A DNA stretch of 64,000 bases, taken from the NCBI GenBank assembly GCA_963758635.1, contig CAVWWD010000003.1, forward strand, positions 672,001-736,000, written 5' to 3'. This DNA is from an uncultured Candidatus Rokubacteria bacterium. GTDB taxonomy: Bacteria; Methylomirabilota; Methylomirabilia; Rokubacteriales; CSP1-6. The notes beneath the pieces were generated by a model that saw nothing but the letters and a program-made list of their open reading frames with translations, was not told the origin of the DNA and ran no database searches. Below, one piece after another: positions 1 through 64,000 of this stretch; positions within the stretch are counted from its first letter, which is position 1, and every line of letters starts with the position of its first letter. Both the position numbers and the translations under genes were made by a program.

Positions 1-909
<909 letters not shown>

Positions 910-924
910 GGACGCCTCGCCCGG

Positions 925-1191
925 CTACTCCTGGACGAGCCCGTAGATGATGGACACGTCCGGGCCCGCCTCCTCGCGCTTGTAGAGCACGTCGTCGAGG
1001 CGGCCCGCGCCGATCCACACCACCTCGCCGGCGCCCCAGAGCTTCTCGCCGAGCACGCCCATGCGGCGGTCGACGCGCTCGCGCACGGCGTGGGCCTCGA
1101 GCGACAGCTCGCTCTCCGTGGTGAAGCTGGTCCACTCGGGCTTCTGCCCCGCTTCCTCGGTCTTGCGATAGGAGATCAGATACTTGGCCAT
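925..1191 (-). CDS. Small hypothetical protein (88 aa) between carA and carB
   Basis: ATG ORF with normal protein composition, GGAGG upstream, fills the carA-carB gap exactly; no family recognised. Confidence 0.8.
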   Translation of the reverse strand: MAKYLISYRKTEEAGQKPEWTSFTTESELSLEAHAVRERVDRRMGVLGEKLWGAGEVVWIGAGRLDDVLYKREEAGPDVSIIYGLVQE

Positions 1192-1197
1192 GCGACG

Positions 1198-2352
1198 TCA
1201 TCCTCCCCCGGCGCCCGTCACGCGGGCGCGATCGGCCTGCCCCTGCATCAGGGCGATGAAGCGGTCGAAGAGATAGTGGGCGTCGTGCGGGCCCGGCGAG
1301 GCCTCCGGGTGGTACTGCACCGAGAACACCGGCAGCTCCCGGTGCCGCATGCCCTCCGACGTCCCGTCGTTGAGGTTCACGTGCGTCTCCTCGAAGCCGG
1401 CCCGGGCGACCAACGTCGGGTCCACGGCGAATCCGTGGTTCTGGGCGGTGATCTCGACGCGGCCGGTGGCGATGTCCCGCACCGGGTGGTTCGCGCCGTG
1501 GTGGCCGAACTTGAGCTTGTACGTGCTCCCGCCCGCGGCCAGCCCCAGGATCTGGTTGCCGAGACAGATGCCGAAGATGGGCACGTGGCCGATGAGGTCG
1601 CGCACCGTGCGCACCAGGTACGCCACCGCCTCGGGGTCGCCCGGCCCGTTGGAGAGGAAGACCCCATCCGCCTTCCGCTCCCGCACGGCCGCCGCCGGCG
1701 TGCCCGCCGGCACCACGTCGAGCTCGCAGCCCAGCGCGGCGAGCTGACGCAGGATGTTGCTCTTGATGCCCGAGTCGAACGCCACCACGCGGAAGCGCGG
1801 CGGCGGGGGCGTCACGTAGCCGCGCCCGAGCTGCCAGTCGCCCTCCGTCCATCCGTGCCGCGCGTCCACCGACACCTCGCTCACGAGATCGCGTCCGACC
1901 AGCCCCGGGCGCTGCCGCGCGCGCTCGACGAGCCGGTCGGGGTCCGTCTCCCGCGTCGAGATGATGCCTTCCTGCGCGCCGCGGTCCCGGAGATGCCGCG
2001 TGAGCGCGCGCGTGTCGATGCCCTGGATCCCCACGATGCCGTGCCGCGCGAGGTAGGCGTCGAGCGTCACCTGACTCCGCCAGCTCGACGGGTAGGGGCA
2101 CGCCTCCTTCACGATGAAGCCGTCCACCCACGGGCGGCGGGACTCCACGTCCTCGGCGTTCACCCCGTAGTTGCCGATCAGCGGGTACGTCATGCAGACG
2201 AGCTGACCCCGGTACGAGGGGTCGGTGAGGATCTCCTGATAGCCGGTCATGGAGGTGTTGAAGACCACCTCGCCGGCCGCCTCGCCGGTGGCGCCGCAGC
2301 TCTCGCCGCGGAACACGCGGCCGTCGGCGAGCGCGAGGAGGGCCTCCGTCAC
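1198..2352 (-). CDS. carA: Carbamoyl-phosphate synthase small subunit
   Basis: GEVVFNTSMTGYQEILTDPSY, LSNGPGDP, GICLG, QYHPEASPGPHD; GTG start overlaps pyrC stop (GTGA). Confidence 0.97.
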   Translation of the reverse strand: MTEALLALADGRVFRGESCGATGEAAGEVVFNTSMTGYQEILTDPSYRGQLVCMTYPLIGNYGVNAEDVESRRPWVDGFIVKEACPYPSSWRSQVTLDAYLARHGIVGIQGIDTRALTRHLRDRGAQEGIISTRETDPDRLVERARQRPGLVGRDLVSEVSVDARHGWTEGDWQLGRGYVTPPPPRFRVVAFDSGIKSNILRQLAALGCELDVVPAGTPAAAVRERKADGVFLSNGPGDPEAVAYLVRTVRDLIGHVPIFGICLGNQILGLAAGGSTYKLKFGHHGANHPVRDIATGRVEITAQNHGFAVDPTLVARAGFEETHVNLNDGTSEGMRHRELPVFSVQYHPEASPGPHDAHYLFDRFIALMQGQADRARVTGAGGG

Positions 2353-3635
2353 GGCGCGGCCTCCGGCGCCACGGGCACGCCGCCCACGATGGTCATCACC
2401 ACAGCGCCCGTGCCCGTCCAGCCGCGGAACGGCGTGTTCTTGCTGCGTGACCGGAAGGTGGCGGGATCCACCGTCCAGGGGCGCTCGAGGTCGAGCACCG
2501 TGATGTCGGCGGGCGCGCCGGGCGCGAGGCTGCCTCCGGGCAGGCTCATGACCCGCGCGGGCCCGGCGGACATGCGCGCCACGAGGGTCGGCAGGTCGAT
2601 GCGTCCGGCGCGCACGAGGCGGTCCAGGAGCACGGGCACCGCCGTCTCGAGGCCCACGACGCCGTTGGCCGCGGCCGCGTACTCGCCTTCCTTCTCGGTG
2701 AGGGCGTGCGGAGCATGGTCGGTGGCCACGCAGTCGATGGTGCCGTCGGCGAGCCCTTCCAGCAATGCCTCCACGTCGCGCTTGCCGCGCAGCGGCGGGG
2801 CCATCTTGGTGTTGGGATCGTACTCGCGCACCGCCTCGTCGGTGAGCACCAGATGGTGTGGGGTCACCTCGGCGGTGACCTTCACGCCGCGCGCCTTGGC
2901 GTCGCGCACGAGCCGCACCGCCCCCGCGGTGGAGAGATGCGCGATGTGCACGTGCGCCCCCGTCAGCTCCGCGAGCACGATGTCGCGCGCGACCATCACG
3001 TCCTCGGCGGCGGCGGTCAGCCCGGGGAGGCCCAGCTCGGTGGAGACGAAGCCCTCGTGCATGGCCCACTCGCCGGCGAGGGTCGAGTCCTCGGCGTGGC
3101 TCACGATGGGCGCGCCGAAGGGCAGCGCGTACTCCATCGCGCGGCGGTAGAGGCCGGCGTCCATCACGCACTTGCCGTCGTCGGAGAAGGCCACGCAGCC
3201 CGCCTCGGCCTGCTCGGCCATCTCGGCGAGGTCGCCGCCCTTGAGGCCGCGGGTGACGGCGCCGATCGGGTAGACGCGCACCGCGCCCTCCACCTTGGCC
3301 TTGGCCAGGATGTAGTCGGTCACCGCGCGGTTGTCGTTGACCGGAAACGTGTTGGCCATGCAGCAGACCGCGGTGAAGCCGCCGGCGGCGGCCGAGCGCG
3401 TGCCCGTGGCCACCGTCTCCTTGTATTCGAACCCCGGCTCGCGCAGGTGCACGTGGATGTCGATGAAGCCCGGGCAGACGACCTTGCCGGCGGCGTCGAT
3501 CACGACGGCGCCGTTTCCCGCGCGGAGCCCGCGGCCCACCTTCGCGATGCGCCCATCGACCACCGACACGTCGGCGACGGCGTCGACGCCGCTGGCGGGG
3601 TCCACCACGCGGCCGTTCTTGAGGAGGAGGCTCAT
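2349..3635 (-). CDS. pyrC: Dihydroorotase (multifunctional-complex type)
   Basis: [28 protein letters not shown]; start [13 protein letters not shown] overlaps pyrB stop. Confidence 0.96.
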
Positions 3636-4558
3636 GCCGTGCGGCTCCCCGCGAGGAGGTAGAGCACGGCCATCCGGACGGCGACGCCGTTGGCGACCTG
3701 GTCGAGGATCACCGAGTACTTGCCGTCGGCCACCTCCGGCGCCAGCTCCACGCCGCGGTTCACCGGGCCGGGGTGCATGATCAGCACGTCGGGGCGGCAG
3801 TGGCGCAGCTTGTCGAGCGACAGCCCCCACACCCGCGAGTACTCGCGCAGCGACGGGATGCGCCCGGCGAGCATCCGCTCGTGCTGCAGGCGAAGCATCA
3901 TGACCACGTCGGCGTGGGCGATGGCCTCCTCGAGCCGGTAGCTCACCTTCACGCCCAGCTCCTGGCAGGCCGCGGGGATCAGGGTGGGCGGCCCCGCCAC
4001 CGTGACCGTCATCCCCATCTTCCGCATGCCGTGGATGTCCGAGCGCGCCACCCGGCTGTGGGCGATGTCGCCCACGATCGTGACGTTCAGGCCTTCGAGG
4101 TGACCCTTCTTCTGGCGGATCGTCAGCAGGTCGAGGAGCGCCTGCGTCGGGTGCTCGTGGGCGCCGTCGCCCGCGTTCACCACCGCGCACCGGAGCTGCC
4201 GGGCGAGGAGCGCGGGCGCCCCCGCCGCCTGGTGACGGACCACCACCACGTCCGGGCTCATCGCCTCGATGTTCCGGGCGGTGTCGAGCAGGCTCTCGCC
4301 CTTCTCCGCGCTCGACCCCGACGACGAGAAGTTGATCACGTCGGCGGAGAGCCACTTGCCCGCGATCTCGAAGGACGTGCGCGTACGCGTGGAGGCCTCG
4401 TAGAAGAGGTTCACCACCGTCTTGCCGCGCAGCGTGGGCACCTTCTTGATCTCGCGCGTGGCGATCTCGCGCATGGACTCGGCGGTGTCGAGCACGTCGC
4501 GGATCTCCGCCGCCTCGACCTCCTGCATGCTGACCAGGTCCTTCCGCTTCCAGCCCAT
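3632..4558 (-). CDS. pyrB: Aspartate carbamoyltransferase catalytic subunit
   Basis: [31 protein letters not shown] motifs. Confidence 0.98.
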
Positions 4559-4581
4559 GTGGCTCGGTCTCCCGTGGCCGG

Positions 4582-5286
<705 letters not shown>

Positions 5287-5288
5287 TC

Positions 5289-5317
5289 ACCGTACCGTCG
5301 GAGCGCGGGGCTGTCAA
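5289..5317 (-). promoter_or_regulatory. Putative sigma70 promoter of pyr operon
   Basis: TTGACA-17 nt-TACGGT just upstream of the PyrR element. Confidence 0.65.
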
Positions 5318-5420
5318 GTGGAAGTGAGCCAAACGGCGAGCGAGACGTTTCTTCCCACGGTCTCCATGTCCGTGATGGCCGAGCTGCCCGTTGGGGTCGT
5401 TTCTACTTCATTCCCATGTA

Positions 5421-5450
5421 CGCTCGGCTCGCCTTCGGCTCACCTCGCCC
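5421..5450. repeat. Short dispersed repeat with CGGCTCGCCTTCGGCTCACCTC core
   Basis: Near-identical inverted copy at about 45714-45742; weaker copy at about 61033-61058. Confidence 0.55.
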
Positions 5451-5522
5451 TGCTGGGTATCCTCGGCGCAGGACAACGTCCCGAGAACGCGCCGCGCGGC
5501 CCGCGGCAGCGAGGAGAGCGAC

Positions 5523-5813
5523 ATGTCCATCCGGCTCGTGGTGACGATCACCGCTGCACCAGGCAAGGGCGCCGAGCTGGCGCAGGCGTACACGACCCGC
5601 TGCGCCGAGGTGATGACGGAGCCGGGCTGCGAGCAATTCGAGGTGTTCAGGAGCGTCGTGAATCCGGATCGGCTCGCGCTGCTCGAGCGATGGACGGACC
5701 AGGCCGCTCTCGACGCGCACGCGAAGCTCAACCAGACGCGGCCGCCGCTCCGGCCCGAGCTGCGCCAGGGCGCGGGCGAGCGTGAGGACTACTCGTACCA
5801 CCGCGTCCGGTAG
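5523..5813 (+). CDS. Antibiotic biosynthesis monooxygenase (ABM) / putative quinol monooxygenase family protein
   Basis: EPGCEQFEVF...LLERW.D..ALDAH pattern; GGAGAG RBS before ATG 5523. Confidence 0.85.
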   Translation: MSIRLVVTITAAPGKGAELAQAYTTRCAEVMTEPGCEQFEVFRSVVNPDRLALLERWTDQAALDAHAKLNQTRPPLRPELRQGAGEREDYSYHRVR

Positions 5814-6366
5814 GGGGCGGTCTCGTCCGGCCCGGCCGGGTGACGGCGCTCGCCGCGGCCGGCGCCGGGCATCGGGACCGCGCCGGGCCCGCGGCCCGGC
5901 GGCGGGTGGCATCGTCGGAGTGATCGCGGACACCCACGGCCTCCTGCGGCCCGAGGCGCTCGCCGCCCTCGCGGGCGCGGACGTCATCATCCACGCGGGC
6001 GACGTGGGCTCGCCCGAGGTGATCGAGCGGCTCCGCGCCATCGCGCCCACGTTCGTGGTCCGCGGCAACAACGACACCGCGTCGTGGGCCGACGATCTTC
6101 CCGAGATCCAGGTGGTGACGGTGGGCGGTCTCAGGTTCTGGGTGCTGCACGAGGCGGCGCGGCTGTCCGTCGATCCCGTCGCCGCGGGGCTCGCCTGCGT
6201 CGTCTCCGGCCACTCCCACCGCCCCTCGATCGAGACGCGCGACGGCGTGCTTCACATCAACCCGGGCAGTGCCGGCCCCCGCCGCTTCACTCTCCCGGTG
6301 ACGGTCGCGCGCCTCCGTGTCGCCGGCGACCGCATTGTCCCGGAGATCATCCAGCTCCCAGTCTGA
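5782..6366 (+). CDS. Metallophosphoesterase (YfcE/MJ0936 family); true start uncertain, probably near 5900
   Basis: IADTHG, IHAGD, VRGNND, SGHSH, INPGSAG motifs. Confidence 0.85.
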   Translation: MRTTRTTASGRGRSRPARPGDGARRGRRRASGPRRARGPAAGGIVGVIADTHGLLRPEALAALAGADVIIHAGDVGSPEVIERLRAIAPTFVVRGNNDTASWADDLPEIQVVTVGGLRFWVLHEAARLSVDPVAAGLACVVSGHSHRPSIETRDGVLHINPGSAGPRRFTLPVTVARLRVAGDRIVPEIIQLPV

Positions 6367-6381
6367 TGTCGTACCGGCTGG

Positions 6382-7620
6382 TCAGGCGGGGGTGCGCCAG
6401 AGGTCGCGAACGATCTCCTCGCGCTCGACGGAGACGCGGCCGGTCTTCACCACGAGGCGCGGGGTGGCCAGGGCCGTGACGATGGCGTCGTGGGTGTCGG
6501 TGTCCCACACCGCGAGGTCGGCGCGGGCGCCGGCGCGGAGGCCGTAGTCAGGCAGGCGCAGGATGCGCGCGGGATGCTCGGTGAGCATGGCCAGCACCTG
6601 GCCGAGCTCATCGGCCGCCCCCATGTGAGCGCCGACCACCACGAGGTACCCCATGAGCGGGAGCGCCGCGGTGCCGACCGGCGTGAAGGCGTTGCGCACG
6701 TTGTTGGTTGCCGCGGCCACGGGCACGCGGGCGGCGAGGAGGCGCTTGACGGGGGCCAGCCCGCGCCTCACGTTGCGCTCGTCGCGCCGGCCCATCAGGT
6801 AGAGATCGGTGGCGGGCAGGACGATCACGCCCACGCCGCTCTGCGCGAGCCGCGCGGCGATCTCGTCCTGGTCGCCGGCGGCGAGCGCCGCCACCTCGCT
6901 CATGTGGCCGACGGCCACCCGGCCCTGCCAGCCGCGCCGCTCTGCCTCCGCGCAGATGCGCCGGACGTGGAGGTGCTCCGGCTCGTCCGCGAAGTCCACG
7001 TGGAAGTCCGCGTCCACGCCGAACCGGACGGCCAGGTCGAACACGATCTCGATGTGGGCGAAGGCGTCGGTGTCGTTGTAGGGGCAGCCGCCGACGAGGT
7101 CCGCGCCACCTTCGAGAGCGCGGGCAAGGAGCGCCTCGGTGCCCGGGGCTTTCAGGATGCCCTCCTGCGCGAACGCGCAGAGCTGGAGGTCCAGCGCCGG
7201 CGCGTACTCGCGCTTGAGGGCGAGGAGCGCCTCCAGCCCCTTGAGGCCCACAATCGGGTCGACCTCGACGTGGCTCCGCATCGCGGTGGTCCCGTTCCGC
7301 ACCGCCGCGTCGAGGACCCGTCGTGCCCGCTCCCGGATATCGTCGATGGTGAAGGCGCGCTTGGCCTCGCCGGTCACGCGGATGGCCTCCTCCACCGTGC
7401 CCTCCACGCTCGGCGTGCGCCCGGACAGGAGGGCCTTGTCCAGGTGGATGTGGGACTCCACCAGCCCCGGCGTCACCGGCCGGCCCCCGCAGTCGACCGT
7501 GCGGCGCGCCGCCTCGCCGCCGAGGGGGCCGATCGCGGCGATGCGCCCCGTGGCGCATCCGATGTCGGCGATGCGGCCGTCGGGCAGCCGACAGGATGTC
7601 AGGACGAGGTCCAGGCTCAT
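6382..7620 (-). CDS. Cytosine-deaminase-like metal-dependent amidohydrolase
   Basis: ESHIHLDKA, GTTAMRSHVEVD, AFAQEG, DFHVD, VGH; ATG overlaps upstream stop. Confidence 0.88.
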   Translation of the reverse strand: MSLDLVLTSCRLPDGRIADIGCATGRIAAIGPLGGEAARRTVDCGGRPVTPGLVESHIHLDKALLSGRTPSVEGTVEEAIRVTGEAKRAFTIDDIRERARRVLDAAVRNGTTAMRSHVEVDPIVGLKGLEALLALKREYAPALDLQLCAFAQEGILKAPGTEALLARALEGGADLVGGCPYNDTDAFAHIEIVFDLAVRFGVDADFHVDFADEPEHLHVRRICAEAERRGWQGRVAVGHMSEVAALAAGDQDEIAARLAQSGVGVIVLPATDLYLMGRRDERNVRRGLAPVKRLLAARVPVAAATNNVRNAFTPVGTAALPLMGYLVVVGAHMGAADELGQVLAMLTEHPARILRLPDYGLRAGARADLAVWDTDTHDAIVTALATPRLVVKTGRVSVEREEIVRDLWRTPA

Positions 7621-8893
7621 GCCGCCGCGCCCGGCCGCCGCGCCGCGGCCAGGGCCTCGAGCGCCTCCTCGAAGCACGCGAGCGGCGCGCGGACCACGCC
7701 GGCCCCGATCTGCCCGGTGCCGGGGACGCGGCCCGCGATCCCGGTGTTGATGAGCGGCGTGATGCCCGTCTCCACCACGCGCCGCACGTCGATGCCCACG
7801 GGCGTGCCCCGGTCGTCGAGCGCGGGGATGCGAAAGTGCGGGTGCTCCTCGAGGCAGATCTCGTCCATCTCCTCGGTGGTGGCCACCGCCTCGGAGAGCC
7901 CCCCGCGCCGACGAAGCGGACCACGGCGGGCGAGGCGGCCATGGCGAAGCCGCCGAGGCCGATGGTCTCGACGATGGCGCTGTCGCCCATGTCGGGGTTG
8001 GCGTCCGCCTCGCCGAATCCGGGGAAGTAGAGGCCACGGGGCAGGTTCACGGGAGCGGTGAACCAGCGGTCGCCGAGGCCGGCCACGCGGATGCCGAAGT
8101 CGGTCCCGTTCCGGGCCATGGTGGCGACCATCGTCGACCCGGCCACGTCCAGGCACGGGTCGGCGCTGGCCTTGCCCGCGGCCATGGCGAGGTTGAGGAA
8201 GAACTGGTCGTTCGCGGCCACGAACGCGGCCACCCGCTCGAGCGCGCCCAGGTCCGACGCGGCTCGCGCAAGGTGCGGCATCAGGGCGCGCGCGGTCAGC
8301 GAGGACGCGGCCACGTTCCGCTGGTGCATCTCGTCGCCCATGCGCACGGCCTGGGCCATGAGGGCGCGAAGGTCGATCCCGCCGCCGGCGCGGATGGCCG
8401 CGCCCAGGAGCGGCCCGGCCTCCGCGGCCAGCCATCGGAGCCGGTCGATCACGCTCGCGTCGTTGGCGCCGAAGCGGAGCACCTTGCCCAGGCCCTCGTT
8501 CACGGTGGCGCAGGCGCGGTTGCCGACGGCGCGATTTTCCACCACGAAGACCGGCATGGACGGCGTGACGATGCCGGTCATCGGTCCCGCGGCGCCCGCG
8601 TGGTGGCAGGGCCGGAGCGCGACCGCTCCGGTCTCCACCAGGCGGCGCGCCTCGTCGTCGTCCGCCGCCCACCCCTCGTAGCGGACCGCGCACAGCACGG
8701 CGGCCTGCACGGTCGCGCACGCGCGGCCCCACGGGAGCGGGGGCCCGGAGTGGAGCACGATGCGTCCCGAGATGCCGAGGGCGCGGCTCGCGGGCTGGCA
8801 GTCGACCAGCACGGGCTGGGCCTGGACGAGCCGCTCGACCGCCGCCCGGTTGGCCGCGCCGATCGAGGGGCGGCCGCGCTCAGCCGTCGTCAT
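7617..8893 (-). CDS. DUF1116 family protein (YlbE/AllG/YahG-like); one frameshift in G-run near 7899-7904
   Basis: LHSGPP, NEGLGKVLRFGA, MGDEMHQRN, ARNGTDFGI, NPDMGDSAIVET in one frame; TPVGIDVRRVVETGITPLINTGIA...QIGAG continues in another frame. Confidence 0.88.
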
Positions 8894-10667
8894 CGAGGAG
8901 ATCGAGGAGCCCGGCTCGATGCGGATCGCCGCCCGCCGGCGGGCTCCACTGCACGTCGACGACGGGAGCGCCGCGGCGCGCCAGGTCCTCGGCAAACCGG
9001 CGGATGCCCACGTTGACCACCGAGAGCTCGCGGCCGAGGAGCGGGCCCGCGGCGGGGCGGGCGCTCGCGATGGCCGCGGCGGGCGGCGGCGGGATCGCGG
9101 GCGGCGCGGCCGCCGATCTCACCGCGTCGATCACGCGGGCTCCGCCCGCGATGCAGGCGGCCGCGCGGGCGGCGCGCGCGTTCGAGGGCAGGAGCCAGAC
9201 CCCCGACTTCTCGAGCCGCGCCGTCTGGCTCGCGAGCCCCTGCGGATCGCCCGGCGTGCCGACGACCGTGGCCACCACCGCCAGGCGCCGGCCATCAGCC
9301 CTGGCCCGGGCCTGCGCGGCCTCGAGCGCGGGCGCGATGTCGCCGGCCGGGTCGGCGGCGACGCCGTATCCCAGCACCACGTCGAGCAGCAGGACACCCA
9401 CGGTGGGATCCGCGCCCGCGCGCTCGATCGCGCGCACGCGGAGGGCCGGGTCCAGCATGGGATGCGCGCGTCCCACCGTGAACTCGTCGGATCCCAGGTC
9501 CAGGACGCGATGGGCGCTGTCGCGCGTGTCTCCGCTCCCGAGGTTCCCGCCGATGGGCCCGAGCAGCGGCTCCAGGATGGACAGCGCCTCGTACGCGAGG
9601 GTGCCACCCGCGTAGAGCCCGCGGAGACCGGTCTGCCCTGGGGCCAGGGCCTTCGTCGCGGCGACGAGACGCGCCGCGTCCTCGTCGCCGAAAGCGGCGC
9701 TCGCCGGCGTCCACGCCGTCCCGGACAGCATGGCCACCGCCGCGTCCGCGGCGTCCTCGAGCGTGGAGACGATGACCGCTCGGCCGCGTTGCATCGGCGC
9801 GACGCCGGAACCGAGCAGCGCCAGCACCGCGGGTGTGGGGCCGGCTTCCAGGCGGGCCCCGATCGCCTCGCGCACCCGGGCGGCGGGCGGCTTTCCCACG
9901 ATCACGAGCAGCTCCGTGCCCGGGTCTCCCGCGAGGCGGTCGATCGCGGCGAGCGTCATCACGCCTCCCACCGCCTCCGCCATGTCGCGTCCGCCCACGC
10001 CGATGCCGTGCGACAGGCCCTCGCCGCGCGCGGCGAGGAGCGACGCGACGTGCTGGAGCCCCGTGCCCGAGGCGGCGACCACGCCGACCCGCCCGCGCGG
10101 CACCTCGTTGGCGAAGCCGAGCGGCACGCCGTCGATGTACGCCGTGCCGCAGTCCGGGCCCAGTACCAGCCCACCGGCGGCCGCGGCCCGGCGCTTGAGG
10201 AGCACCTCGTCGGCGAGGGGGACGTTGTCGCTGAAGACCATCACCGACAGGCCGCGCGCCAGGGCCCGCCGGCCGAGCCCGGCGGCGAAGGGGCCGGGTA
10301 CGGAGACGAGCGCGAGGCTGGCGCCGGGCAGGCGACGGCACGCGGTCTCCATCGTGCGGGGCGGGCGGCCGCCCTCGGCACGGAGGCGTTCGCGCCCGGC
10401 GGCGAGGAACGACTCGGCGAGGGTGAGCGCGCGGTCAGCGGCGCCGGGCGAGTCGGCGCGGACGGCGACGACGAGGTCGCTGGGCCCGGCCCGGCTCGAC
10501 TCCGGCGACGCCAGGTCAGCCTGGGCAAGGAGGTCGCGGTTTGCGGGCGTGGCCATGAGCGCGGCCGCCTCGCGCACGCCCGGCGATGCCCGCAGCTCGC
10601 GCGCCAGGGCGAGGAGCGTCACCGAGTCCCGGTAGAAGCTCGGCTTGACGAGGGTCGTCACGCTCAC
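8880..10667 (-). CDS. fdrA: FdrA family protein (AllF/YahF-like, succinyl-CoA synthetase fold)
   Basis: YRDSVTL, FSDNV, GPDCGT, ASGTGLQ, GVGGRD, GLYAGGTL, GRAHPM, LDVVLGYG and C-terminal VVNVG...WSPPAGG. Confidence 0.9.
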   Translation of the reverse strand: MSVTTLVKPSFYRDSVTLLALARELRASPGVREAAALMATPANRDLLAQADLASPESSRAGPSDLVVAVRADSPGAADRALTLAESFLAAGRERLRAEGGRPPRTMETACRRLPGASLALVSVPGPFAAGLGRRALARGLSVMVFSDNVPLADEVLLKRRAAAAGGLVLGPDCGTAYIDGVPLGFANEVPRGRVGVVAASGTGLQHVASLLAARGEGLSHGIGVGGRDMAEAVGGVMTLAAIDRLAGDPGTELLVIVGKPPAARVREAIGARLEAGPTPAVLALLGSGVAPMQRGRAVIVSTLEDAADAAVAMLSGTAWTPASAAFGDEDAARLVAATKALAPGQTGLRGLYAGGTLAYEALSILEPLLGPIGGNLGSGDTRDSAHRVLDLGSDEFTVGRAHPMLDPALRVRAIERAGADPTVGVLLLDVVLGYGVAADPAGDIAPALEAAQARARADGRRLAVVATVVGTPGDPQGLASQTARLEKSGVWLLPSNARAARAAACIAGGARVIDAVRSAAAPPAIPPPPAAAIASARPAAGPLLGRELSVVNVGIRRFAEDLARRGAPVVDVQWSPPAGGDPHRAGLLDLLDDDG

Positions 10668-11527
10668 GCGCGGCGCGCCTCCACGGCCTCGACGGCCAGG
10701 CGGATGCCCGTCAGCGTGTCGGCCCCGGACGTGGCGCCGGTGCGCGCGAGGGCGGCGGCCGTGAGCGAAGCCGCCGGCGCCGTTTCCGCTGCGAACAGGG
10801 CCAGCACGGGCTCGGCAAACGCGCCCTCGAGGGCGTGGAGGATGAACTCCCGGCCGATCGCCGTCGTGCGCTCGGCCGCGTCCCGCGCGAGCCTCGTCCG
10901 CGCGCGGGACGTGAGGAATGCCGTGTCCGAGCCGGCCAGGACCGCGAGCGCGCCGACCAGGCAGTCGTCCCCCGCCGGGGTCAGCCCTTCGCCGAGGCCC
11001 ATGAGGGCCCGTCCGGCGGCGACGAAGCCGTCCGCGTCGCCGCTCCGGATGGCCTCGGCGAGGCGCGCGCGGGCCTGCCGTGCCGGGGGCAGGTCCAGCG
11101 CGGGGGCGCCGGGGAGGGCGCCCATCTCGGCGAGGGCGTCGGCGACGCAGCGGGACGGGTGAGCGCCGCGCGGCATCGACAGGTCGACCCGCGCCGCGGG
11201 CGTGAACGCGAGCTCGAGCGGCCCCAGGCGCAGGCGGTCGCCCCGGCGGCGGACGAGGTCGCCGGCCCGGACCGCGCCCAGGTCGGGCACGACGGACAGC
11301 GACGCCGCGAACGGCGCGGCGAGCGGGCCCGGCGCGTGGAAGGCGACGATGCGGCCGTCGCGACACTCGACGTTGACGCAGCGGGTGAACACGGAGTGGA
11401 TCCGTCCCATCACGAACGGCGCCCCCTCCAGGCGGGCCGCCACCGCGCGGGCGAGCCGCACGACGCGGATCTCGCCGGCGATGGGCTCGTCCGGCGAGCC
11501 ACCGAGGTTCTCGTCCACGAGTGTCAT
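10664..11527 (-). CDS. DUF2877 family protein (YlbF/AllH/YahE-like)
   Basis: IHSVF N-terminus, GLGEGLTPAGDD and GATSGAD motifs; adjacent to fdrA. Confidence 0.88.
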   Translation of the reverse strand: MTLVDENLGGSPDEPIAGEIRVVRLARAVAARLEGAPFVMGRIHSVFTRCVNVECRDGRIVAFHAPGPLAAPFAASLSVVPDLGAVRAGDLVRRRGDRLRLGPLELAFTPAARVDLSMPRGAHPSRCVADALAEMGALPGAPALDLPPARQARARLAEAIRSGDADGFVAAGRALMGLGEGLTPAGDDCLVGALAVLAGSDTAFLTSRARTRLARDAAERTTAIGREFILHALEGAFAEPVLALFAAETAPAASLTAAALARTGATSGADTLTGIRLAVEAVEARRA

Positions 11528-11617
11528 CGGGGGACGTCCGGCGTGGCGGCGGGCATCGGGACGGTGGGAGCGGCCGTCTTCGGGGCGGACCGCGGGCGAC
11601 CGTCTCGCGCGGCGGCC

Positions 11618-12757
11618 TCAGCTCGGCTTGAGCCCGTGGACGCTGAAGGCGGCCACCGGACGCTGGAATCCCTTGAGGACCAGCGGGTCGATCGGCTCGG
11701 CCTCCACGATGGGCTCGATGCCCGCATACGCGCGCTGGTTGACGAGGATCTGCCCGCCGCGCGCCTCACCGCAGAGGCGGGCCGAGAGGTTGGTCACGGT
11801 GCCGATGGCGCCGTAGTCCCACCGCCCCTCGAAGCCGATGGCGCCGATGGTGGCGTAGCCCTGGGCGATGCCGATCCCCAGGTGCAGGTCGTAGCCCTGC
11901 TTCTGCCACTTCGTGGTCATCTCGCCCACGCGCTCGCGGATGGCCAGCGCCATGCGGACGGCGCGCTCAGCGGGGTTGGGCACGGGGACGGGATCGTTGA
12001 AGAAGATCATCATGCCGTCGCCGGTGAAGCGCTCGAGCGTGCCCTCGTGCTCGAGGATGAGCTTGCCGGTGGCGGCGTGGTACTCGCGGAGCACGCTCAT
12101 GACCTCCTCCGGCTCCGAGGTCTCGGCGAACGCCGTGAACCCGCGGAGGTCGAGGAAGACCACGGTGACTTCCCGCCGGTGGCTGCGGAGGGGATCCTCG
12201 GCGCCGCCCGAGACGATCAGCTCGGCGAGCTGCGGGGAGAAGAACCGCTTCAGGCGGCCGACCCGGTCGAGCTCGGACACCTGCTCCTGCACCCGCTTCT
12301 CCAGGGTGCGGTTGAGCTGGGCCAGCTCGGCGGCCTGCGCCTCGAGGCGGACGGCCTGCTCCTGCACGGTGTCGTGGAGCGTCTTGCTCCGGAGCATGGA
12401 CTTGACGCGCGCCACCAGCGCGGCCTGGTCGAGCGGCTTGGTCAGGTACTCGTCGCCGCCCGCGTCGAGGCCGGCCACGATGTCCTTGGTGTCAGCCTTC
12501 GCCGTCACCATGATGATGGGCATGAAGGGCAGCGCGGAGTCGGTCTTGAGGCGCTTGCAGACCTCGATGCCGTCGAGCTTGGGCATCATGATGTCGAGCA
12601 GGATCAGGTCGGGGAGCTGCTCGCGCGCCACGGTGAGGGCCTCCTCGCCGTCGACCGCGGTGACGATGTCGTAGCCGTGCACGGACAGCCGCGTCTGCAG
12701 GATGTCCAGGTTCATCGGGTTGTCGTCGACGATCAGGATGAGCGGAGGGGTGCGCAA
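11618..12757 (-). CDS. Response regulator with class III (adenylate/guanylate) cyclase output domain
   Basis: REC (LIVDD, LLDIMMP, KP) plus FLDLRGFT, GDG, IGTVTNLSARL; TTG start with GAGGAG RBS. Confidence 0.92.
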   Translation of the reverse strand: MRTPPLILIVDDNPMNLDILQTRLSVHGYDIVTAVDGEEALTVAREQLPDLILLDIMMPKLDGIEVCKRLKTDSALPFMPIIMVTAKADTKDIVAGLDAGGDEYLTKPLDQAALVARVKSMLRSKTLHDTVQEQAVRLEAQAAELAQLNRTLEKRVQEQVSELDRVGRLKRFFSPQLAELIVSGGAEDPLRSHRREVTVVFLDLRGFTAFAETSEPEEVMSVLREYHAATGKLILEHEGTLERFTGDGMMIFFNDPVPVPNPAERAVRMALAIRERVGEMTTKWQKQGYDLHLGIGIAQGYATIGAIGFEGRWDYGAIGTVTNLSARLCGEARGGQILVNQRAYAGIEPIVEAEPIDPLVLKGFQRPVAAFSVHGLKPS

Positions 12758-12780
12758 CGGATCTCCTCGGTTGCGGGCTA

Positions 12781-12859
12781 ACGCGAACTATTCATGAATG
12801 GGCCCACCGGACGCGCCGCTGGTCTCAAGGTCCGTCTCCATTCGCGAATGATGCGGGCC
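12781..12859. mobile_element. TA-flanked 79-bp MITE-like element in the stop codon of the receiver gene
   Basis: TA at 12779-80 and 12860-61; imperfect terminal inverted repeats with TATTCATGAAT / ATTCGCGAATG cores; a related end fragment CTAGCCTGGATTATT at 16276-16290. Confidence 0.5.
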
Positions 12860-13220
12860 TACGTCAGGAATTCACGGACCTTCGCCAGCAGCGCGCGCGG
12901 GCTGTAGGGCTTGGCGATGTAGGCGTCGCAGCCCGCCTCCATGGCCTTGTCCTCGTCGCCGGTGAGCGCGTACAACGTCACCGCGATCACGGGGATGCGG
13001 GCGAGGGCGGGATTGGCCTTGATCCGCCGTGTCGCCTCGTAGCCGTCGATCCCGGGGAGCTGGATGTCCATCAAGATGAGGTCGGGCACCTGGGCCTCGG
13101 CCTGGGCCACCGCGTCCTCCCCGTCGACGGCCTCGAGAACCTCGTAGCCCACGGCGGTCAGCAGGTCGTGCAGGATGCGGCGGTTGTCCTCCTGGTCGTC
13201 GATGGCGAGGATGCGCTTGC

Positions 13221-13224
<4 letters not shown>
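12859..13224 (-). CDS. Single-domain response regulator (DivK-like)
   Basis: SKRILAIDD, LILMDIQLPGIDG, IAKP; GTG start overlaps kinase stop. Confidence 0.92.
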
Positions 13225-16274
<3,050 letters not shown>

Positions 16275-16275
16275 T

Positions 16276-16434
16276 CTAGCCTGGATTATTAGGTGCGGGC
16301 GCCCGGGCTTCGCCCGCCCGCACCCTGCGCCAACCTCTCCGGGGTTCCACGGGTGGACTCGTCGGGACGGAAGCGCCGGTGCGGGGCCGCGGGCCCGGGC
16401 GGAGGTCCGCGGACGTCCAGACGGCCCTGCTCAT
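16276..16434 (-). other. 52-aa linker ORF between the two kinases (MSRAVWTSAD...NNPG)
   Basis: ATGA overlap with upstream kinase stop, TAG-A-ATG junction with downstream kinase; spans a REP-like palindrome. Confidence 0.4.
16292..16324. repeat. 33-bp REP-like palindrome GGTGCGGGC...GCCCGCACC
   Basis: Copies at 29991-30059 (tandem pair), 45765-45797, 60062-60094. Confidence 0.8.
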
Positions 16435-19373
16435 GCGCGGTGCCTCCGATCCACGTCCACCGGAATGTCGCGGGTCCGGCGCTCCACGCTCCGCGGCACG
16501 GTGAACGCGAACGTGGACCCCCGGCCGAGATCCGATTGCACCCACAGCCGCCCCCCGTGCATGGTGATGATGCGCCGGGCGATGGCGAGCCCGAGGCCGG
16601 TGCCGCCCACCTTGCGTGTGCTCGAGTCGTCCACCTGCTTGAACTCCTCGAAGATCGTCTCCTGGTCGCCGGTCGCGATGCCGGTGCCGGTGTCGGTCAC
16701 GGACACCGTGAACGCGTTGGCGTCCGCCGCCGCCTCGACGCGGATGCGCCCGGCGTCGGTGAACTTGATCGCGTTGCCCACGAGGTTCAGCAGGACCTGC
16801 GTGATGCGCCGCTCGTCCCCGCGCCCCGACGGCAGGTCGGGCGGGATGACGAACGAGAGCTCGAGCTGCTTCTCGGCGGCGAGCGACTCGACGGCCATGA
16901 ACACGCTCTGCATCACTTCCCGCATGGAGTACTCGCCGAGGTTGAGCGTCAGCTCGCCCGCCTCGATCTTCGACAGGTCCAGCACGTCGTTGATGAGGCC
17001 CAGGAGGTGGCGGCCGCTCTTGGCCACGCGCTCCAGGATGCCCCGGATCTTCTCGGGCAGCTCGCCGTAGGTCTCGTCGAGGATCAGCTCGGTGTAGCCC
17101 AGGATGGCGTTCATCGGCGTGCGGAGCTCGTGGCTCATGTTGGCCACGAACTGGCTCTTGGTCCGGTTCGCCATCTCGAGCTGTCGGTTCTTCTCCTCGA
17201 TGGCCTGGAACAAGCGGGCGTTGGCGATGGCCACGGCGGCGTGGAGCGCGAACGTCTGCACGAGCCGCACGGTGTGGGGCAGGATGGGCCGCCCGCTCGG
17301 CTTGTTGTCGCCGGCGAGCACGCCGACGGTGACCCCCCGGGCGATCATCGGCGCGACGAGGAGGCTCTTCGTGCGGATGGCGCGGATCTCCGAGTAGGGG
17401 GGGCGCAGGCGCAGCTCGGGGGGCAGGGGGTTGGCCTCGTTGTAGAGGAGCGGGAGGCCCTCGAGGTAGGCCTTGAACATCACCCCGGCCTCGGGGAGGG
17501 GAATCTCCGCCCCGTCGAAGTCCTTCGACTCGTCGGCGGCGAAGCCGGCCCCGGCCAGGTTCACCAGGCGGTCGGCCTCGGGGCTTACCGCCCAGATGTA
17601 GATCCGGTCGAGGAGCCCCATCTGGCTCGCGCCCTCGAGGACGCGATGGAGCTGCTCGCGGAGCGATAGCGGCTCCTGGAGCGAGGTGGACAGCGTGTAG
17701 AGCTGCTCCATGTTCCGGGACAGCTCCTCGAGACGGCTCTGCTGACTCCGCACCTCGTCGAACAGACGCGCGTTGTCCACGGCCACCTTCGACTGGTTGG
17801 CGAGGGCCACGAGGAGCTTGACCACGCGCTCGTCGAACCGGCCGGGCGCGCGCCGGAACACCACCACGCCGCGGTTGAGGTTGTCGCCGGGGATGGGCGC
17901 GGCGAGGAGCGAGCGGAGCCCCTCGCGCAGGCTCACGTCGCGGACCACGAAGTTCGGCGCCAGCTCGAAGTCGGCGATCTGGAACGGATGGCCGCTCTCG
18001 TACGCGCGCCGGAGAACGCCCTCCTCGGTGTTCACCGGCGTCCGCCGCATCCCCTCGAGGAACGCGGGGCTCAGGTTCTCGCTTGCCAGGTCCAGGAAGG
18101 TCCCGCTCGACCCGCGGTACTCCACGACCATGCCGGCGTCCGCGCCGGACAGCTGCATGGCGTGGCGGATGACGGTGGCGAGGACGTGCTTGAGGTCCAG
18201 CGACGAGCTGACGGCCTGCCCGACCTCGCTGAGCGCGCGCACCTCGTCGAGGGAGCGGGCGAGATCGTGCGTCTTGCCCTCGAGCTCCTCGAACAGGCGC
18301 GCGTTGTCGATGGCGATGGCCGCCTGGTCGGCGAAGATCTTCGACAGCTCGACCTGCCGGTCGGTGAACGGCTGCACGGCCTCGCGCCGGAGCATGATGG
18401 CGCCGGTGGGCACGCCCTCCCGCAGGAGGGGCACGGCGAGCAGCGTGTGGAGCCCGAGGTCGCGGTGGTAGGCGTTGCCCTCGGCGTACTCGCCGGGGGG
18501 TTCGGCGGTGAGGTCGTGCACGTGGATGGGCCGCCGCTCCGCCACCGCCCGGCCCGTCACCGTGCCCCGCGAGGCGGGCAGCACGGCGGGCGTCGGGAGC
18601 GCGCCGACGCCGGCCACCGGACGCAGCACCGTCGCCTCGAGGCGGAACACCACGGCGTCGCGGGCCCCGCACAGACGCGCGGCGTCCCGCGCCACCGCGT
18701 CGAGGACGCGCCGCGCGTCGGTGGGCGCGCTCGACAGGGCGTGGAGGATCTCGCTGGTCGCGGTCTCGCGCTCGAGGGCCTCCGCGAGCTCGCGAGTCTG
18801 GCGCTCAATGGTGCGCCGGTCGTCGATGATCCGCCGGGCCTGGCGCCGGATGAGGAGCGCGAACACGCCGCAGTACACGATGATGCCGGCGATCGAGAGC
18901 CCGGTGGTGAGCGGGCTCGCCTCGGGCTGCACGGTGAACCCGATGATCGCGCCCATGAGGCCGGCGCCGGCGGCGAGCGCGCCGACGCCGCCCGCGGCGA
19001 GGGGCAGCCCCCCGATGCTCAGGAGCGCGATCGTGAGCCCGAGGGCGAACGCCACCGACGGCCAGAGGCTGAAGGCGGCCTGGACGATCCAGCTTCCCGC
19101 GATGAAGCCGTCGACCAGGACGTGGAGGTGCTCGGCGCGGCGGGAGTCGCGGCTCGCGCGGGAGATGGCGAAGGCGACGTGGGGCCAGAGGAGGCCCTGG
19201 GCGAGGAGCGCCATCCACAGGGGCGCGCTCGCTCCGCGCTCGTAGAACACGGAGGACATGATCACCACCATCACCGCGTGGCCGACGGTGCGGATCCGGT
19301 AGTCGAGAAAGACGATCGGATGAATGGGCGTTGCGGTCGGAGCCACCGGCTGAGGGGTGTCCACGCGCTCCAA
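16431..19373 (-). CDS. MASE2-like membrane domain + three GAF domains sensor histidine kinase
   Basis: Hydrophobic N-terminus (LLWPHVAF...RAEH..VLVDG), repeated GAF ends (AIAIDNARLF), H-box ANMSHELRTP, HATPase_c. Confidence 0.92.
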   Translation of the reverse strand: MERVDTPQPVAPTATPIHPIVFLDYRIRTVGHAVMVVIMSSVFYERGASAPLWMALLAQGLLWPHVAFAISRASRDSRRAEHLHVLVDGFIAGSWIVQAAFSLWPSVAFALGLTIALLSIGGLPLAAGGVGALAAGAGLMGAIIGFTVQPEASPLTTGLSIAGIIVYCGVFALLIRRQARRIIDDRRTIERQTRELAEALERETATSEILHALSSAPTDARRVLDAVARDAARLCGARDAVVFRLEATVLRPVAGVGALPTPAVLPASRGTVTGRAVAERRPIHVHDLTAEPPGEYAEGNAYHRDLGLHTLLAVPLLREGVPTGAIMLRREAVQPFTDRQVELSKIFADQAAIAIDNARLFEELEGKTHDLARSLDEVRALSEVGQAVSSSLDLKHVLATVIRHAMQLSGADAGMVVEYRGSSGTFLDLASENLSPAFLEGMRRTPVNTEEGVLRRAYESGHPFQIADFELAPNFVVRDVSLREGLRSLLAAPIPGDNLNRGVVVFRRAPGRFDERVVKLLVALANQSKVAVDNARLFDEVRSQQSRLEELSRNMEQLYTLSTSLQEPLSLREQLHRVLEGASQMGLLDRIYIWAVSPEADRLVNLAGAGFAADESKDFDGAEIPLPEAGVMFKAYLEGLPLLYNEANPLPPELRLRPPYSEIRAIRTKSLLVAPMIARGVTVGVLAGDNKPSGRPILPHTVRLVQTFALHAAVAIANARLFQAIEEKNRQLEMANRTKSQFVANMSHELRTPMNAILGYTELILDETYGELPEKIRGILERVAKSGRHLLGLINDVLDLSKIEAGELTLNLGEYSMREVMQSVFMAVESLAAEKQLELSFVIPPDLPSGRGDERRITQVLLNLVGNAIKFTDAGRIRVEAAADANAFTVSVTDTGTGIATGDQETIFEEFKQVDDSSTRKVGGTGLGLAIARRIITMHGGRLWVQSDLGRGSTFAFTVPRSVERRTRDIPVDVDRRHRA

Positions 19374-19438
19374 TCCAGGGCCGCTCGCTCCCCCGTCGGA
19401 GGGTTCCGGCCGGGCGCGGGAGCGGCGGCTCAGGCGGC

Positions 19439-19467
19439 AGTGTAAGGGCCGAGGGGGGGAGTGTCAA
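19439..19467 (-). promoter_or_regulatory. Putative sigma70 promoter of kinase/cyclase cluster
   Basis: TTGACA-17 nt-TACACT. Confidence 0.7.
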
Positions 19468-19537
19468 CGTCTCGAAGAATATGCCCGTTCCGGGCTTCGG
19501 GCGACCCCCGGCCGGCCCCGTCGGGCGGGCTTCCGGG

Positions 19538-20896
<1,359 letters not shown>

Positions 20897-20904
20897 GAGG
20901 CGCC

Positions 20905-23142
20905 TCAGGCCTGCACGGCGGTCGCGGCGAGGCGGCCGGCGGGCAGCTCGATGACGAAGCGGCTGCCCTGGGGGGCGTTGTCCTCCAGCCAGATCGTGCC
21001 GCCGTGGTCGGTGACGATCTGGTGCACGATGGGCAGGCCGAGCCCCATGCCCGTCGCCTTCGTCGAGAAGTACGGGAGGAAGAGCCGCTCGCGGTCCTCG
21101 GGGGAGATGCCGGGCCCGGTGTCGGCCACCACGATGCGGGCGCGGCGGGAGTCGGGCAGCCACACCGTCTCCACCAGCACCTCGCCGGCCGGGCCCACGG
21201 CCTCGACGGCGTTGTCGACCAGGTTGAGCACGGCCCGGCGGAGCTGGTTCGGGTCGACCTCGACCTGCGGCACGTCGGGCGAGAACACCGAGCGGATCGA
21301 CAGCGCGGGGTGCGACTCCCGGTACAGGACGAGCACGGCGTCGAGGAGCCGCGCGAGGTCGGTGGGCCGGAGCGAGAGCGCGGGCATGCGCGCGAAGCGC
21401 GAGAACTCGTCCACGAGCTGCTTGAGGCCGTCCACCTCCTGGATGATCGTGGCCGTCGCCTCCTCGAGGAGGCGCTTCTCGTCGGGGCGGCGGTCGCCGC
21501 CCAGGCGCCGGCGCAGGCGCTGCGCGGAGAGCTGGATGGGGGTGAGCGGGTTCTTGATCTCGTGGGCGATGCGCTGCGCCACCTCGCGCCACGCGGCGAG
21601 CCGCTGGGCCTTGAGCAGCTCGGTGAGGTCGTCGAACACGAGGACCATGCCCATGGGCGCGCCGTCCGGTCCCTTGAGCGTGGTGGCGGAGGCGAGGAGG
21701 GTGATGGCCTGGCCGTCGCGGCGCAGGTGCACCTCGCGCTCGACCGTCCCCTCGCGCACGCGCGCCATGCGCTGGATGAGGGCGACGATGTCCGCGTGCT
21801 CCGGCCCGCGGAACACCGTCGTGTCGGGCTGGCCCTCGGCGGCGCGCGCGGGGACGCCGAGCATCCGCTCCGCCGCGCTGTTCACCGTGCTCACGCGGCC
21901 GGCCGCGTCCAGGGAGACCACGCCGGTGGCCACCGCCTCGAGCACGGTCTCGGTGTAGCGGCGCCGCTGCTCCATCTCGCTGTGCTTGGCCTGCAGGTCG
22001 AGGTACGCCTCCTCGAGCTTGGTCTTCGACGAGGCGAGGTCGCCCGTCATCCGGTTGAAGGACTCGACGAGGACGCCGATCTCGTCGTCCGCGCGCACCT
22101 GCACCTTGTAGTTCAGGTTCCCCGCCGACACCTCGCGCGTGCCCTCGGCGAGCATCTGGATGGGCTCGGTGATGCCGCGCGCCAGGTAGAGGCCGAACCA
22201 GGTGGCGGAGAACACGATGATCAGCGTCATCAGCATGAACAGCAGGATGTAGATGCCCTTGATCGGCGTCTTCAGGAGCTTGAGCTGCTTGTACTCCTGG
22301 AAGGCCTGGCTGATGCCGCGCAGCCGGGCTTCCAGGCGCTGGCTCACGTGGATGCCGACCACGACGACCCCGACCACCTCGCGGGCGGCGTTCCGGATGG
22401 GCACCACCGCCTGGATGAGGTCGCCGATCTCCATCTCGTTGACGGTGGTGATCTCCTGGCCGGCGAGACCCTGGACCACGCGGTCGCGGTGCAGCGGGCG
22501 CGCGGGCAGACCGGCGAGCGCGGGGTCGGCGACGTGAGCCTGCTCCTGTCCGCCCCGGCCGAAGATGGTGATCGCGGAGAGCCCGAGCCGGTCCCGCTGC
22601 TCGGCGAGGAAGGCGACGAGGGCGGAGCGGTTCCCGACGACGAGGAGCCCGTCGTGGTCGGTCACGCGCGCGATGTAGCGGCCGTGGCGCACCGCCGTGG
22701 TCTCGAGGGTCTGGTAGTAGGCCTGCGCCACCTCGAGGGCCTGGTCCAGGGGGCGCTCGACCTGGGGCTTGAACCACCCCTCGATCGACTTGGTGATGAA
22801 GTTCGAGGCCACGATGAAGATGAGCAGGCCCGGGGTCAGGGCCAGGAACAGGAAGGCGAGGACGAGCTTCGCCTTGAAGCGCGACCCGATCACCTTCTGG
22901 CGCCGCTCGAACGAGAGCTTCACGAGGTTTCTGAACAGCAGGACGAGGAGCAGGAGGAAGACGATCAGGTTGAGGTTGAGCAGGGCCAGGACGAGCAGGT
23001 TCGACGCGACGGGGATCTGCGGGGTGCGGACGCCCACCTCGAACACGGTGGCGACGACGAGGAGGACGAGGATCCCGCTGATGATCAGCAGGTTCCGCTT
23101 GCGCCGGCCCTGCTCCCCGTGCTCGTCGTGCGTGAGCGGCAT
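20905..23142 (-). CDS. HAMP/PAS sensor histidine kinase, NtrY-like
   Basis: AAWREVAQRIAHEIKNPLTPIQLSAQRL, TM helices, HAMP, PAS, YFSTKATGMGLGL. Confidence 0.93.
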   Translation of the reverse strand: MPLTHDEHGEQGRRKRNLLIISGILVLLVVATVFEVGVRTPQIPVASNLLVLALLNLNLIVFLLLLVLLFRNLVKLSFERRQKVIGSRFKAKLVLAFLFLALTPGLLIFIVASNFITKSIEGWFKPQVERPLDQALEVAQAYYQTLETTAVRHGRYIARVTDHDGLLVVGNRSALVAFLAEQRDRLGLSAITIFGRGGQEQAHVADPALAGLPARPLHRDRVVQGLAGQEITTVNEMEIGDLIQAVVPIRNAAREVVGVVVVGIHVSQRLEARLRGISQAFQEYKQLKLLKTPIKGIYILLFMLMTLIIVFSATWFGLYLARGITEPIQMLAEGTREVSAGNLNYKVQVRADDEIGVLVESFNRMTGDLASSKTKLEEAYLDLQAKHSEMEQRRRYTETVLEAVATGVVSLDAAGRVSTVNSAAERMLGVPARAAEGQPDTTVFRGPEHADIVALIQRMARVREGTVEREVHLRRDGQAITLLASATTLKGPDGAPMGMVLVFDDLTELLKAQRLAAWREVAQRIAHEIKNPLTPIQLSAQRLRRRLGGDRRPDEKRLLEEATATIIQEVDGLKQLVDEFSRFARMPALSLRPTDLARLLDAVLVLYRESHPALSIRSVFSPDVPQVEVDPNQLRRAVLNLVDNAVEAVGPAGEVLVETVWLPDSRRARIVVADTGPGISPEDRERLFLPYFSTKATGMGLGLPIVHQIVTDHGGTIWLEDNAPQGSRFVIELPAGRLAATAVQA

Positions 23143-23741
23143 CACTGGCTCCGGAGCGGCGTGATGAGGCTCGACTGGAACCACGGCGTCTCGGCGGCGT
23201 CGCCGGCCACGCGGGCCACCCACGAGTTGATCCCGTTCAGCGACACGTCGGCGCGCACCCGGACGTAGAAGAGCTCGTTCTGGTCCAGGGAGCTGGCGGG
23301 CGCGAGCTTCGCCACCCGCAGCTCGGAGACCACGCGCTGGGCCTCGCGCAGGCTCTTGGTGACGTAGGGCTCGCGCTGCTCCCCGGCGAGCGACGCCACC
23401 TTGTACTCCTTGGTCAGCACGTTGTAGGTGATCTGCCGCTCCACTGTCCGCGTCTGCAGCCGCCGCTCGATCCAGACCCGACTGTACTGCCAGAGCTCCA
23501 CGATGAACCGGAGGTGCGTGGGGACGCCGCTGTGGAGGCTCTCGGAGAGCGAGGGGGGCACGGCGCCCAGCAGCACCACGTTGACCGTGACGTCGAGATC
23601 GTTCAGGAAGACCGAGACGTTGCTGATCCGGAGCTGGGCCTCGGCCGGGGCCGGGAACACGAGCCCCACCCAGAAACCGATGACCAGGCCCGGCAGGACC
23701 CAGGAGCGCGCGTGCCTCGGGAGCGACCGTCGGATAGCCAC
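23142..23741 (-). CDS. DUF4390 domain exported protein
   Basis: Signal-peptide-like N-terminus, SLHSGVP...ITYNVLTKEY pattern, typical position before ntrY-like gene. Confidence 0.8.
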   Translation of the reverse strand: MAIRRSLPRHARSWVLPGLVIGFWVGLVFPAPAEAQLRISNVSVFLNDLDVTVNVVLLGAVPPSLSESLHSGVPTHLRFIVELWQYSRVWIERRLQTRTVERQITYNVLTKEYKVASLAGEQREPYVTKSLREAQRVVSELRVAKLAPASSLDQNELFYVRVRADVSLNGINSWVARVAGDAAETPWFQSSLITPLRSQ

Positions 23742-23855
23742 GACCGGCCCATTATAGATGCACCCGAGACCGTGGTATGGGCCAAGACGATCGGCACCGC
23801 CCGGCGCCGGCGATCGCGGCGCATCGGGGGCGGGCGGGCCGGCTCCCGGGATCTA

Positions 23856-23934
23856 ATGAGCCTCGCGCATCAGACTAATGCCGAGCGGTGGGACTATAGG
23901 GGCCCGTGGCGTTACCGTATTCTGCGAGGGTCAC
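23856..23934. mobile_element. 80-bp MITE-like element family A, copy 1 (79 bp)
   Basis: TGAGCCTCGC...GCGAGGGTCA terminal inverted repeats; near-identical copies at 31998, 48393, 48475. Confidence 0.85.
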
Positions 23935-23937
23935 AGA

Positions 23938-24840
23938 CTAGAGGGCGGGGACGCTCTCCGGAGTGGAGCGCGCGGTCGTGGCCGTGGCGTTCCCGCGGGC
24001 GCGCGTCCGGCGGCGTTCCGCGGCGCGGGCATCGTTGATCGCGACCAGGAGCTTGTGGTTCAGCGCGTGACCGCCGTTCCGGGCGATCACGTGGCCGACC
24101 AGCGGGCGGCCGAGGAGCAGGAGGTCGCCGATCAGGTCGAGGACCTTGTGGCGGACGAACTCGTCGGTGAAGCGGAGCGCGTCGTTGAGGACGGTGCGCT
24201 TGCCCACGACGACGGCGTTGTCCAGCGAGCCGCCGAGCCCAAGCCCGTTCTTCCGCATCGCGCCCATATCGCGCAGGAAGCCGTAGGTCCGGGCCGGGGC
24301 GATCTCGTCCGCGAAGACCTCCTCGGAGAGGACGAACGAGGTGGCCTGGAGCCCGATCGCCGGGTGGTCGTGATCCAGGGTGTAGCTGATCCGGAAGCTT
24401 TCCGCGGGCACGACCTGGATCCAGCGCGTCCCGTCCTCGACGCGAATCGTCTGGTCGATGACCAGGGGCTTGCGCGCCGCGGGCAGCGTGAGCTGGCCCG
24501 CCAACGCGAGCAGATCGACGAAGGGCTTGGAGCTGCCGTCCATCGCGGGCAGTTCGCCGCCGCTCACGTCCACGAGGAGGTTGTCGATGCCGAGGCCGGC
24601 CGCGGCCGCCATGAGGTGCTCGATCGTCCGCACCTTGACGCCGAAGGCGCCGACCGTCGTGGCGAAGTGGGAGTCGACCACGTGGTCGATGGTCGCGGGG
24701 ATCAGCGTGCCGTCCGGCGCCCGGAGCAGGATGCCGGTGTCCGCGGCCGCCGGGGAGAGCCTCAGCTTGACCACTTCCCCGGAGTGGAGCCCGACGCCTT
24801 CCGTGCTGACCGACCGCCTGATCGTACGCTGGTTGCTCAT
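23938..24840 (-). CDS. lpxC: UDP-3-O-acyl-N-acetylglucosamine deacetylase
   Basis: QRTI, GVGLHSG, TIEHLMAA, MDGSS, IAPARTYGF, FVRHKVLDLIGDL, GH..N. Confidence 0.97.
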   Translation of the reverse strand: MSNQRTIRRSVSTEGVGLHSGEVVKLRLSPAAADTGILLRAPDGTLIPATIDHVVDSHFATTVGAFGVKVRTIEHLMAAAAGLGIDNLLVDVSGGELPAMDGSSKPFVDLLALAGQLTLPAARKPLVIDQTIRVEDGTRWIQVVPAESFRISYTLDHDHPAIGLQATSFVLSEEVFADEIAPARTYGFLRDMGAMRKNGLGLGGSLDNAVVVGKRTVLNDALRFTDEFVRHKVLDLIGDLLLLGRPLVGHVIARNGGHALNHKLLVAINDARAAERRRTRARGNATATTARSTPESVPAL

Positions 24841-24858
24841 CGCCAGGCAGAGATGCTA

Positions 24859-24874
24859 AGCAATCCAGGTTCCA
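24859..24874 (-). promoter_or_regulatory. Putative sigma54 -24/-12 promoter of lpxC
   Basis: TGGAAC-CTGGA-TTGCT (GG-N10-GC); IHF-like AATCATAATGTTA at 24892-24904 upstream. Confidence 0.7.
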
Positions 24875-24948
24875 TGGCGATGGATGATCATTAACATTAT
24901 GATTCAGAAGCCTTTCATCATCGTACGGGCCAAGATCACGACGGGACA

Positions 24949-24998
24949 GTCTCAGGAATGAGACACGGAGGCCGGTGGCCGCGTCTCATTTCGGCACA
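24949..24998. promoter_or_regulatory. Putative upstream activator sites for a sigma54 enhancer-binding protein
   Basis: Perfect palindrome GTCTCA-GGAA-TGAGAC (24949-24964) and second half-site GTCTCA at 24983. Confidence 0.6.
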
Positions 24999-25007
24999 AT
25001 TGCATGG

Positions 25008-25451
25008 TCAGGTCTCGAAGAGCACACGAGCCTCGGTGGCTCCTTCGTCGACGACGACCTCAGCCCCATCGGGTGAGGCGGCCCGGAGGGCGAGCTTCAC
25101 GACGTGGCGGGCCGGATCGACCTCCTCGCCGTGGAGCAGCCCGTGGATCCGGAAGGGTTCACCCCCCGGCCGGGGCAGAGGCTCGACCGGGGACACCTCG
25201 ACCCGGCACGCGACGAAGCCCTCCACCTCGTGCACGTACAGGCACTCGTTGAGCCAGTTCACGAGGAGCCGCTCGAGGCTCCCCGCGTGCGCCCGGACCT
25301 CCCGCACGTCTCGCTCCTGGACGTGGTCGGGCTCGACGATCAGGGAAAACATCCCCACGGTGGCCCGCGCGAAGGCTTCGGCGAGGGACGACCCCCGCGC
25401 CCTCACCCCGACCTCCGATCCGGACGAGAAGGGCTCGAATCCCTCGTTCAC
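25008..25451 (-). CDS. Archease-family protein, divergent
   Basis: VGVRARG.SLAEAF, LERLLVNWLNECLY, GEEVDPARH pattern. Confidence 0.8.
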   Translation of the reverse strand: MNEGFEPFSSGSEVGVRARGSSLAEAFARATVGMFSLIVEPDHVQERDVREVRAHAGSLERLLVNWLNECLYVHEVEGFVACRVEVSPVEPLPRPGGEPFRIHGLLHGEEVDPARHVVKLALRAASPDGAEVVVDEGATEARVLFET

Positions 25452-26216
25452 GGAGTCGTCCCGAGGTCCCCGTAGCGAGCCTGCAGGAGCGCGATCGCCA
25501 CAGGCCCCGCGGTCTCCGTCCTCAGGATCCTGGGGCCCAGGCCGGCCAGCACGGCGCCCGCGCCTGCGAGGCGAGCGACCTCCGGCTCGGCGAGGCCGCC
25601 CTCGGGACCCACCACGAGCGTGGCCCGCCGGATGGGACCCGCGGGCAGCCGGTCGGCGAGGAGCGCCTGCTCACCCTCCCAGACGCAGACCATGAGGCCC
25701 CGGTCGGCCGGCTCCTCCAGCCAGGCCGACAGGCCAACGGGTGGCGACACGGTCGGCACCACGGCGCGGCCGCACTGCTTGGCCGCCTCGCGCGCGATCC
25801 GCTGCCAGCGCTCGTGACGGCTCCGCCACCGGTCGCCGTCGGCGCGCGCCACCGTCCGCTCGGAGACGAGGGGCCTGACCGCCGCCGCGCCGAGCTCGGT
25901 GACCATCCGGACGATCAGGTCCATCTTGTCGGACTTGGGCACTGCCCTGGGCGAGCGTCAGGTGGAGCGGCGACTCGCCGCCGCCGGCGCGCTCCGCGAG
26001 CACGAGGCCTGCCGCCGTCCGTGCCGTGACCTCGGTGAGCCGGACGCTCCATTCACGGCCCTGGCCGTCGACGGCCACGACCAGGTCGCCCGCCGTCAGT
26101 CGCAGCACCCGGCTCATGTGGCGGCTCTGCTCGCCGTCGAAGGTCACGTGTCGGGCGCCGGCGTCGAGGCCGCTCAGCACGAAGCGCGGGGCCCGCCCCG
26201 TCGGCTCACCGCTCAT
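25448..26216 (-). CDS. rsmE: 16S rRNA m3U1498 methyltransferase; one frameshift at about 25943
   Basis: HMSRVLRL...LTLAQG in one frame; PKSDKMD...TELG, EAAKQCGR, VGPEGG, LGPRILRTETA in the next. Confidence 0.93.
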
Positions 26217-27154
26217 GCGCGCCGCAGCAGCACCGACGACCAGCCCTCGATGACGACGCGTCCGTCCGGCGCGAACCCGGCCGGGCCGAGGCGCATCGCC
26301 ACCTCGGCGTCCTCGCCGTCGAGCATCCCGCCGAGGACGATCGCGCCCCCGGGCGCGACGATCCGCGCGTACGCGGCGGCGAGGGCGAGGTGCGTGTGCG
26401 TGAGCAGGTTCGCCAGCACGAGGTCGAACTCGGCGCCCGGCGCCGTCGCCTCGATGCCCTCGAGCGCCAGCTCGATGGCGTCGGCGCATGCGTTGAGCGC
26501 GGCGTTTCCGGCGACGGCGGCCAGCGCGTCCGGATCGATGTCGATGGCGCGCACCCGCGGCGCGCCGAGCTTCAGCGCGGCGATGGCGAGGATGCCGGTG
26601 CCGGTCCCCACGTCGAGCACGCGGCGGGGCGCCGATCCCGGGCGCCAGCGGCCAGCCTCGGCGTCGAGGAGGGCGAGGCAGCCCTCGGTGCTGCCGTGGT
26701 GCCCGGTGCCGAAGGCGCGGCCCGGCTCGATGACGACGGCGATCCGCGACGACGGCGCCCGCTCGGCCCACGGCGGCAGGACGACGAGACGCTCGCCGAT
26801 CTCCCGAGGCGGGAAGGACTGCTGCCATGCGCTCGCCCACTGGGCGTCGAGGAGGGGGCTGATCTCGGCCGCGCGCCCGCCCACGCCGAAGCCGAGCGCG
26901 GCGAGGGCAGCCCGGTAGGCGTCGACGGCGGCGAGGAGCTTCGTGGACGACCGGTCCTCCGGATAGAACGCGCGCAGCCGCGGCGGCTCGCCGGGCAGCT
27001 CCTCCTCGACCACGCCCAGCGCGCCCTGCTCCCAGAGGAAATTCGTGAGGCCTTCGGTGGTCTCGGCAGACGTGGGGACGCGCAGCTCCCAGAAGCTGGG
27101 CCTCGGCGCGGCGGGAAGCGGCGCGGGGGTGGCTCCCGTTCCGCCGGAGGGCAT
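26213..27154 (-). CDS. prmA: 50S ribosomal protein L11 methyltransferase
   Basis: IEPGRAFGTGHHGST, VLDVGTGTGILAIAA, DID, VLANL; dnaJ-prmA-rsmE synteny. Confidence 0.93.
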   Translation of the reverse strand: MPSGGTGATPAPLPAAPRPSFWELRVPTSAETTEGLTNFLWEQGALGVVEEELPGEPPRLRAFYPEDRSSTKLLAAVDAYRAALAALGFGVGGRAAEISPLLDAQWASAWQQSFPPREIGERLVVLPPWAERAPSSRIAVVIEPGRAFGTGHHGSTEGCLALLDAEAGRWRPGSAPRRVLDVGTGTGILAIAALKLGAPRVRAIDIDPDALAAVAGNAALNACADAIELALEGIEATAPGAEFDLVLANLLTHTHLALAAAYARIVAPGGAIVLGGMLDGEDAEVAMRLGPAGFAPDGRVVIEGWSSVLLRRA

Positions 27155-27251
27155 CAGGACCCGAAGAGCTTCTTCATGTCGATCCGGGCATCAGGACCCG
27201 AAGAGCTTCTTCATGTCGATCCGGGCATCAGGACCCGAAGAGCTTCTTCAT
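27149..27251. repeat. 37-bp tandem repeat (2 full units + 29 bp) duplicating the dnaJ/prmA junction
   Basis: Unit GGGCATCAGGACCCGAAGAGCTTCTTCATGTCGATCC at 27149, 27186, partial at 27223. Confidence 0.95.
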
Positions 27252-28319
27252 CCGGTCGAGCCAGCCCGTGATGAGCGGTCCCGACTCGTCCTTCGAGGAC
27301 TGATGCAGCTCCTCGAGCAGCTCGCGCTGCCGCGCGGTGAGGCGCGTCGGCACCTCGATCGCCACCTGGTACACGGCGTCGCCGTGACCGCGGCCGCGCA
27401 GATGCGGCATGCCCTTGCCACGCAGGCGGATCTGCTCGCCGGGCTGGGTGCCCGCAGGCACGGTGAGCGTGGCCTTGCCGCCCAGCACCGGCACCTCGAC
27501 CTCGGACCCGAGCGCGGCCTGGGGGAACGTGATCGGCAGCTCGCACAGGAGATCGGCGCCGCGGCGCAGGAAGATCTCGTGCGGCTTCACGTGGATCACC
27601 ACGTAGAGGTCGCCGGCCGGGCCACCGTGGATGCCGCCCTCGCCCTCACCCGAGAGCCGGAGCTGGTTGCCGTCCTCGACGCCGCCCGGGATGGTGACGT
27701 TCAGGAGGTGCTCCTTGCGCTGGCGCCCCTGGCCCCGGCACTCCTTGCAGGGGTTCTTGAGGATCTGCCCTTCGCCCCCGCACGTGGGGCAGGGCCGGGC
27801 GACGGTGAGGAAGCCCTGGGAGAAGCGGACCTGTCCCTGACCGCGGCACGACGTGCAGGTCTCCGGCTTGCTCCCCGGCTGGGCGCCGGTGCCGCGGCAG
27901 GCGTCGCACGTCTCGTGGCGCGGGATCTGGAGCTTGGTCTCGATCCCCGCCGCCGCCTCCTCGAGCGTGATCTCGAGGTTGTACTGCAGGTGCTCGCCCC
28001 GGCGCGCGTGCGATCGCCGGCCACGCTCGCCGCCGCCGAAGAAGCCCTCGAAGAGATCTTCGAAGATGGTGCCGAAGCCCGCGTCGCCCGCCGCCGGCCC
28101 GGAGACGGTGCCGAAGCGGTCGTACTGCGCGCGCTTGTCGGGGTCGGAGAGGATGGTGTACGCCTCGCTGACCTCCTTGAAGCGCTCCTCCGCGGCCTTG
28201 TCGCCGGGATTGCGATCGGGATGGTGCATCCGGGCGAGCTTGCGGTAGACCCGCTTCAGCTCGGCCTCGTCCGCGTCCCTCGATACGCCGAGGATGGCGT
28301 AGTAGTTGGGGCCGGCCAC
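27228..28319 (-). CDS. dnaJ: Chaperone DnaJ
   Basis: J-domain HPD, four CxxCxGxG zinc-finger repeats, GDLYV C-terminal domain. Confidence 0.98.
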
Positions 28320-28323
28320 AGGA

Positions 28324-28881
28324 TCAGCCGGAGGAGGTCGGCGCCGGCGCCGGAGGCTCCGGCGTCATCGCCACGGTGACCATGGCGGGCCGCACCACGC
28401 GCCCGTTGAGGAGGTAGCCTCGGGCGGTCTCGCCGACCACCGTCATCTCCGGCTGGCCGGCCGCGGGCACGCGGGCGACGGCTTCGTGGCGCTCCGGATC
28501 GAACGGGCTCCCCACCGAGGCGAACGGGACCACGCCGAACTTCTCGAGCACGCGCAGCATCTCGCGCTGGATGAGCTCCACGCCGGTCGTCACGCTCGCC
28601 GCGCCGGCGTCACCGCGGGCGGCCTGGAGCGCGCGGTCGAGGTTGTCGAGGACGGGCAGGAGATCCCGGATCAGGCTCTCGTTCGCGTTCTTGATCAGCT
28701 CCTCGCGCTCGCGCGCGGAGCGTTTCCGGGCGTTGTCGAACTCCGCCATCGCCCGCAGGTAGCGCTCGTGGTTGGCCTCGGCCTCGCGGGTCCTGGCCTC
28801 GAGGGCCTCCCGGAGCTGGGCCACGTCCCGGTCGTCGGAGGGAGCGGTCGCGTCGTCACGGTCGAGGTCGTTGTCACTCAT
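28324..28881 (-). CDS. grpE: Nucleotide exchange factor GrpE
   Basis: [48 protein letters not shown]. Confidence 0.97.
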
Positions 28882-28927
28882 GGCAACGGTCAAGTATAGC
28901 AGGCGGTCCGGTCGTCGCTTGTGCGGG

Positions 28928-29968
28928 TCAGGACGGCAGGTAGAGGTCGCGCCGCACGCGGGACAGCGACGAGGACACGAGCCGGGCCGTCTCGTCGACG
29001 AGGGAGATCACCTCCGAATAGGCCATCCGCCGCGGGCCCACCACGCCGAGGACGCCGAGCACCTGGTCGCGATACGTGTAGGTGGAGGTGATCAGGCTGT
29101 ACTCCCGCATCTCCTCCACCGGGTTCTCGCCGCCGATGAGCACCTGGATGCCGCGCTCCTGGGCCATGCGCGACAGGAGGTCGATGAGCCGCGCCTTCTC
29201 CTCGAAGGCCCTCAGCAGGCCCTTGATGGCGCCCACGTCGGAGAGGTCGGGGTGGTCGAGCATGTTGGTGGCGCCGCTGATGTAGAGCGTGCGGGCCCGG
29301 AGCAGGGCGTTCACCTGCTCGATGATCGAGCGGCTGCTCCGCGTCCAGAGCGGATCCAGGGGATCGGCGGGCGCGGCCATGTCGTCGAGGATCTCCTGCA
29401 GCGTCTTGCCGCGATAGCGCCGGGTCAGGGCGCGGCCGAGCTCGCGCAGGTCGTCTCCCCCATGCGCTCCGTCGGGCGTGAGCGGCGCGGTGGTCACCCA
29501 GCCCGTGTCGGTGACGACCACGGCGAGCGCGCGGCCGTCGCCGAGCGGGAGCAGGTCGAGGCGGCTCAGGACGGTCTGCTTGAGCGGCGGCGCGAGGAGG
29601 ATGCCGGTCATGTGCGTGCCCGCCGAGAGCTGAACGGGCGTCCCTGCCATGAGCTGCTCCACGGGGCCCTGCCGCGCGGGAGGCGCCTCCGGCGGGGCGC
29701 TGCCGGCCCACGGCACGCGGCCGAGCGCGTCGACGTAGAAGCGGTATGCCTTGTCGGTGGGCACGCGGCCGGCCGAGGTGTGGGGCTGGCTCAGATAGCC
29801 CATCTCCTCGAGGTCGGCCATGACGTTGCGGATGGTCGCCGCGGACAGGCCGCGCATGTGACGGCGGGCCACGGAGCGTGAGCTCACCGGCTCGGCGCTC
29901 TCCACGTAGTCCGCGATCACCGCCAGCAGGACCTGACGGCTGCGCTCGTCCAGCACGCTTGCGGGCAT
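28928..29968 (-). CDS. hrcA: Heat-inducible transcription repressor
   Basis: LSAATIRNVMADLEEMGYLSQPHTSAGRVPTDKAYRFYVD, GVVGPRRM.Y. Confidence 0.97.
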   Translation of the reverse strand: MPASVLDERSRQVLLAVIADYVESAEPVSSRSVARRHMRGLSAATIRNVMADLEEMGYLSQPHTSAGRVPTDKAYRFYVDALGRVPWAGSAPPEAPPARQGPVEQLMAGTPVQLSAGTHMTGILLAPPLKQTVLSRLDLLPLGDGRALAVVVTDTGWVTTAPLTPDGAHGGDDLRELGRALTRRYRGKTLQEILDDMAAPADPLDPLWTRSSRSIIEQVNALLRARTLYISGATNMLDHPDLSDVGAIKGLLRAFEEKARLIDLLSRMAQERGIQVLIGGENPVEEMREYSLITSTYTYRDQVLGVLGVVGPRRMAYSEVISLVDETARLVSSSLSRVRRDLYLPS

Positions 29969-29990
29969 CGTCCCGGTATCGTAGCACCAA

Positions 29991-30059
29991 GGTGCGGGCA
30001 CCCGGCCTTCGGCCGCCCGATCACCAGGTGCGGGCACCCGGCCTTCGGCCGCCCGCACC
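29991..30059. repeat. Tandem pair of REP-like palindromes upstream of hrcA
   Basis: GGTGCGGGCACCCGGCCTTCGGCCGCCCG twice; same family as 16292. Confidence 0.8.
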
Positions 30060-30131
30060 GTGCGTCGACACATCGCGTGTGGTGTGCGCGTTCAGGATAC
30101 GCTCGCTCGCACCTCGCGTAGTCGGACCCGA

Positions 30132-31319
30132 CTAGACCAGCTCTGAGAACAGGGTGTCGGAGAGGAGGAAGCCGTCCTCGGTGAGGTGGACGCGGCCGGC
30201 GGTGTGCCGGAGGAGGCCGAGATCGGTCCACGAGGCGATCACCGAGGGGAGACGGCCGGGGTCGAGGTCGATGCGCTCGTCGAGCCAGCTCTCCGGAACG
30301 CCCTCGACGAGGCGGAGGCCCAGCATGAGGCGCTCGGCCAGAGTCTGACGGGGCGTGAGGCGCTCGTGAGTGGCCACGGGCAGCCGACCGCTCTCGAGCG
30401 TGGCGCAGTAGCGCTCCACGGCCTTGACGTTGCCGTACCGGACGCCGCCGAGGTAGCCGCAGGCGCCGGGACCGAGGGCCAGGTACTCCTCGGCGTGCCA
30501 GTAGATCTGGTTGTGCTGGGAGCGCCGGCCCGGCCCCGCGTAGTTCGAGACCTCGTAGTGCTCGAGCCCGGCCGCGCGCGTCCGGCGTGTCAGGGCCCGG
30601 TACTGCGCCGCCGCCTCGTCGTCGGAGGGGAGCCCGGCCGTGGTCTCGGGGCGCCAGAGGCTGCCCTCGTCGAGGGTGAGCGCGTAGGCGGAGAGATGGT
30701 CCGGCCGCCACGCGAGCGCCTCGTCGAGCGTCCGCTCCCAGGCCCCCGCGCCGAGCTCCGGCAGGCCGTACATCAGGTCGAGGCTCACGTTGTCGAAGCC
30801 GGCCGCGCGCGCCGCCGCGAAGGCCTCACGCGCCTGGGCCGCGGTGTGGAGGCGGTCGATGCGCGGCAGGAGCGCGTCGTCGAGGGTCTGCACGCCGAGG
30901 CTGATGCGGCTGACGCCGGCGGCCCGGAAGCCTTCGAGCCGCTCGCGCGTGAGGCCGTCGGGGTTGCATTCCACGGTGACCTCGAGGCCCGCCGCGAGCG
31001 ACAGGCGCGCGCGCAGGCGGTCCAGGATGGCCGCGAGCTGCTCGGGCGCGAGCAGCGACGGCGTGCCGCCGCCGAAGAACACGGTGGACGCGCGCACCGC
31101 GGGCGCCCATCCCGCCTCGGCCGCCGCGTCGATCTCGGCGAGGACGGCGCGGACGAAGCGCGGGACCGCGCGCTCGAGGTAGGGGGCGGTGTTGAACGAG
31201 CAGTAGCCGCAGCGCTTGATGCAGAACGGGACGTGGACGTACACGCCGAGCGCGGACGCCCGCGGTGTCCAGTCGAGGACGGGCCGGTCCGGGGTTGCGG
31301 CCCCGCCTACGGCAGCCAC
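30132..31319 (-). CDS. hemW: Radical SAM haem chaperone (HemN-like)
   Basis: YVHVPFCIKRCGYCSFN, GGGTPS, YEVSNY, HNQIYW; lepA-hemW-hrcA synteny. Confidence 0.93.
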   Translation of the reverse strand: MAAVGGAATPDRPVLDWTPRASALGVYVHVPFCIKRCGYCSFNTAPYLERAVPRFVRAVLAEIDAAAEAGWAPAVRASTVFFGGGTPSLLAPEQLAAILDRLRARLSLAAGLEVTVECNPDGLTRERLEGFRAAGVSRISLGVQTLDDALLPRIDRLHTAAQAREAFAAARAAGFDNVSLDLMYGLPELGAGAWERTLDEALAWRPDHLSAYALTLDEGSLWRPETTAGLPSDDEAAAQYRALTRRTRAAGLEHYEVSNYAGPGRRSQHNQIYWHAEEYLALGPGACGYLGGVRYGNVKAVERYCATLESGRLPVATHERLTPRQTLAERLMLGLRLVEGVPESWLDERIDLDPGRLPSVIASWTDLGLLRHTAGRVHLTEDGFLLSDTLFSELV

Positions 31320-31990
31320 TGCGCCAGCCGGCGCCAGCGCATCCAGTGCCGGTCCGCGTCCCAGGACCAGTAGATCAGGAAGGCCTTGCCACGGATCTTC
31401 TCGCGCTTGACGAAGCCCCAGTAACGGCTGTCCTGGGAGTTGTCCCGGTTGTCGCCCATGACGAAGTACGACCCGGGGGGCACCGGGATCGGATCGCAGC
31501 CGTAGAGGTACCCGCAGTGCGTGGACGGCACGCTCGGGATCGATCCCGGCCGCACGTGCGGCTCGGTGATGGCCTGGCCGTTCACGAAGACGCGGTTGTC
31601 GCGCACCTGCACGGTCTCGCCCCCGACGGCGACGATGCGCTTGATGAAGTCGCGCGACTCGTCGTTCGGGTACTTGAACACGACGATGTCGCCGCGGACG
31701 GGATCCCGGAGCCCCGGCAGATGGGTGTCGGTGAAGGGGATCTCGGCCCCGTACAGGAACTTGTTGACGAGGATGTAGTCGCCGATGAGCAGCGTGTCCA
31801 TCATCGAGCCCGACGGGATCGTGAAGGCCTGCACCACGAAGGCCCGGATCACGAGGGCGAGGAGCACCGCGACGACGATCGCCTCGCCGTACTCCCGGAC
31901 GAGCGACTTGCGGCGCGGCCGGGCGATCTCCTCCGCCGGGGCGGGCGTGGGGGCCGGGGCGGTGTCGGGGCGTGTCTCGGTCTCGTTCAC
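31307..31990 (-). CDS. lepB: Signal peptidase I
   Basis: IPSGSM, GDYILVNK, FIKR, GDNRDNSQDSRYWG. Confidence 0.97.
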   Translation of the reverse strand: MNETETRPDTAPAPTPAPAEEIARPRRKSLVREYGEAIVVAVLLALVIRAFVVQAFTIPSGSMMDTLLIGDYILVNKFLYGAEIPFTDTHLPGLRDPVRGDIVVFKYPNDESRDFIKRIVAVGGETVQVRDNRVFVNGQAITEPHVRPGSIPSVPSTHCGYLYGCDPIPVPPGSYFVMGDNRDNSQDSRYWGFVKREKIRGKAFLIYWSWDADRHWMRWRRLAQWLP

Positions 31991-31997
31991 TCGCCTA

Positions 31998-32076
31998 CTG
32001 AGCCTCGCGCATCAGACTAATGCCGAGCGGTGGGATTGTAGAGGCCCGTGGCGGTGACCGTATTCTGCGAGGGTCA

Positions 32077-32077
<1 letters not shown>
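31998..32077. mobile_element. 80-bp MITE-like element family A, copy 2, inside the lepA stop codon
   Basis: Flanked by TA at 31996-97 and 32078-79; terminal inverted repeats. Confidence 0.88.
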
Positions 32078-33867
<1,790 letters not shown>

Positions 33868-33920
33868 CAGGGCTCAGAGTATCACGTTTGGCGAGGCGGT
33901 CCGCCGCGGCTCCCGACGGC

Positions 33921-34976
33921 TCAGGCCGTCACGCGCGCGCCGTCGGGCACGACGGCGCCGGACGGGACGACCGCGCCCGCGTCGATCTGGGCGCGCGCGC
34001 CGATCCGGGCCCCCGCGCCAACCACGCAGTCGGCGAGGCGCGCCCCGGCGCCGACCGAGACGTCGTCCCAGAGCACCGTCCGCTCCACGACCGCGCCCGC
34101 ACCCACGACGCAGCCGTCGCCGAGGACGGCGGCGGGGCCCACTCGCGCGCCGGCGGCGACCCGGCAGCGCGCGCCGAGCACGACGGGCGCGTCCACGCGA
34201 GCGGCGGCGTCGATGTCGGCTCCCGCGCGCGCGTCGGTCGCCGCCGCCGGGGGCGCCACGCGGCTTCCGACACGACCGGCGAGGAGGTCGAGCTGGCCCT
34301 GGAGGTACTTGGCGGGGCTGCCGATGTCGAGCCAGTAGTTGTCCGCGACCCAGCCGTGGAACGGGATGCGGTCCTCGAGGAGCGCGGGGAAGAACTCGCG
34401 CTCGATCGACACCGGCCGTCCGGTTGGAATGCGCTCGAGGAGCGCGCGGTCGAGGGCGTACACGCCGGCGTTGATGGTGTCGGTGGTGATCAGCGTCGGA
34501 TCCGGCTTCTCGAGGAAGCGCGCCACGCGGCCGCCGTCGCCGAGCTCCACCAGGCCGTAGGCGCGGGGATCGGCCACCCGCGTCAGGTAGATCGTGGCCG
34601 CCGAGCCGCGCTCCCGGTGGAAGCGCAGCATGGCGCCGAGGTCGATGTCGGTGAGGACGTCGCCGTTCAGCACCACCACGAGCCCGTCCACGAGGCCGGC
34701 GGCGTTCCGCACGCCGCCCCCCGTGCCGAGCGGCTCCACCTCGACGGCGTAGGCCAGCCGCACGCCGTAGCGGGAGCCGTCGCCCATCGCGCGCTTCACC
34801 TCGTCGACCATGTAGGAGCAGGACAGGACCACGTCGCGCACGCCGTGCTCGCGGAGCAGCGCGAGCTGGTAGGCGAGGAACGGCACGTTGAGCAGGGGCA
34901 CGATCGGCTTCGGACGGGTGAGGGTGAGGGGGCGGAGCCGCGTGCCCTGGCCGCCGGCGAGGATGACCGCGGTTAT
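33921..34976 (-). CDS. NDP-sugar synthase (mannose-1-phosphate guanylyltransferase-like); start uncertain, possibly ATA
   Basis: AVILAGGQGTRLRPLT..RPKP, EPLGTGG, NGD, FLEKP, WLDIG, C-terminal hexapeptide repeats. Confidence 0.9.
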   Translation of the reverse strand: MTAVILAGGQGTRLRPLTLTRPKPIVPLLNVPFLAYQLALLREHGVRDVVLSCSYMVDEVKRAMGDGSRYGVRLAYAVEVEPLGTGGGVRNAAGLVDGLVVVLNGDVLTDIDLGAMLRFHRERGSAATIYLTRVADPRAYGLVELGDGGRVARFLEKPDPTLITTDTINAGVYALDRALLERIPTGRPVSIEREFFPALLEDRIPFHGWVADNYWLDIGSPAKYLQGQLDLLAGRVGSRVAPPAAATDARAGADIDAAARVDAPVVLGARCRVAAGARVGPAAVLGDGCVVGAGAVVERTVLWDDVSVGAGARLADCVVGAGARIGARAQIDAGAVVPSGAVVPDGARVTA

Positions 34977-35143
34977 CGGCCGGGCGTCCAGGGCGTCGCC
35001 TCGCTGACGAGCATGACGGGGATGCCGTCGCGGATCGGGTACGCCTTCTGGCACTTCGGGCAGATGATGCGTGTCTCCTCGAACAGGAGGTCGCCCTTGC
35101 ACGCCGGGCACGCGAGGATGGACTTGAGCTCCTCGTCGATCAT
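34973..35143 (-). CDS. Trm112-family (UPF0434/YcaR-like) small protein
   Basis: MIDEELKSILACPACKGDL...CPKCQKAYPIRDGIPVML; AAGGAG RBS. Confidence 0.9.
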   Translation of the reverse strand: MIDEELKSILACPACKGDLLFEETRIICPKCQKAYPIRDGIPVMLVSEATPWTPGR

Positions 35144-35166
35144 GGTCTGAGCTCCTTCTTGCGGAC

Positions 35167-35249
35167 GTGACGAATGGAGATGTGCCACGCCGCGTGGACG
35201 CAGAATCGCGATGTCGGCCCGCTCGCCGACGTCATCCGCATGTCTTCAC
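35167..35249. repeat. Diverged ~85-bp dispersed repeat family C, copy 1
   Basis: Core ACGCAGAA.CGCG.TGT.GGCCC.CTCGCCGACGT..ATCCGCAT shared with 38477-38561 (inverted) and 47271-47357. Confidence 0.7.
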
Positions 35250-36167
35250 GGCCTGCCTGAAGAACTCGAAGGTGCGGGCCAGCCCCTCGTCGAGCGACAC
35301 CGCGGGGACCCAGCCGAGGAGCCGGGCGGCGCGCCCGGGGGCGAGGCAGCTCCGGCGCTGCTCCCCCGGCCGCGCGGGGCCGCGCTCGGCCTCGACGCGC
35401 ACGCCGGCCACGCGGCGGAGACGGCCATAGAGGTCGTTCACGGTGGTCTCGACGCCGGTGCCGATGTTGATCCCGCCGTCGACCTCGGGGCGATCGAGGG
35501 CGCGCACGTTCGCCGCGGCCACGTCCTCGACGTACACGTAGTCCCGCGTCTGCTCGCCGTCGCCGTTGACGATGGGCGGCTGGCCGGTGAGGAGGCGGTG
35601 GCAGAAGATGGCCACGACGCCCGCTTCGCCCTGGGGGTTCTGGCGGGGCCCGTAGACGTTGGCGTAGCGGAGCGACACCGCACGGATGCCGTGGATCGCC
35701 TTCCAGGCCGCGGCGTAGTGCTCCATCGCGACCTTGGTGATCCCGTACGGCGAGGCGGGCAGGCTCGGATGCTCCTCCGGCGTGGGGATCACGTCGGTGT
35801 CGCCGTAGCCGGCGCCGCCGCTCGACGAGTAGATGAGCTGGCGCACGCCGGCCCGCCGGCAGCACTCGAGCAGGTTCAGGCCGCCCATCACGTTGACACT
35901 GGCGTCGAAGGCGGGGTCCACGACGGACCGCGACACCGCGGCCTGCGCGGCGAGGTGCGCCACCGCCTCCGGCCGCTCCACCGCGAACACCTCGGCGAGC
36001 CGCGCGCTCCGGAGGTCGACCACGTGCAGCCGCGCCGCGGAGTTGACCAACGCCGCGCTCCCCGTGGCGAGGTTGTCCACCACCGACACGTCGTGGCCCC
36101 GTCCCACGAACGCGTCGACGACGTGCGACCCGATAAACCCCGCGCCGCCCGTGACGAGGATCCTCAT
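35232..36167 (-). CDS. NAD-dependent epimerase/dehydratase (UDP-glucose 4-epimerase-like)
   Basis: [44 protein letters not shown]. Confidence 0.93.
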   Translation of the reverse strand: MRILVTGGAGFIGSHVVDAFVGRGHDVSVVDNLATGSAALVNSAARLHVVDLRSARLAEVFAVERPEAVAHLAAQAAVSRSVVDPAFDASVNVMGGLNLLECCRRAGVRQLIYSSSGGAGYGDTDVIPTPEEHPSLPASPYGITKVAMEHYAAAWKAIHGIRAVSLRYANVYGPRQNPQGEAGVVAIFCHRLLTGQPPIVNGDGEQTRDYVYVEDVAAANVRALDRPEVDGGINIGTGVETTVNDLYGRLRRVAGVRVEAERGPARPGEQRRSCLAPGRAARLLGWVPAVSLDEGLARTFEFFRQAVKTCG

Positions 36168-36198
36168 GCGATCGATCCACCGCCGGCGACCAGGATCC

Positions 36199-36202
<4 letters not shown>
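36164..36202 (-). other. 12-aa linker mini-[15 protein letters not shown] (diverged duplicate of next gene's start)
   Basis: ATGA overlaps at both ends; ATGAGGATCCT repeated with 35-bp period. Confidence 0.6.
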
Positions 36203-37128
<926 letters not shown>

Positions 37129-37139
37129 GCCGCCGCCCC

Positions 37140-38450
37140 TCACTCGGGCGTGACGGCCCGACGCCCGATGGAGTGGTACTCGAAGCCGAGGCGCCGCATC
37201 CGCCCGGGCTCCCACAGGTTGCGCCCGTCGAAGACGATGGGGCGCCGGAGGAGCCCATGGAGGCGTTCGAGGTTGAGGAACTTGAACTCGTTCCACTCCG
37301 TGACGAGGACGAGCGCGTCCGCGCCGTCCGCGGCGGCGTAGGGCGAGTCGCAGAACGTGACGTCGGCGGGCACGAGGGGCCGGGCCTTGGCCATGGCCAC
37401 GGGGTCGTACACCTTGATCGCCGCGCCTTCGGCGTGGAGCGCCCCGATCACGTCCAGGCTCTTCGCCTCGCGGACGTCGTCGGTGTTGGGCTTGAAGGCC
37501 AGGCCGAGCACGGCGATGGTCCGGGCGGCGAGCGGGTCGAGCGCCTTCTTGACACTGGCCACGAGGTGCGCGGCGCGGCGCTTGTTGATCTCCGCCACCG
37601 AGCGCAGCAGCTTGAAGTCGTGGCCGAGCCGGGCCGCGGTGTGGACGAGGGAGTCCACGTCCTTGGGGAAGCACGAGCCGCCGTAGCCGAGGCCGGGCTG
37701 CAGGAAGGCCTGGCCGATGCGCGAGTCGAGCCCCATGCCCTTCACGACGTGGGTCACGTCGGCGCCCGCCGACTCGCAGAGGTCGGCGATGGCGTTGATG
37801 AACGAGATCTTCGCGGCGAGGAAGGCGTTGGAGGCGTACTTGATCATCTCCGCCGACGGGAGGTCGGTGATGATCATGGGCCGCTCCAGCGGCGCGTAGA
37901 GCTCGACCAGCTTCATCGCCACCTGCTGGGTGGGCGCGCCGATCACGATGCGGTCGGGGCGGAGGGTGTCCTCGATGGCGGAGCCCTCGCGGAGGAACTC
38001 GGGGTTCGAGACCACGTCGAACTCGACGGGCGTCGCCTGGTTGCGCGCGATGACCTCGCGCACGAGCTCGCCCGTGCCCACCGGCGACGTGGACTTGTTC
38101 ACCACGACCTTGTAGCGGTCCATGCAGCGTCCGAGCTCGGTGGCCACCGCCTCCACCTGGGAGAGGTCCGTCTCGCCGTCGTCCTTGGCCGGCGTGCCGA
38201 CGGCGATGAAGATCACGTCGGAGCGGCGGACGGCGTCAGGGAGCTCGGTGGTGAAGGACAGGCGCCCGTCCTGCGCGTTGCGGGTGACCATCTCCTCGAG
38301 GCCGGGCTCGTAGATCGGCATCTGTCCGGCCCGCAGGGCCTCGATCTTGGCCGGCACCGCGTCCACGCACACCACGTCGTTGCCGAGGTCGGCGAAGACG
38401 GCGCCCGTGACGAGGCCGACGTATCCGGTGCCGACCACGCAGATGTTCAT
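37140..38450 (-). CDS. ugd: UDP-glucose 6-dehydrogenase
   Basis: [50 protein letters not shown]. Confidence 0.96.
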
Positions 38451-38476
38451 GAATGTCCGATCTTATCAGACGCGTT

Positions 38477-38561
38477 GTGACGGAACGTGGATTTCGGCTT
38501 CGCCGTGTGGGCCAACGCCGCGTTCTGCGTGCATGCGCGAAGCGGTGTCGCCATGCATTCC
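38477..38561. repeat. Dispersed repeat family C, copy 2 (inverted)
   Basis: Reverse complement aligns by eye with copies at 35167 and 47271. Confidence 0.65.
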
Positions 38562-38564
38562 AGC

Positions 38565-39518
38565 TCAGAGGACATGGCGCGCGAGACGCTCGCCGACGAG
38601 CGCGACGAAGAGCAGGAGCAGGTACACGTTCGAGAACAGGAAGAGCGCGAGCCAGCCCCGCTGGTCCTCCGGATGGCGAGCGAAGCGCGTCGCGAGCCTG
38701 ATCAGGCGGAAGCCCAGGAGCGCGGCGGCGACGAGCGAGACGGGCCCGCCGAGGCCGAACGTGGGCGCGGCGAGCGAGAGCGCGGTGAGCCCGAAGGCGT
38801 AGACCAGGATGAGCCGCGCCGTGCCGTCCACGCCCACCGCCTCGGACACCATCGGGAACCCGCCCGCCGCGTAGTCGGCGCGGTAGCGCAGGGCGAGCGC
38901 CCAGAAGTGCGGCATCTGCCAGAGAAACAGGATCCCGAAGAGGATCACCGCGCCGGCATCGCCGAGGCCCCCGCCACCCGCGACCCATCCGATGACCGGC
39001 GGCAGGGCGCCCGGCACCGCGCCCGGCACCGCGGCGAACGACGAGTGGACCTTCAGCCAGGGGGTGTAGACGCCGTTGTAGAACGCGGCGGCGAGGAGCC
39101 CGAGGGCGCCCGCGGTCGGGCCCACGGCGAACCAGAGGAGGGCGGCCCCCGCGGCGATGCCGAGCCCCGCGAACAGGCTGCCCTGCGCGAGCGACAGGCG
39201 CCCCGACGGCAGCGGCCGGCCGGCCGTCCGGGCCATCAGCGCGTCGCGCCGGCGCTCCTGCACCTGGTTCAGCGCGGACGCGCCGCACGACAGGAGCATC
39301 ACGCCGGACAGCATCGCGAGGCCGCGCCGCCACGGGAAGTCGGGGCCCAGCGGGGCGGCGAGCATGAAGCCCGCCGCCGCCGACACGAGGACCAGCGTGA
39401 CGATCCCGAGCTTCGAGAGCTCGGCGTAGGCGCTCACGTGCGTGCCGACGGCGCCGCGCCGCCGGTCCGTGTGGCCGTCGCCGATGGCGCTCTCGCGGGG
39501 CGGCGGGCGCTCAGGCAC
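38565..39518 (-). CDS. ctaB: Protohaem IX farnesyltransferase (haem O synthase)
   Basis: ALNQ..ER..DALM.RT..RPLPSGR, YTPWLK, GALPP.IGW, WQMPHFWALA...DYAAGGFPM. Confidence 0.95.
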   Translation of the reverse strand: MPERPPPRESAIGDGHTDRRRGAVGTHVSAYAELSKLGIVTLVLVSAAAGFMLAAPLGPDFPWRRGLAMLSGVMLLSCGASALNQVQERRRDALMARTAGRPLPSGRLSLAQGSLFAGLGIAAGAALLWFAVGPTAGALGLLAAAFYNGVYTPWLKVHSSFAAVPGAVPGALPPVIGWVAGGGGLGDAGAVILFGILFLWQMPHFWALALRYRADYAAGGFPMVSEAVGVDGTARLILVYAFGLTALSLAAPTFGLGGPVSLVAAALLGFRLIRLATRFARHPEDQRGWLALFLFSNVYLLLLFVALVGERLARHVL

Positions 39519-40461
39519 GGGCCATGGTCCCGAGCGGGTCGCGGGAGGCGCGAGCCGCCGTCCGGCCGCCCCCGAGGATGCCGAGCGCCGTCCACACGAC
39601 CACCCCCCACAGGGCGTAGCCGACGGCGGCATGGGCCGCCCTGATGGGCGGGCTCAGCTGGAGCAGCACGGTCGTGATGCCGAGCGCGACCTGCACGGCC
39701 GCCACCGCCAGGGCCAGCGCGGGCCCGCCACCGGCGCCCGCGCGCCGCCCCGCCGCGGCGAGGTGGACGAAGTGCGCGAGGAGCAGCACGCCGAGCCAGC
39801 GGTGCACCCAGTGCACGACGGCCAGCCACCGGTCCGGGAAGACGTCGCCGCTGCACAGCGGGAAGTCGGGGCAGGCGAGGCCGGCGCCGGAGTGCCGCAC
39901 GTACCCGCCGAGGGCGAGCTGCGCGAGCAGCGCCCCCACCGCGGCGGCGGCGAGCCGGCCCGCCTTCGCGCGAGCCGCGTCCGTGTCGCGGTGGCCGCCT
40001 CCGCGCGCGGGCGCGTCCGCGTCGGCGTCGCGCAGCTTTCGGCACAGGGCGAGGAGCCCGGCGAAGATCAGGAGCGCGTTGACGAGGTGCGCGGTGCTGA
40101 TCAGGTGCGGAAGCCGGAGCAGCACCGTGATGCCGCCGAGGAGGATCTGCACCGCGAGCAGCACCAGCAGCGCCGTGCCGAGCCGGGCGGTGCCCGCGCG
40201 GGGGGCGCGCCGCATGCTGGCGACGATCGTGGCCACGAGGAGCACGGACGTGAGGGCCGCGGCCACGCGATGCCCGTACTCGATGAGCACGTCGGGGCGG
40301 AACGGCGGCACCAGGCGGCCATGGCAGAGCGGCCAGTCCGGGCAGGCGAGGCCGGAGCCGGTGGCGCTCACCACGTTGCCGAGCGTCATGAGGACGAACA
40401 GCGCGCCCACCGTCGACCAGGCCAGCGCGCGGAGCCCGCGGCCGGCGCGCTCAGGAGCCAT
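39511..40461 (-). CDS. ctaA: Haem A synthase (COX15/CtaA)
   Basis: GSGLACPDWPLCHG, IEYGHR, second GLACPDFPLC, HWVHR. Confidence 0.93.
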   Translation of the reverse strand: MAPERAGRGLRALAWSTVGALFVLMTLGNVVSATGSGLACPDWPLCHGRLVPPFRPDVLIEYGHRVAAALTSVLLVATIVASMRRAPRAGTARLGTALLVLLAVQILLGGITVLLRLPHLISTAHLVNALLIFAGLLALCRKLRDADADAPARGGGHRDTDAARAKAGRLAAAAVGALLAQLALGGYVRHSGAGLACPDFPLCSGDVFPDRWLAVVHWVHRWLGVLLLAHFVHLAAAGRRAGAGGGPALALAVAAVQVALGITTVLLQLSPPIRAAHAAVGYALWGVVVWTALGILGGGRTAARASRDPLGTMARA

Positions 40462-41317
40462 GCCGCACCGGGTCGGGCTCGAGGGCCACGTCGTCCCCGC
40501 CCGCGGCCTGCCAGCGGAAGAACACGATGGAGATCGCGGTGAGGAACACGAGGCCGCCGGGGATCCACATGATGATCCCCCCGAGGTGCTGGTCGGCCTG
40601 CGCGGTCAGCGACGGGAACACCCGGGGCGCCGCCGCGTACCACGGGTAGAGGACGCCGTCGGCCATGGCGATGAAGATCGACACCACGACCATGGGCAGC
40701 CCCACCACGAACAGGTAGAGGAGCTGCACCGGGTACGCCGCCCGGGGCAGGGTCCGCGTGGGCGAGAGCACCGGCCACCACAGCAGCACCGACCCCGCGA
40801 GGATCATCAGGTGCTGGACGATGTGCACGGGATGCACGGACATCGCGAGGTTGTAGAGCGGGGGGAGGTGCCACGAGACGAGGATGAGGTTGAAGGCGGC
40901 GAACGCGCCGCTCGGCCGCGTGAGCGGTTGGGCGAGCCGGCGAAGGGCGGGGGGCGCGACGAGCGCGTCGCCCAGCCAGGGCGGGATGCCGGCCAGGAAC
41001 AGCGGGACCACCACGAAGGCGAGCAGGAGGTGCTGCACCATGTGGGCGCTGAACAGGTAGTAGTCGGACAGGTCGTGCAGGGGGCCGGTCAGCGAGCCGA
41101 ACATCACGGCGAGGCCGGCGTAGAACGCCACGGCTCGCCCGATCGGGACACGCGCGCCGGGAGCGGCCCCGGTCCGCCGCAGGATGGCCGCCGCGTAGAG
41201 GCCTCCGAAGGCGGCGAGGCCGGTCACCAGCACGGGGTCGGCGTTCCAGACGGTCCAGTCGAACCCCTCGGGCGGAAGGGGCGGCGGCCCCCCCGGCCCG
41301 GGTACTCCGTGGGCCAT
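40451..41317 (-). CDS. ctaG: Cytochrome c oxidase assembly factor (caa3-type CtaG)
   Basis: LFSAHMVQHLLL, WHLPPLY, HIVQH, DQHLGGIIMWIPG. Confidence 0.92.
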   Translation of the reverse strand: MAHGVPGPGGPPPLPPEGFDWTVWNADPVLVTGLAAFGGLYAAAILRRTGAAPGARVPIGRAVAFYAGLAVMFGSLTGPLHDLSDYYLFSAHMVQHLLLAFVVVPLFLAGIPPWLGDALVAPPALRRLAQPLTRPSGAFAAFNLILVSWHLPPLYNLAMSVHPVHIVQHLMILAGSVLLWWPVLSPTRTLPRAAYPVQLLYLFVVGLPMVVVSIFIAMADGVLYPWYAAAPRVFPSLTAQADQHLGGIIMWIPGGLVFLTAISIVFFRWQAAGGDDVALEPDPVRHGS

Positions 41318-41321
41318 CCTA

Positions 41322-41396
41322 GTGCGGCCTATTCCTGACCGAGTTCAGCGGACGAGGGGTCTGTGCCACGACCATTGGCAAATGCTGCGGACCGAC
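41322..41396. mobile_element. TA-flanked 75-bp insertion in the stop codon of oxidase subunit IV
   Basis: TA at 41320-21 and 41397-98; weak terminal symmetry; removal restores TAG-G-ATG junction. Confidence 0.4.
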
Positions 41397-41747
41397 TACG
41401 GGCGCGGCAGGAGCACGAACGCGCTGAAGAGGGCCATCAGCGCGACGATGATGCAGATGGCGATGATCAGCGGCCCGATGAACAGGCTTCGCATGATGTT
41501 GTGGTCGTAGCGCAGGTGCATGAAGAAGCCCACGACGAGGACGAACTTCACCGCGGACATGCCGAGCAGGCTCACGACGAGGAGCGTGTTCGGGATGCCG
41601 GGCACGTAGAGGGTGGCGACCTCGATGGCGGTGATCACGGCGAGGACGATCGCGACGTTGATGTAGGTGCGGGTGGTCGCGTGCCCGCCGCGCGTGGGCG
41701 GCGGCGCTCGGCGCGTGGTGCCCGGCGGTCGAGTGGGAGTCGGCCAT
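41396..41747 (-). CDS. Cytochrome c oxidase subunit IV family protein; one frameshift near 41690-41710
   Basis: HATTRTYINVAIVLAVITAIEV...AVKFVLVVGFFMHLRYD; MADSHS start with GGAG RBS lies in another frame. Confidence 0.85.
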
Positions 41748-41757
41748 GTCGGGGCTC

Positions 41758-42381
41758 CTACGGGATCAGATAGATGATCGTGAAGATGGCGATCCAGACG
41801 ATGTCCACGAAGTGCCAGTACAGGCCGGCGATCTCCACCTTCGTGTAGTCACGCGCGTCGAGCTTCCCCCGCAGGTTCAGCACCCAGAGCCCCAGGAGCC
41901 AGATGACGCCGCCGGTGACGTGGGCGCCGTGGAAGCCGGTGAGGACGAAGAAGCTCGACCCGAACAGGTTCGTCGACAGCGTGAGGCCGTCGTGGAGGGC
42001 GAACGTGGCGAACTCGTAGACCTGGTTGAGCACGAAGTGGGCGCCGAGCAGCGCGGTGGCGAGGAGCCACCACCCCGTCCACTTCCGGTCGTGGCGCTGC
42101 AGCGCGGCGAGGGCGAGCACCATGGTGAGCGAGGAGGCCAGCAGGACCGCCGCGCTCTCGGACGTGAGCGGGATGTTGAACACGTCGTGGGGCCCGGGGC
42201 CGGTGAGGCTCTTGCCCTTGTAGGACAGGTACGTCCCGATGAGCGAGCCGAAGAACATGCAGTCCGACCCGAGGAAGATCCACATGCCCACCTTGCGGTT
42301 GTCGAGACCCGTGTTGCCGAGGTTCGGGTCGTGGTGGGCGTGGGCGGTGGCGGCGCCGTGCGCGGCGTGTGCGTCGGCCAT
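41758..42381 (-). CDS. ctaE: Cytochrome c oxidase subunit III
   Basis: GMWIFLGSD.MFF, FFVLTGFHGAHV, GLYWHFVDIVW. Confidence 0.95.
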   Translation of the reverse strand: MADAHAAHGAATAHAHHDPNLGNTGLDNRKVGMWIFLGSDCMFFGSLIGTYLSYKGKSLTGPGPHDVFNIPLTSESAAVLLASSLTMVLALAALQRHDRKWTGWWLLATALLGAHFVLNQVYEFATFALHDGLTLSTNLFGSSFFVLTGFHGAHVTGGVIWLLGLWVLNLRGKLDARDYTKVEIAGLYWHFVDIVWIAIFTIIYLIP

Positions 42382-44234
42382 CAGTGGGTCCCCTCGGGCG
42401 GGTGGTGGTACTCCAGCGCGAACTTGAACATGCAGTAGAGCGTGAGCAGGCCGCCGATGACGATCTGCCAGGTGCTGATCATGATGCCCGAGATCATCAC
42501 GGTGAGGGCCATGGCGAGCAGGATCGGCCAGTAGGACGGCGGCGGCATGTGGATGGCCGCGATGGCCTCCCGGGTCGGCGCGGGGGGCCGGGGCGTGGGC
42601 GCGCCGCCGTGCCCGTCGCCGTGCTTCTGGAGCCACAGCTCGTCGCGGCCGTGCACGGTGGGGATCACCCCGAAGTTGTAGACGGGCGGCGGCGAGGAGA
42701 TCGCCCACTCGAGCGTCCGGGCGTCCCACGGATCGGGGCCGGCCACGACCCCCGACCGCTGGGTCTTGATCGCGTTGACGATGAACACCACCATCGACAG
42801 CGCGATGATGAACGCGCCGATCGTCGAGACCATGTTCCAGAAGTTCCAGCCGAGGTCCGGCGCGTACGTATAGATGCGCCGGGGCATGCCGATGAGCCCC
42901 AGGTAGTGCTGCGGGAAGAAGGTCATGTTGAAGCCGAGCATCATCAGCCAGAAGTGCGCCTTCCCGAGCCGCTCGTCGAGCAGCCGCCCGTACATCTTCG
43001 GCCACCAGTAGTAGATCCCGGAGAAGATCCCGAAGATCGAGCCGCCGAACAGCACGTAGTGGAAGTGGGCGACCACGAAGTACGTGTCGGTCTGCTGCAG
43101 GTCCACGGGCGGCGAGGCGTGCATGACGCCGGACAGCCCGCCCATCGTGAACATGGCGATGAAGCCGAGCGAGAAGTACATCGCGGTCGTGAAGCGCAGG
43201 TTGCCGCCCCAGAGCGTGGACACCCAGTTGAGGATCTTCACGCCGGTGGGCACGGCGATGAGCATGGTGGCGATGGAGAAGGCCGAGTCGGCGACCGGGC
43301 CCATGCCCACCGAGAACATGTGGTGGCTCCACACGCCGAAGCCGAAGAAGCCGATGGTGATCCCGGAGTAGATGACGACGGGGGCCCCGAAGAGCGGCTT
43401 GCGCGCGAAGGTGGGCAGTACCTCGGAGACGATCCCCATCGCGGGCAGGATCAGGATGTACACCTCGGGGTGACCGAAGATCCAGAAGAGGTGCTGCCAC
43501 AGGAGGGGATCGCCGCCGGCCTGCGCCGAGTAGAAGAGCGTGCCGAAGAAGCGGTCGAACATCAGGAGGATCAGCGCCACCGTGATCGCGGGGAAGGCGA
43601 GCACGAGCAGGAACTGGGTGACGAAGCTCATCCAGATGAACACCGGCATGCGCATCAGGGTCATGCCGGGCGCGCGCATGTTGATGATGGTCACGATGAA
43701 GTTGAAGCCCGCGAGCATCGAGGCGATGCCGAGGATCTGCAGGCCGAGCATCCAGAAGTCGATGTTGGCGCCGGGCGAGTACTGCCTCGCCGTGAGGTTG
43801 GCGTACCCGAACCACCCGCCGTCCGGCGCGGCCCCGAACAGGAAGCTCACGTGCAGGAACAGGCCGCCGAGGATGAAGATCCAGTAGCTCAGCGCGTTCA
43901 GCCGCGGGAACGCCACGTCCCGCGCCCCGATCATGAGCGGGATCATGAAATTGAAGAACGCGGCGGACAGCGGCATGATCGCCAGGAACACCATCGTGGT
44001 GCCGTGCATCGTGAACAGCTCGTTGAACGTCTTGGCGCTCACCAGCGTGTTGTCGGGACGCGCGAGCTGCGTCCGCATGATGAGCGCCTCGATCCCGCCG
44101 ATCAGGAAGAAGATGAAGGCCGAGGTCCCGTAGAGGAGCCCGATCCGCTTGTGGTCCACGGTGGTGATCCAGGACCAGAGCACGCTCTGGGTCTTCGTCT
44201 CCGCCCCCGGCATGAACGCCGCTTGTGTGGCCAT
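42381..44234 (-). CDS. ctaD: Cytochrome c oxidase subunit I (A1 type)
   Basis: TVDHKRIG, FTMHGTTM, FGHPEVY, VWSHHMF, VAHFHYV. Confidence 0.98.
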   Translation of the reverse strand: MATQAAFMPGAETKTQSVLWSWITTVDHKRIGLLYGTSAFIFFLIGGIEALIMRTQLARPDNTLVSAKTFNELFTMHGTTMVFLAIMPLSAAFFNFMIPLMIGARDVAFPRLNALSYWIFILGGLFLHVSFLFGAAPDGGWFGYANLTARQYSPGANIDFWMLGLQILGIASMLAGFNFIVTIINMRAPGMTLMRMPVFIWMSFVTQFLLVLAFPAITVALILLMFDRFFGTLFYSAQAGGDPLLWQHLFWIFGHPEVYILILPAMGIVSEVLPTFARKPLFGAPVVIYSGITIGFFGFGVWSHHMFSVGMGPVADSAFSIATMLIAVPTGVKILNWVSTLWGGNLRFTTAMYFSLGFIAMFTMGGLSGVMHASPPVDLQQTDTYFVVAHFHYVLFGGSIFGIFSGIYYWWPKMYGRLLDERLGKAHFWLMMLGFNMTFFPQHYLGLIGMPRRIYTYAPDLGWNFWNMVSTIGAFIIALSMVVFIVNAIKTQRSGVVAGPDPWDARTLEWAISSPPPVYNFGVIPTVHGRDELWLQKHGDGHGGAPTPRPPAPTREAIAAIHMPPPSYWPILLAMALTVMISGIMISTWQIVIGGLLTLYCMFKFALEYHHPPEGTH

Positions 44235-44242
44235 GGGATCCT

Positions 44243-45274
44243 CTATTTCAGGCTCAGGAGGTAGGCGGCGAGGGCCTGCGACTGCTCGCCCCGCATCCCG
44301 AGGTTCGGCATGAGCACGCCCGGCTTCACGTGGTCGGGGTTCTCGACCCACTTGACCAGGTTCTCCCGCGTCGTCGGCAGGAGGCCGGCCGCGAAGGTCT
44401 TCCGGCTGCCGAAGTGGGTGAGGTTGGGCCCGAGCGTGCCGGCCGACATCCCCGCGATGGTGTGACAGCCCACGCACGCCGACTGGCTGAAGATCTCGCG
44501 GCCCTTCTGGGCCAGCGGGTCGGTCGGCTCCACCGGCGCCGCCTTCTGCGCCGCCACCCACTTCTCGAAGTCCTCCTTGGTGTGCACGATGGCGCGAAAG
44601 CGCATGTTGGCGTGGGAGGTGCCGCAGTACTCCGCGCACTGCCCGACGTATTCCCCGGGCGTGTCCGGGGTGAGCACGATCCGGTTGACCCGGGCCGGGA
44701 CGACGTCGCGCTTGCCGCCGAGCTGGGGGATCCAGAACGAGTGGATGACGTCCGGGGCGTTCAGGTGGAACGCGATGGTCTGGCCCACCGGCAGGTGGAC
44801 CTCGTTGGCGGTCACGATGCCGAGCGACGGGTACGTGAACTCCCACCACCACTGCCGCCCCCCCACGTCCACGCGCAGCGCGTTGGCCGACGGGGTCGCC
44901 TGGGTGGCGAACACGGCCTGGATGGTGGGAATGCCGATGATGAGCAGCACCACCGCGAACGCGACGGTCCAGCCGATCTCGAGCACGGTGTGCCCGTGCA
45001 CCTGCTTGGGGATGGGCGCGCCCGGCTTCTCGCGGAAGCGCCAGCAGACGTAGAGGAGCGCGCCCTCCACCGCGATGAAGATGACGAGGGTCGTCCACGA
45101 GATCAGCATGAAGATATCGTGGGTGAGCTTGCCGAAGTCGGACTTGGGGATGACCGTCGTCATCTTGGTGTCCCAGTCCCAGCCGACGAGGCCGCAGCCG
45201 GACGCGAGCAGGACGACGGCGAGGAGCGTGAGGAGGACGGCGGGGCCCGGGCGCCGGGCGTCGATCTGGCTCAT
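44243..45274 (-). CDS. ctaC: Cytochrome c oxidase subunit II with fused cytochrome c (caa3 type), lipoprotein
   Basis: LASGC lipobox, QWWW, DVIHSFW, CAEYCGTSHANM CuA motif, CVGCH haem c motif. Confidence 0.96.
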   Translation of the reverse strand: MSQIDARRPGPAVLLTLLAVVLLASGCGLVGWDWDTKMTTVIPKSDFGKLTHDIFMLISWTTLVIFIAVEGALLYVCWRFREKPGAPIPKQVHGHTVLEIGWTVAFAVVLLIIGIPTIQAVFATQATPSANALRVDVGGRQWWWEFTYPSLGIVTANEVHLPVGQTIAFHLNAPDVIHSFWIPQLGGKRDVVPARVNRIVLTPDTPGEYVGQCAEYCGTSHANMRFRAIVHTKEDFEKWVAAQKAAPVEPTDPLAQKGREIFSQSACVGCHTIAGMSAGTLGPNLTHFGSRKTFAAGLLPTTRENLVKWVENPDHVKPGVLMPNLGMRGEQSQALAAYLLSLK

Positions 45275-45282
45275 AGACTCCT

Positions 45283-45558
45283 TCACCGTTCGGGGCTCGC
45301 CGCCGCCGGCGGCGTCGAGACCACGGAGGAGGCCACGGCGGGCCGTCCGAGGTCGAACACGGCCACCCAGCTCCGGGCGGCGAGGAAGAGCACCACGATC
45401 ACGGGGATCACCGTCCACAGCACGTCCGACCGCCGGCCGGGCCGGCCCGCGCGCGCGATGGCGTGGCGGGAGCGGAGCACGAACAGGACACCGCCCGCCT
45501 GGAACGCGAGGAACATGGTCAAAGCCAGGGCCAGCAGCAGGTGGAAGATCGTGGACAC
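45283..45558 (-). CDS. Small two-TM membrane protein resembling the TM hairpin of oxidase subunit II
   Basis: Two hydrophobic segments, DVLWTVIPVIVVLFLA; GAGGGG RBS; first ORF after the promoter. Confidence 0.7.
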   Translation of the reverse strand: MSTIFHLLLALALTMFLAFQAGGVLFVLRSRHAIARAGRPGRRSDVLWTVIPVIVVLFLAARSWVAVFDLGRPAVASSVVSTPPAAASPER

Positions 45559-45603
45559 TACGTCCCCTCAGGAGTTGTGCTGGGTTCCCGCGATACGGGC
45601 GGG

Positions 45604-45647
45604 AGTCTACTTGATCGGGTTGTAAAAGCCAAGTGGAATGATTCACA
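45604..45647 (-). promoter_or_regulatory. Putative promoter of oxidase operon with abutting CRP/FNR- or Rex-like site
   Basis: TTGGCT-17 nt-TAGACT; TGTGA-ATCATT-CCACT ends at the -35 box. Confidence 0.5.
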
Positions 45648-45764
45648 TGCTGGTCGCGCAGCAGCGTCACGACAGGCGTTTTTCGCGCAGCGACGCGCGG
45701 CCGAGAGTGGCCGGGTGAGGTGAGCCGAAGGCGAGCCGAACGAAATATGGCAATGAAGAGGCAA

Positions 45765-45797
45765 GGTGCGGGCGAGCGAAGCCCGGGTGCCCGCACC
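45765..45797. repeat. 33-bp REP-like palindrome
   Basis: GGTGCGGGCGAGCGAAGCCCGGGTGCCCGCACC. Confidence 0.8.
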
Positions 45798-45806
45798 TTG
45801 GTGACG

Positions 45807-47048
45807 TCAGCTCGCCAGGCGCAGGAGCGTGTGGAGCAGCACGTTGGCCCCCCGCTCGATGTCCTTCCAGCGGCTCATCTCGTCGGGGCGGTGGCTGCGG
45901 CCGCCCATCGAGGGGATGAACAGCATGCCCGAATCGGTCACGTGGGCGAGGTTCTGGGCGTCGTGGCCGGCCGCCGACGGCATCTGCCGGGAGCGGAGCC
46001 CGAGCGCGGCGCAGGTCTCGGCCACCGCGCGCATGACCCGGGGGGAGCAGCGCACGCCGTCCGTGCGCGACAGCGTCTCCACCTCCACGCGGCACTTCCG
46101 CCGGCGCGCCACCGCGCGCGCGAGGGCCTGACACTCGCGGTCGAGGCGGGCGAGGATCCGCGGCTCGAGCTCGCGCACCTCCTGGAGGAGGCGCGCGCGG
46201 GCGGGCACGATGTTCGACACCCCCGGGCCGAGCTCGATGTGGCCGAAGTTCGTGACGCTCCGCCCGCTCCCCTTGCGCACCACGTGATCGCGCGCGGCGA
46301 GCGCGTACTCGGCGGCGGCCAGGAACGCGTCCTTCCGGCGCTCCATCGGGGTGGCCCCGGCGTGGTCGGCTTGGCCGAGGAAGAGGAAGCGGTTGCGGCG
46401 GATGCCCACGATGCCCTCGACGACGCCGATCGGGATGCCCGCGGCCTCGAGGTGCGGGCCCTGCTCGATGTGGAGCTCGAGGTACGCGGCGAGCGTCCGC
46501 GGGTCGCAGCGGGCGCGGGGCGCCTCGCGCGCGTCGAAGCCCGCCTGCGCCATCGCATCCACGAGGAGCACGCCGTCGATGGCGCGGATCTCGGGGATGC
46601 GGGCGGCGTCGATGCGGCCCGTGAAGCAGCGCGACCCGAAGAGGCCGCCGTAGCGCCCCTCCTCGTCGCTCCACGCGGCCAGCGTCAGCGGCTTCCCCGG
46701 AGCGACTCCGGACTCCGCGATGGTCTGGAGCGCCTCGAGCCCGGCGAGCACGCCGAGCGCGCCGTCGAGCGGACCGCCCTCGGGCACCGTGTCGATGTGC
46801 GAGCCCGTCATGACCGTGGGGCCGTCGCCGCCGAGGCGGCCGAACGTGTTGCCCGCGGGATCCACCCAGGTGGTGAGGCCGGCGTCCTTCATGCGGGCGA
46901 TGAGCCAGGCCCGCGCCTCCTCGTGCGGCGGGCTCCAGCAGAAGCGGCTGATGCCCCGGCCGCCGGGATTGCGCCCGAAGACGGACAGCGCCTCGACGCT
47001 GGCGCGCAGCCGCGAGAGCGAGATGGCCGGCTTCGGGACCCGCGGCAT
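45807..47048 (-). CDS. M20 family Zn-dependent hydrolase (N-carbamoyl-L-amino-acid / allantoate amidohydrolase-like)
   Basis: GSHIDTVPEGG.LDG.LGV, DEEG, YLELHIEQGP, HAGATPM, SAAGHDA, SHRPDE. Confidence 0.93.
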   Translation of the reverse strand: MPRVPKPAISLSRLRASVEALSVFGRNPGGRGISRFCWSPPHEEARAWLIARMKDAGLTTWVDPAGNTFGRLGGDGPTVMTGSHIDTVPEGGPLDGALGVLAGLEALQTIAESGVAPGKPLTLAAWSDEEGRYGGLFGSRCFTGRIDAARIPEIRAIDGVLLVDAMAQAGFDAREAPRARCDPRTLAAYLELHIEQGPHLEAAGIPIGVVEGIVGIRRNRFLFLGQADHAGATPMERRKDAFLAAAEYALAARDHVVRKGSGRSVTNFGHIELGPGVSNIVPARARLLQEVRELEPRILARLDRECQALARAVARRRKCRVEVETLSRTDGVRCSPRVMRAVAETCAALGLRSRQMPSAAGHDAQNLAHVTDSGMLFIPSMGGRSHRPDEMSRWKDIERGANVLLHTLLRLAS

Positions 47049-47050
47049 GC

Positions 47051-47236
47051 CTACAGGAACCCCGGGCCCTGATGCTCGCAGTAGCCGTCGCCGACGAAGG
47101 AGCGCCAGACGCCGCCGTCGCGGCTGCAGCGCGCGGCGAGCTCGTCGATGGTGTAGGTGGGAGGGATGGGCACGGAGCTGCATCCCGCGAGCCACGTCGT
47201 CACGCACAGGAGCAGGACGCCGAGCGAGCGTGTCAT
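47051..47236 (-). CDS. Small putative lipoprotein (61 aa)
   Basis: LAGC lipobox, mature part with C..DGG.W...YC; TATACT 6 nt before ATG. Confidence 0.75.
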   Translation of the reverse strand: MTRSLGVLLLCVTTWLAGCSSVPIPPTYTIDELAARCSRDGGVWRSFVGDGYCEHQGPGFL

Positions 47237-47270
47237 GCCGGGAGTATACAGCCCGGCCCGGATGCGGGAT

Positions 47271-47357
47271 CTGAACGAATGGCGAAACGGCACTCCGCGT
47301 GTACGCACAAGCGCGGTGTTGGCCCGCTCGCCGACGTTGAAATCCGCATTCCTTCAC
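47271..47357. repeat. Dispersed repeat family C, copy 3
   Basis: GAATGGCGA...GTTGGCCCGCTCGCCGACGTTGAAATCCGCATTCCTTCAC. Confidence 0.7.
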
Positions 47358-47387
47358 GACCTCGATGCGGGTAGGCTGGGGGCGACG

Positions 47388-48308
47388 ATGCCGTCCGCCT
47401 CGCGTACCGCCCGTACCGCGTCACTCGAGATCGGCTACGAGGAGCACGGAGACCCTCACGGGCTCCCCGTGATCCTCCTCCACGGGTTCCCGGACGACGT
47501 CCGCGCGTGGGACGGCGTGGCGCCGCGCCTCGTCGCCGCCGGCCACCGCGTGATCGCCCCGTACCTGCGCGGCTACGGGCCCACGCGGTTCCTCGATCGA
47601 TCGGAGCCGCGCATGGCCCAGCAAGCGGCCATCGGCCAGGACCTGCTCGACCTGATGAACGCGCTCTCGCTCCCGCGCGTGGCCCTGGCCGGCTACGACT
47701 GGGGCGGCCGGGCCGCGTGCATCGCGAGCATCCTCGCCCCGGAGCGCGTCGCCGCGCTCGTCACCATCGGCGGCTACAACGTCCAGAACACCCTCACGCC
47801 GTCGCGGCCGGCCTCGGCCCCCGAGGAGCGCCTGGCCTGGTACCAGTGGTACTTCAACACCGAGCGGGGCCGGGCGGGCCTCACGCAGAACCGGCGCGAC
47901 ATCTGCCGGCTGCTATGGCAGGAATGGTCGCCGACCTGGCGCTTCGCCGACGCCACCTTCGAGCGGACCGCGGCCTCGTTCGACAACCCGGACTTCGTGG
48001 ACGTGGTGATCCACTCGTACCGCCACCGCCACGGCAACGCGCCGGGCGACCCTCGCCTCGACGCGATCGAGCGCCGGCTAGCCGAACGCCCGGCGATCCC
48101 GGTGCCGACGATGCTGCTCCACGGGGCCGAGGATCCGTTCGAGCGCACGCGGCGTCACGATCCGCCGATGGCCCTCTTCCTGCCGGGGACCGAGCGCCGG
48201 ACCGTGCCCGACGCCGGCCACTTCATGCCGCACGAGCAGCCGGCCGCGGTGGCCTCGGCGCTGCTCGAGCTGCTCGCCGCCTCACGCGCGCGCGCGGCCA
48301 GGCTCTGA
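47388..48308 (+). CDS. Alpha/beta hydrolase (epoxide hydrolase-like)
   Basis: LLHGFPD, LRGYG, GYDWGG (Asp nucleophile), AGHF. Confidence 0.92.
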   Translation: MPSASRTARTASLEIGYEEHGDPHGLPVILLHGFPDDVRAWDGVAPRLVAAGHRVIAPYLRGYGPTRFLDRSEPRMAQQAAIGQDLLDLMNALSLPRVALAGYDWGGRAACIASILAPERVAALVTIGGYNVQNTLTPSRPASAPEERLAWYQWYFNTERGRAGLTQNRRDICRLLWQEWSPTWRFADATFERTAASFDNPDFVDVVIHSYRHRHGNAPGDPRLDAIERRLAERPAIPVPTMLLHGAEDPFERTRRHDPPMALFLPGTERRTVPDAGHFMPHEQPAAVASALLELLAASRARAARL

Positions 48309-48331
48309 GCCGCGCCCGGACGGTCCAGACC

Positions 48332-48384
48332 TTGACACTCCCTCCGGGGCCCCCGTATCATGAGCCACTGAACCGCCGTTCAGT
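48332..48384 (+). promoter_or_regulatory. Putative sigma70 promoter plus palindromic operator for acyl-CoA dehydrogenase operon
   Basis: TTGACA-18 nt-TATCAT followed by ACTGAAC-CGCC-GTTCAGT (48367-48384). Confidence 0.65.
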
Positions 48385-48392
48385 CTCTTCTA

Positions 48393-48554
48393 TCGAGCCC
48401 CGCGCATCAGACTAATGCCGAGCGGTGGGATTGTAGGGGCCCGTGGCGGTTACCGTATTCTGCGAGGGTCATTAGTGAGCCTCGCGCATCAGACTAATGC
48501 CCGAGCGGTGGGACTACAGGGGCCCGTGGCGTTACCGTGTTCTGCGAGGGTCAC
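48393..48554. mobile_element. Two tandem 80-bp family A MITE-like copies (48393-48472, 48475-48554)
   Basis: TA before, between and after the two copies. Confidence 0.88.
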
Positions 48555-48590
48555 TAGCGGTCTCGTCACCCAGGCCACGCAGGAGGAAGC

Positions 48591-49787
48591 ATGGATCTCA
48601 CGCTGACCCCCGACCAGCAGGCGTTCCGCACGAGAGTCCGCACCTGGCTCAAGGACAACCTCCCCTCGGACTGGGTCGCGCGCGTGCGCGGCAACTCCGA
48701 CATCCCACGCCCCGAGGCGTACGAGTGGATGCGACAGTGGCAGCGCAAGATGCACGAGGCCGGCCTCGTGGGGATCACGTGGCCGAAGGAGGCGGGCGGG
48801 CAGGGGCTCACCTTCATGGAAGAGCTGATCTGCGCCGAGGAGATCGCGCTCGCCAAGGGCCCGACCGTGCTCAACATCCTCGCCATCGGCATGGCGGGGC
48901 CCACGATCATCGCCTACGGGACCGACGAGCAGAAGCGGCGCTATCCGCCGAAGATGCTCTCGTGCGAGGAGATCTGGTGCCAGGGGTACTCGGAGCCGAA
49001 CGCGGGCTCGGACCTGGCGTCGCTCGGGACCCGCGCCGTCCGGGACGGCGAGCACTTCGTGATCAACGGGCAGAAGGTGTGGACCTCGCTGGCCCACATC
49101 GCCGACTGGATGATGCTGCTCGCCCGCACCGACACCGAGGCGCCGAAGCACAAGGGCATCACGTACTTCCTCCTCGACATGAAGGCCCCGGGCGTGACCG
49201 TGAAGCCGCTCCGCCAGATCACCGGCGAGGCCGAGTTCAACGAGGTGTACTTCGACAACGTCCGCGTGCACGAGTCCCAGATCCTGGGCGGGCTCAACAA
49301 CGGCTGGCAGGTCGGCCTGACCACGCTCATGTACGAGCGCCTGGCGCTAGGTTTCGGGCTGCAGGTGCGCCTGCGGATCGCGCTCGACAGCCTCGTGGAC
49401 CTCGCGCGCCAGACGAAGAAGAACGGCGGCACCGCCGCCCAGGACCCGGTGATCCGCCAGAAGCTCGCCCAGCTCTGGATCGATACCGAGGCCTTCAGGT
49501 ACACGGGGGCGCGCGCCATCACGAAGCTCCTCCGCGGCGAGATGCCGGGCCCCGAGGCCTCGGCGGGCAAGCTCATGTGGGTCGAGGGGCACCAGCGGCT
49601 GCAGGAGCTGGCGATGGAGATCGAGGGGCCGTACGCGCAGCTCATGAAGGGCAGCGAGTGGGCGGTGGCCGACGGGCTCTGGCAGCACACGTTCCTGCGC
49701 TCGCGCGCGAACTCCATCGAGGGCGGGACCACCGAGATCCAGCGCAACATCATCGGCGAGCGCGTGCTCGGCCTCCCGAAAGGCTAG
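48591..49787 (+). CDS. Acyl-CoA dehydrogenase (catalytic-type subunit)
   Basis: WCQGYSEPNAGSDLA, NGQKVWTS, FNEVYFDNV, IEGGTTEIQRNIIGER.LGLP. Confidence 0.95.
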   Translation: MDLTLTPDQQAFRTRVRTWLKDNLPSDWVARVRGNSDIPRPEAYEWMRQWQRKMHEAGLVGITWPKEAGGQGLTFMEELICAEEIALAKGPTVLNILAIGMAGPTIIAYGTDEQKRRYPPKMLSCEEIWCQGYSEPNAGSDLASLGTRAVRDGEHFVINGQKVWTSLAHIADWMMLLARTDTEAPKHKGITYFLLDMKAPGVTVKPLRQITGEAEFNEVYFDNVRVHESQILGGLNNGWQVGLTTLMYERLALGFGLQVRLRIALDSLVDLARQTKKNGGTAAQDPVIRQKLAQLWIDTEAFRYTGARAITKLLRGEMPGPEASAGKLMWVEGHQRLQELAMEIEGPYAQLMKGSEWAVADGLWQHTFLRSRANSIEGGTTEIQRNIIGERVLGLPKG

Positions 49788-49791
49788 CCCC

Positions 49792-50931
49792 ATGAACTTC
49801 GGCTTCAACGAGGAACAGGAGCTCCTGCGCAGCACCGCGCGGAAGTTCGTCGACAACGAGTGCCCGTCCACCGTCGTCCGCGCCCTCATGGAAGGGCCCG
49901 AGGGCATGTCCCCGGAGCTGTGGGGCAAGATCGCCGAGCAGGGCTGGCTCGGGCTCGTCTACCCCGAGGCGTACGGCGGGATGGCGCTCGGCGTGGTGGA
50001 CCTGGTCGTGCTGATGGAGGAGATGGGCCGCGGCGTCGTCCCCGGCCCCTACTTCTCCACCGTGCTCCTGGGCGGCCTCGCCATCCTCGAGGCGGGGAGC
50101 GAGGCGCAGAAGAAGGAGTGGCTGCCCCCGATCGCCGCCGGCGACAAGCGCGTGACCCTCGCGTGGATGGAGCCCTCGGCGACCCTGCCGCCCCAGGGCA
50201 TCACGCTCTCGGCCACGCCGAGCGGGGGGCGGTTCACGCTCTCCGGCACGAAGCTCTTCGTGCCCGACGCCCACACCGCCGACGCCATCGTGGTGGCGGC
50301 GCGCACCGGCGGCGGCGCGGGAGCGGAGGCGGGGGTCAGCCTGTTCCTGCTGCCGCGCGCCACGCGCGGCCTCGAGATCAAGCTCCTGCCCACCATGGAC
50401 CAGACGCGGAAGCTCTGCGAGGTGACGCTCGGCGGCGTGACCGTCGGCCGCGACGCGCTGCTCGGAGAGGCGGGGGCGGCGTGGGCGCCGCTGGCGCGCG
50501 TGCTCGACCGCGCCACCGTGGCCCTCTGCGCGGAGATGTGCGGCGGCGCCCAGCGCGTGCTGGACATGACCGTGGAGTACGCGAAGGTGCGCCAGGCCTT
50601 CGGGCGGCCGATCGGCTCGTACCAGGGCGTCAAGCACCGCGCCGCCGACATGCTCGTCGACGTGGAGAACAGCAAGTCGATCACGTACTACGCGGCGTGG
50701 GCCATGGACGAGAGCGCGGCCGAGGGGCCGCTCGCCGTCAGCATGGCCAAGGCGTACGTCTCCGACGCGTACCGGCGGGTGGCCGCGGCGGGCATCCAGC
50801 TCCACGGCGGCATCGGCTTCACCTGGGAGCACGACCTGCACCTCTACTTCAAGCGCGCCAAGGGATCGGAGTTCACCTTCGGCGACGCGACCCACCATCG
50901 CGAGCGCGTCGCCCAGCTCGTGAACCTGTAG
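49792..50931 (+). CDS. Acyl-CoA dehydrogenase (partner subunit type)
   Basis: EEMGR..VPGPY, SGTKLFV, RQAFGRPIGSYQGVKH, QLHGGIGFTWEHDLHLYFKRA. Confidence 0.95.
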   Translation: MNFGFNEEQELLRSTARKFVDNECPSTVVRALMEGPEGMSPELWGKIAEQGWLGLVYPEAYGGMALGVVDLVVLMEEMGRGVVPGPYFSTVLLGGLAILEAGSEAQKKEWLPPIAAGDKRVTLAWMEPSATLPPQGITLSATPSGGRFTLSGTKLFVPDAHTADAIVVAARTGGGAGAEAGVSLFLLPRATRGLEIKLLPTMDQTRKLCEVTLGGVTVGRDALLGEAGAAWAPLARVLDRATVALCAEMCGGAQRVLDMTVEYAKVRQAFGRPIGSYQGVKHRAADMLVDVENSKSITYYAAWAMDESAAEGPLAVSMAKAYVSDAYRRVAAAGIQLHGGIGFTWEHDLHLYFKRAKGSEFTFGDATHHRERVAQLVNL

Positions 50932-50957
50932 GGGAGCGCGGGGCGGCCGGCGCGCCC

Positions 50958-52286
50958 ATGCTCGACGGCGTCCGTCAGCGGATGTCCCGGTGGATGGGGC
51001 GGCCCGCGGCCGCGGAGACCCCCGCCTACCCGCTGATCTTCGCCGACCACGCGGAGATCCGGGACATCGCCCAGCAGCTCGCCCGGACGAAGATCGAGCT
51101 CGATCGCTCCGTGCTCGGCCTGCGCGGCTGGGCCCGCGACCTGAGCCGGCGCCTCGGGGAGGCTCCCGCGCAGGTGGAGCAGGGTGTGGACCTCCGCGCC
51201 CTCGGCGAGACGGTGGGCGGGCTCGCCCACAACTTCAACAACTCGCTCGCCGCCATCCTCGCCTACACCGAGCTCCTCCTGAAGGAGGTGCAGACCGACA
51301 CCGCCCAGCGCCGGCTCAAGGTGATCCGCGACGTGGCGCTGGAAGCGTCGGTCTCGGTGCGGCGCTTCCAGGAGCTGGTGTCGCGCGAGCCCCAGGTGGC
51401 CTTCGGCCCGGTGGGACTCCCTGGCGTGGTGACCGAGGCCCTCGCCATCACGGCGCCGCGGTGGCGTGACGAGGCGGAGCGCCGCGGCATCGTCATCAAC
51501 GTGGTCCAGGACCTGGAGTCCGTGCCCCCCGTCGAGGGCAACGCGTTCGAGCTGCGCGACGCGCTGATCAATCTCATCCAGAACGCGGTGAGCGCCATGC
51601 CCCAGGGCGGCACCCTCACCATCCGCGCGAGCAGCGAGGAGTCGGGCGGGGTGGCCGTCGAGATCCACGACACGGGGGTCGGGATGCCCGAGGCGCTGCG
51701 GCGCGGGCTCACCGACCGCTCGCTCGACTCCTCCGCCGACGAGCGCGCGCGCGGCCTCGCGCAGGTGCTGGACATCGTCGAGCGGCACGGCGGCGGCCTC
51801 GGGGTGGACGGCGGCGAGGGCCAGGGGACCACGGTGCGCATGCGGCTGCACGCGAGCCGCTTCCAGATCATCCCGCCGTCGGAGGGGACGGTCGAGGCGC
51901 TCGAGCCCGATCAGGCCGTCCGCGTGCTCCTGGTGGACGACGACCAGCGCCTGGTCACCGTGCTCTCGGACATGCTGCGCTCGGGCGGCCACGCGGTGAC
52001 GACCGCGACCACCGGCGAGGAGGCGGTCGCGCTCTTCGATCCCGCCGCCCACGACGTGGTCATCACCGACCTCGGGATGCCGAAGATGAATGGCTGGGAG
52101 GTGGCCGAGCGCATCAAGACGACGGCGCCCGCGACCCGCGTGTTCGTGCTGACCGGGTGGGGCGAGAGCGTCACGCCGGGCGAGAAGAGCCGCTTCGTGG
52201 ACCAGGTCATCGCCAAGCCCATCTCGGCGGATGCGCTCCTCGGCGAGCTCGCCGGGCTGTCCCGCGTGCGAGCGGCCGGCCGGTGA
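50958..52286 (+). CDS. Atypical hybrid histidine kinase-receiver protein
   Basis: H-box GLAHNFNN, NLIQNA, HDTGVGM, C-terminal REC (LVDDD, TDLGMP, KP); F/G2 boxes degenerate. Confidence 0.85.
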   Translation: MLDGVRQRMSRWMGRPAAAETPAYPLIFADHAEIRDIAQQLARTKIELDRSVLGLRGWARDLSRRLGEAPAQVEQGVDLRALGETVGGLAHNFNNSLAAILAYTELLLKEVQTDTAQRRLKVIRDVALEASVSVRRFQELVSREPQVAFGPVGLPGVVTEALAITAPRWRDEAERRGIVINVVQDLESVPPVEGNAFELRDALINLIQNAVSAMPQGGTLTIRASSEESGGVAVEIHDTGVGMPEALRRGLTDRSLDSSADERARGLAQVLDIVERHGGGLGVDGGEGQGTTVRMRLHASRFQIIPPSEGTVEALEPDQAVRVLLVDDDQRLVTVLSDMLRSGGHAVTTATTGEEAVALFDPAAHDVVITDLGMPKMNGWEVAERIKTTAPATRVFVLTGWGESVTPGEKSRFVDQVIAKPISADALLGELAGLSRVRAAGR

Positions 52287-53104
52287 GCGTTCCGCCCGCG
52301 CCCGGCCCGACCGTCGCCGTGCCCCGGCCCGCCGCCTCCGTCGTCCTCGTGCGGCCGGGCGGCGGCGGGGGCGTCGAGGTCTACATGATCCGTCGCGACA
52401 AGTCCATGCGGTTCCTCGGCGGCTGGTTCGCCTTCCCCGGCGGCAAGGTCGACACCGGCGACGGCGGCGACGACGTGGTGGCGCGCTGTCGCGGCCTGAC
52501 CCGTGAGGCCGCCTCCCGTGTCCTGCCGGAGCTGGACGGGATCCCGCCCATCGCCTTCTGGGTGACGGCGGCGCGCGAGCTCTGCGAGGAGACCGGCCTC
52601 CTGCTGGCCTCGGACGGCGACGGCCGGCCGCTCGACCTGGGGGACGCCGCGGTGGCCGCGGGCGTCGAGCGCGTGCGCCGCGGGCTCATGGCCGCCGACA
52701 CGCCGCTCGGCGACTTGCTGGCGAAGGAAGGCTGGTGGCTCGACCTCGGCTCGCTGCGGTACCTCTCGCACTTCATCACGCCGCCGTCGAGCCCGATCCG
52801 GTTCACCGCGCGCTTCTTCCTCGCCCCCGTTCCCGAGGGGCAGAGCCCGCGGCTCTACACGGAGGAGGCCTCGGAGGCCTTCTGGATCGATCCCCGCGAC
52901 GGGCTCACGCGCTTCGAGAAGGGCGAGATGCCCATGGCCGAGCCGGGATCGTCGGGGCTCAGCTACCTCGCGGAGTTCCCGAGCACCGAGACGCTGTGGG
53001 CGGCCCACGCCGACGGACGGCACAAGTTTCACGGGATCGACGACCGCCTCATCGCGCTCGGGCTCCGGCTGGCCCCGCGCCCCGGCGCGCCCCCGCGCCG
53101 GTAG
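52283..53104 (+). CDS. NUDIX hydrolase (CoA-pyrophosphatase/NUDT19-like)
   Basis: RPAASVVL, AFPGGKVD, AARELCEETG, ITP...RFTARFF. Confidence 0.88.
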   Translation: MSVPPAPGPTVAVPRPAASVVLVRPGGGGGVEVYMIRRDKSMRFLGGWFAFPGGKVDTGDGGDDVVARCRGLTREAASRVLPELDGIPPIAFWVTAARELCEETGLLLASDGDGRPLDLGDAAVAAGVERVRRGLMAADTPLGDLLAKEGWWLDLGSLRYLSHFITPPSSPIRFTARFFLAPVPEGQSPRLYTEEASEAFWIDPRDGLTRFEKGEMPMAEPGSSGLSYLAEFPSTETLWAAHADGRHKFHGIDDRLIALGLRLAPRPGAPPRR

Positions 53105-53130
53105 CCGCGCTGGCCCGCGGACGTCCGGCC

Positions 53131-54645
53131 CTGGACAACGCCGCCTCCGTCCTGGTCGACCAGCCGCTCGACGAGGGCCTCCACGAGGCCGTCGCCCTCG
53201 TCGCCGCGGGACGCGCGGTGACCTACGGCGAGCTCCGCGCGATCACCGACCGCGCCGCCCGCGGGCTCCGGCGGCTCGGCGTGGAGCCCGGCCAGCGCGT
53301 GGCGCTCCTGCTCCCCGACGGCGTCGCGTTCGCCGCGACGTTCCTGGCCGCGATCAAGATCGGCGCGGTGGCGCTGCCGCTCGGCACGCGCCTGGCTCCC
53401 GACGACCTTCGCGCGATCCTCGAGGACGCCGCGCCCGCCGTGCTCGTCGCCGATCCCGGCTTCCTCCCTCCCGCGCCGTCGGGCCACGCCGGGCGCGTCG
53501 CGGCCGGCCTCGCCGTCACCGGGTTTCCCGCGCTGGTCGACGGCGTCTCCGACGCCTCCGTCGCGGCGGAGCCGGTGGCGGAGGACGCCATGGCGTTCTG
53601 GCTCTACACCTCGGGGACGACGGGAACGCCGAAGGCCGCCGTCCACGGGCACCGCACGCTGCTGGCCGGCCGTCACTACGGCCAGGGCGTGCTCGGCGTG
53701 GGCCCGGGCGATCGCGTGTTCGCCACGTCCAAGCTCTTCTTCGCCTACGCGCTCGGCAACGCGCTGCTGATCCCGCTGCTGGCGCGGGCGCGGACCATCC
53801 TGGAGCCGGCGTGGCCCGACCCCGGCCTCGTGGCGACCGTGATGCGGCGAGAGCGCCCGACGCTCTTCTTCTCGGTGCCGACCCTCTACGCGCGCCTGCT
53901 GCGCGCCGATCTGCCCGCCGACACGTTCGCCTCGGCGCGCGCGTGCGTGTCCGCGGGCGAGCCGCTGCCCGGCCAGGTCTACGACGCGTGGCGGGAGCGC
54001 TTCGGCCAGGAGATCCTCGACGGGCTCGGCGCGACCGAGACGGTGTTCATGGTGCTGTCGAACCGGCCCGGGCGGAGCCGGCGGGCGAGCACGGGCTGGC
54101 CCGTGCCCGGCACCGAGGCGCGCCTGGCCGATCCCGAGGGGCGCGCGGTGGCCGACGGCGAGCGTGGCGTCCTGTGGGTCCGCACCGAGTCCGCCGCGCG
54201 GGGCTACTGGGGCCGGCCCGAGCCGTCGCGCCACGCCTTCGTGGACGGCTGGTTCCGGACCGGCGACGTGTTCGAGCGGGACGCCGAGGGACGCTACGTG
54301 CACCGGGGGCGCGCCGACGACCGGTTCAAGGTCGCCGGCATGTGGGTCGATCCGGCCGCGGTGGAGGCGGCGGCGCTGGCTCACCCCGGCGTGCTCGAGG
54401 CCGGCGTGGTCGGGGCCGAGGTCGCCTCCGGGCTGACCAAGGCCTTCCTCTTCGTGGTGCCGCGCGAGGACGCGGCCGACGCGCTGGCCGCGGGCCTCCG
54501 CGCGCGGCTCGACGCGGGGCTGCCGCCGCACCAGCGGCCGCAGGAGATCGTGCTCGTGCCCGAGCTGCCCCGCACGGCCACGGGCAAGCTCCAGCGCTTC
54601 CGCCTTCTCGAGATGGCGCGGGGCCGCGCGCCGCGGCCCGGGTGA
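53131..54645 (+). CDS. Benzoate-CoA ligase family protein; start uncertain
   Basis: AFWLYTSGTTGTPK, SKLFFAYALGN, SAGEPLP, ILDGLGATE, RTGD, LPRTATGKLQRF. Confidence 0.9.
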   Translation: MDNAASVLVDQPLDEGLHEAVALVAAGRAVTYGELRAITDRAARGLRRLGVEPGQRVALLLPDGVAFAATFLAAIKIGAVALPLGTRLAPDDLRAILEDAAPAVLVADPGFLPPAPSGHAGRVAAGLAVTGFPALVDGVSDASVAAEPVAEDAMAFWLYTSGTTGTPKAAVHGHRTLLAGRHYGQGVLGVGPGDRVFATSKLFFAYALGNALLIPLLARARTILEPAWPDPGLVATVMRRERPTLFFSVPTLYARLLRADLPADTFASARACVSAGEPLPGQVYDAWRERFGQEILDGLGATETVFMVLSNRPGRSRRASTGWPVPGTEARLADPEGRAVADGERGVLWVRTESAARGYWGRPEPSRHAFVDGWFRTGDVFERDAEGRYVHRGRADDRFKVAGMWVDPAAVEAAALAHPGVLEAGVVGAEVASGLTKAFLFVVPREDAADALAAGLRARLDAGLPPHQRPQEIVLVPELPRTATGKLQRFRLLEMARGRAPRPG

Positions 54646-54652
54646 GCGGCCC

Positions 54653-55075
54653 ATGCCCGTCACGCACGAGATCAGCGTGCAGGTCAGGTGGAGCGAGGTG
54701 GATCCGGCCGGGATCGTGTTCTACCCGCGGTTCTTCGAGTGGTTCGACCGCGCCACCGAGGCGCTCTTCGAGTCGCTCGCGCTCCCGTGGCCCGTCATCT
54801 TCCCGCGCTACGCGATCGTGGGCGTGCCCATCGTGGAGTCGGGGGCGCGCTTCGCCTCGCCCGTCCGCTACGGCGACACCGCGTTGATCCGGAGCGCGGT
54901 CGCGGAGGTGCGCGAGCGCACGTTCCGCATGGAGCACGAGGTGTCGGTGGACGGCCGGCGGTGCGCGACCGGCTTCGAGGTGCGGGCGTGGGTGGCCGTT
55001 TCCGGGGCGCCGGGGGGCCGTCTCGAGGCGCGGGCCATGCCGGAGGAGGTGCGGAGCCGGCTCGCCGGCGGCTGA
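54653..55075 (+). CDS. Acyl-CoA thioesterase (4-hydroxybenzoyl-CoA thioesterase family)
   Basis: VRWSEVDPAGIVFYPRFFEWF, P.RYGD. Confidence 0.9.
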   Translation: MPVTHEISVQVRWSEVDPAGIVFYPRFFEWFDRATEALFESLALPWPVIFPRYAIVGVPIVESGARFASPVRYGDTALIRSAVAEVRERTFRMEHEVSVDGRRCATGFEVRAWVAVSGAPGGRLEARAMPEEVRSRLAGG

Positions 55076-55216
55076 CCTGACGAGCCCCGCGCATCAGAGC
55101 TCCGGGCCCGCCGGGCCGGGAGGTTCTCGCACGCCGCCGGGTCACGTTTGCTAGAATCCACGGGCGATTCGCCGGCCCGCCGGTGGCCGCCACATCCATC
55201 CCCGAAGGAGGCTCCC

Positions 55217-56395
55217 GTGCTCCATCTCCTGCGAACCGTCGCCGTCCTGGCCACGACGCTCCTGATCGCGACCGCTCCCACGTACGCCCAGACCGTCAAG
55301 ATCGGGTTCATCACGACGCTCTCGGGACCGCAGGGCATCATCGGCGAGCACATGAAGAACTCGGTCGAGCTCGCCCTCGATCACCTCGGCCGGAAGGTCG
55401 GCGGGCTCGGCGTCGAGGTGATCTACGGCGACGACCAGGTCAAGCCCGACGTGGGCAAGCAGCTCGCCGACGAGATGCTGAAGAAGCACCAGGTCCACTT
55501 CGTGAGCGGGGTCATCTGGTCGAACGTGATGCTGGCGGTGGCGCCCACCGTGACGCAGGCCGGCACGTTCATGGTCGGCACCAACGCGGGACCGCACGAG
55601 CTGGCGGGGAAGATGTGCAACGAGCTCTTCTTCACCACGTCCTGGCAGAACGACCAGACGCCCGAGGCGATGGGCAAGCACCTGTCGGACCAGGGCGTCA
55701 CCGACGTGTACGCGATGGCGCCCAACTACGCGGCGGGCAAGGACATGATCGCGGGCTTCAAGCGCTACTTCAAGGGCAAGATCGTCGCGGAGGTCTACAC
55801 CAAGCTCGGGCAGACCGACTACCAGGCGGAGATCAGCCAGCTCCGCGCCGCCAATCCCAAGGCGGTGTTCGTGTTCTACCCCGGCGGCATGGGCATCCAG
55901 TTCCTCAAGCAGTACGCCCAGGCCGGGCTCCGCGAGCAGCTCCCGCTCTATTCCGTGTACACCGTGGACGAGATCTCGCTGCCCGCGGTGAAGGAAGCCG
56001 CGCTCGGGCAGTGGGAGACGCGCTACTGGAGCCCCGACCTCAAGAACGAGGCGAACCAGCGCTACGTCTCGGACTACCGCAAGAAGTTCGGCGGCAAGAC
56101 GCCGTCGTTCTACGGCGCCCAGAGCTACGACGGGATCATGCTGATCGACTCCGCGGTGCGGGCGGTCAAGGGCGACCTCGGCAACAAGAAGGGCATGATC
56201 GCCGCGATGCGGAAGGCGGACTACAAGTCCACGCGCGGCGCCTACACCTACAACACCAACCACTTCCCGATCCAGAACTTCTACCTGCTGAAGGCCGTCC
56301 CCGCCTCGGGGGGCGAGCTGGAGATGCAGATCCAGAAGACGGTGTTCGAGAAGCACAAGGACGCCTACGCGCAGGACTGCGGGATGAAGTGGTAG
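55217..56395 (+). CDS. ABC transporter substrate-binding protein (Liv/HAAT family, likely aromatic acids)
   Basis: Signal peptide, VKIGFITTLSG, DDQ.KPD, WSNV, SWQNDQ, APNYAAG; AAGGAGG RBS. Confidence 0.92.
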   Translation: MLHLLRTVAVLATTLLIATAPTYAQTVKIGFITTLSGPQGIIGEHMKNSVELALDHLGRKVGGLGVEVIYGDDQVKPDVGKQLADEMLKKHQVHFVSGVIWSNVMLAVAPTVTQAGTFMVGTNAGPHELAGKMCNELFFTTSWQNDQTPEAMGKHLSDQGVTDVYAMAPNYAAGKDMIAGFKRYFKGKIVAEVYTKLGQTDYQAEISQLRAANPKAVFVFYPGGMGIQFLKQYAQAGLREQLPLYSVYTVDEISLPAVKEAALGQWETRYWSPDLKNEANQRYVSDYRKKFGGKTPSFYGAQSYDGIMLIDSAVRAVKGDLGNKKGMIAAMRKADYKSTRGAYTYNTNHFPIQNFYLLKAVPASGGELEMQIQKTVFEKHKDAYAQDCGMKW

Positions 56396-56418
56396 CGGGA
56401 GCCCGCGGCGGCGGCATC

Positions 56419-56451
56419 GGGGGCGCGGCTCGGCCGCGCCCCCTTTTTGTT
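56419..56451 (+). terminator. Intra-operon stem-loop / terminator after SBP gene
   Basis: GGGGGCGCGGC-TCG-GCCGCGCCCCC then TTTTTGTT. Confidence 0.75.
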
Positions 56452-56518
56452 GGGTGCTTGGGCGGCTCTGACGATCGTCCGGGCATGACGCTCGTCCGGC
56501 GGTGACGCGGGTCCACCC

Positions 56519-57442
56519 ATGACGCTCGCCCTCGAGCAGGCGCTGAACGGCGTCCAGTTCGGCGTGATGCTCTTTCTGATGGCGGCCGGGCTCACGCTCG
56601 TGTTCGGCATCATGAACCTGGTGAACCTCGCCCACGGCTCTCTCTACATGGTCGGGGCCTACCTCGCGACGACCTTCTCCCAGTGGACGGGATCGTTCGT
56701 GCTCGCCGCGCTCCTCGCGCTGGCCGGCACGCTCGTCGTGGGCGCGGCGGTGGAGGCCGTCGCGCTCCGCACCCTCTACGAGCGCGACCACCTGGACCAG
56801 GTCCTCGCCACGTTCGGCCTCATCCTGTTCTTCAACGAGCTGGTGGCGATCGTGTGGGGCCGCGCCGCGCTCTACACCAGCCTGCCGAAGTGGCTCTCCG
56901 GCCACGTCATGGTGCTCCCCGGGGTGCGCTATCCCGCGTACCGGCTCGTCGTGATCCTCGTCGGGCTGGCGGTGGCGGCGCTCCTGTGGTTCGTGGTGAC
57001 GCGCACGCGGCTCGGGATGCTGATCCGCGCGGGCGCCAGCAACCGGACGATGGTGGCGGCGCTGGGCATCAACGTCCGTTTGCTCTACACGGTGGTGTTC
57101 GGCGGGGGCGCCGCGCTCGCCGGGCTCGCCGGCCTCATGGCGGGGCCCATCTACGCCGTCCAGCCGGGGATGGGCGAGCAGATCCTGATCCAGGTGTTCG
57201 TGGTCATCGTGATCGGCGGCATCGGCTCGATCCGCGGCGCCCTCGCGGGGGCGATCGTCGTGGGCATGGTGGACACGCTGGGCCGCGCCTTCCTCAAGCC
57301 CGCCCTCGCCACCGTGCTCTCGCCCACGGCGGCGGAGAGCGCGGGCCCCGCGCTCGCCTCCATGCTGATCTACCTGTTGATGGCGGCGGTGCTGGCCATC
57401 CGGCCCGAGGGGCTGTTCCCCGCGGCGGGGCGCTCGGCGTGA
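56519..57442 (+). CDS. livH: Branched-chain amino acid-type ABC permease
   Basis: GLTLVFGIMNLVNLAHG, G..IRA, FVVIVIGGIGS. Confidence 0.92.
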   Translation: MTLALEQALNGVQFGVMLFLMAAGLTLVFGIMNLVNLAHGSLYMVGAYLATTFSQWTGSFVLAALLALAGTLVVGAAVEAVALRTLYERDHLDQVLATFGLILFFNELVAIVWGRAALYTSLPKWLSGHVMVLPGVRYPAYRLVVILVGLAVAALLWFVVTRTRLGMLIRAGASNRTMVAALGINVRLLYTVVFGGGAALAGLAGLMAGPIYAVQPGMGEQILIQVFVVIVIGGIGSIRGALAGAIVVGMVDTLGRAFLKPALATVLSPTAAESAGPALASMLIYLLMAAVLAIRPEGLFPAAGRSA

Positions 57443-58380
57443 GCGTGTCGCCGCGGACGGCCGTCCTCGCCGCCGGCCTGCTCGCGCTCGCGCTGGTGCC
57501 GGTGGCGGCGGCCGCGCTCCAGCAGCCGTTCTACGTGGACCTCTTCCGCCGCATGATGATCTTCGCCATCGCCGCGGTCAGCCTCGACCTCGTCCTCGGC
57601 TACGGCGGCATGGTGAGCTTCGGCCACGCCGCGTACCTGGGGATCGGCGCCTACGCGGTCGGGATCCTCGCGCACCACGGGATCGCGAGCGGCTTCCTGC
57701 AGTGGCCGCTGGCCATCGGGGCCTCCGCCCTGCTCGCGCTGCTGATCGGCGCGGTGAGCCTGCGCACCAGCGGCGTATCGTTCATCATGATCACGCTCGC
57801 CTTCACCCAGATGCTGTACTACCTCGGGATCAGCCTCGAGGCGTACGGCGGGGACGACGGGATGCGGCTGCCCGCGCGGAGCCAGTTCGGGGGCCTCGTC
57901 GACCTTCGCGACCCCGCCGCCTTCTATTACGTCGTGCTCGGCATCCTCGTGGGCTTCGTGCTGCTCGGCCGGCGCCTCACCGAGTCCCGCTTCGGCATGG
58001 TGATCCGCGGCGCGCGCTCGAACGAGCTGCGCATGCGGGCCATCGGCTACACGACGTTTCCGTACAAGCTCCTCGCCTTCGTGGTGGCCGGCGCGATGTG
58101 CGGGACGGCGGGCGCGCTGCTCGTCAACCAGACCGAGTACCTGACGCCGGAGTTCATGCACTGGACGCGCTCGGGCGACATCATGTTCATGGTCATCCTG
58201 GGCGGGATGGGCACGCTGGTGGGGCCGGTCATCGGCGCGATCGCCTTCCTGCTGCTCGAGGACCTCCTGTCCGCGTGGACGGTCCACTGGCAGATCATCC
58301 TGGGCCCGGTGCTCGTGCTCGTGGTGCTGTACGCGCGCCGAGGGCTCGCCGGGCTGCTCCCGGGAGGCGGCGGTGGCTGA
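57439..58380 (+). CDS. livM: Branched-chain amino acid-type ABC permease
   Basis: GYGGMVSFGHAA, FIMITLAF, GGDDG, SRFG, MVILGGMGT. Confidence 0.92.
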   Translation: MSVSPRTAVLAAGLLALALVPVAAAALQQPFYVDLFRRMMIFAIAAVSLDLVLGYGGMVSFGHAAYLGIGAYAVGILAHHGIASGFLQWPLAIGASALLALLIGAVSLRTSGVSFIMITLAFTQMLYYLGISLEAYGGDDGMRLPARSQFGGLVDLRDPAAFYYVVLGILVGFVLLGRRLTESRFGMVIRGARSNELRMRAIGYTTFPYKLLAFVVAGAMCGTAGALLVNQTEYLTPEFMHWTRSGDIMFMVILGGMGTLVGPVIGAIAFLLLEDLLSAWTVHWQIILGPVLVLVVLYARRGLAGLLPGGGGG

Positions 58381-58606
58381 GCCGCTCCGCCGCTCCCACG
58401 GGGGTGGCGGTGGCTGAGCCGCTCCGCCCTTCCCACGGGGGTGGCGATGGCTGAGCCGCTCCGCCCTTCCCACGGGGGTGGTGATGGCTGAGCCGCTCCG
58501 CCCTTCCCACGGGGGTGGCGATGGCTGAGCCGCTCCGCCCTCCACGGGGTGGTGATGGCTGAGCCGCTCCGCCCTTCCCACGGGGGTGGTGATGGCTGAG
58601 CCGCTC
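58373..58606 (+). repeat. Tandem repeat of six units (37,37,37,37,34,37 bp) duplicating the livM/livG junction
   Basis: Unit ATGGCTGAGCCGCTCCGCCCTTCCCACGGGGGTGGCG; unit starts at 58373, 58410, 58447, 58484, 58521, 58555, then livG at 58592. Confidence 0.97.
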
Positions 58607-59338
58607 CTCGCCGTGCGCGGGCTCGTGAAGTCGTTCGGGGGCCTCCTCGCCATCAACGGCGTGGACCTCGACGTGCGGGCAGGAGAGGTGCACGCCGTGA
58701 TCGGGCCCAACGGGGCGGGGAAGACGACGCTGATCAACCAGCTCGCGGGCGAGCTGTCGCCGGACGCGGGGACGATCCGGTTCTCCGGGGCCGACGTGAC
58801 CCGGCTCGGCGCCCCCGCGCGGTGCGCGCGCGGCCTCGCGCGATCGTTCCAGCTCACGAGCGTGTTCCGCGACTTCACCGCGCTCGACAACGTCGCGCTC
58901 GCCGAGCAGGCGCGCGCCGGCCACAGCTTCCGGTTCTGGCGGCCGGCCCGGCGCGACCCCGATCTTCGCGAGCCCGCCCGCGTCACGCTCGCCTCCGTCG
59001 GCCTCGGCGATCGCGCCGACGTGCCGGCGGCGAGCCTGGCCCACGGCGAGCAGCGCCAGCTCGAGATCGCCATGGCCCTGGCCACGCGGCCACGGCTCCT
59101 CCTCCTGGACGAGCCGGTGGCGGGCATGGGCCTCGACGAGTCCCAGCGCATGGTCCACCTCCTGCGCGGGCTCAAGGGCGCCGTGACCATGCTGCTGGTC
59201 GAGCACGACATGGAGGCGGTGTGGGCGCTCGCCGATCGCATCACCGTGCTCGTCTACGGGCGGGTGATCGCCACCGGCCGCCCGGAGGAGATCCGCGCCA
59301 ACCCTGAGGTCCGCCGTGCCTACCTCGGCGAGGATTGA
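58592..59338 (+). CDS. livG: ABC transporter ATP-binding protein
   Basis: GPNGAGKTT, ARSFQ, LLLLDEP, VEHDM, AYLG. Confidence 0.94.
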   Translation: MAEPLLAVRGLVKSFGGLLAINGVDLDVRAGEVHAVIGPNGAGKTTLINQLAGELSPDAGTIRFSGADVTRLGAPARCARGLARSFQLTSVFRDFTALDNVALAEQARAGHSFRFWRPARRDPDLREPARVTLASVGLGDRADVPAASLAHGEQRQLEIAMALATRPRLLLLDEPVAGMGLDESQRMVHLLRGLKGAVTMLLVEHDMEAVWALADRITVLVYGRVIATGRPEEIRANPEVRRAYLGED

Positions 59339-59339
59339 C

Positions 59340-60041
59340 ATGCTGAGCTTGCGCGGTGTGGAGACGGCGTACGGCGCGAGCCAGGTGCTCTTCGGGGTGA
59401 GCCTGGACCTGGCGGAGGGGCAGGTGGTCACGCTGCTCGGCCGGAACGGGATGGGGAAGACCACCACGGTGCGGTCCATCATGGGCATCGTGCCGCCACG
59501 GGCCGGCGAGATCAGGCTCGACGGGCAGCCCATCCACGGCCTGCCGTCGTTCCGCATCGCCCAGGCCGGCCTGGGCCTGGTGCCGGAAGGCCGGCAGATC
59601 TTTCCGAACCTGACGGTGCGGGAGAACCTGGTGGCCACCGCGGCCAACCGATCGCCCGGCGCGCCGGCGTGGACGCTCTCCCGCGTGTACGCGATGTTCC
59701 CGGGCCTCGCCGAGCGGCAGGCGAGCCTCGGCAGCCGGCTCTCCGGCGGCGAGCAGCAGATGCTCGCCATCGGCCGCGCGCTCATGACCAACCCGCGGCT
59801 CGTGATCCTGGACGAGGCCACCGAGGGGCTGGCCCCGCTGGTCCGGGCCGAGATCTGGCGGTGCGTGGCCGAGCTGAAGCGCGAGGGGCTCTCGATCCTG
59901 CTCATCGACAAGAACGTGGACGCGCTTACCCGCGTGGCGGACGTTCACTATATTCTCGAGAAGGGACAGATCGTCTGGACCGGCAGCTCGGCCGAGCTCG
60001 TCGCCCGGCCCGACGTCCAGCATCGCTATCTCGGCGTGTAG
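59340..60041 (+). CDS. livF: ABC transporter ATP-binding protein
   Basis: GRNGMGKTT, VPEGRQIF, LSGGEQQMLAIGRAL, LDEATEGLAP. Confidence 0.94.
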   Translation: MLSLRGVETAYGASQVLFGVSLDLAEGQVVTLLGRNGMGKTTTVRSIMGIVPPRAGEIRLDGQPIHGLPSFRIAQAGLGLVPEGRQIFPNLTVRENLVATAANRSPGAPAWTLSRVYAMFPGLAERQASLGSRLSGGEQQMLAIGRALMTNPRLVILDEATEGLAPLVRAEIWRCVAELKREGLSILLIDKNVDALTRVADVHYILEKGQIVWTGSSAELVARPDVQHRYLGV

Positions 60042-60061
60042 AGACGCAAGCAAAGGACGCA

Positions 60062-60094
60062 GGTGCGGGCGGGCGAAGCCCGGGCGCCCGCACC
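60062..60094. repeat. 33-bp REP-like palindrome
   Basis: GGTGCGGGCGGGCGAAGCCCGGGCGCCCGCACC. Confidence 0.8.
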
Positions 60095-60108
60095 AGGAGA
60101 GACAACGC

Positions 60109-60962
60109 ATGGCGTGGATCGATCCGGACTTTCCGAAGGCGGCGACCCCGAGCGACTTCGTGGGCCGCGTGCTCGGGCTCAATCCCGGCATGATGACGGG
60201 GCCGGGGACCAACACGTACCTGGTGGGCGCGCGCGATCCCGATCCTGATCGACACCGGGGCGGGCGTGGCCGGCTACGTCCCGATCTTCGCCGAGTACGT
60301 GGCGAGCCGCGGCTGGCGGCGGCCGGCGCGGATCCTCCTGACCCACCGGCACCGCGACCACCTGGGCGGCGTGGACCACCTGCGGGAGCGGTACCCCGGC
60401 CTCTCCGTGTCGAAGATGATCTGGAAGGACGAGGGCCTGCCCGAAGGCACGCAGGACCTCCGGGACGGGGAGACGGTGACGGGCGACGGCGTCACGCTGG
60501 TCCCCGTGCACACGCCCGGCCACGCCTCCGATCACCTCTGCTACTACCTGCCCGAGGAGCAGGCGCTCTTCAGCGGCGACCTGATCCTGAACGGCTCGAC
60601 CTCGGTGATCCCCGAGGAGGACGGCGATCTCGGGCTCTACATGGACTCGCTGCGGCGCGTGCAGGCCCTCGGCGTCCGGCGCATCTACCCGGCGCACGGG
60701 CCGGTCATCGAGGACGCGCCGGGGAAGATCCAGGAGTACATCGACCACCGGCTGCTCCGGGAGCGCCAGATCCTCGACGCCCTCGGCGGCGGGGCGCGGA
60801 CGATCCCCGCCATGGTGAAGGTCGATCTACGCCGACGTGCCCGAGAAGCTCCACGCCATGGCCGGCCAGTCGGTGCACTCGCACCTGAAGAAGCTCGCGG
60901 AGGAGGGGCGGGTCAGCGAGGAGCAGGTGGCGAACGAGCCCTCGCGCTGGACGCTCTCCTGA
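60109..60962 (+). CDS. MBL-fold metallohydrolase (LACTB2-like); two apparent +1 frameshifts (about 60241 and 60824)
   Basis: NPGMMTGPGTNTYLVG / ILIDTG, THRHRDH, TPGHASDH, FSGD, PAHG / IYADVP...HSHLKKL across three frames. Confidence 0.88.
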
Positions 60963-61066
60963 CCTGGCCAGCGGGCGGGGCCGGGCCAGTTCCACGAGCC
61001 CGGCGCCTCCAACGAGCTTCGCGCACAGGCGAGTCGGCTGCGCCTTCGGCTCTGCTCGAGCACGGC

Positions 61067-61543
61067 TCAGTGGCCGTTGCCTTTGACGGCCTCGGCCATG
61101 GCGGCGGCGAGGTTCTGGCGGGCGGCCATGAGGTTCGGGTGCACGGCCAGCGTGCGCATGAACAGGGCGGCGGCCTGCCGGTACTGGCCGAGCGCCATGT
61201 GGCAGAGCCCCTGGCCGGACAGCGCGCCGAAGTGGTTGGGGTTGCGGTCCAGGGTCTCCTCGCAGTCGGCGATCGACCCCTCGTAGTTCTCGGCGAGGTA
61301 GCGGACGGTGGCGCGCTTGTTCCACCCCTCGGCGAAGTCGGCGGCGCGCTCGATGATGCGGGTGAAGAGGACCTCGGCCTCGCCGAGGTCGTGGCGCTCC
61401 AGGGCCTCGACGCCCTCGTGCATCCACCCGTCGACCTCGGCGTTGCCCGAGCGGCACCACATGTCCCAGAGCAGGGCCTCGGCCTCGGCCGCCTGATCGG
61501 GGTCGTTGCCACGGAGGGCCTCGAGCGCCTCTTCCTCGCTCAT
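61067..61543 (-). CDS. Tetratricopeptide repeat protein
   Basis: FAEGWNKRAT..Y, SIADC...L..NP.HFGALSGQG TPR pattern. Confidence 0.88.
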   Translation of the reverse strand: MSEEEALEALRGNDPDQAAEAEALLWDMWCRSGNAEVDGWMHEGVEALERHDLGEAEVLFTRIIERAADFAEGWNKRATVRYLAENYEGSIADCEETLDRNPNHFGALSGQGLCHMALGQYRQAAALFMRTLAVHPNLMAARQNLAAAMAEAVKGNGH

Positions 61544-61576
61544 CGCGCCCGCGTCGCGCTCACGGCGGCGACCCGA

Positions 61577-62086
61577 TCAGGACGCCCTGCGCGCGGCCCG
61601 CGCGTCGAGGTGGTCGAGGAGCCGGTCCATCGACTGCTCGAGGCAGCGCTTGATCTCGTCGCGGCACGCGCGGTAGCGGTCCTCCTCCTGCCCGAACGGA
61701 TCCTTGATGTCGCCGCCGTCGCCCGCGAACTCCCGGAGGGTGAACACGCGGCCGCTCGGCGTCTCGGTGATCGTGGCGAGCGTATGCTTCTGCTCGTCGG
61801 TCATGGTGAGGATCAGGTCGGCCTCACCGATCAGGTGATGATGACGCCGGAGATCGGTCGAGGCGAAGGTGTCCTCGCCCAGCACGATCCCATCCTCCCG
61901 CAGCACGATGCGCGCGTCGAGCGATGGGATCATGCCGTCCCGCGCGATGTTCCCCACGCCCCCCGAGCGCACCTGCACGCCGTGGTCGGCGCGGCGCTCG
62001 GCGAGCATCTTCTCGAGGAGCACGTGCGCCATCACGCTCCGGCACGTGTTGGCGTGGCAGACGAAGAGGACGGTGTGTCGGCTCAC
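61577..62086 (-). CDS. Low-molecular-weight protein phosphatase (YwlE-like arginine/tyrosine phosphatase)
   Basis: VLFVCHANTCRS P-loop, ADLILTM, DIKDPFG. Confidence 0.9.
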   Translation of the reverse strand: MSRHTVLFVCHANTCRSVMAHVLLEKMLAERRADHGVQVRSGGVGNIARDGMIPSLDARIVLREDGIVLGEDTFASTDLRRHHHLIGEADLILTMTDEQKHTLATITETPSGRVFTLREFAGDGGDIKDPFGQEEDRYRACRDEIKRCLEQSMDRLLDHLDARAARRAS

Positions 62087-63075
62087 CGGTCCTCCTTGGG
62101 GAACTGCCAGAAGCGGACGCCGCTGCCGAGGTCCTTCCACTCCGCGGCCGGCCGGTCGCCCAGCGTGCGGCCGAAGTCGGTGGCGGGCGGCTGGCGGAGC
62201 GAGGCGCCCAGCGTCTGCGGGAAGAGCTTGGCCAGCTCCGCCGGCTCGAGCTTCCGGTTCGCCTCCACGCGCCGGACGGCGGTGGGCTGCTGGAGCAGGG
62301 TGTAGCCGTACCCGAACGAGTGGAACACCTGCCCGTTCACGCCGGCGGCGGCGTCCGACGCCAGGTAGACCACGAGCGGGGCCACGTTGTCGGGGTCGCG
62401 CTCCGTTCCCACCGCCTGCTGGCTCGGCCACTTGCCGGTGGTCTCGAACACCTGGCGGCCGCGCGGCGTCGAGTCGATCATGCGCGTCGCGCCGCTCGGC
62501 ATGATGGCGTTGGACGTCACGCCGTACTTGCCCATCGCGTTGGCCGTCGACCACGTGAAGCCGATGATGCCGCACTTGGCCGCGGCGTAGTTGGGCTGGC
62601 CGGCGGCGCCGAGCGCGGACACCGACGACATGTTGATCATGCGGCCGCCCTTCTGCTCCCGCATGGATGGGGAGGCGGCGCGGCACGTGTTGTAGGTGCC
62701 CTTGAGGTGCACGTCCAGCACGGCGTCCCACTCCGCCTCGCTCATGTTGAAGAGCATCCGGTCGCGCAGGATGCCCGCCACGTTGACCACGATGTCGATG
62801 CGGCCGAAGGTGCCGATGGCCTGCTCGACCATGGCGGTGGCCTGGCCGGAGTCCGCCACCGAGCCGTAGTTGGCCACGGCCACGCCACCCGCCTTGGTGA
62901 TCTCGTCCACCACCAGGTCGGCGGGCGCCTTCTCGATGCCGTCGCCCGCGAGGCTGGCGCCGAGGTCGTTGACCACCACCTTCGCGCCTTCCTTCGCCAT
63001 CAGGATCGCGATGCCGCGCCCGATGCCACGTCCCGATCCCGTCACCAGCGCGATCTTTCCGTCGAGCATGCCCAT
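62083..63075 (-). CDS. Short-chain dehydrogenase/reductase (hydroxyacyl-CoA dehydrogenase-like)
   Basis: TGSGRGIG, VVVNDLG, AGILRDRM, NYAAAK. Confidence 0.93.
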   Translation of the reverse strand: MGMLDGKIALVTGSGRGIGRGIAILMAKEGAKVVVNDLGASLAGDGIEKAPADLVVDEITKAGGVAVANYGSVADSGQATAMVEQAIGTFGRIDIVVNVAGILRDRMLFNMSEAEWDAVLDVHLKGTYNTCRAASPSMREQKGGRMINMSSVSALGAAGQPNYAAAKCGIIGFTWSTANAMGKYGVTSNAIMPSGATRMIDSTPRGRQVFETTGKWPSQQAVGTERDPDNVAPLVVYLASDAAAGVNGQVFHSFGYGYTLLQQPTAVRRVEANRKLEPAELAKLFPQTLGASLRQPPATDFGRTLGDRPAAEWKDLGSGVRFWQFPKEDR

Positions 63076-63157
63076 GGGTTTCTCCTTTGTTGTTCGCCGT
63101 CGGGGCGCCTGCGCAGGGCTCCGGCTCCCGCCGGTCGGGGATGTCAGCCGTTTGTGG

Positions 63158-63946
63158 TCATGTCTGTGCCGGCGGCAGGGAGTCCAGGAAGCCGCCCAGC
63201 ACGCGGTTGAAGGCCTCGGGTTGGTCCAGGTTGGAGGAGTGTCCGGCGTCCCGGATGACTTCCAGGCGAGCGCCGGGGATCTTCTTCGCCATGTACTCGC
63301 AGGCCGCGAGGAACGGGGTGTCCTTGTCGCCGACGATCACGAGCGTGGGCACGGTGATGGACGGCAGCGATTCGATGATCGCGGCGTCCTTCTGCGCGAG
63401 CATGCCGCGCGCGGCGTGGGCCAGGCCCTGGGCCGACGTGTGGTGCCGGATGGCCTGGCGCGTCTCCGCGCTCCGCCCCTCGAGCACGGCGAGCCCGCGC
63501 GTCTCGAGCGCGGTGGCGCGCTCGCGGGCTTTCTTGTTCCAGTCCTCGCGGGCGGTGTCGTTCCGGAAGCCGGGGCCCGAGTCGCAGATGACGAGGGCGC
63601 GGACCATCTCCGGATGGGCCCGGTAGAACGCGAGCGACATCGTGCCGCCGAGCGAGAGCCCGCCGATGACCGCGCGGCCGACGCCGAGGTGCCCGAGCAG
63701 CGCGCGCATGTCCGCCACGGTCAGGTCGTGGGAGTACTGGGCGGGGTCGTCGGGGCTCGAGGTCGAGCCGTGTCCCCGCATGTCCCAGCTCACCACGCGG
63801 TACCGGCCGCCCAGCGCCTCGCGCTGGCCGTCCCACATCCGCCCGGTGGCCGAGTAGCCGTGGCTGAGCAGGACCGGCGGGCCCGAGCCGCCGTCCTGGT
63901 ACTCGATGTCGATCCCGTTGAGCCGCGCGCTGGGCATACGTGTCAC
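63158..63946 (-). CDS. Alpha/beta fold hydrolase
   Basis: HGY, DMRGHG, GLSLGG nucleophile elbow, GDKD, AGH. Confidence 0.92.
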   Translation of the reverse strand: MTRMPSARLNGIDIEYQDGGSGPPVLLSHGYSATGRMWDGQREALGGRYRVVSWDMRGHGSTSSPDDPAQYSHDLTVADMRALLGHLGVGRAVIGGLSLGGTMSLAFYRAHPEMVRALVICDSGPGFRNDTAREDWNKKARERATALETRGLAVLEGRSAETRQAIRHHTSAQGLAHAARGMLAQKDAAIIESLPSITVPTLVIVGDKDTPFLAACEYMAKKIPGARLEVIRDAGHSSNLDQPEAFNRVLGGFLDSLPPAQT

Positions 63947-64000
63947 TCCGGCAGGGGTTGATAGAGGATCGTGAAGTCGCGTGCGCTCATCGTCGGCCTC

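Follow-up and report, generated by a model that had tools for sequence, protein, structure and literature searches.

Duplications of gene junctions at which stop and start codons overlap were found to leave, almost without exception, a chain of short open reading frames (mini-ORFs) across the newly created gap in a soil Rokubacteria genome. We found 26 such duplications genome-wide at a similarity score of at least 10, a threshold chosen after the data had been seen; 6 were in frame, and 19 of the remaining 20 were bridged, compared to 51% (uniform breakpoints) to 67% (7–8 nt microhomology) of duplications simulated on 573 real overlapped junctions (P = 3e−5 to 3e−3). Duplication therefore provides both stop/start links, and selection likely fixes the reading frame. 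Judging from these sequence comparisons, bridging probably persists since frame-breaking copies of overlapped junctions are removed by selection. At each convincing site, a gene junction that was already overlapped has been duplicated or has received an insertion.

Bridged junctions in the window

The analysis started from a window of 64,000 nt, and all site coordinates are positions in this window (Table 1). Bridging was called strict when a gap was crossed by a chain of mini-ORFs with every stop/start link at −4, −1 or −8. Gene starts were taken from our own gene caller, and several of them are visibly late. Of the 28 co-directional gaps of 13–300 nt, 4 were strictly bridged, rising to 6 if the last stop was allowed to lie 0–4 nt ahead of the next start. 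The first-pass annotation had listed six junctions whose extra DNA reads as overlapping mini-ORFs: those at 27154, 35140, 36164 and 58373 are strictly overlapped, while the far ends at 16276 and 31995 fall 1 and 4 nt short. Relatives have the gene pairs of all four strict sites in direct overlap.

Table 1 Features discussed in the text, by position in the window
Feature	Position	Strand	Remark
52-aa open frame between two histidine kinase genes	16276..16434	-	weak case
prmA-like L11 methyltransferase gene, downstream of 27154-27228	26213..27154	-	NCBIfam below cut-off
37-bp junction unit, duplicated twice	27154..27228	-	sequence and reading frames
mini-ORF, 7 aa	27154..27177	-	
mini-ORF, 5 aa	27174..27191	-	
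mini-ORF, 7 aa	27191..27214	-	
mini-ORF, 5 aa	27211..27228	-	
dnaJ, upstream of 27154-27228	27228..28319	-	NCBIfam over cut-off
signal peptidase I gene, downstream of MITE	31307..31990	-	NCBIfam over cut-off
78-bp MITE (about 31999-32076) in lepA stop	31995..32077	-	
lepA, upstream of MITE	32077..33867	-	NCBIfam over cut-off
56-aa gene, downstream of 35140-35235	34973..35143	-	
31-aa mini-ORF	35140..35235	-	links −4/−4
GalE-like epimerase gene, upstream of 35140-35235 and downstream of 36164-36202	35232..36167	-	
35-nt duplication of −4 junction, 12-aa mini-ORF	36164..36202	-	
NAD-dependent sugar epimerase/dehydratase gene, upstream of 36164-36202	36199..37128	-	
copy of the ~100-copy repeat found at 35140	38447..38575	-	not a relay
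LivM/UrtC-type ABC permease gene, upstream of 58373-58599	57439..58380	+	
tandem array of six junction units, of which five are 37 nt and one is 34 nt	58373..58599	+	
LivG/UrtD-type ABC ATPase gene, downstream of 58373-58599	58592..59338	+	

Between dnaJ and the prmA-like gene, the mini-ORFs encode MPGST and MKKLFGS, each followed by a stop and each present twice, with links of −1, −4, −1, −4 and −1. The inner overlap which rescues this array relies on a Met codon that pre-existed in the gene tail. The same pair overlaps directly by 1 nt in the relatives' DNA (L002, L003, L004, L007, L015, L018 and G003/G004), and a DNA contig of run X2 agrees with the array through the second copy with one mismatch. 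The closest relatives of the DnaJ protein mostly carry Rokubacteria or Methylomirabilota labels. At 36164-36202 both links are −4 and the mini-ORF is a copy of the downstream gene's N-terminus; G004 has a direct −4 overlap at this junction and G016 has a different 32-nt insert, likewise in relay frame. The array at 58373-58599 holds six mini-ORFs of 13–14 aa with all links at −8, and its gene pair has a direct −8 overlap in all eight relatives possessing both genes. A clear Shine–Dalgarno (SD) motif is absent from these three sites, including ahead of the prmA-like start.

The fourth strict site, 35140-35235, arose differently. A copy of a dispersed repeat with about 100 copies (about 35165-35250) landed close to the end of the GalE-like gene, whose stop codon now lies inside the repeat; the last ~25 nt of the insert are the upstream gene's old tail and carry an AAGGAG SD. 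A repeat variant which is 3 nt shorter, found in 1 of 16 scorable copies, provides the first ATGA link. G016 and G004 have a direct −4 overlap here. The downstream gene, whose product we take to be Trm112-like, retains its own SD.

The inserts had initially been described as unrelated in sequence, comprising junction duplications, a MITE, and REP-like and family C repeats. This description was corrected: the units at 27149 (2 hits) and 58373 (its own array plus one 17-nt hit) are local tandem junction copies belonging to no dispersed family, and the end of the 35140 insert is old gene tail. In the weak case at 16276-16434, the frame stops 1 nt short of the next ATG and contains a dispersed hairpin and an AT-rich patch ahead of the start; a promoter scan of this site gave no consensus promoter and no orthologous junction was found in relatives. 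The copy at 38447-38575, once suggested as a weaker relay, was dropped: two ATGs could open its frame, lying 11 nt ahead of the upstream stop's end and 10 nt past it, so that the first link is not −4, −1 or −8, and relatives have an uncoupled gap of 46–69 nt at this position. An Rfam search of the window gave 0 matches and, among the RNA contigs listed for run X8, one of four runs compared as contigs, none spans a junction.

Duplications of overlapped junctions

A duplication spanning an overlap by itself repeats the stop/start motif at both ends, and the length of the unit then sets whether the outcome is in frame, in relay frame or off frame. The first-pass annotation had warned that duplicating an overlapped junction partly makes the pattern automatically; in simulation, 51–67% of duplications are bridged. 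The near-absence of off-frame unbridged duplications is what departs from the simulation. Changing the score threshold gave 23 of 26 bridged at a score of at least 8 and 15 of 15 at a score of at least 12, and leaving out the three sites of the first-pass annotation gave 16 of 17 (P = 2e−4 to 0.01). Off-frame units were rescued by an inner overlap in 3 of 4 cases, compared to 0–5% in simulation. In the relatives' DNA, 3 of 4 junction duplications were bridged.

The pattern might instead be purely a by-product, in which both links survive duplication, frames stay open owing to high GC and breakpoints in codon register favour the relay frame, with no selection involved. We judge this to be unlikely, although it is the strongest of the alternatives. 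The rise in the simulated bridged share with longer microhomology is a real register bias, relay-frame duplications are 93–97% open by construction, the sample is of 20 duplications, and about two thirds of the bridged gaps genome-wide are expected by chance (74.7 of 112). However, 19 of 20 lies above even the 67% null (P = 0.003), as does 16 of 17 (P = 0.01). Duplications whose first start has decayed numbered only one, itself relay-frame; a hidden pool of off-frame copies was therefore not apparent. Selection for the continued passage of ribosomes between neighbouring genes is the likely reason why surviving duplicates are nearly always bridged.

Bridging across the genome and in relatives

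Spaced junctions are mostly unbridged in this genome (131 of 1580 bridged). We found an excess of bridging in gaps of 13–120 nt (112 of 1060 vs 74.7 expected under a two-class frame-swap null) and none in gaps of 121–300 nt (19 of 520 vs 19.7 expected under the frame-swap null); for gaps of 30–250 nt, 85 were bridged vs 64.8 expected (two-class swap). Bridging therefore exceeds chance for the shorter gaps and for junction duplications, and not for gaps above 120 nt. In the relatives' DNA (2.74 Mb in 140 loci, with G003 predominating) the excess was weaker, at 31 of 421 bridged vs 22.1 expected, with no excess in gaps of 121–300 nt (4 of 212 vs 7.2) or 30–250 nt (23 of 454 vs 22.3). Two other types of null were set aside. 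Shuffling the gap interior (85 of 1188 bridged vs 66) preserves both links and the frame and is therefore a weak test of bridging. Frame nulls deleting 0–2 nt overstate the excess because they count in-frame outcomes, which real data absorb as longer genes, and the two-class swap was used in their place. We also rejected the idea that relays come from frameshifted gene tails, as the bridging frames fail to score as coding and the upstream genes end in their own frame.

The frame excess depends on the upstream stop carrying a start codon (odds ratio 2.6 vs 1.2 for CTGA, TAA or TAG ends, z = 2.4). When junctions were compared between orthologous pairs, those overlapped in the relative and spaced here were bridged in 7 of 13 cases (7 of the 8 keeping both links), compared to 7 of 112 others, the latter figure excluding 2 long-overlap rows of which 1 was bridged; when the roles were exchanged, bridging was seen at 2 of 13 junctions that are overlapped here and spaced in the relative. 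This comparison misses the dnaJ and 35140 junctions and drops pairs with tails above 45 aa, and its counts are small because of the limited amount of relatives' DNA.

Selection could also act against interference: a ribosome restarting in the wrong frame would overrun and block the downstream start, so that off-frame copies would be purged even if the downstream gene initiates by itself. The same scarcity of off-frame copies is predicted, and relays ahead of genes with their own SD would be accounted for, as at 35140 and in the stratum defined by a 5-nt SD motif, where the excess is not, as had been predicted, concentrated in genes lacking an SD (odds ratio 2.9 without vs 3.7). Defining the SD by a 4-nt motif, however, puts the excess in downstream genes without an SD (odds ratio 4.3 vs 1.5), and 27154, 36164 and 58373 have no clear SD. 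We think interference somewhat less likely still than the by-product explanation.

Dispersed repeats

The gap between lepA and the signal peptidase I gene is 3–5 nt in relatives and is here occupied by a short, many-copy element with inverted ends and a target duplication, which makes it a MITE. Alignment of 174 hits left 167 full-length copies, of which 84 are 78 nt long, with CTAG-type flanks on both sides. TA/CTAG targets are linked with IS630-type transposases. In one orientation only, the consensus reads from the left flank as 21 aa, a −1 link and 5 aa to the duplicated TAG; at 31995 the 21-aa and 5-aa frames run from the left flank to this TAG, which is 4 nt short of the GTG start.

If the MITE and other repeats had evolved built-in relays, in the manner of the mycobacterial MIRUs, they would be non-polar when inserted at stop codons. 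The single-orientation consensus points that way, as does the presence of the relay orientation at 52 of 74 co-directional stops vs 6 of 25 convergent ones (P = 1e−4) and of an intact chain in 22 of 52 sense vs 2 of 22 antisense copies at co-directional stops. Against this, the orientation ratio does not change with distance to the next gene (28:13 when near vs 24:9 when more than 60 nt away, P = 0.8), the opposite bias at convergent sites (P = 0.015) is predicted by an outward promoter or terminator and not by a relay, 77-nt copies, which break the relay, are as common as 79-nt copies, which keep it (30 vs 32 of 167), and, of 15 tight sense copies, only 6 have a chain extending to the next gene. 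For the ~100-copy repeat of 35140 and 38447, bridging was seen in 4 of 70 co-directional gaps. A transcription-level cause fits the orientation bias at least as well as a relay, and we regard an evolved mobile strategy as improbable. The suggestion that unrelated inserts share the relay property in general was accordingly abandoned, and selection or the insertion mechanism, which had been offered as its cause, holds up for duplicated overlapped junctions and not as a system across unrelated inserts.

It is very improbable that assembly indels or mis-called starts mimic relays at ordinary overlapped junctions, since, despite apparent frameshifts in the assembly and imperfect start calls, frameshifts occur at about 0.018 per kb (a lower bound, from 20 split orthologs in 1243 ORFs), the coding scores and upstream gene ends given above argue otherwise, and the duplications are plain repeats, one of them matched by an independent contig.

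Proposed mechanism

Under selection for an unbroken frame, a ribosome finishing the upstream gene would reinitiate on the start codon that overlaps its stop, translate the mini-ORF and then reinitiate once more at the downstream gene. If this hand-over were lost, downstream translation would drop and the RNA would be exposed to Rho, the gene for which was found in the genome. In E. coli, a 38-nt gap lowered reinitiation by 80–100%, according to a passage in PMC10666635. The mini-ORF peptides are likely by-products. Selection would thus act as a filter on accidents; this is not one dedicated system, because the ~100-copy repeat is rarely bridged and fewer than half of the relevant MITE copies have kept their relay.

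Relation to known systems

The layout itself is already known from mycobacterial MIRU repeats, which were reportedly treated by Supply et al. in 1997. Passages of PMC12548453 and PMC3184786 describe MIRUs as a dispersed family of 40–100 bp and about 40–50 copies, lying in the intergenic DNA of operons, holding a small ORF whose ends overlap its neighbours, proposed to spare downstream expression and presumed to move by transposition, with 4-nt direct repeats. The four strict sites likewise have one or more small same-direction ORFs overlapping both flanking genes. Unlike MIRUs, the best cases here are local tandem junction copies without shared sequence, have links of −4, −1 and −8, and occur in Rokubacteria and not in mycobacteria. 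At 27149 and 58373 the copies are local, and the families at 31995 and 35140 are mostly unbridged. MIRU insertion involves a start codon, a 4-nt direct repeat and −4 spacing, whereas 27154, 36164 and 58373 are longer tandem duplications, 35140 was inserted within the upstream gene's tail and the MITE sits in CTAG-type flanks.

Termination-reinitiation coupling at −4, −1 and −8 overlaps is described in parts of PMC12548453, PMC10666635 and PMC6728339. The same spacings are found at 27154, 35140, 36164 and 58373 and at the ancestral junctions, but not at the far ends of 16276 and 31995, nor at 38447; unlike known coupling, the putative hand-over is repeated through up to six throw-away ORFs. A word search of a bioRxiv paper on short overlaps (10.64898/2026.09.10.750558) found no mention of duplication or insertion. 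In uORF delivery and bicistronic designs, a short ORF brings the ribosome to the next start (PMC12548453, in part); those ORFs initiate on their own, whereas the putative relays here start from the upstream gene's stop. The comparison class for the 78-bp element is that of bacterial MITEs, as outlined in part of PMC3184786: it resembles them in its short inverted ends, CTAG-type flanks, 167 copies and stop-codon location, and differs in the two-step reading chain in one orientation of the consensus.

It is possible, if doubtful, that selection on the frame of duplicated junctions leaves a general, countable footprint of coupling in vivo, with off-frame copies purged, that chains of up to six untranscribed-looking mini-ORFs are truly translated, that the census maps reinitiation-dependent junctions in uncultured bacteria and that the MITE is a second, independently evolved MIRU-like element. 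The scale is a few dozen junctions per genome and new molecular machinery is not involved. Annotators should be aware that relay gaps may yield short peptides. With a 12-codon relay that a single base can break, the junctions would make natural test constructs for telling reinitiation from RNA unfolding as the way coupling works. If our reading is right, the MIRU idea would reach beyond a single mobile family and cover duplicated overlapped junctions of any kind, and there would be population-level evidence that stop/start overlaps carry ribosomes in an unculturable lineage.

Strict mini-ORF chains (putative relays) at operon junctions

We read frames from the sequence at seven intergenic inserts, looking for relays in which mini-ORFs are chained from the upstream stop to the downstream start by stop/start overlaps (links) of -4, -1 or -8. 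Strict chains were found at four of the seven sites, and 4/28 gaps of 13-300 nt in the window were strictly bridged. The first-pass annotation had described six sites with an overlap at the upstream stop and an overlap or abutment at the downstream start; overlaps at both ends hold for the four tabulated here, but the chain at 16276-16434 ends 1 nt before the next start and that at 31995-32077 ends 4 nt before it. Its weaker case, 38447-38575, is not a relay, as it lacks an overlapping first link and the gap is uncoupled in relatives.

Strictly bridged junctions in the window
Feature	Position	Strand	Organisation
dnaJ-prmA array	27154-27228	-	37-nt unit (dnaJ end and prmA start) duplicated twice
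	36164-36202	-	35 nt repeating the -4 junction
	58373-58599	+	six units repeating a -8 overlap
	35140-35235	-	dispersed repeat in the upstream gene's tail, supplying a new stop; mini-ORF continues through the former gene end as far as the original overlap

The first three junctions are seen as direct overlaps in relatives: of 1 nt for dnaJ-prmA (six relatives), of -8 at 58373-58599 (8/8 relatives having both genes) and in relative G004 at 36164-36202, where relative G016 has a different 32-nt insert, likewise in the relay frame. One of the six units at 58373-58599 is 3 nt shorter and still in frame, a homopolymer error being possible. At 35140-35235 the old overlap is still present in G016 and G004, and the first link is a 3-nt-shorter repeat variant found in 1/16 scorable copies.

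PrmA has about 18 additional N-terminal codons (about 27098-27151, minus strand) relative to G003 and G004; these are a second insert at the dnaJ-prmA junction, taken up in frame. Several gaps share a short GC-rich hairpin (16292-16340, about 30040-30100, 60060-60095 and 45765-45800), which has 107 short matches across the genome.

Genome-wide bridging

The source genome (6.17 Mb, 12 contigs, 72% GC), whose DnaJ has nearest relatives carrying mostly Rokubacteria/Methylomirabilota labels, was annotated with a gene caller trained on itself, with a start model free of any overlap or relay term. This gave 5104 genes; among co-directional pairs, 536 overlap at -4 and 89 at -1. Late start calls for some genes add noise; the frame class of a gap is set by the stop and the downstream frame alone, so that the choice of start is irrelevant. 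Genes at 25448-26213, 7617-8880 and 60041-60962 are apparently frameshifted (by assembly error or really), because the called gaps are filled with coding-like sequence.

Using a null which swaps only the two out-of-frame classes, we found 112/1060 gaps of 13-120 nt bridged (74.7 expected) and 92/1188 of 30-250 nt (69.2 expected). Bridging exceeded the null in these ranges, but not at 121-300 nt (19/520 bridged, 19.7 expected). In 2.74 Mb of DNA from three relatives, mostly G003, 31/421 gaps of 13-120 nt were bridged (22.1 expected), with no excess at 30-250 nt. Cut-off gene tails were rejected as the source of the bridging frames because these are not coding-like. The frame excess was tied to a start codon on the upstream stop, with an odds ratio of 2.6 for ATGA/GTGA ends vs 1.2 for CTGA, TAA and TAG ends. 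ATGA was present at 8-14% of TGA stops where a co-directional gene followed after a gap of up to 600 nt, vs 5% at convergent ends, an enrichment to which missed genes possibly contribute.

A mannose-1-phosphate guanylyltransferase-like gene (34976-34973, minus strand) apparently begins at a non-standard codon that shares a -4 overlap with the stop of the preceding gene. Where the profile begins, the source genome and G003 have ATA, G016 has GTA and G004 has CTG, which would fit reinitiation on near-cognate starts; some CTGA controls may therefore be true links.

Junction duplications and the mutational control

A gene pair counted as a junction duplication if its downstream start showed a second copy of the overlap motif with the surrounding sequence (score ≥ 10). 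Six of the 26 were in frame, and 19 of the remaining 20 were bridged. As a mutation-only control, we simulated 15-50 nt duplications over 573 real overlapped junctions: 51% were bridged with uniform breakpoints and up to 67% with microhomology breakpoints, which favour codon register. The real duplications surpass either figure (P = 3e-5 and 3e-3), and still do when the three already singled out in the first-pass annotation are dropped (16/17 bridged; P = 2e-4 and 0.01). Off-frame units were rescued by an inner overlap in 3/4 real cases vs 0-5% of simulations, and a search tolerating a decayed first start added one further duplication, in the relay frame.

Where a relative has an overlapped junction that is spaced in the source genome, 7/13 were bridged vs 7/112 others, a contrast owed largely to inherited links; the reverse comparison gave 2/13. 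One G003 locus (L167, around 7637 on the minus strand) holds an unbridged junction duplication of three copies, each with its own SD-like GGAGG.

Mobile repeats

The 78-bp MITE at 31999-32076 has 167 full-length copies with CTAG-type flanks; further copies lie at about 23858-23934 and as a tandem pair near 48394-48554. Its end creates a start codon on any preceding stop, and the first link is therefore automatic; in one orientation the consensus then gives a 21-aa frame joined by a -1 link to a 5-aa frame that ends at the duplicated TAG. This relay-reading orientation was found at 52/74 co-directional stops (52:22) vs 6/25 convergent stops (6:19). A promoter or terminator effect accounts for the bias at least as well as a relay, because it is independent of distance to the next gene and opposite at convergent ends, and relay-breaking MITE lengths are common.

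The approximately 100-copy repeat at 35165-35250 and 38460-38560 bridged only 4/70 co-directional gaps. Convergent gaps hold few copies (4), compared with 27 in divergent and 70 in co-directional gaps, and one orientation predominates (49:21); the repeat may be a promoter- or leader-like element. An additional palindromic repeat, with arms CCCTCACCC and GGGAGAGGG, lies in several gaps of contigs C12, C6 and C8. The proposal that selection or the insertion mechanism maintains hand-over is supported for duplications of overlapped junctions, where selection probably acts on the frame, but not as a general property of unrelated inserts such as the MITE and the approximately 100-copy repeat.

Discussion

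This analysis established ancestral overlaps, duplicated links, a frame bias beyond the mutational null and a rho gene. Ribosomes would restart at every stop/start overlap along the chain, and duplicate copies which strand them would be removed by selection. Published work gives -4, -1 and -8 as favoured coupling spacings (PMC12548453) and reports that a 38-nt gap left three E. coli pairs with 80-100% less reinitiation (PMC10666635). Selection may instead oppose off-frame ribosomes overrunning the downstream start, rather than favour delivery; the outcome of stratifying bridging by SD varies with the SD motif chosen.

Mycobacterial interspersed repetitive units (MIRUs) are described as carrying an ORF with translational coupling to the neighbouring gene, and their insertion is considered to disturb expression little (PMC12548453, PMC3184786). 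The relays would work similarly, by a coupled ORF between genes. However, they are not MIRU members, because the best sites share no common sequence, are not dispersed and lie in a non-mycobacterial host. Our literature search, which covered few subscription papers, found no published account of frame selection among duplicated overlaps. The relay feature of this genome, backed by a genome-wide count plus a mutational control, is a variant of a known layout, real yet modest.
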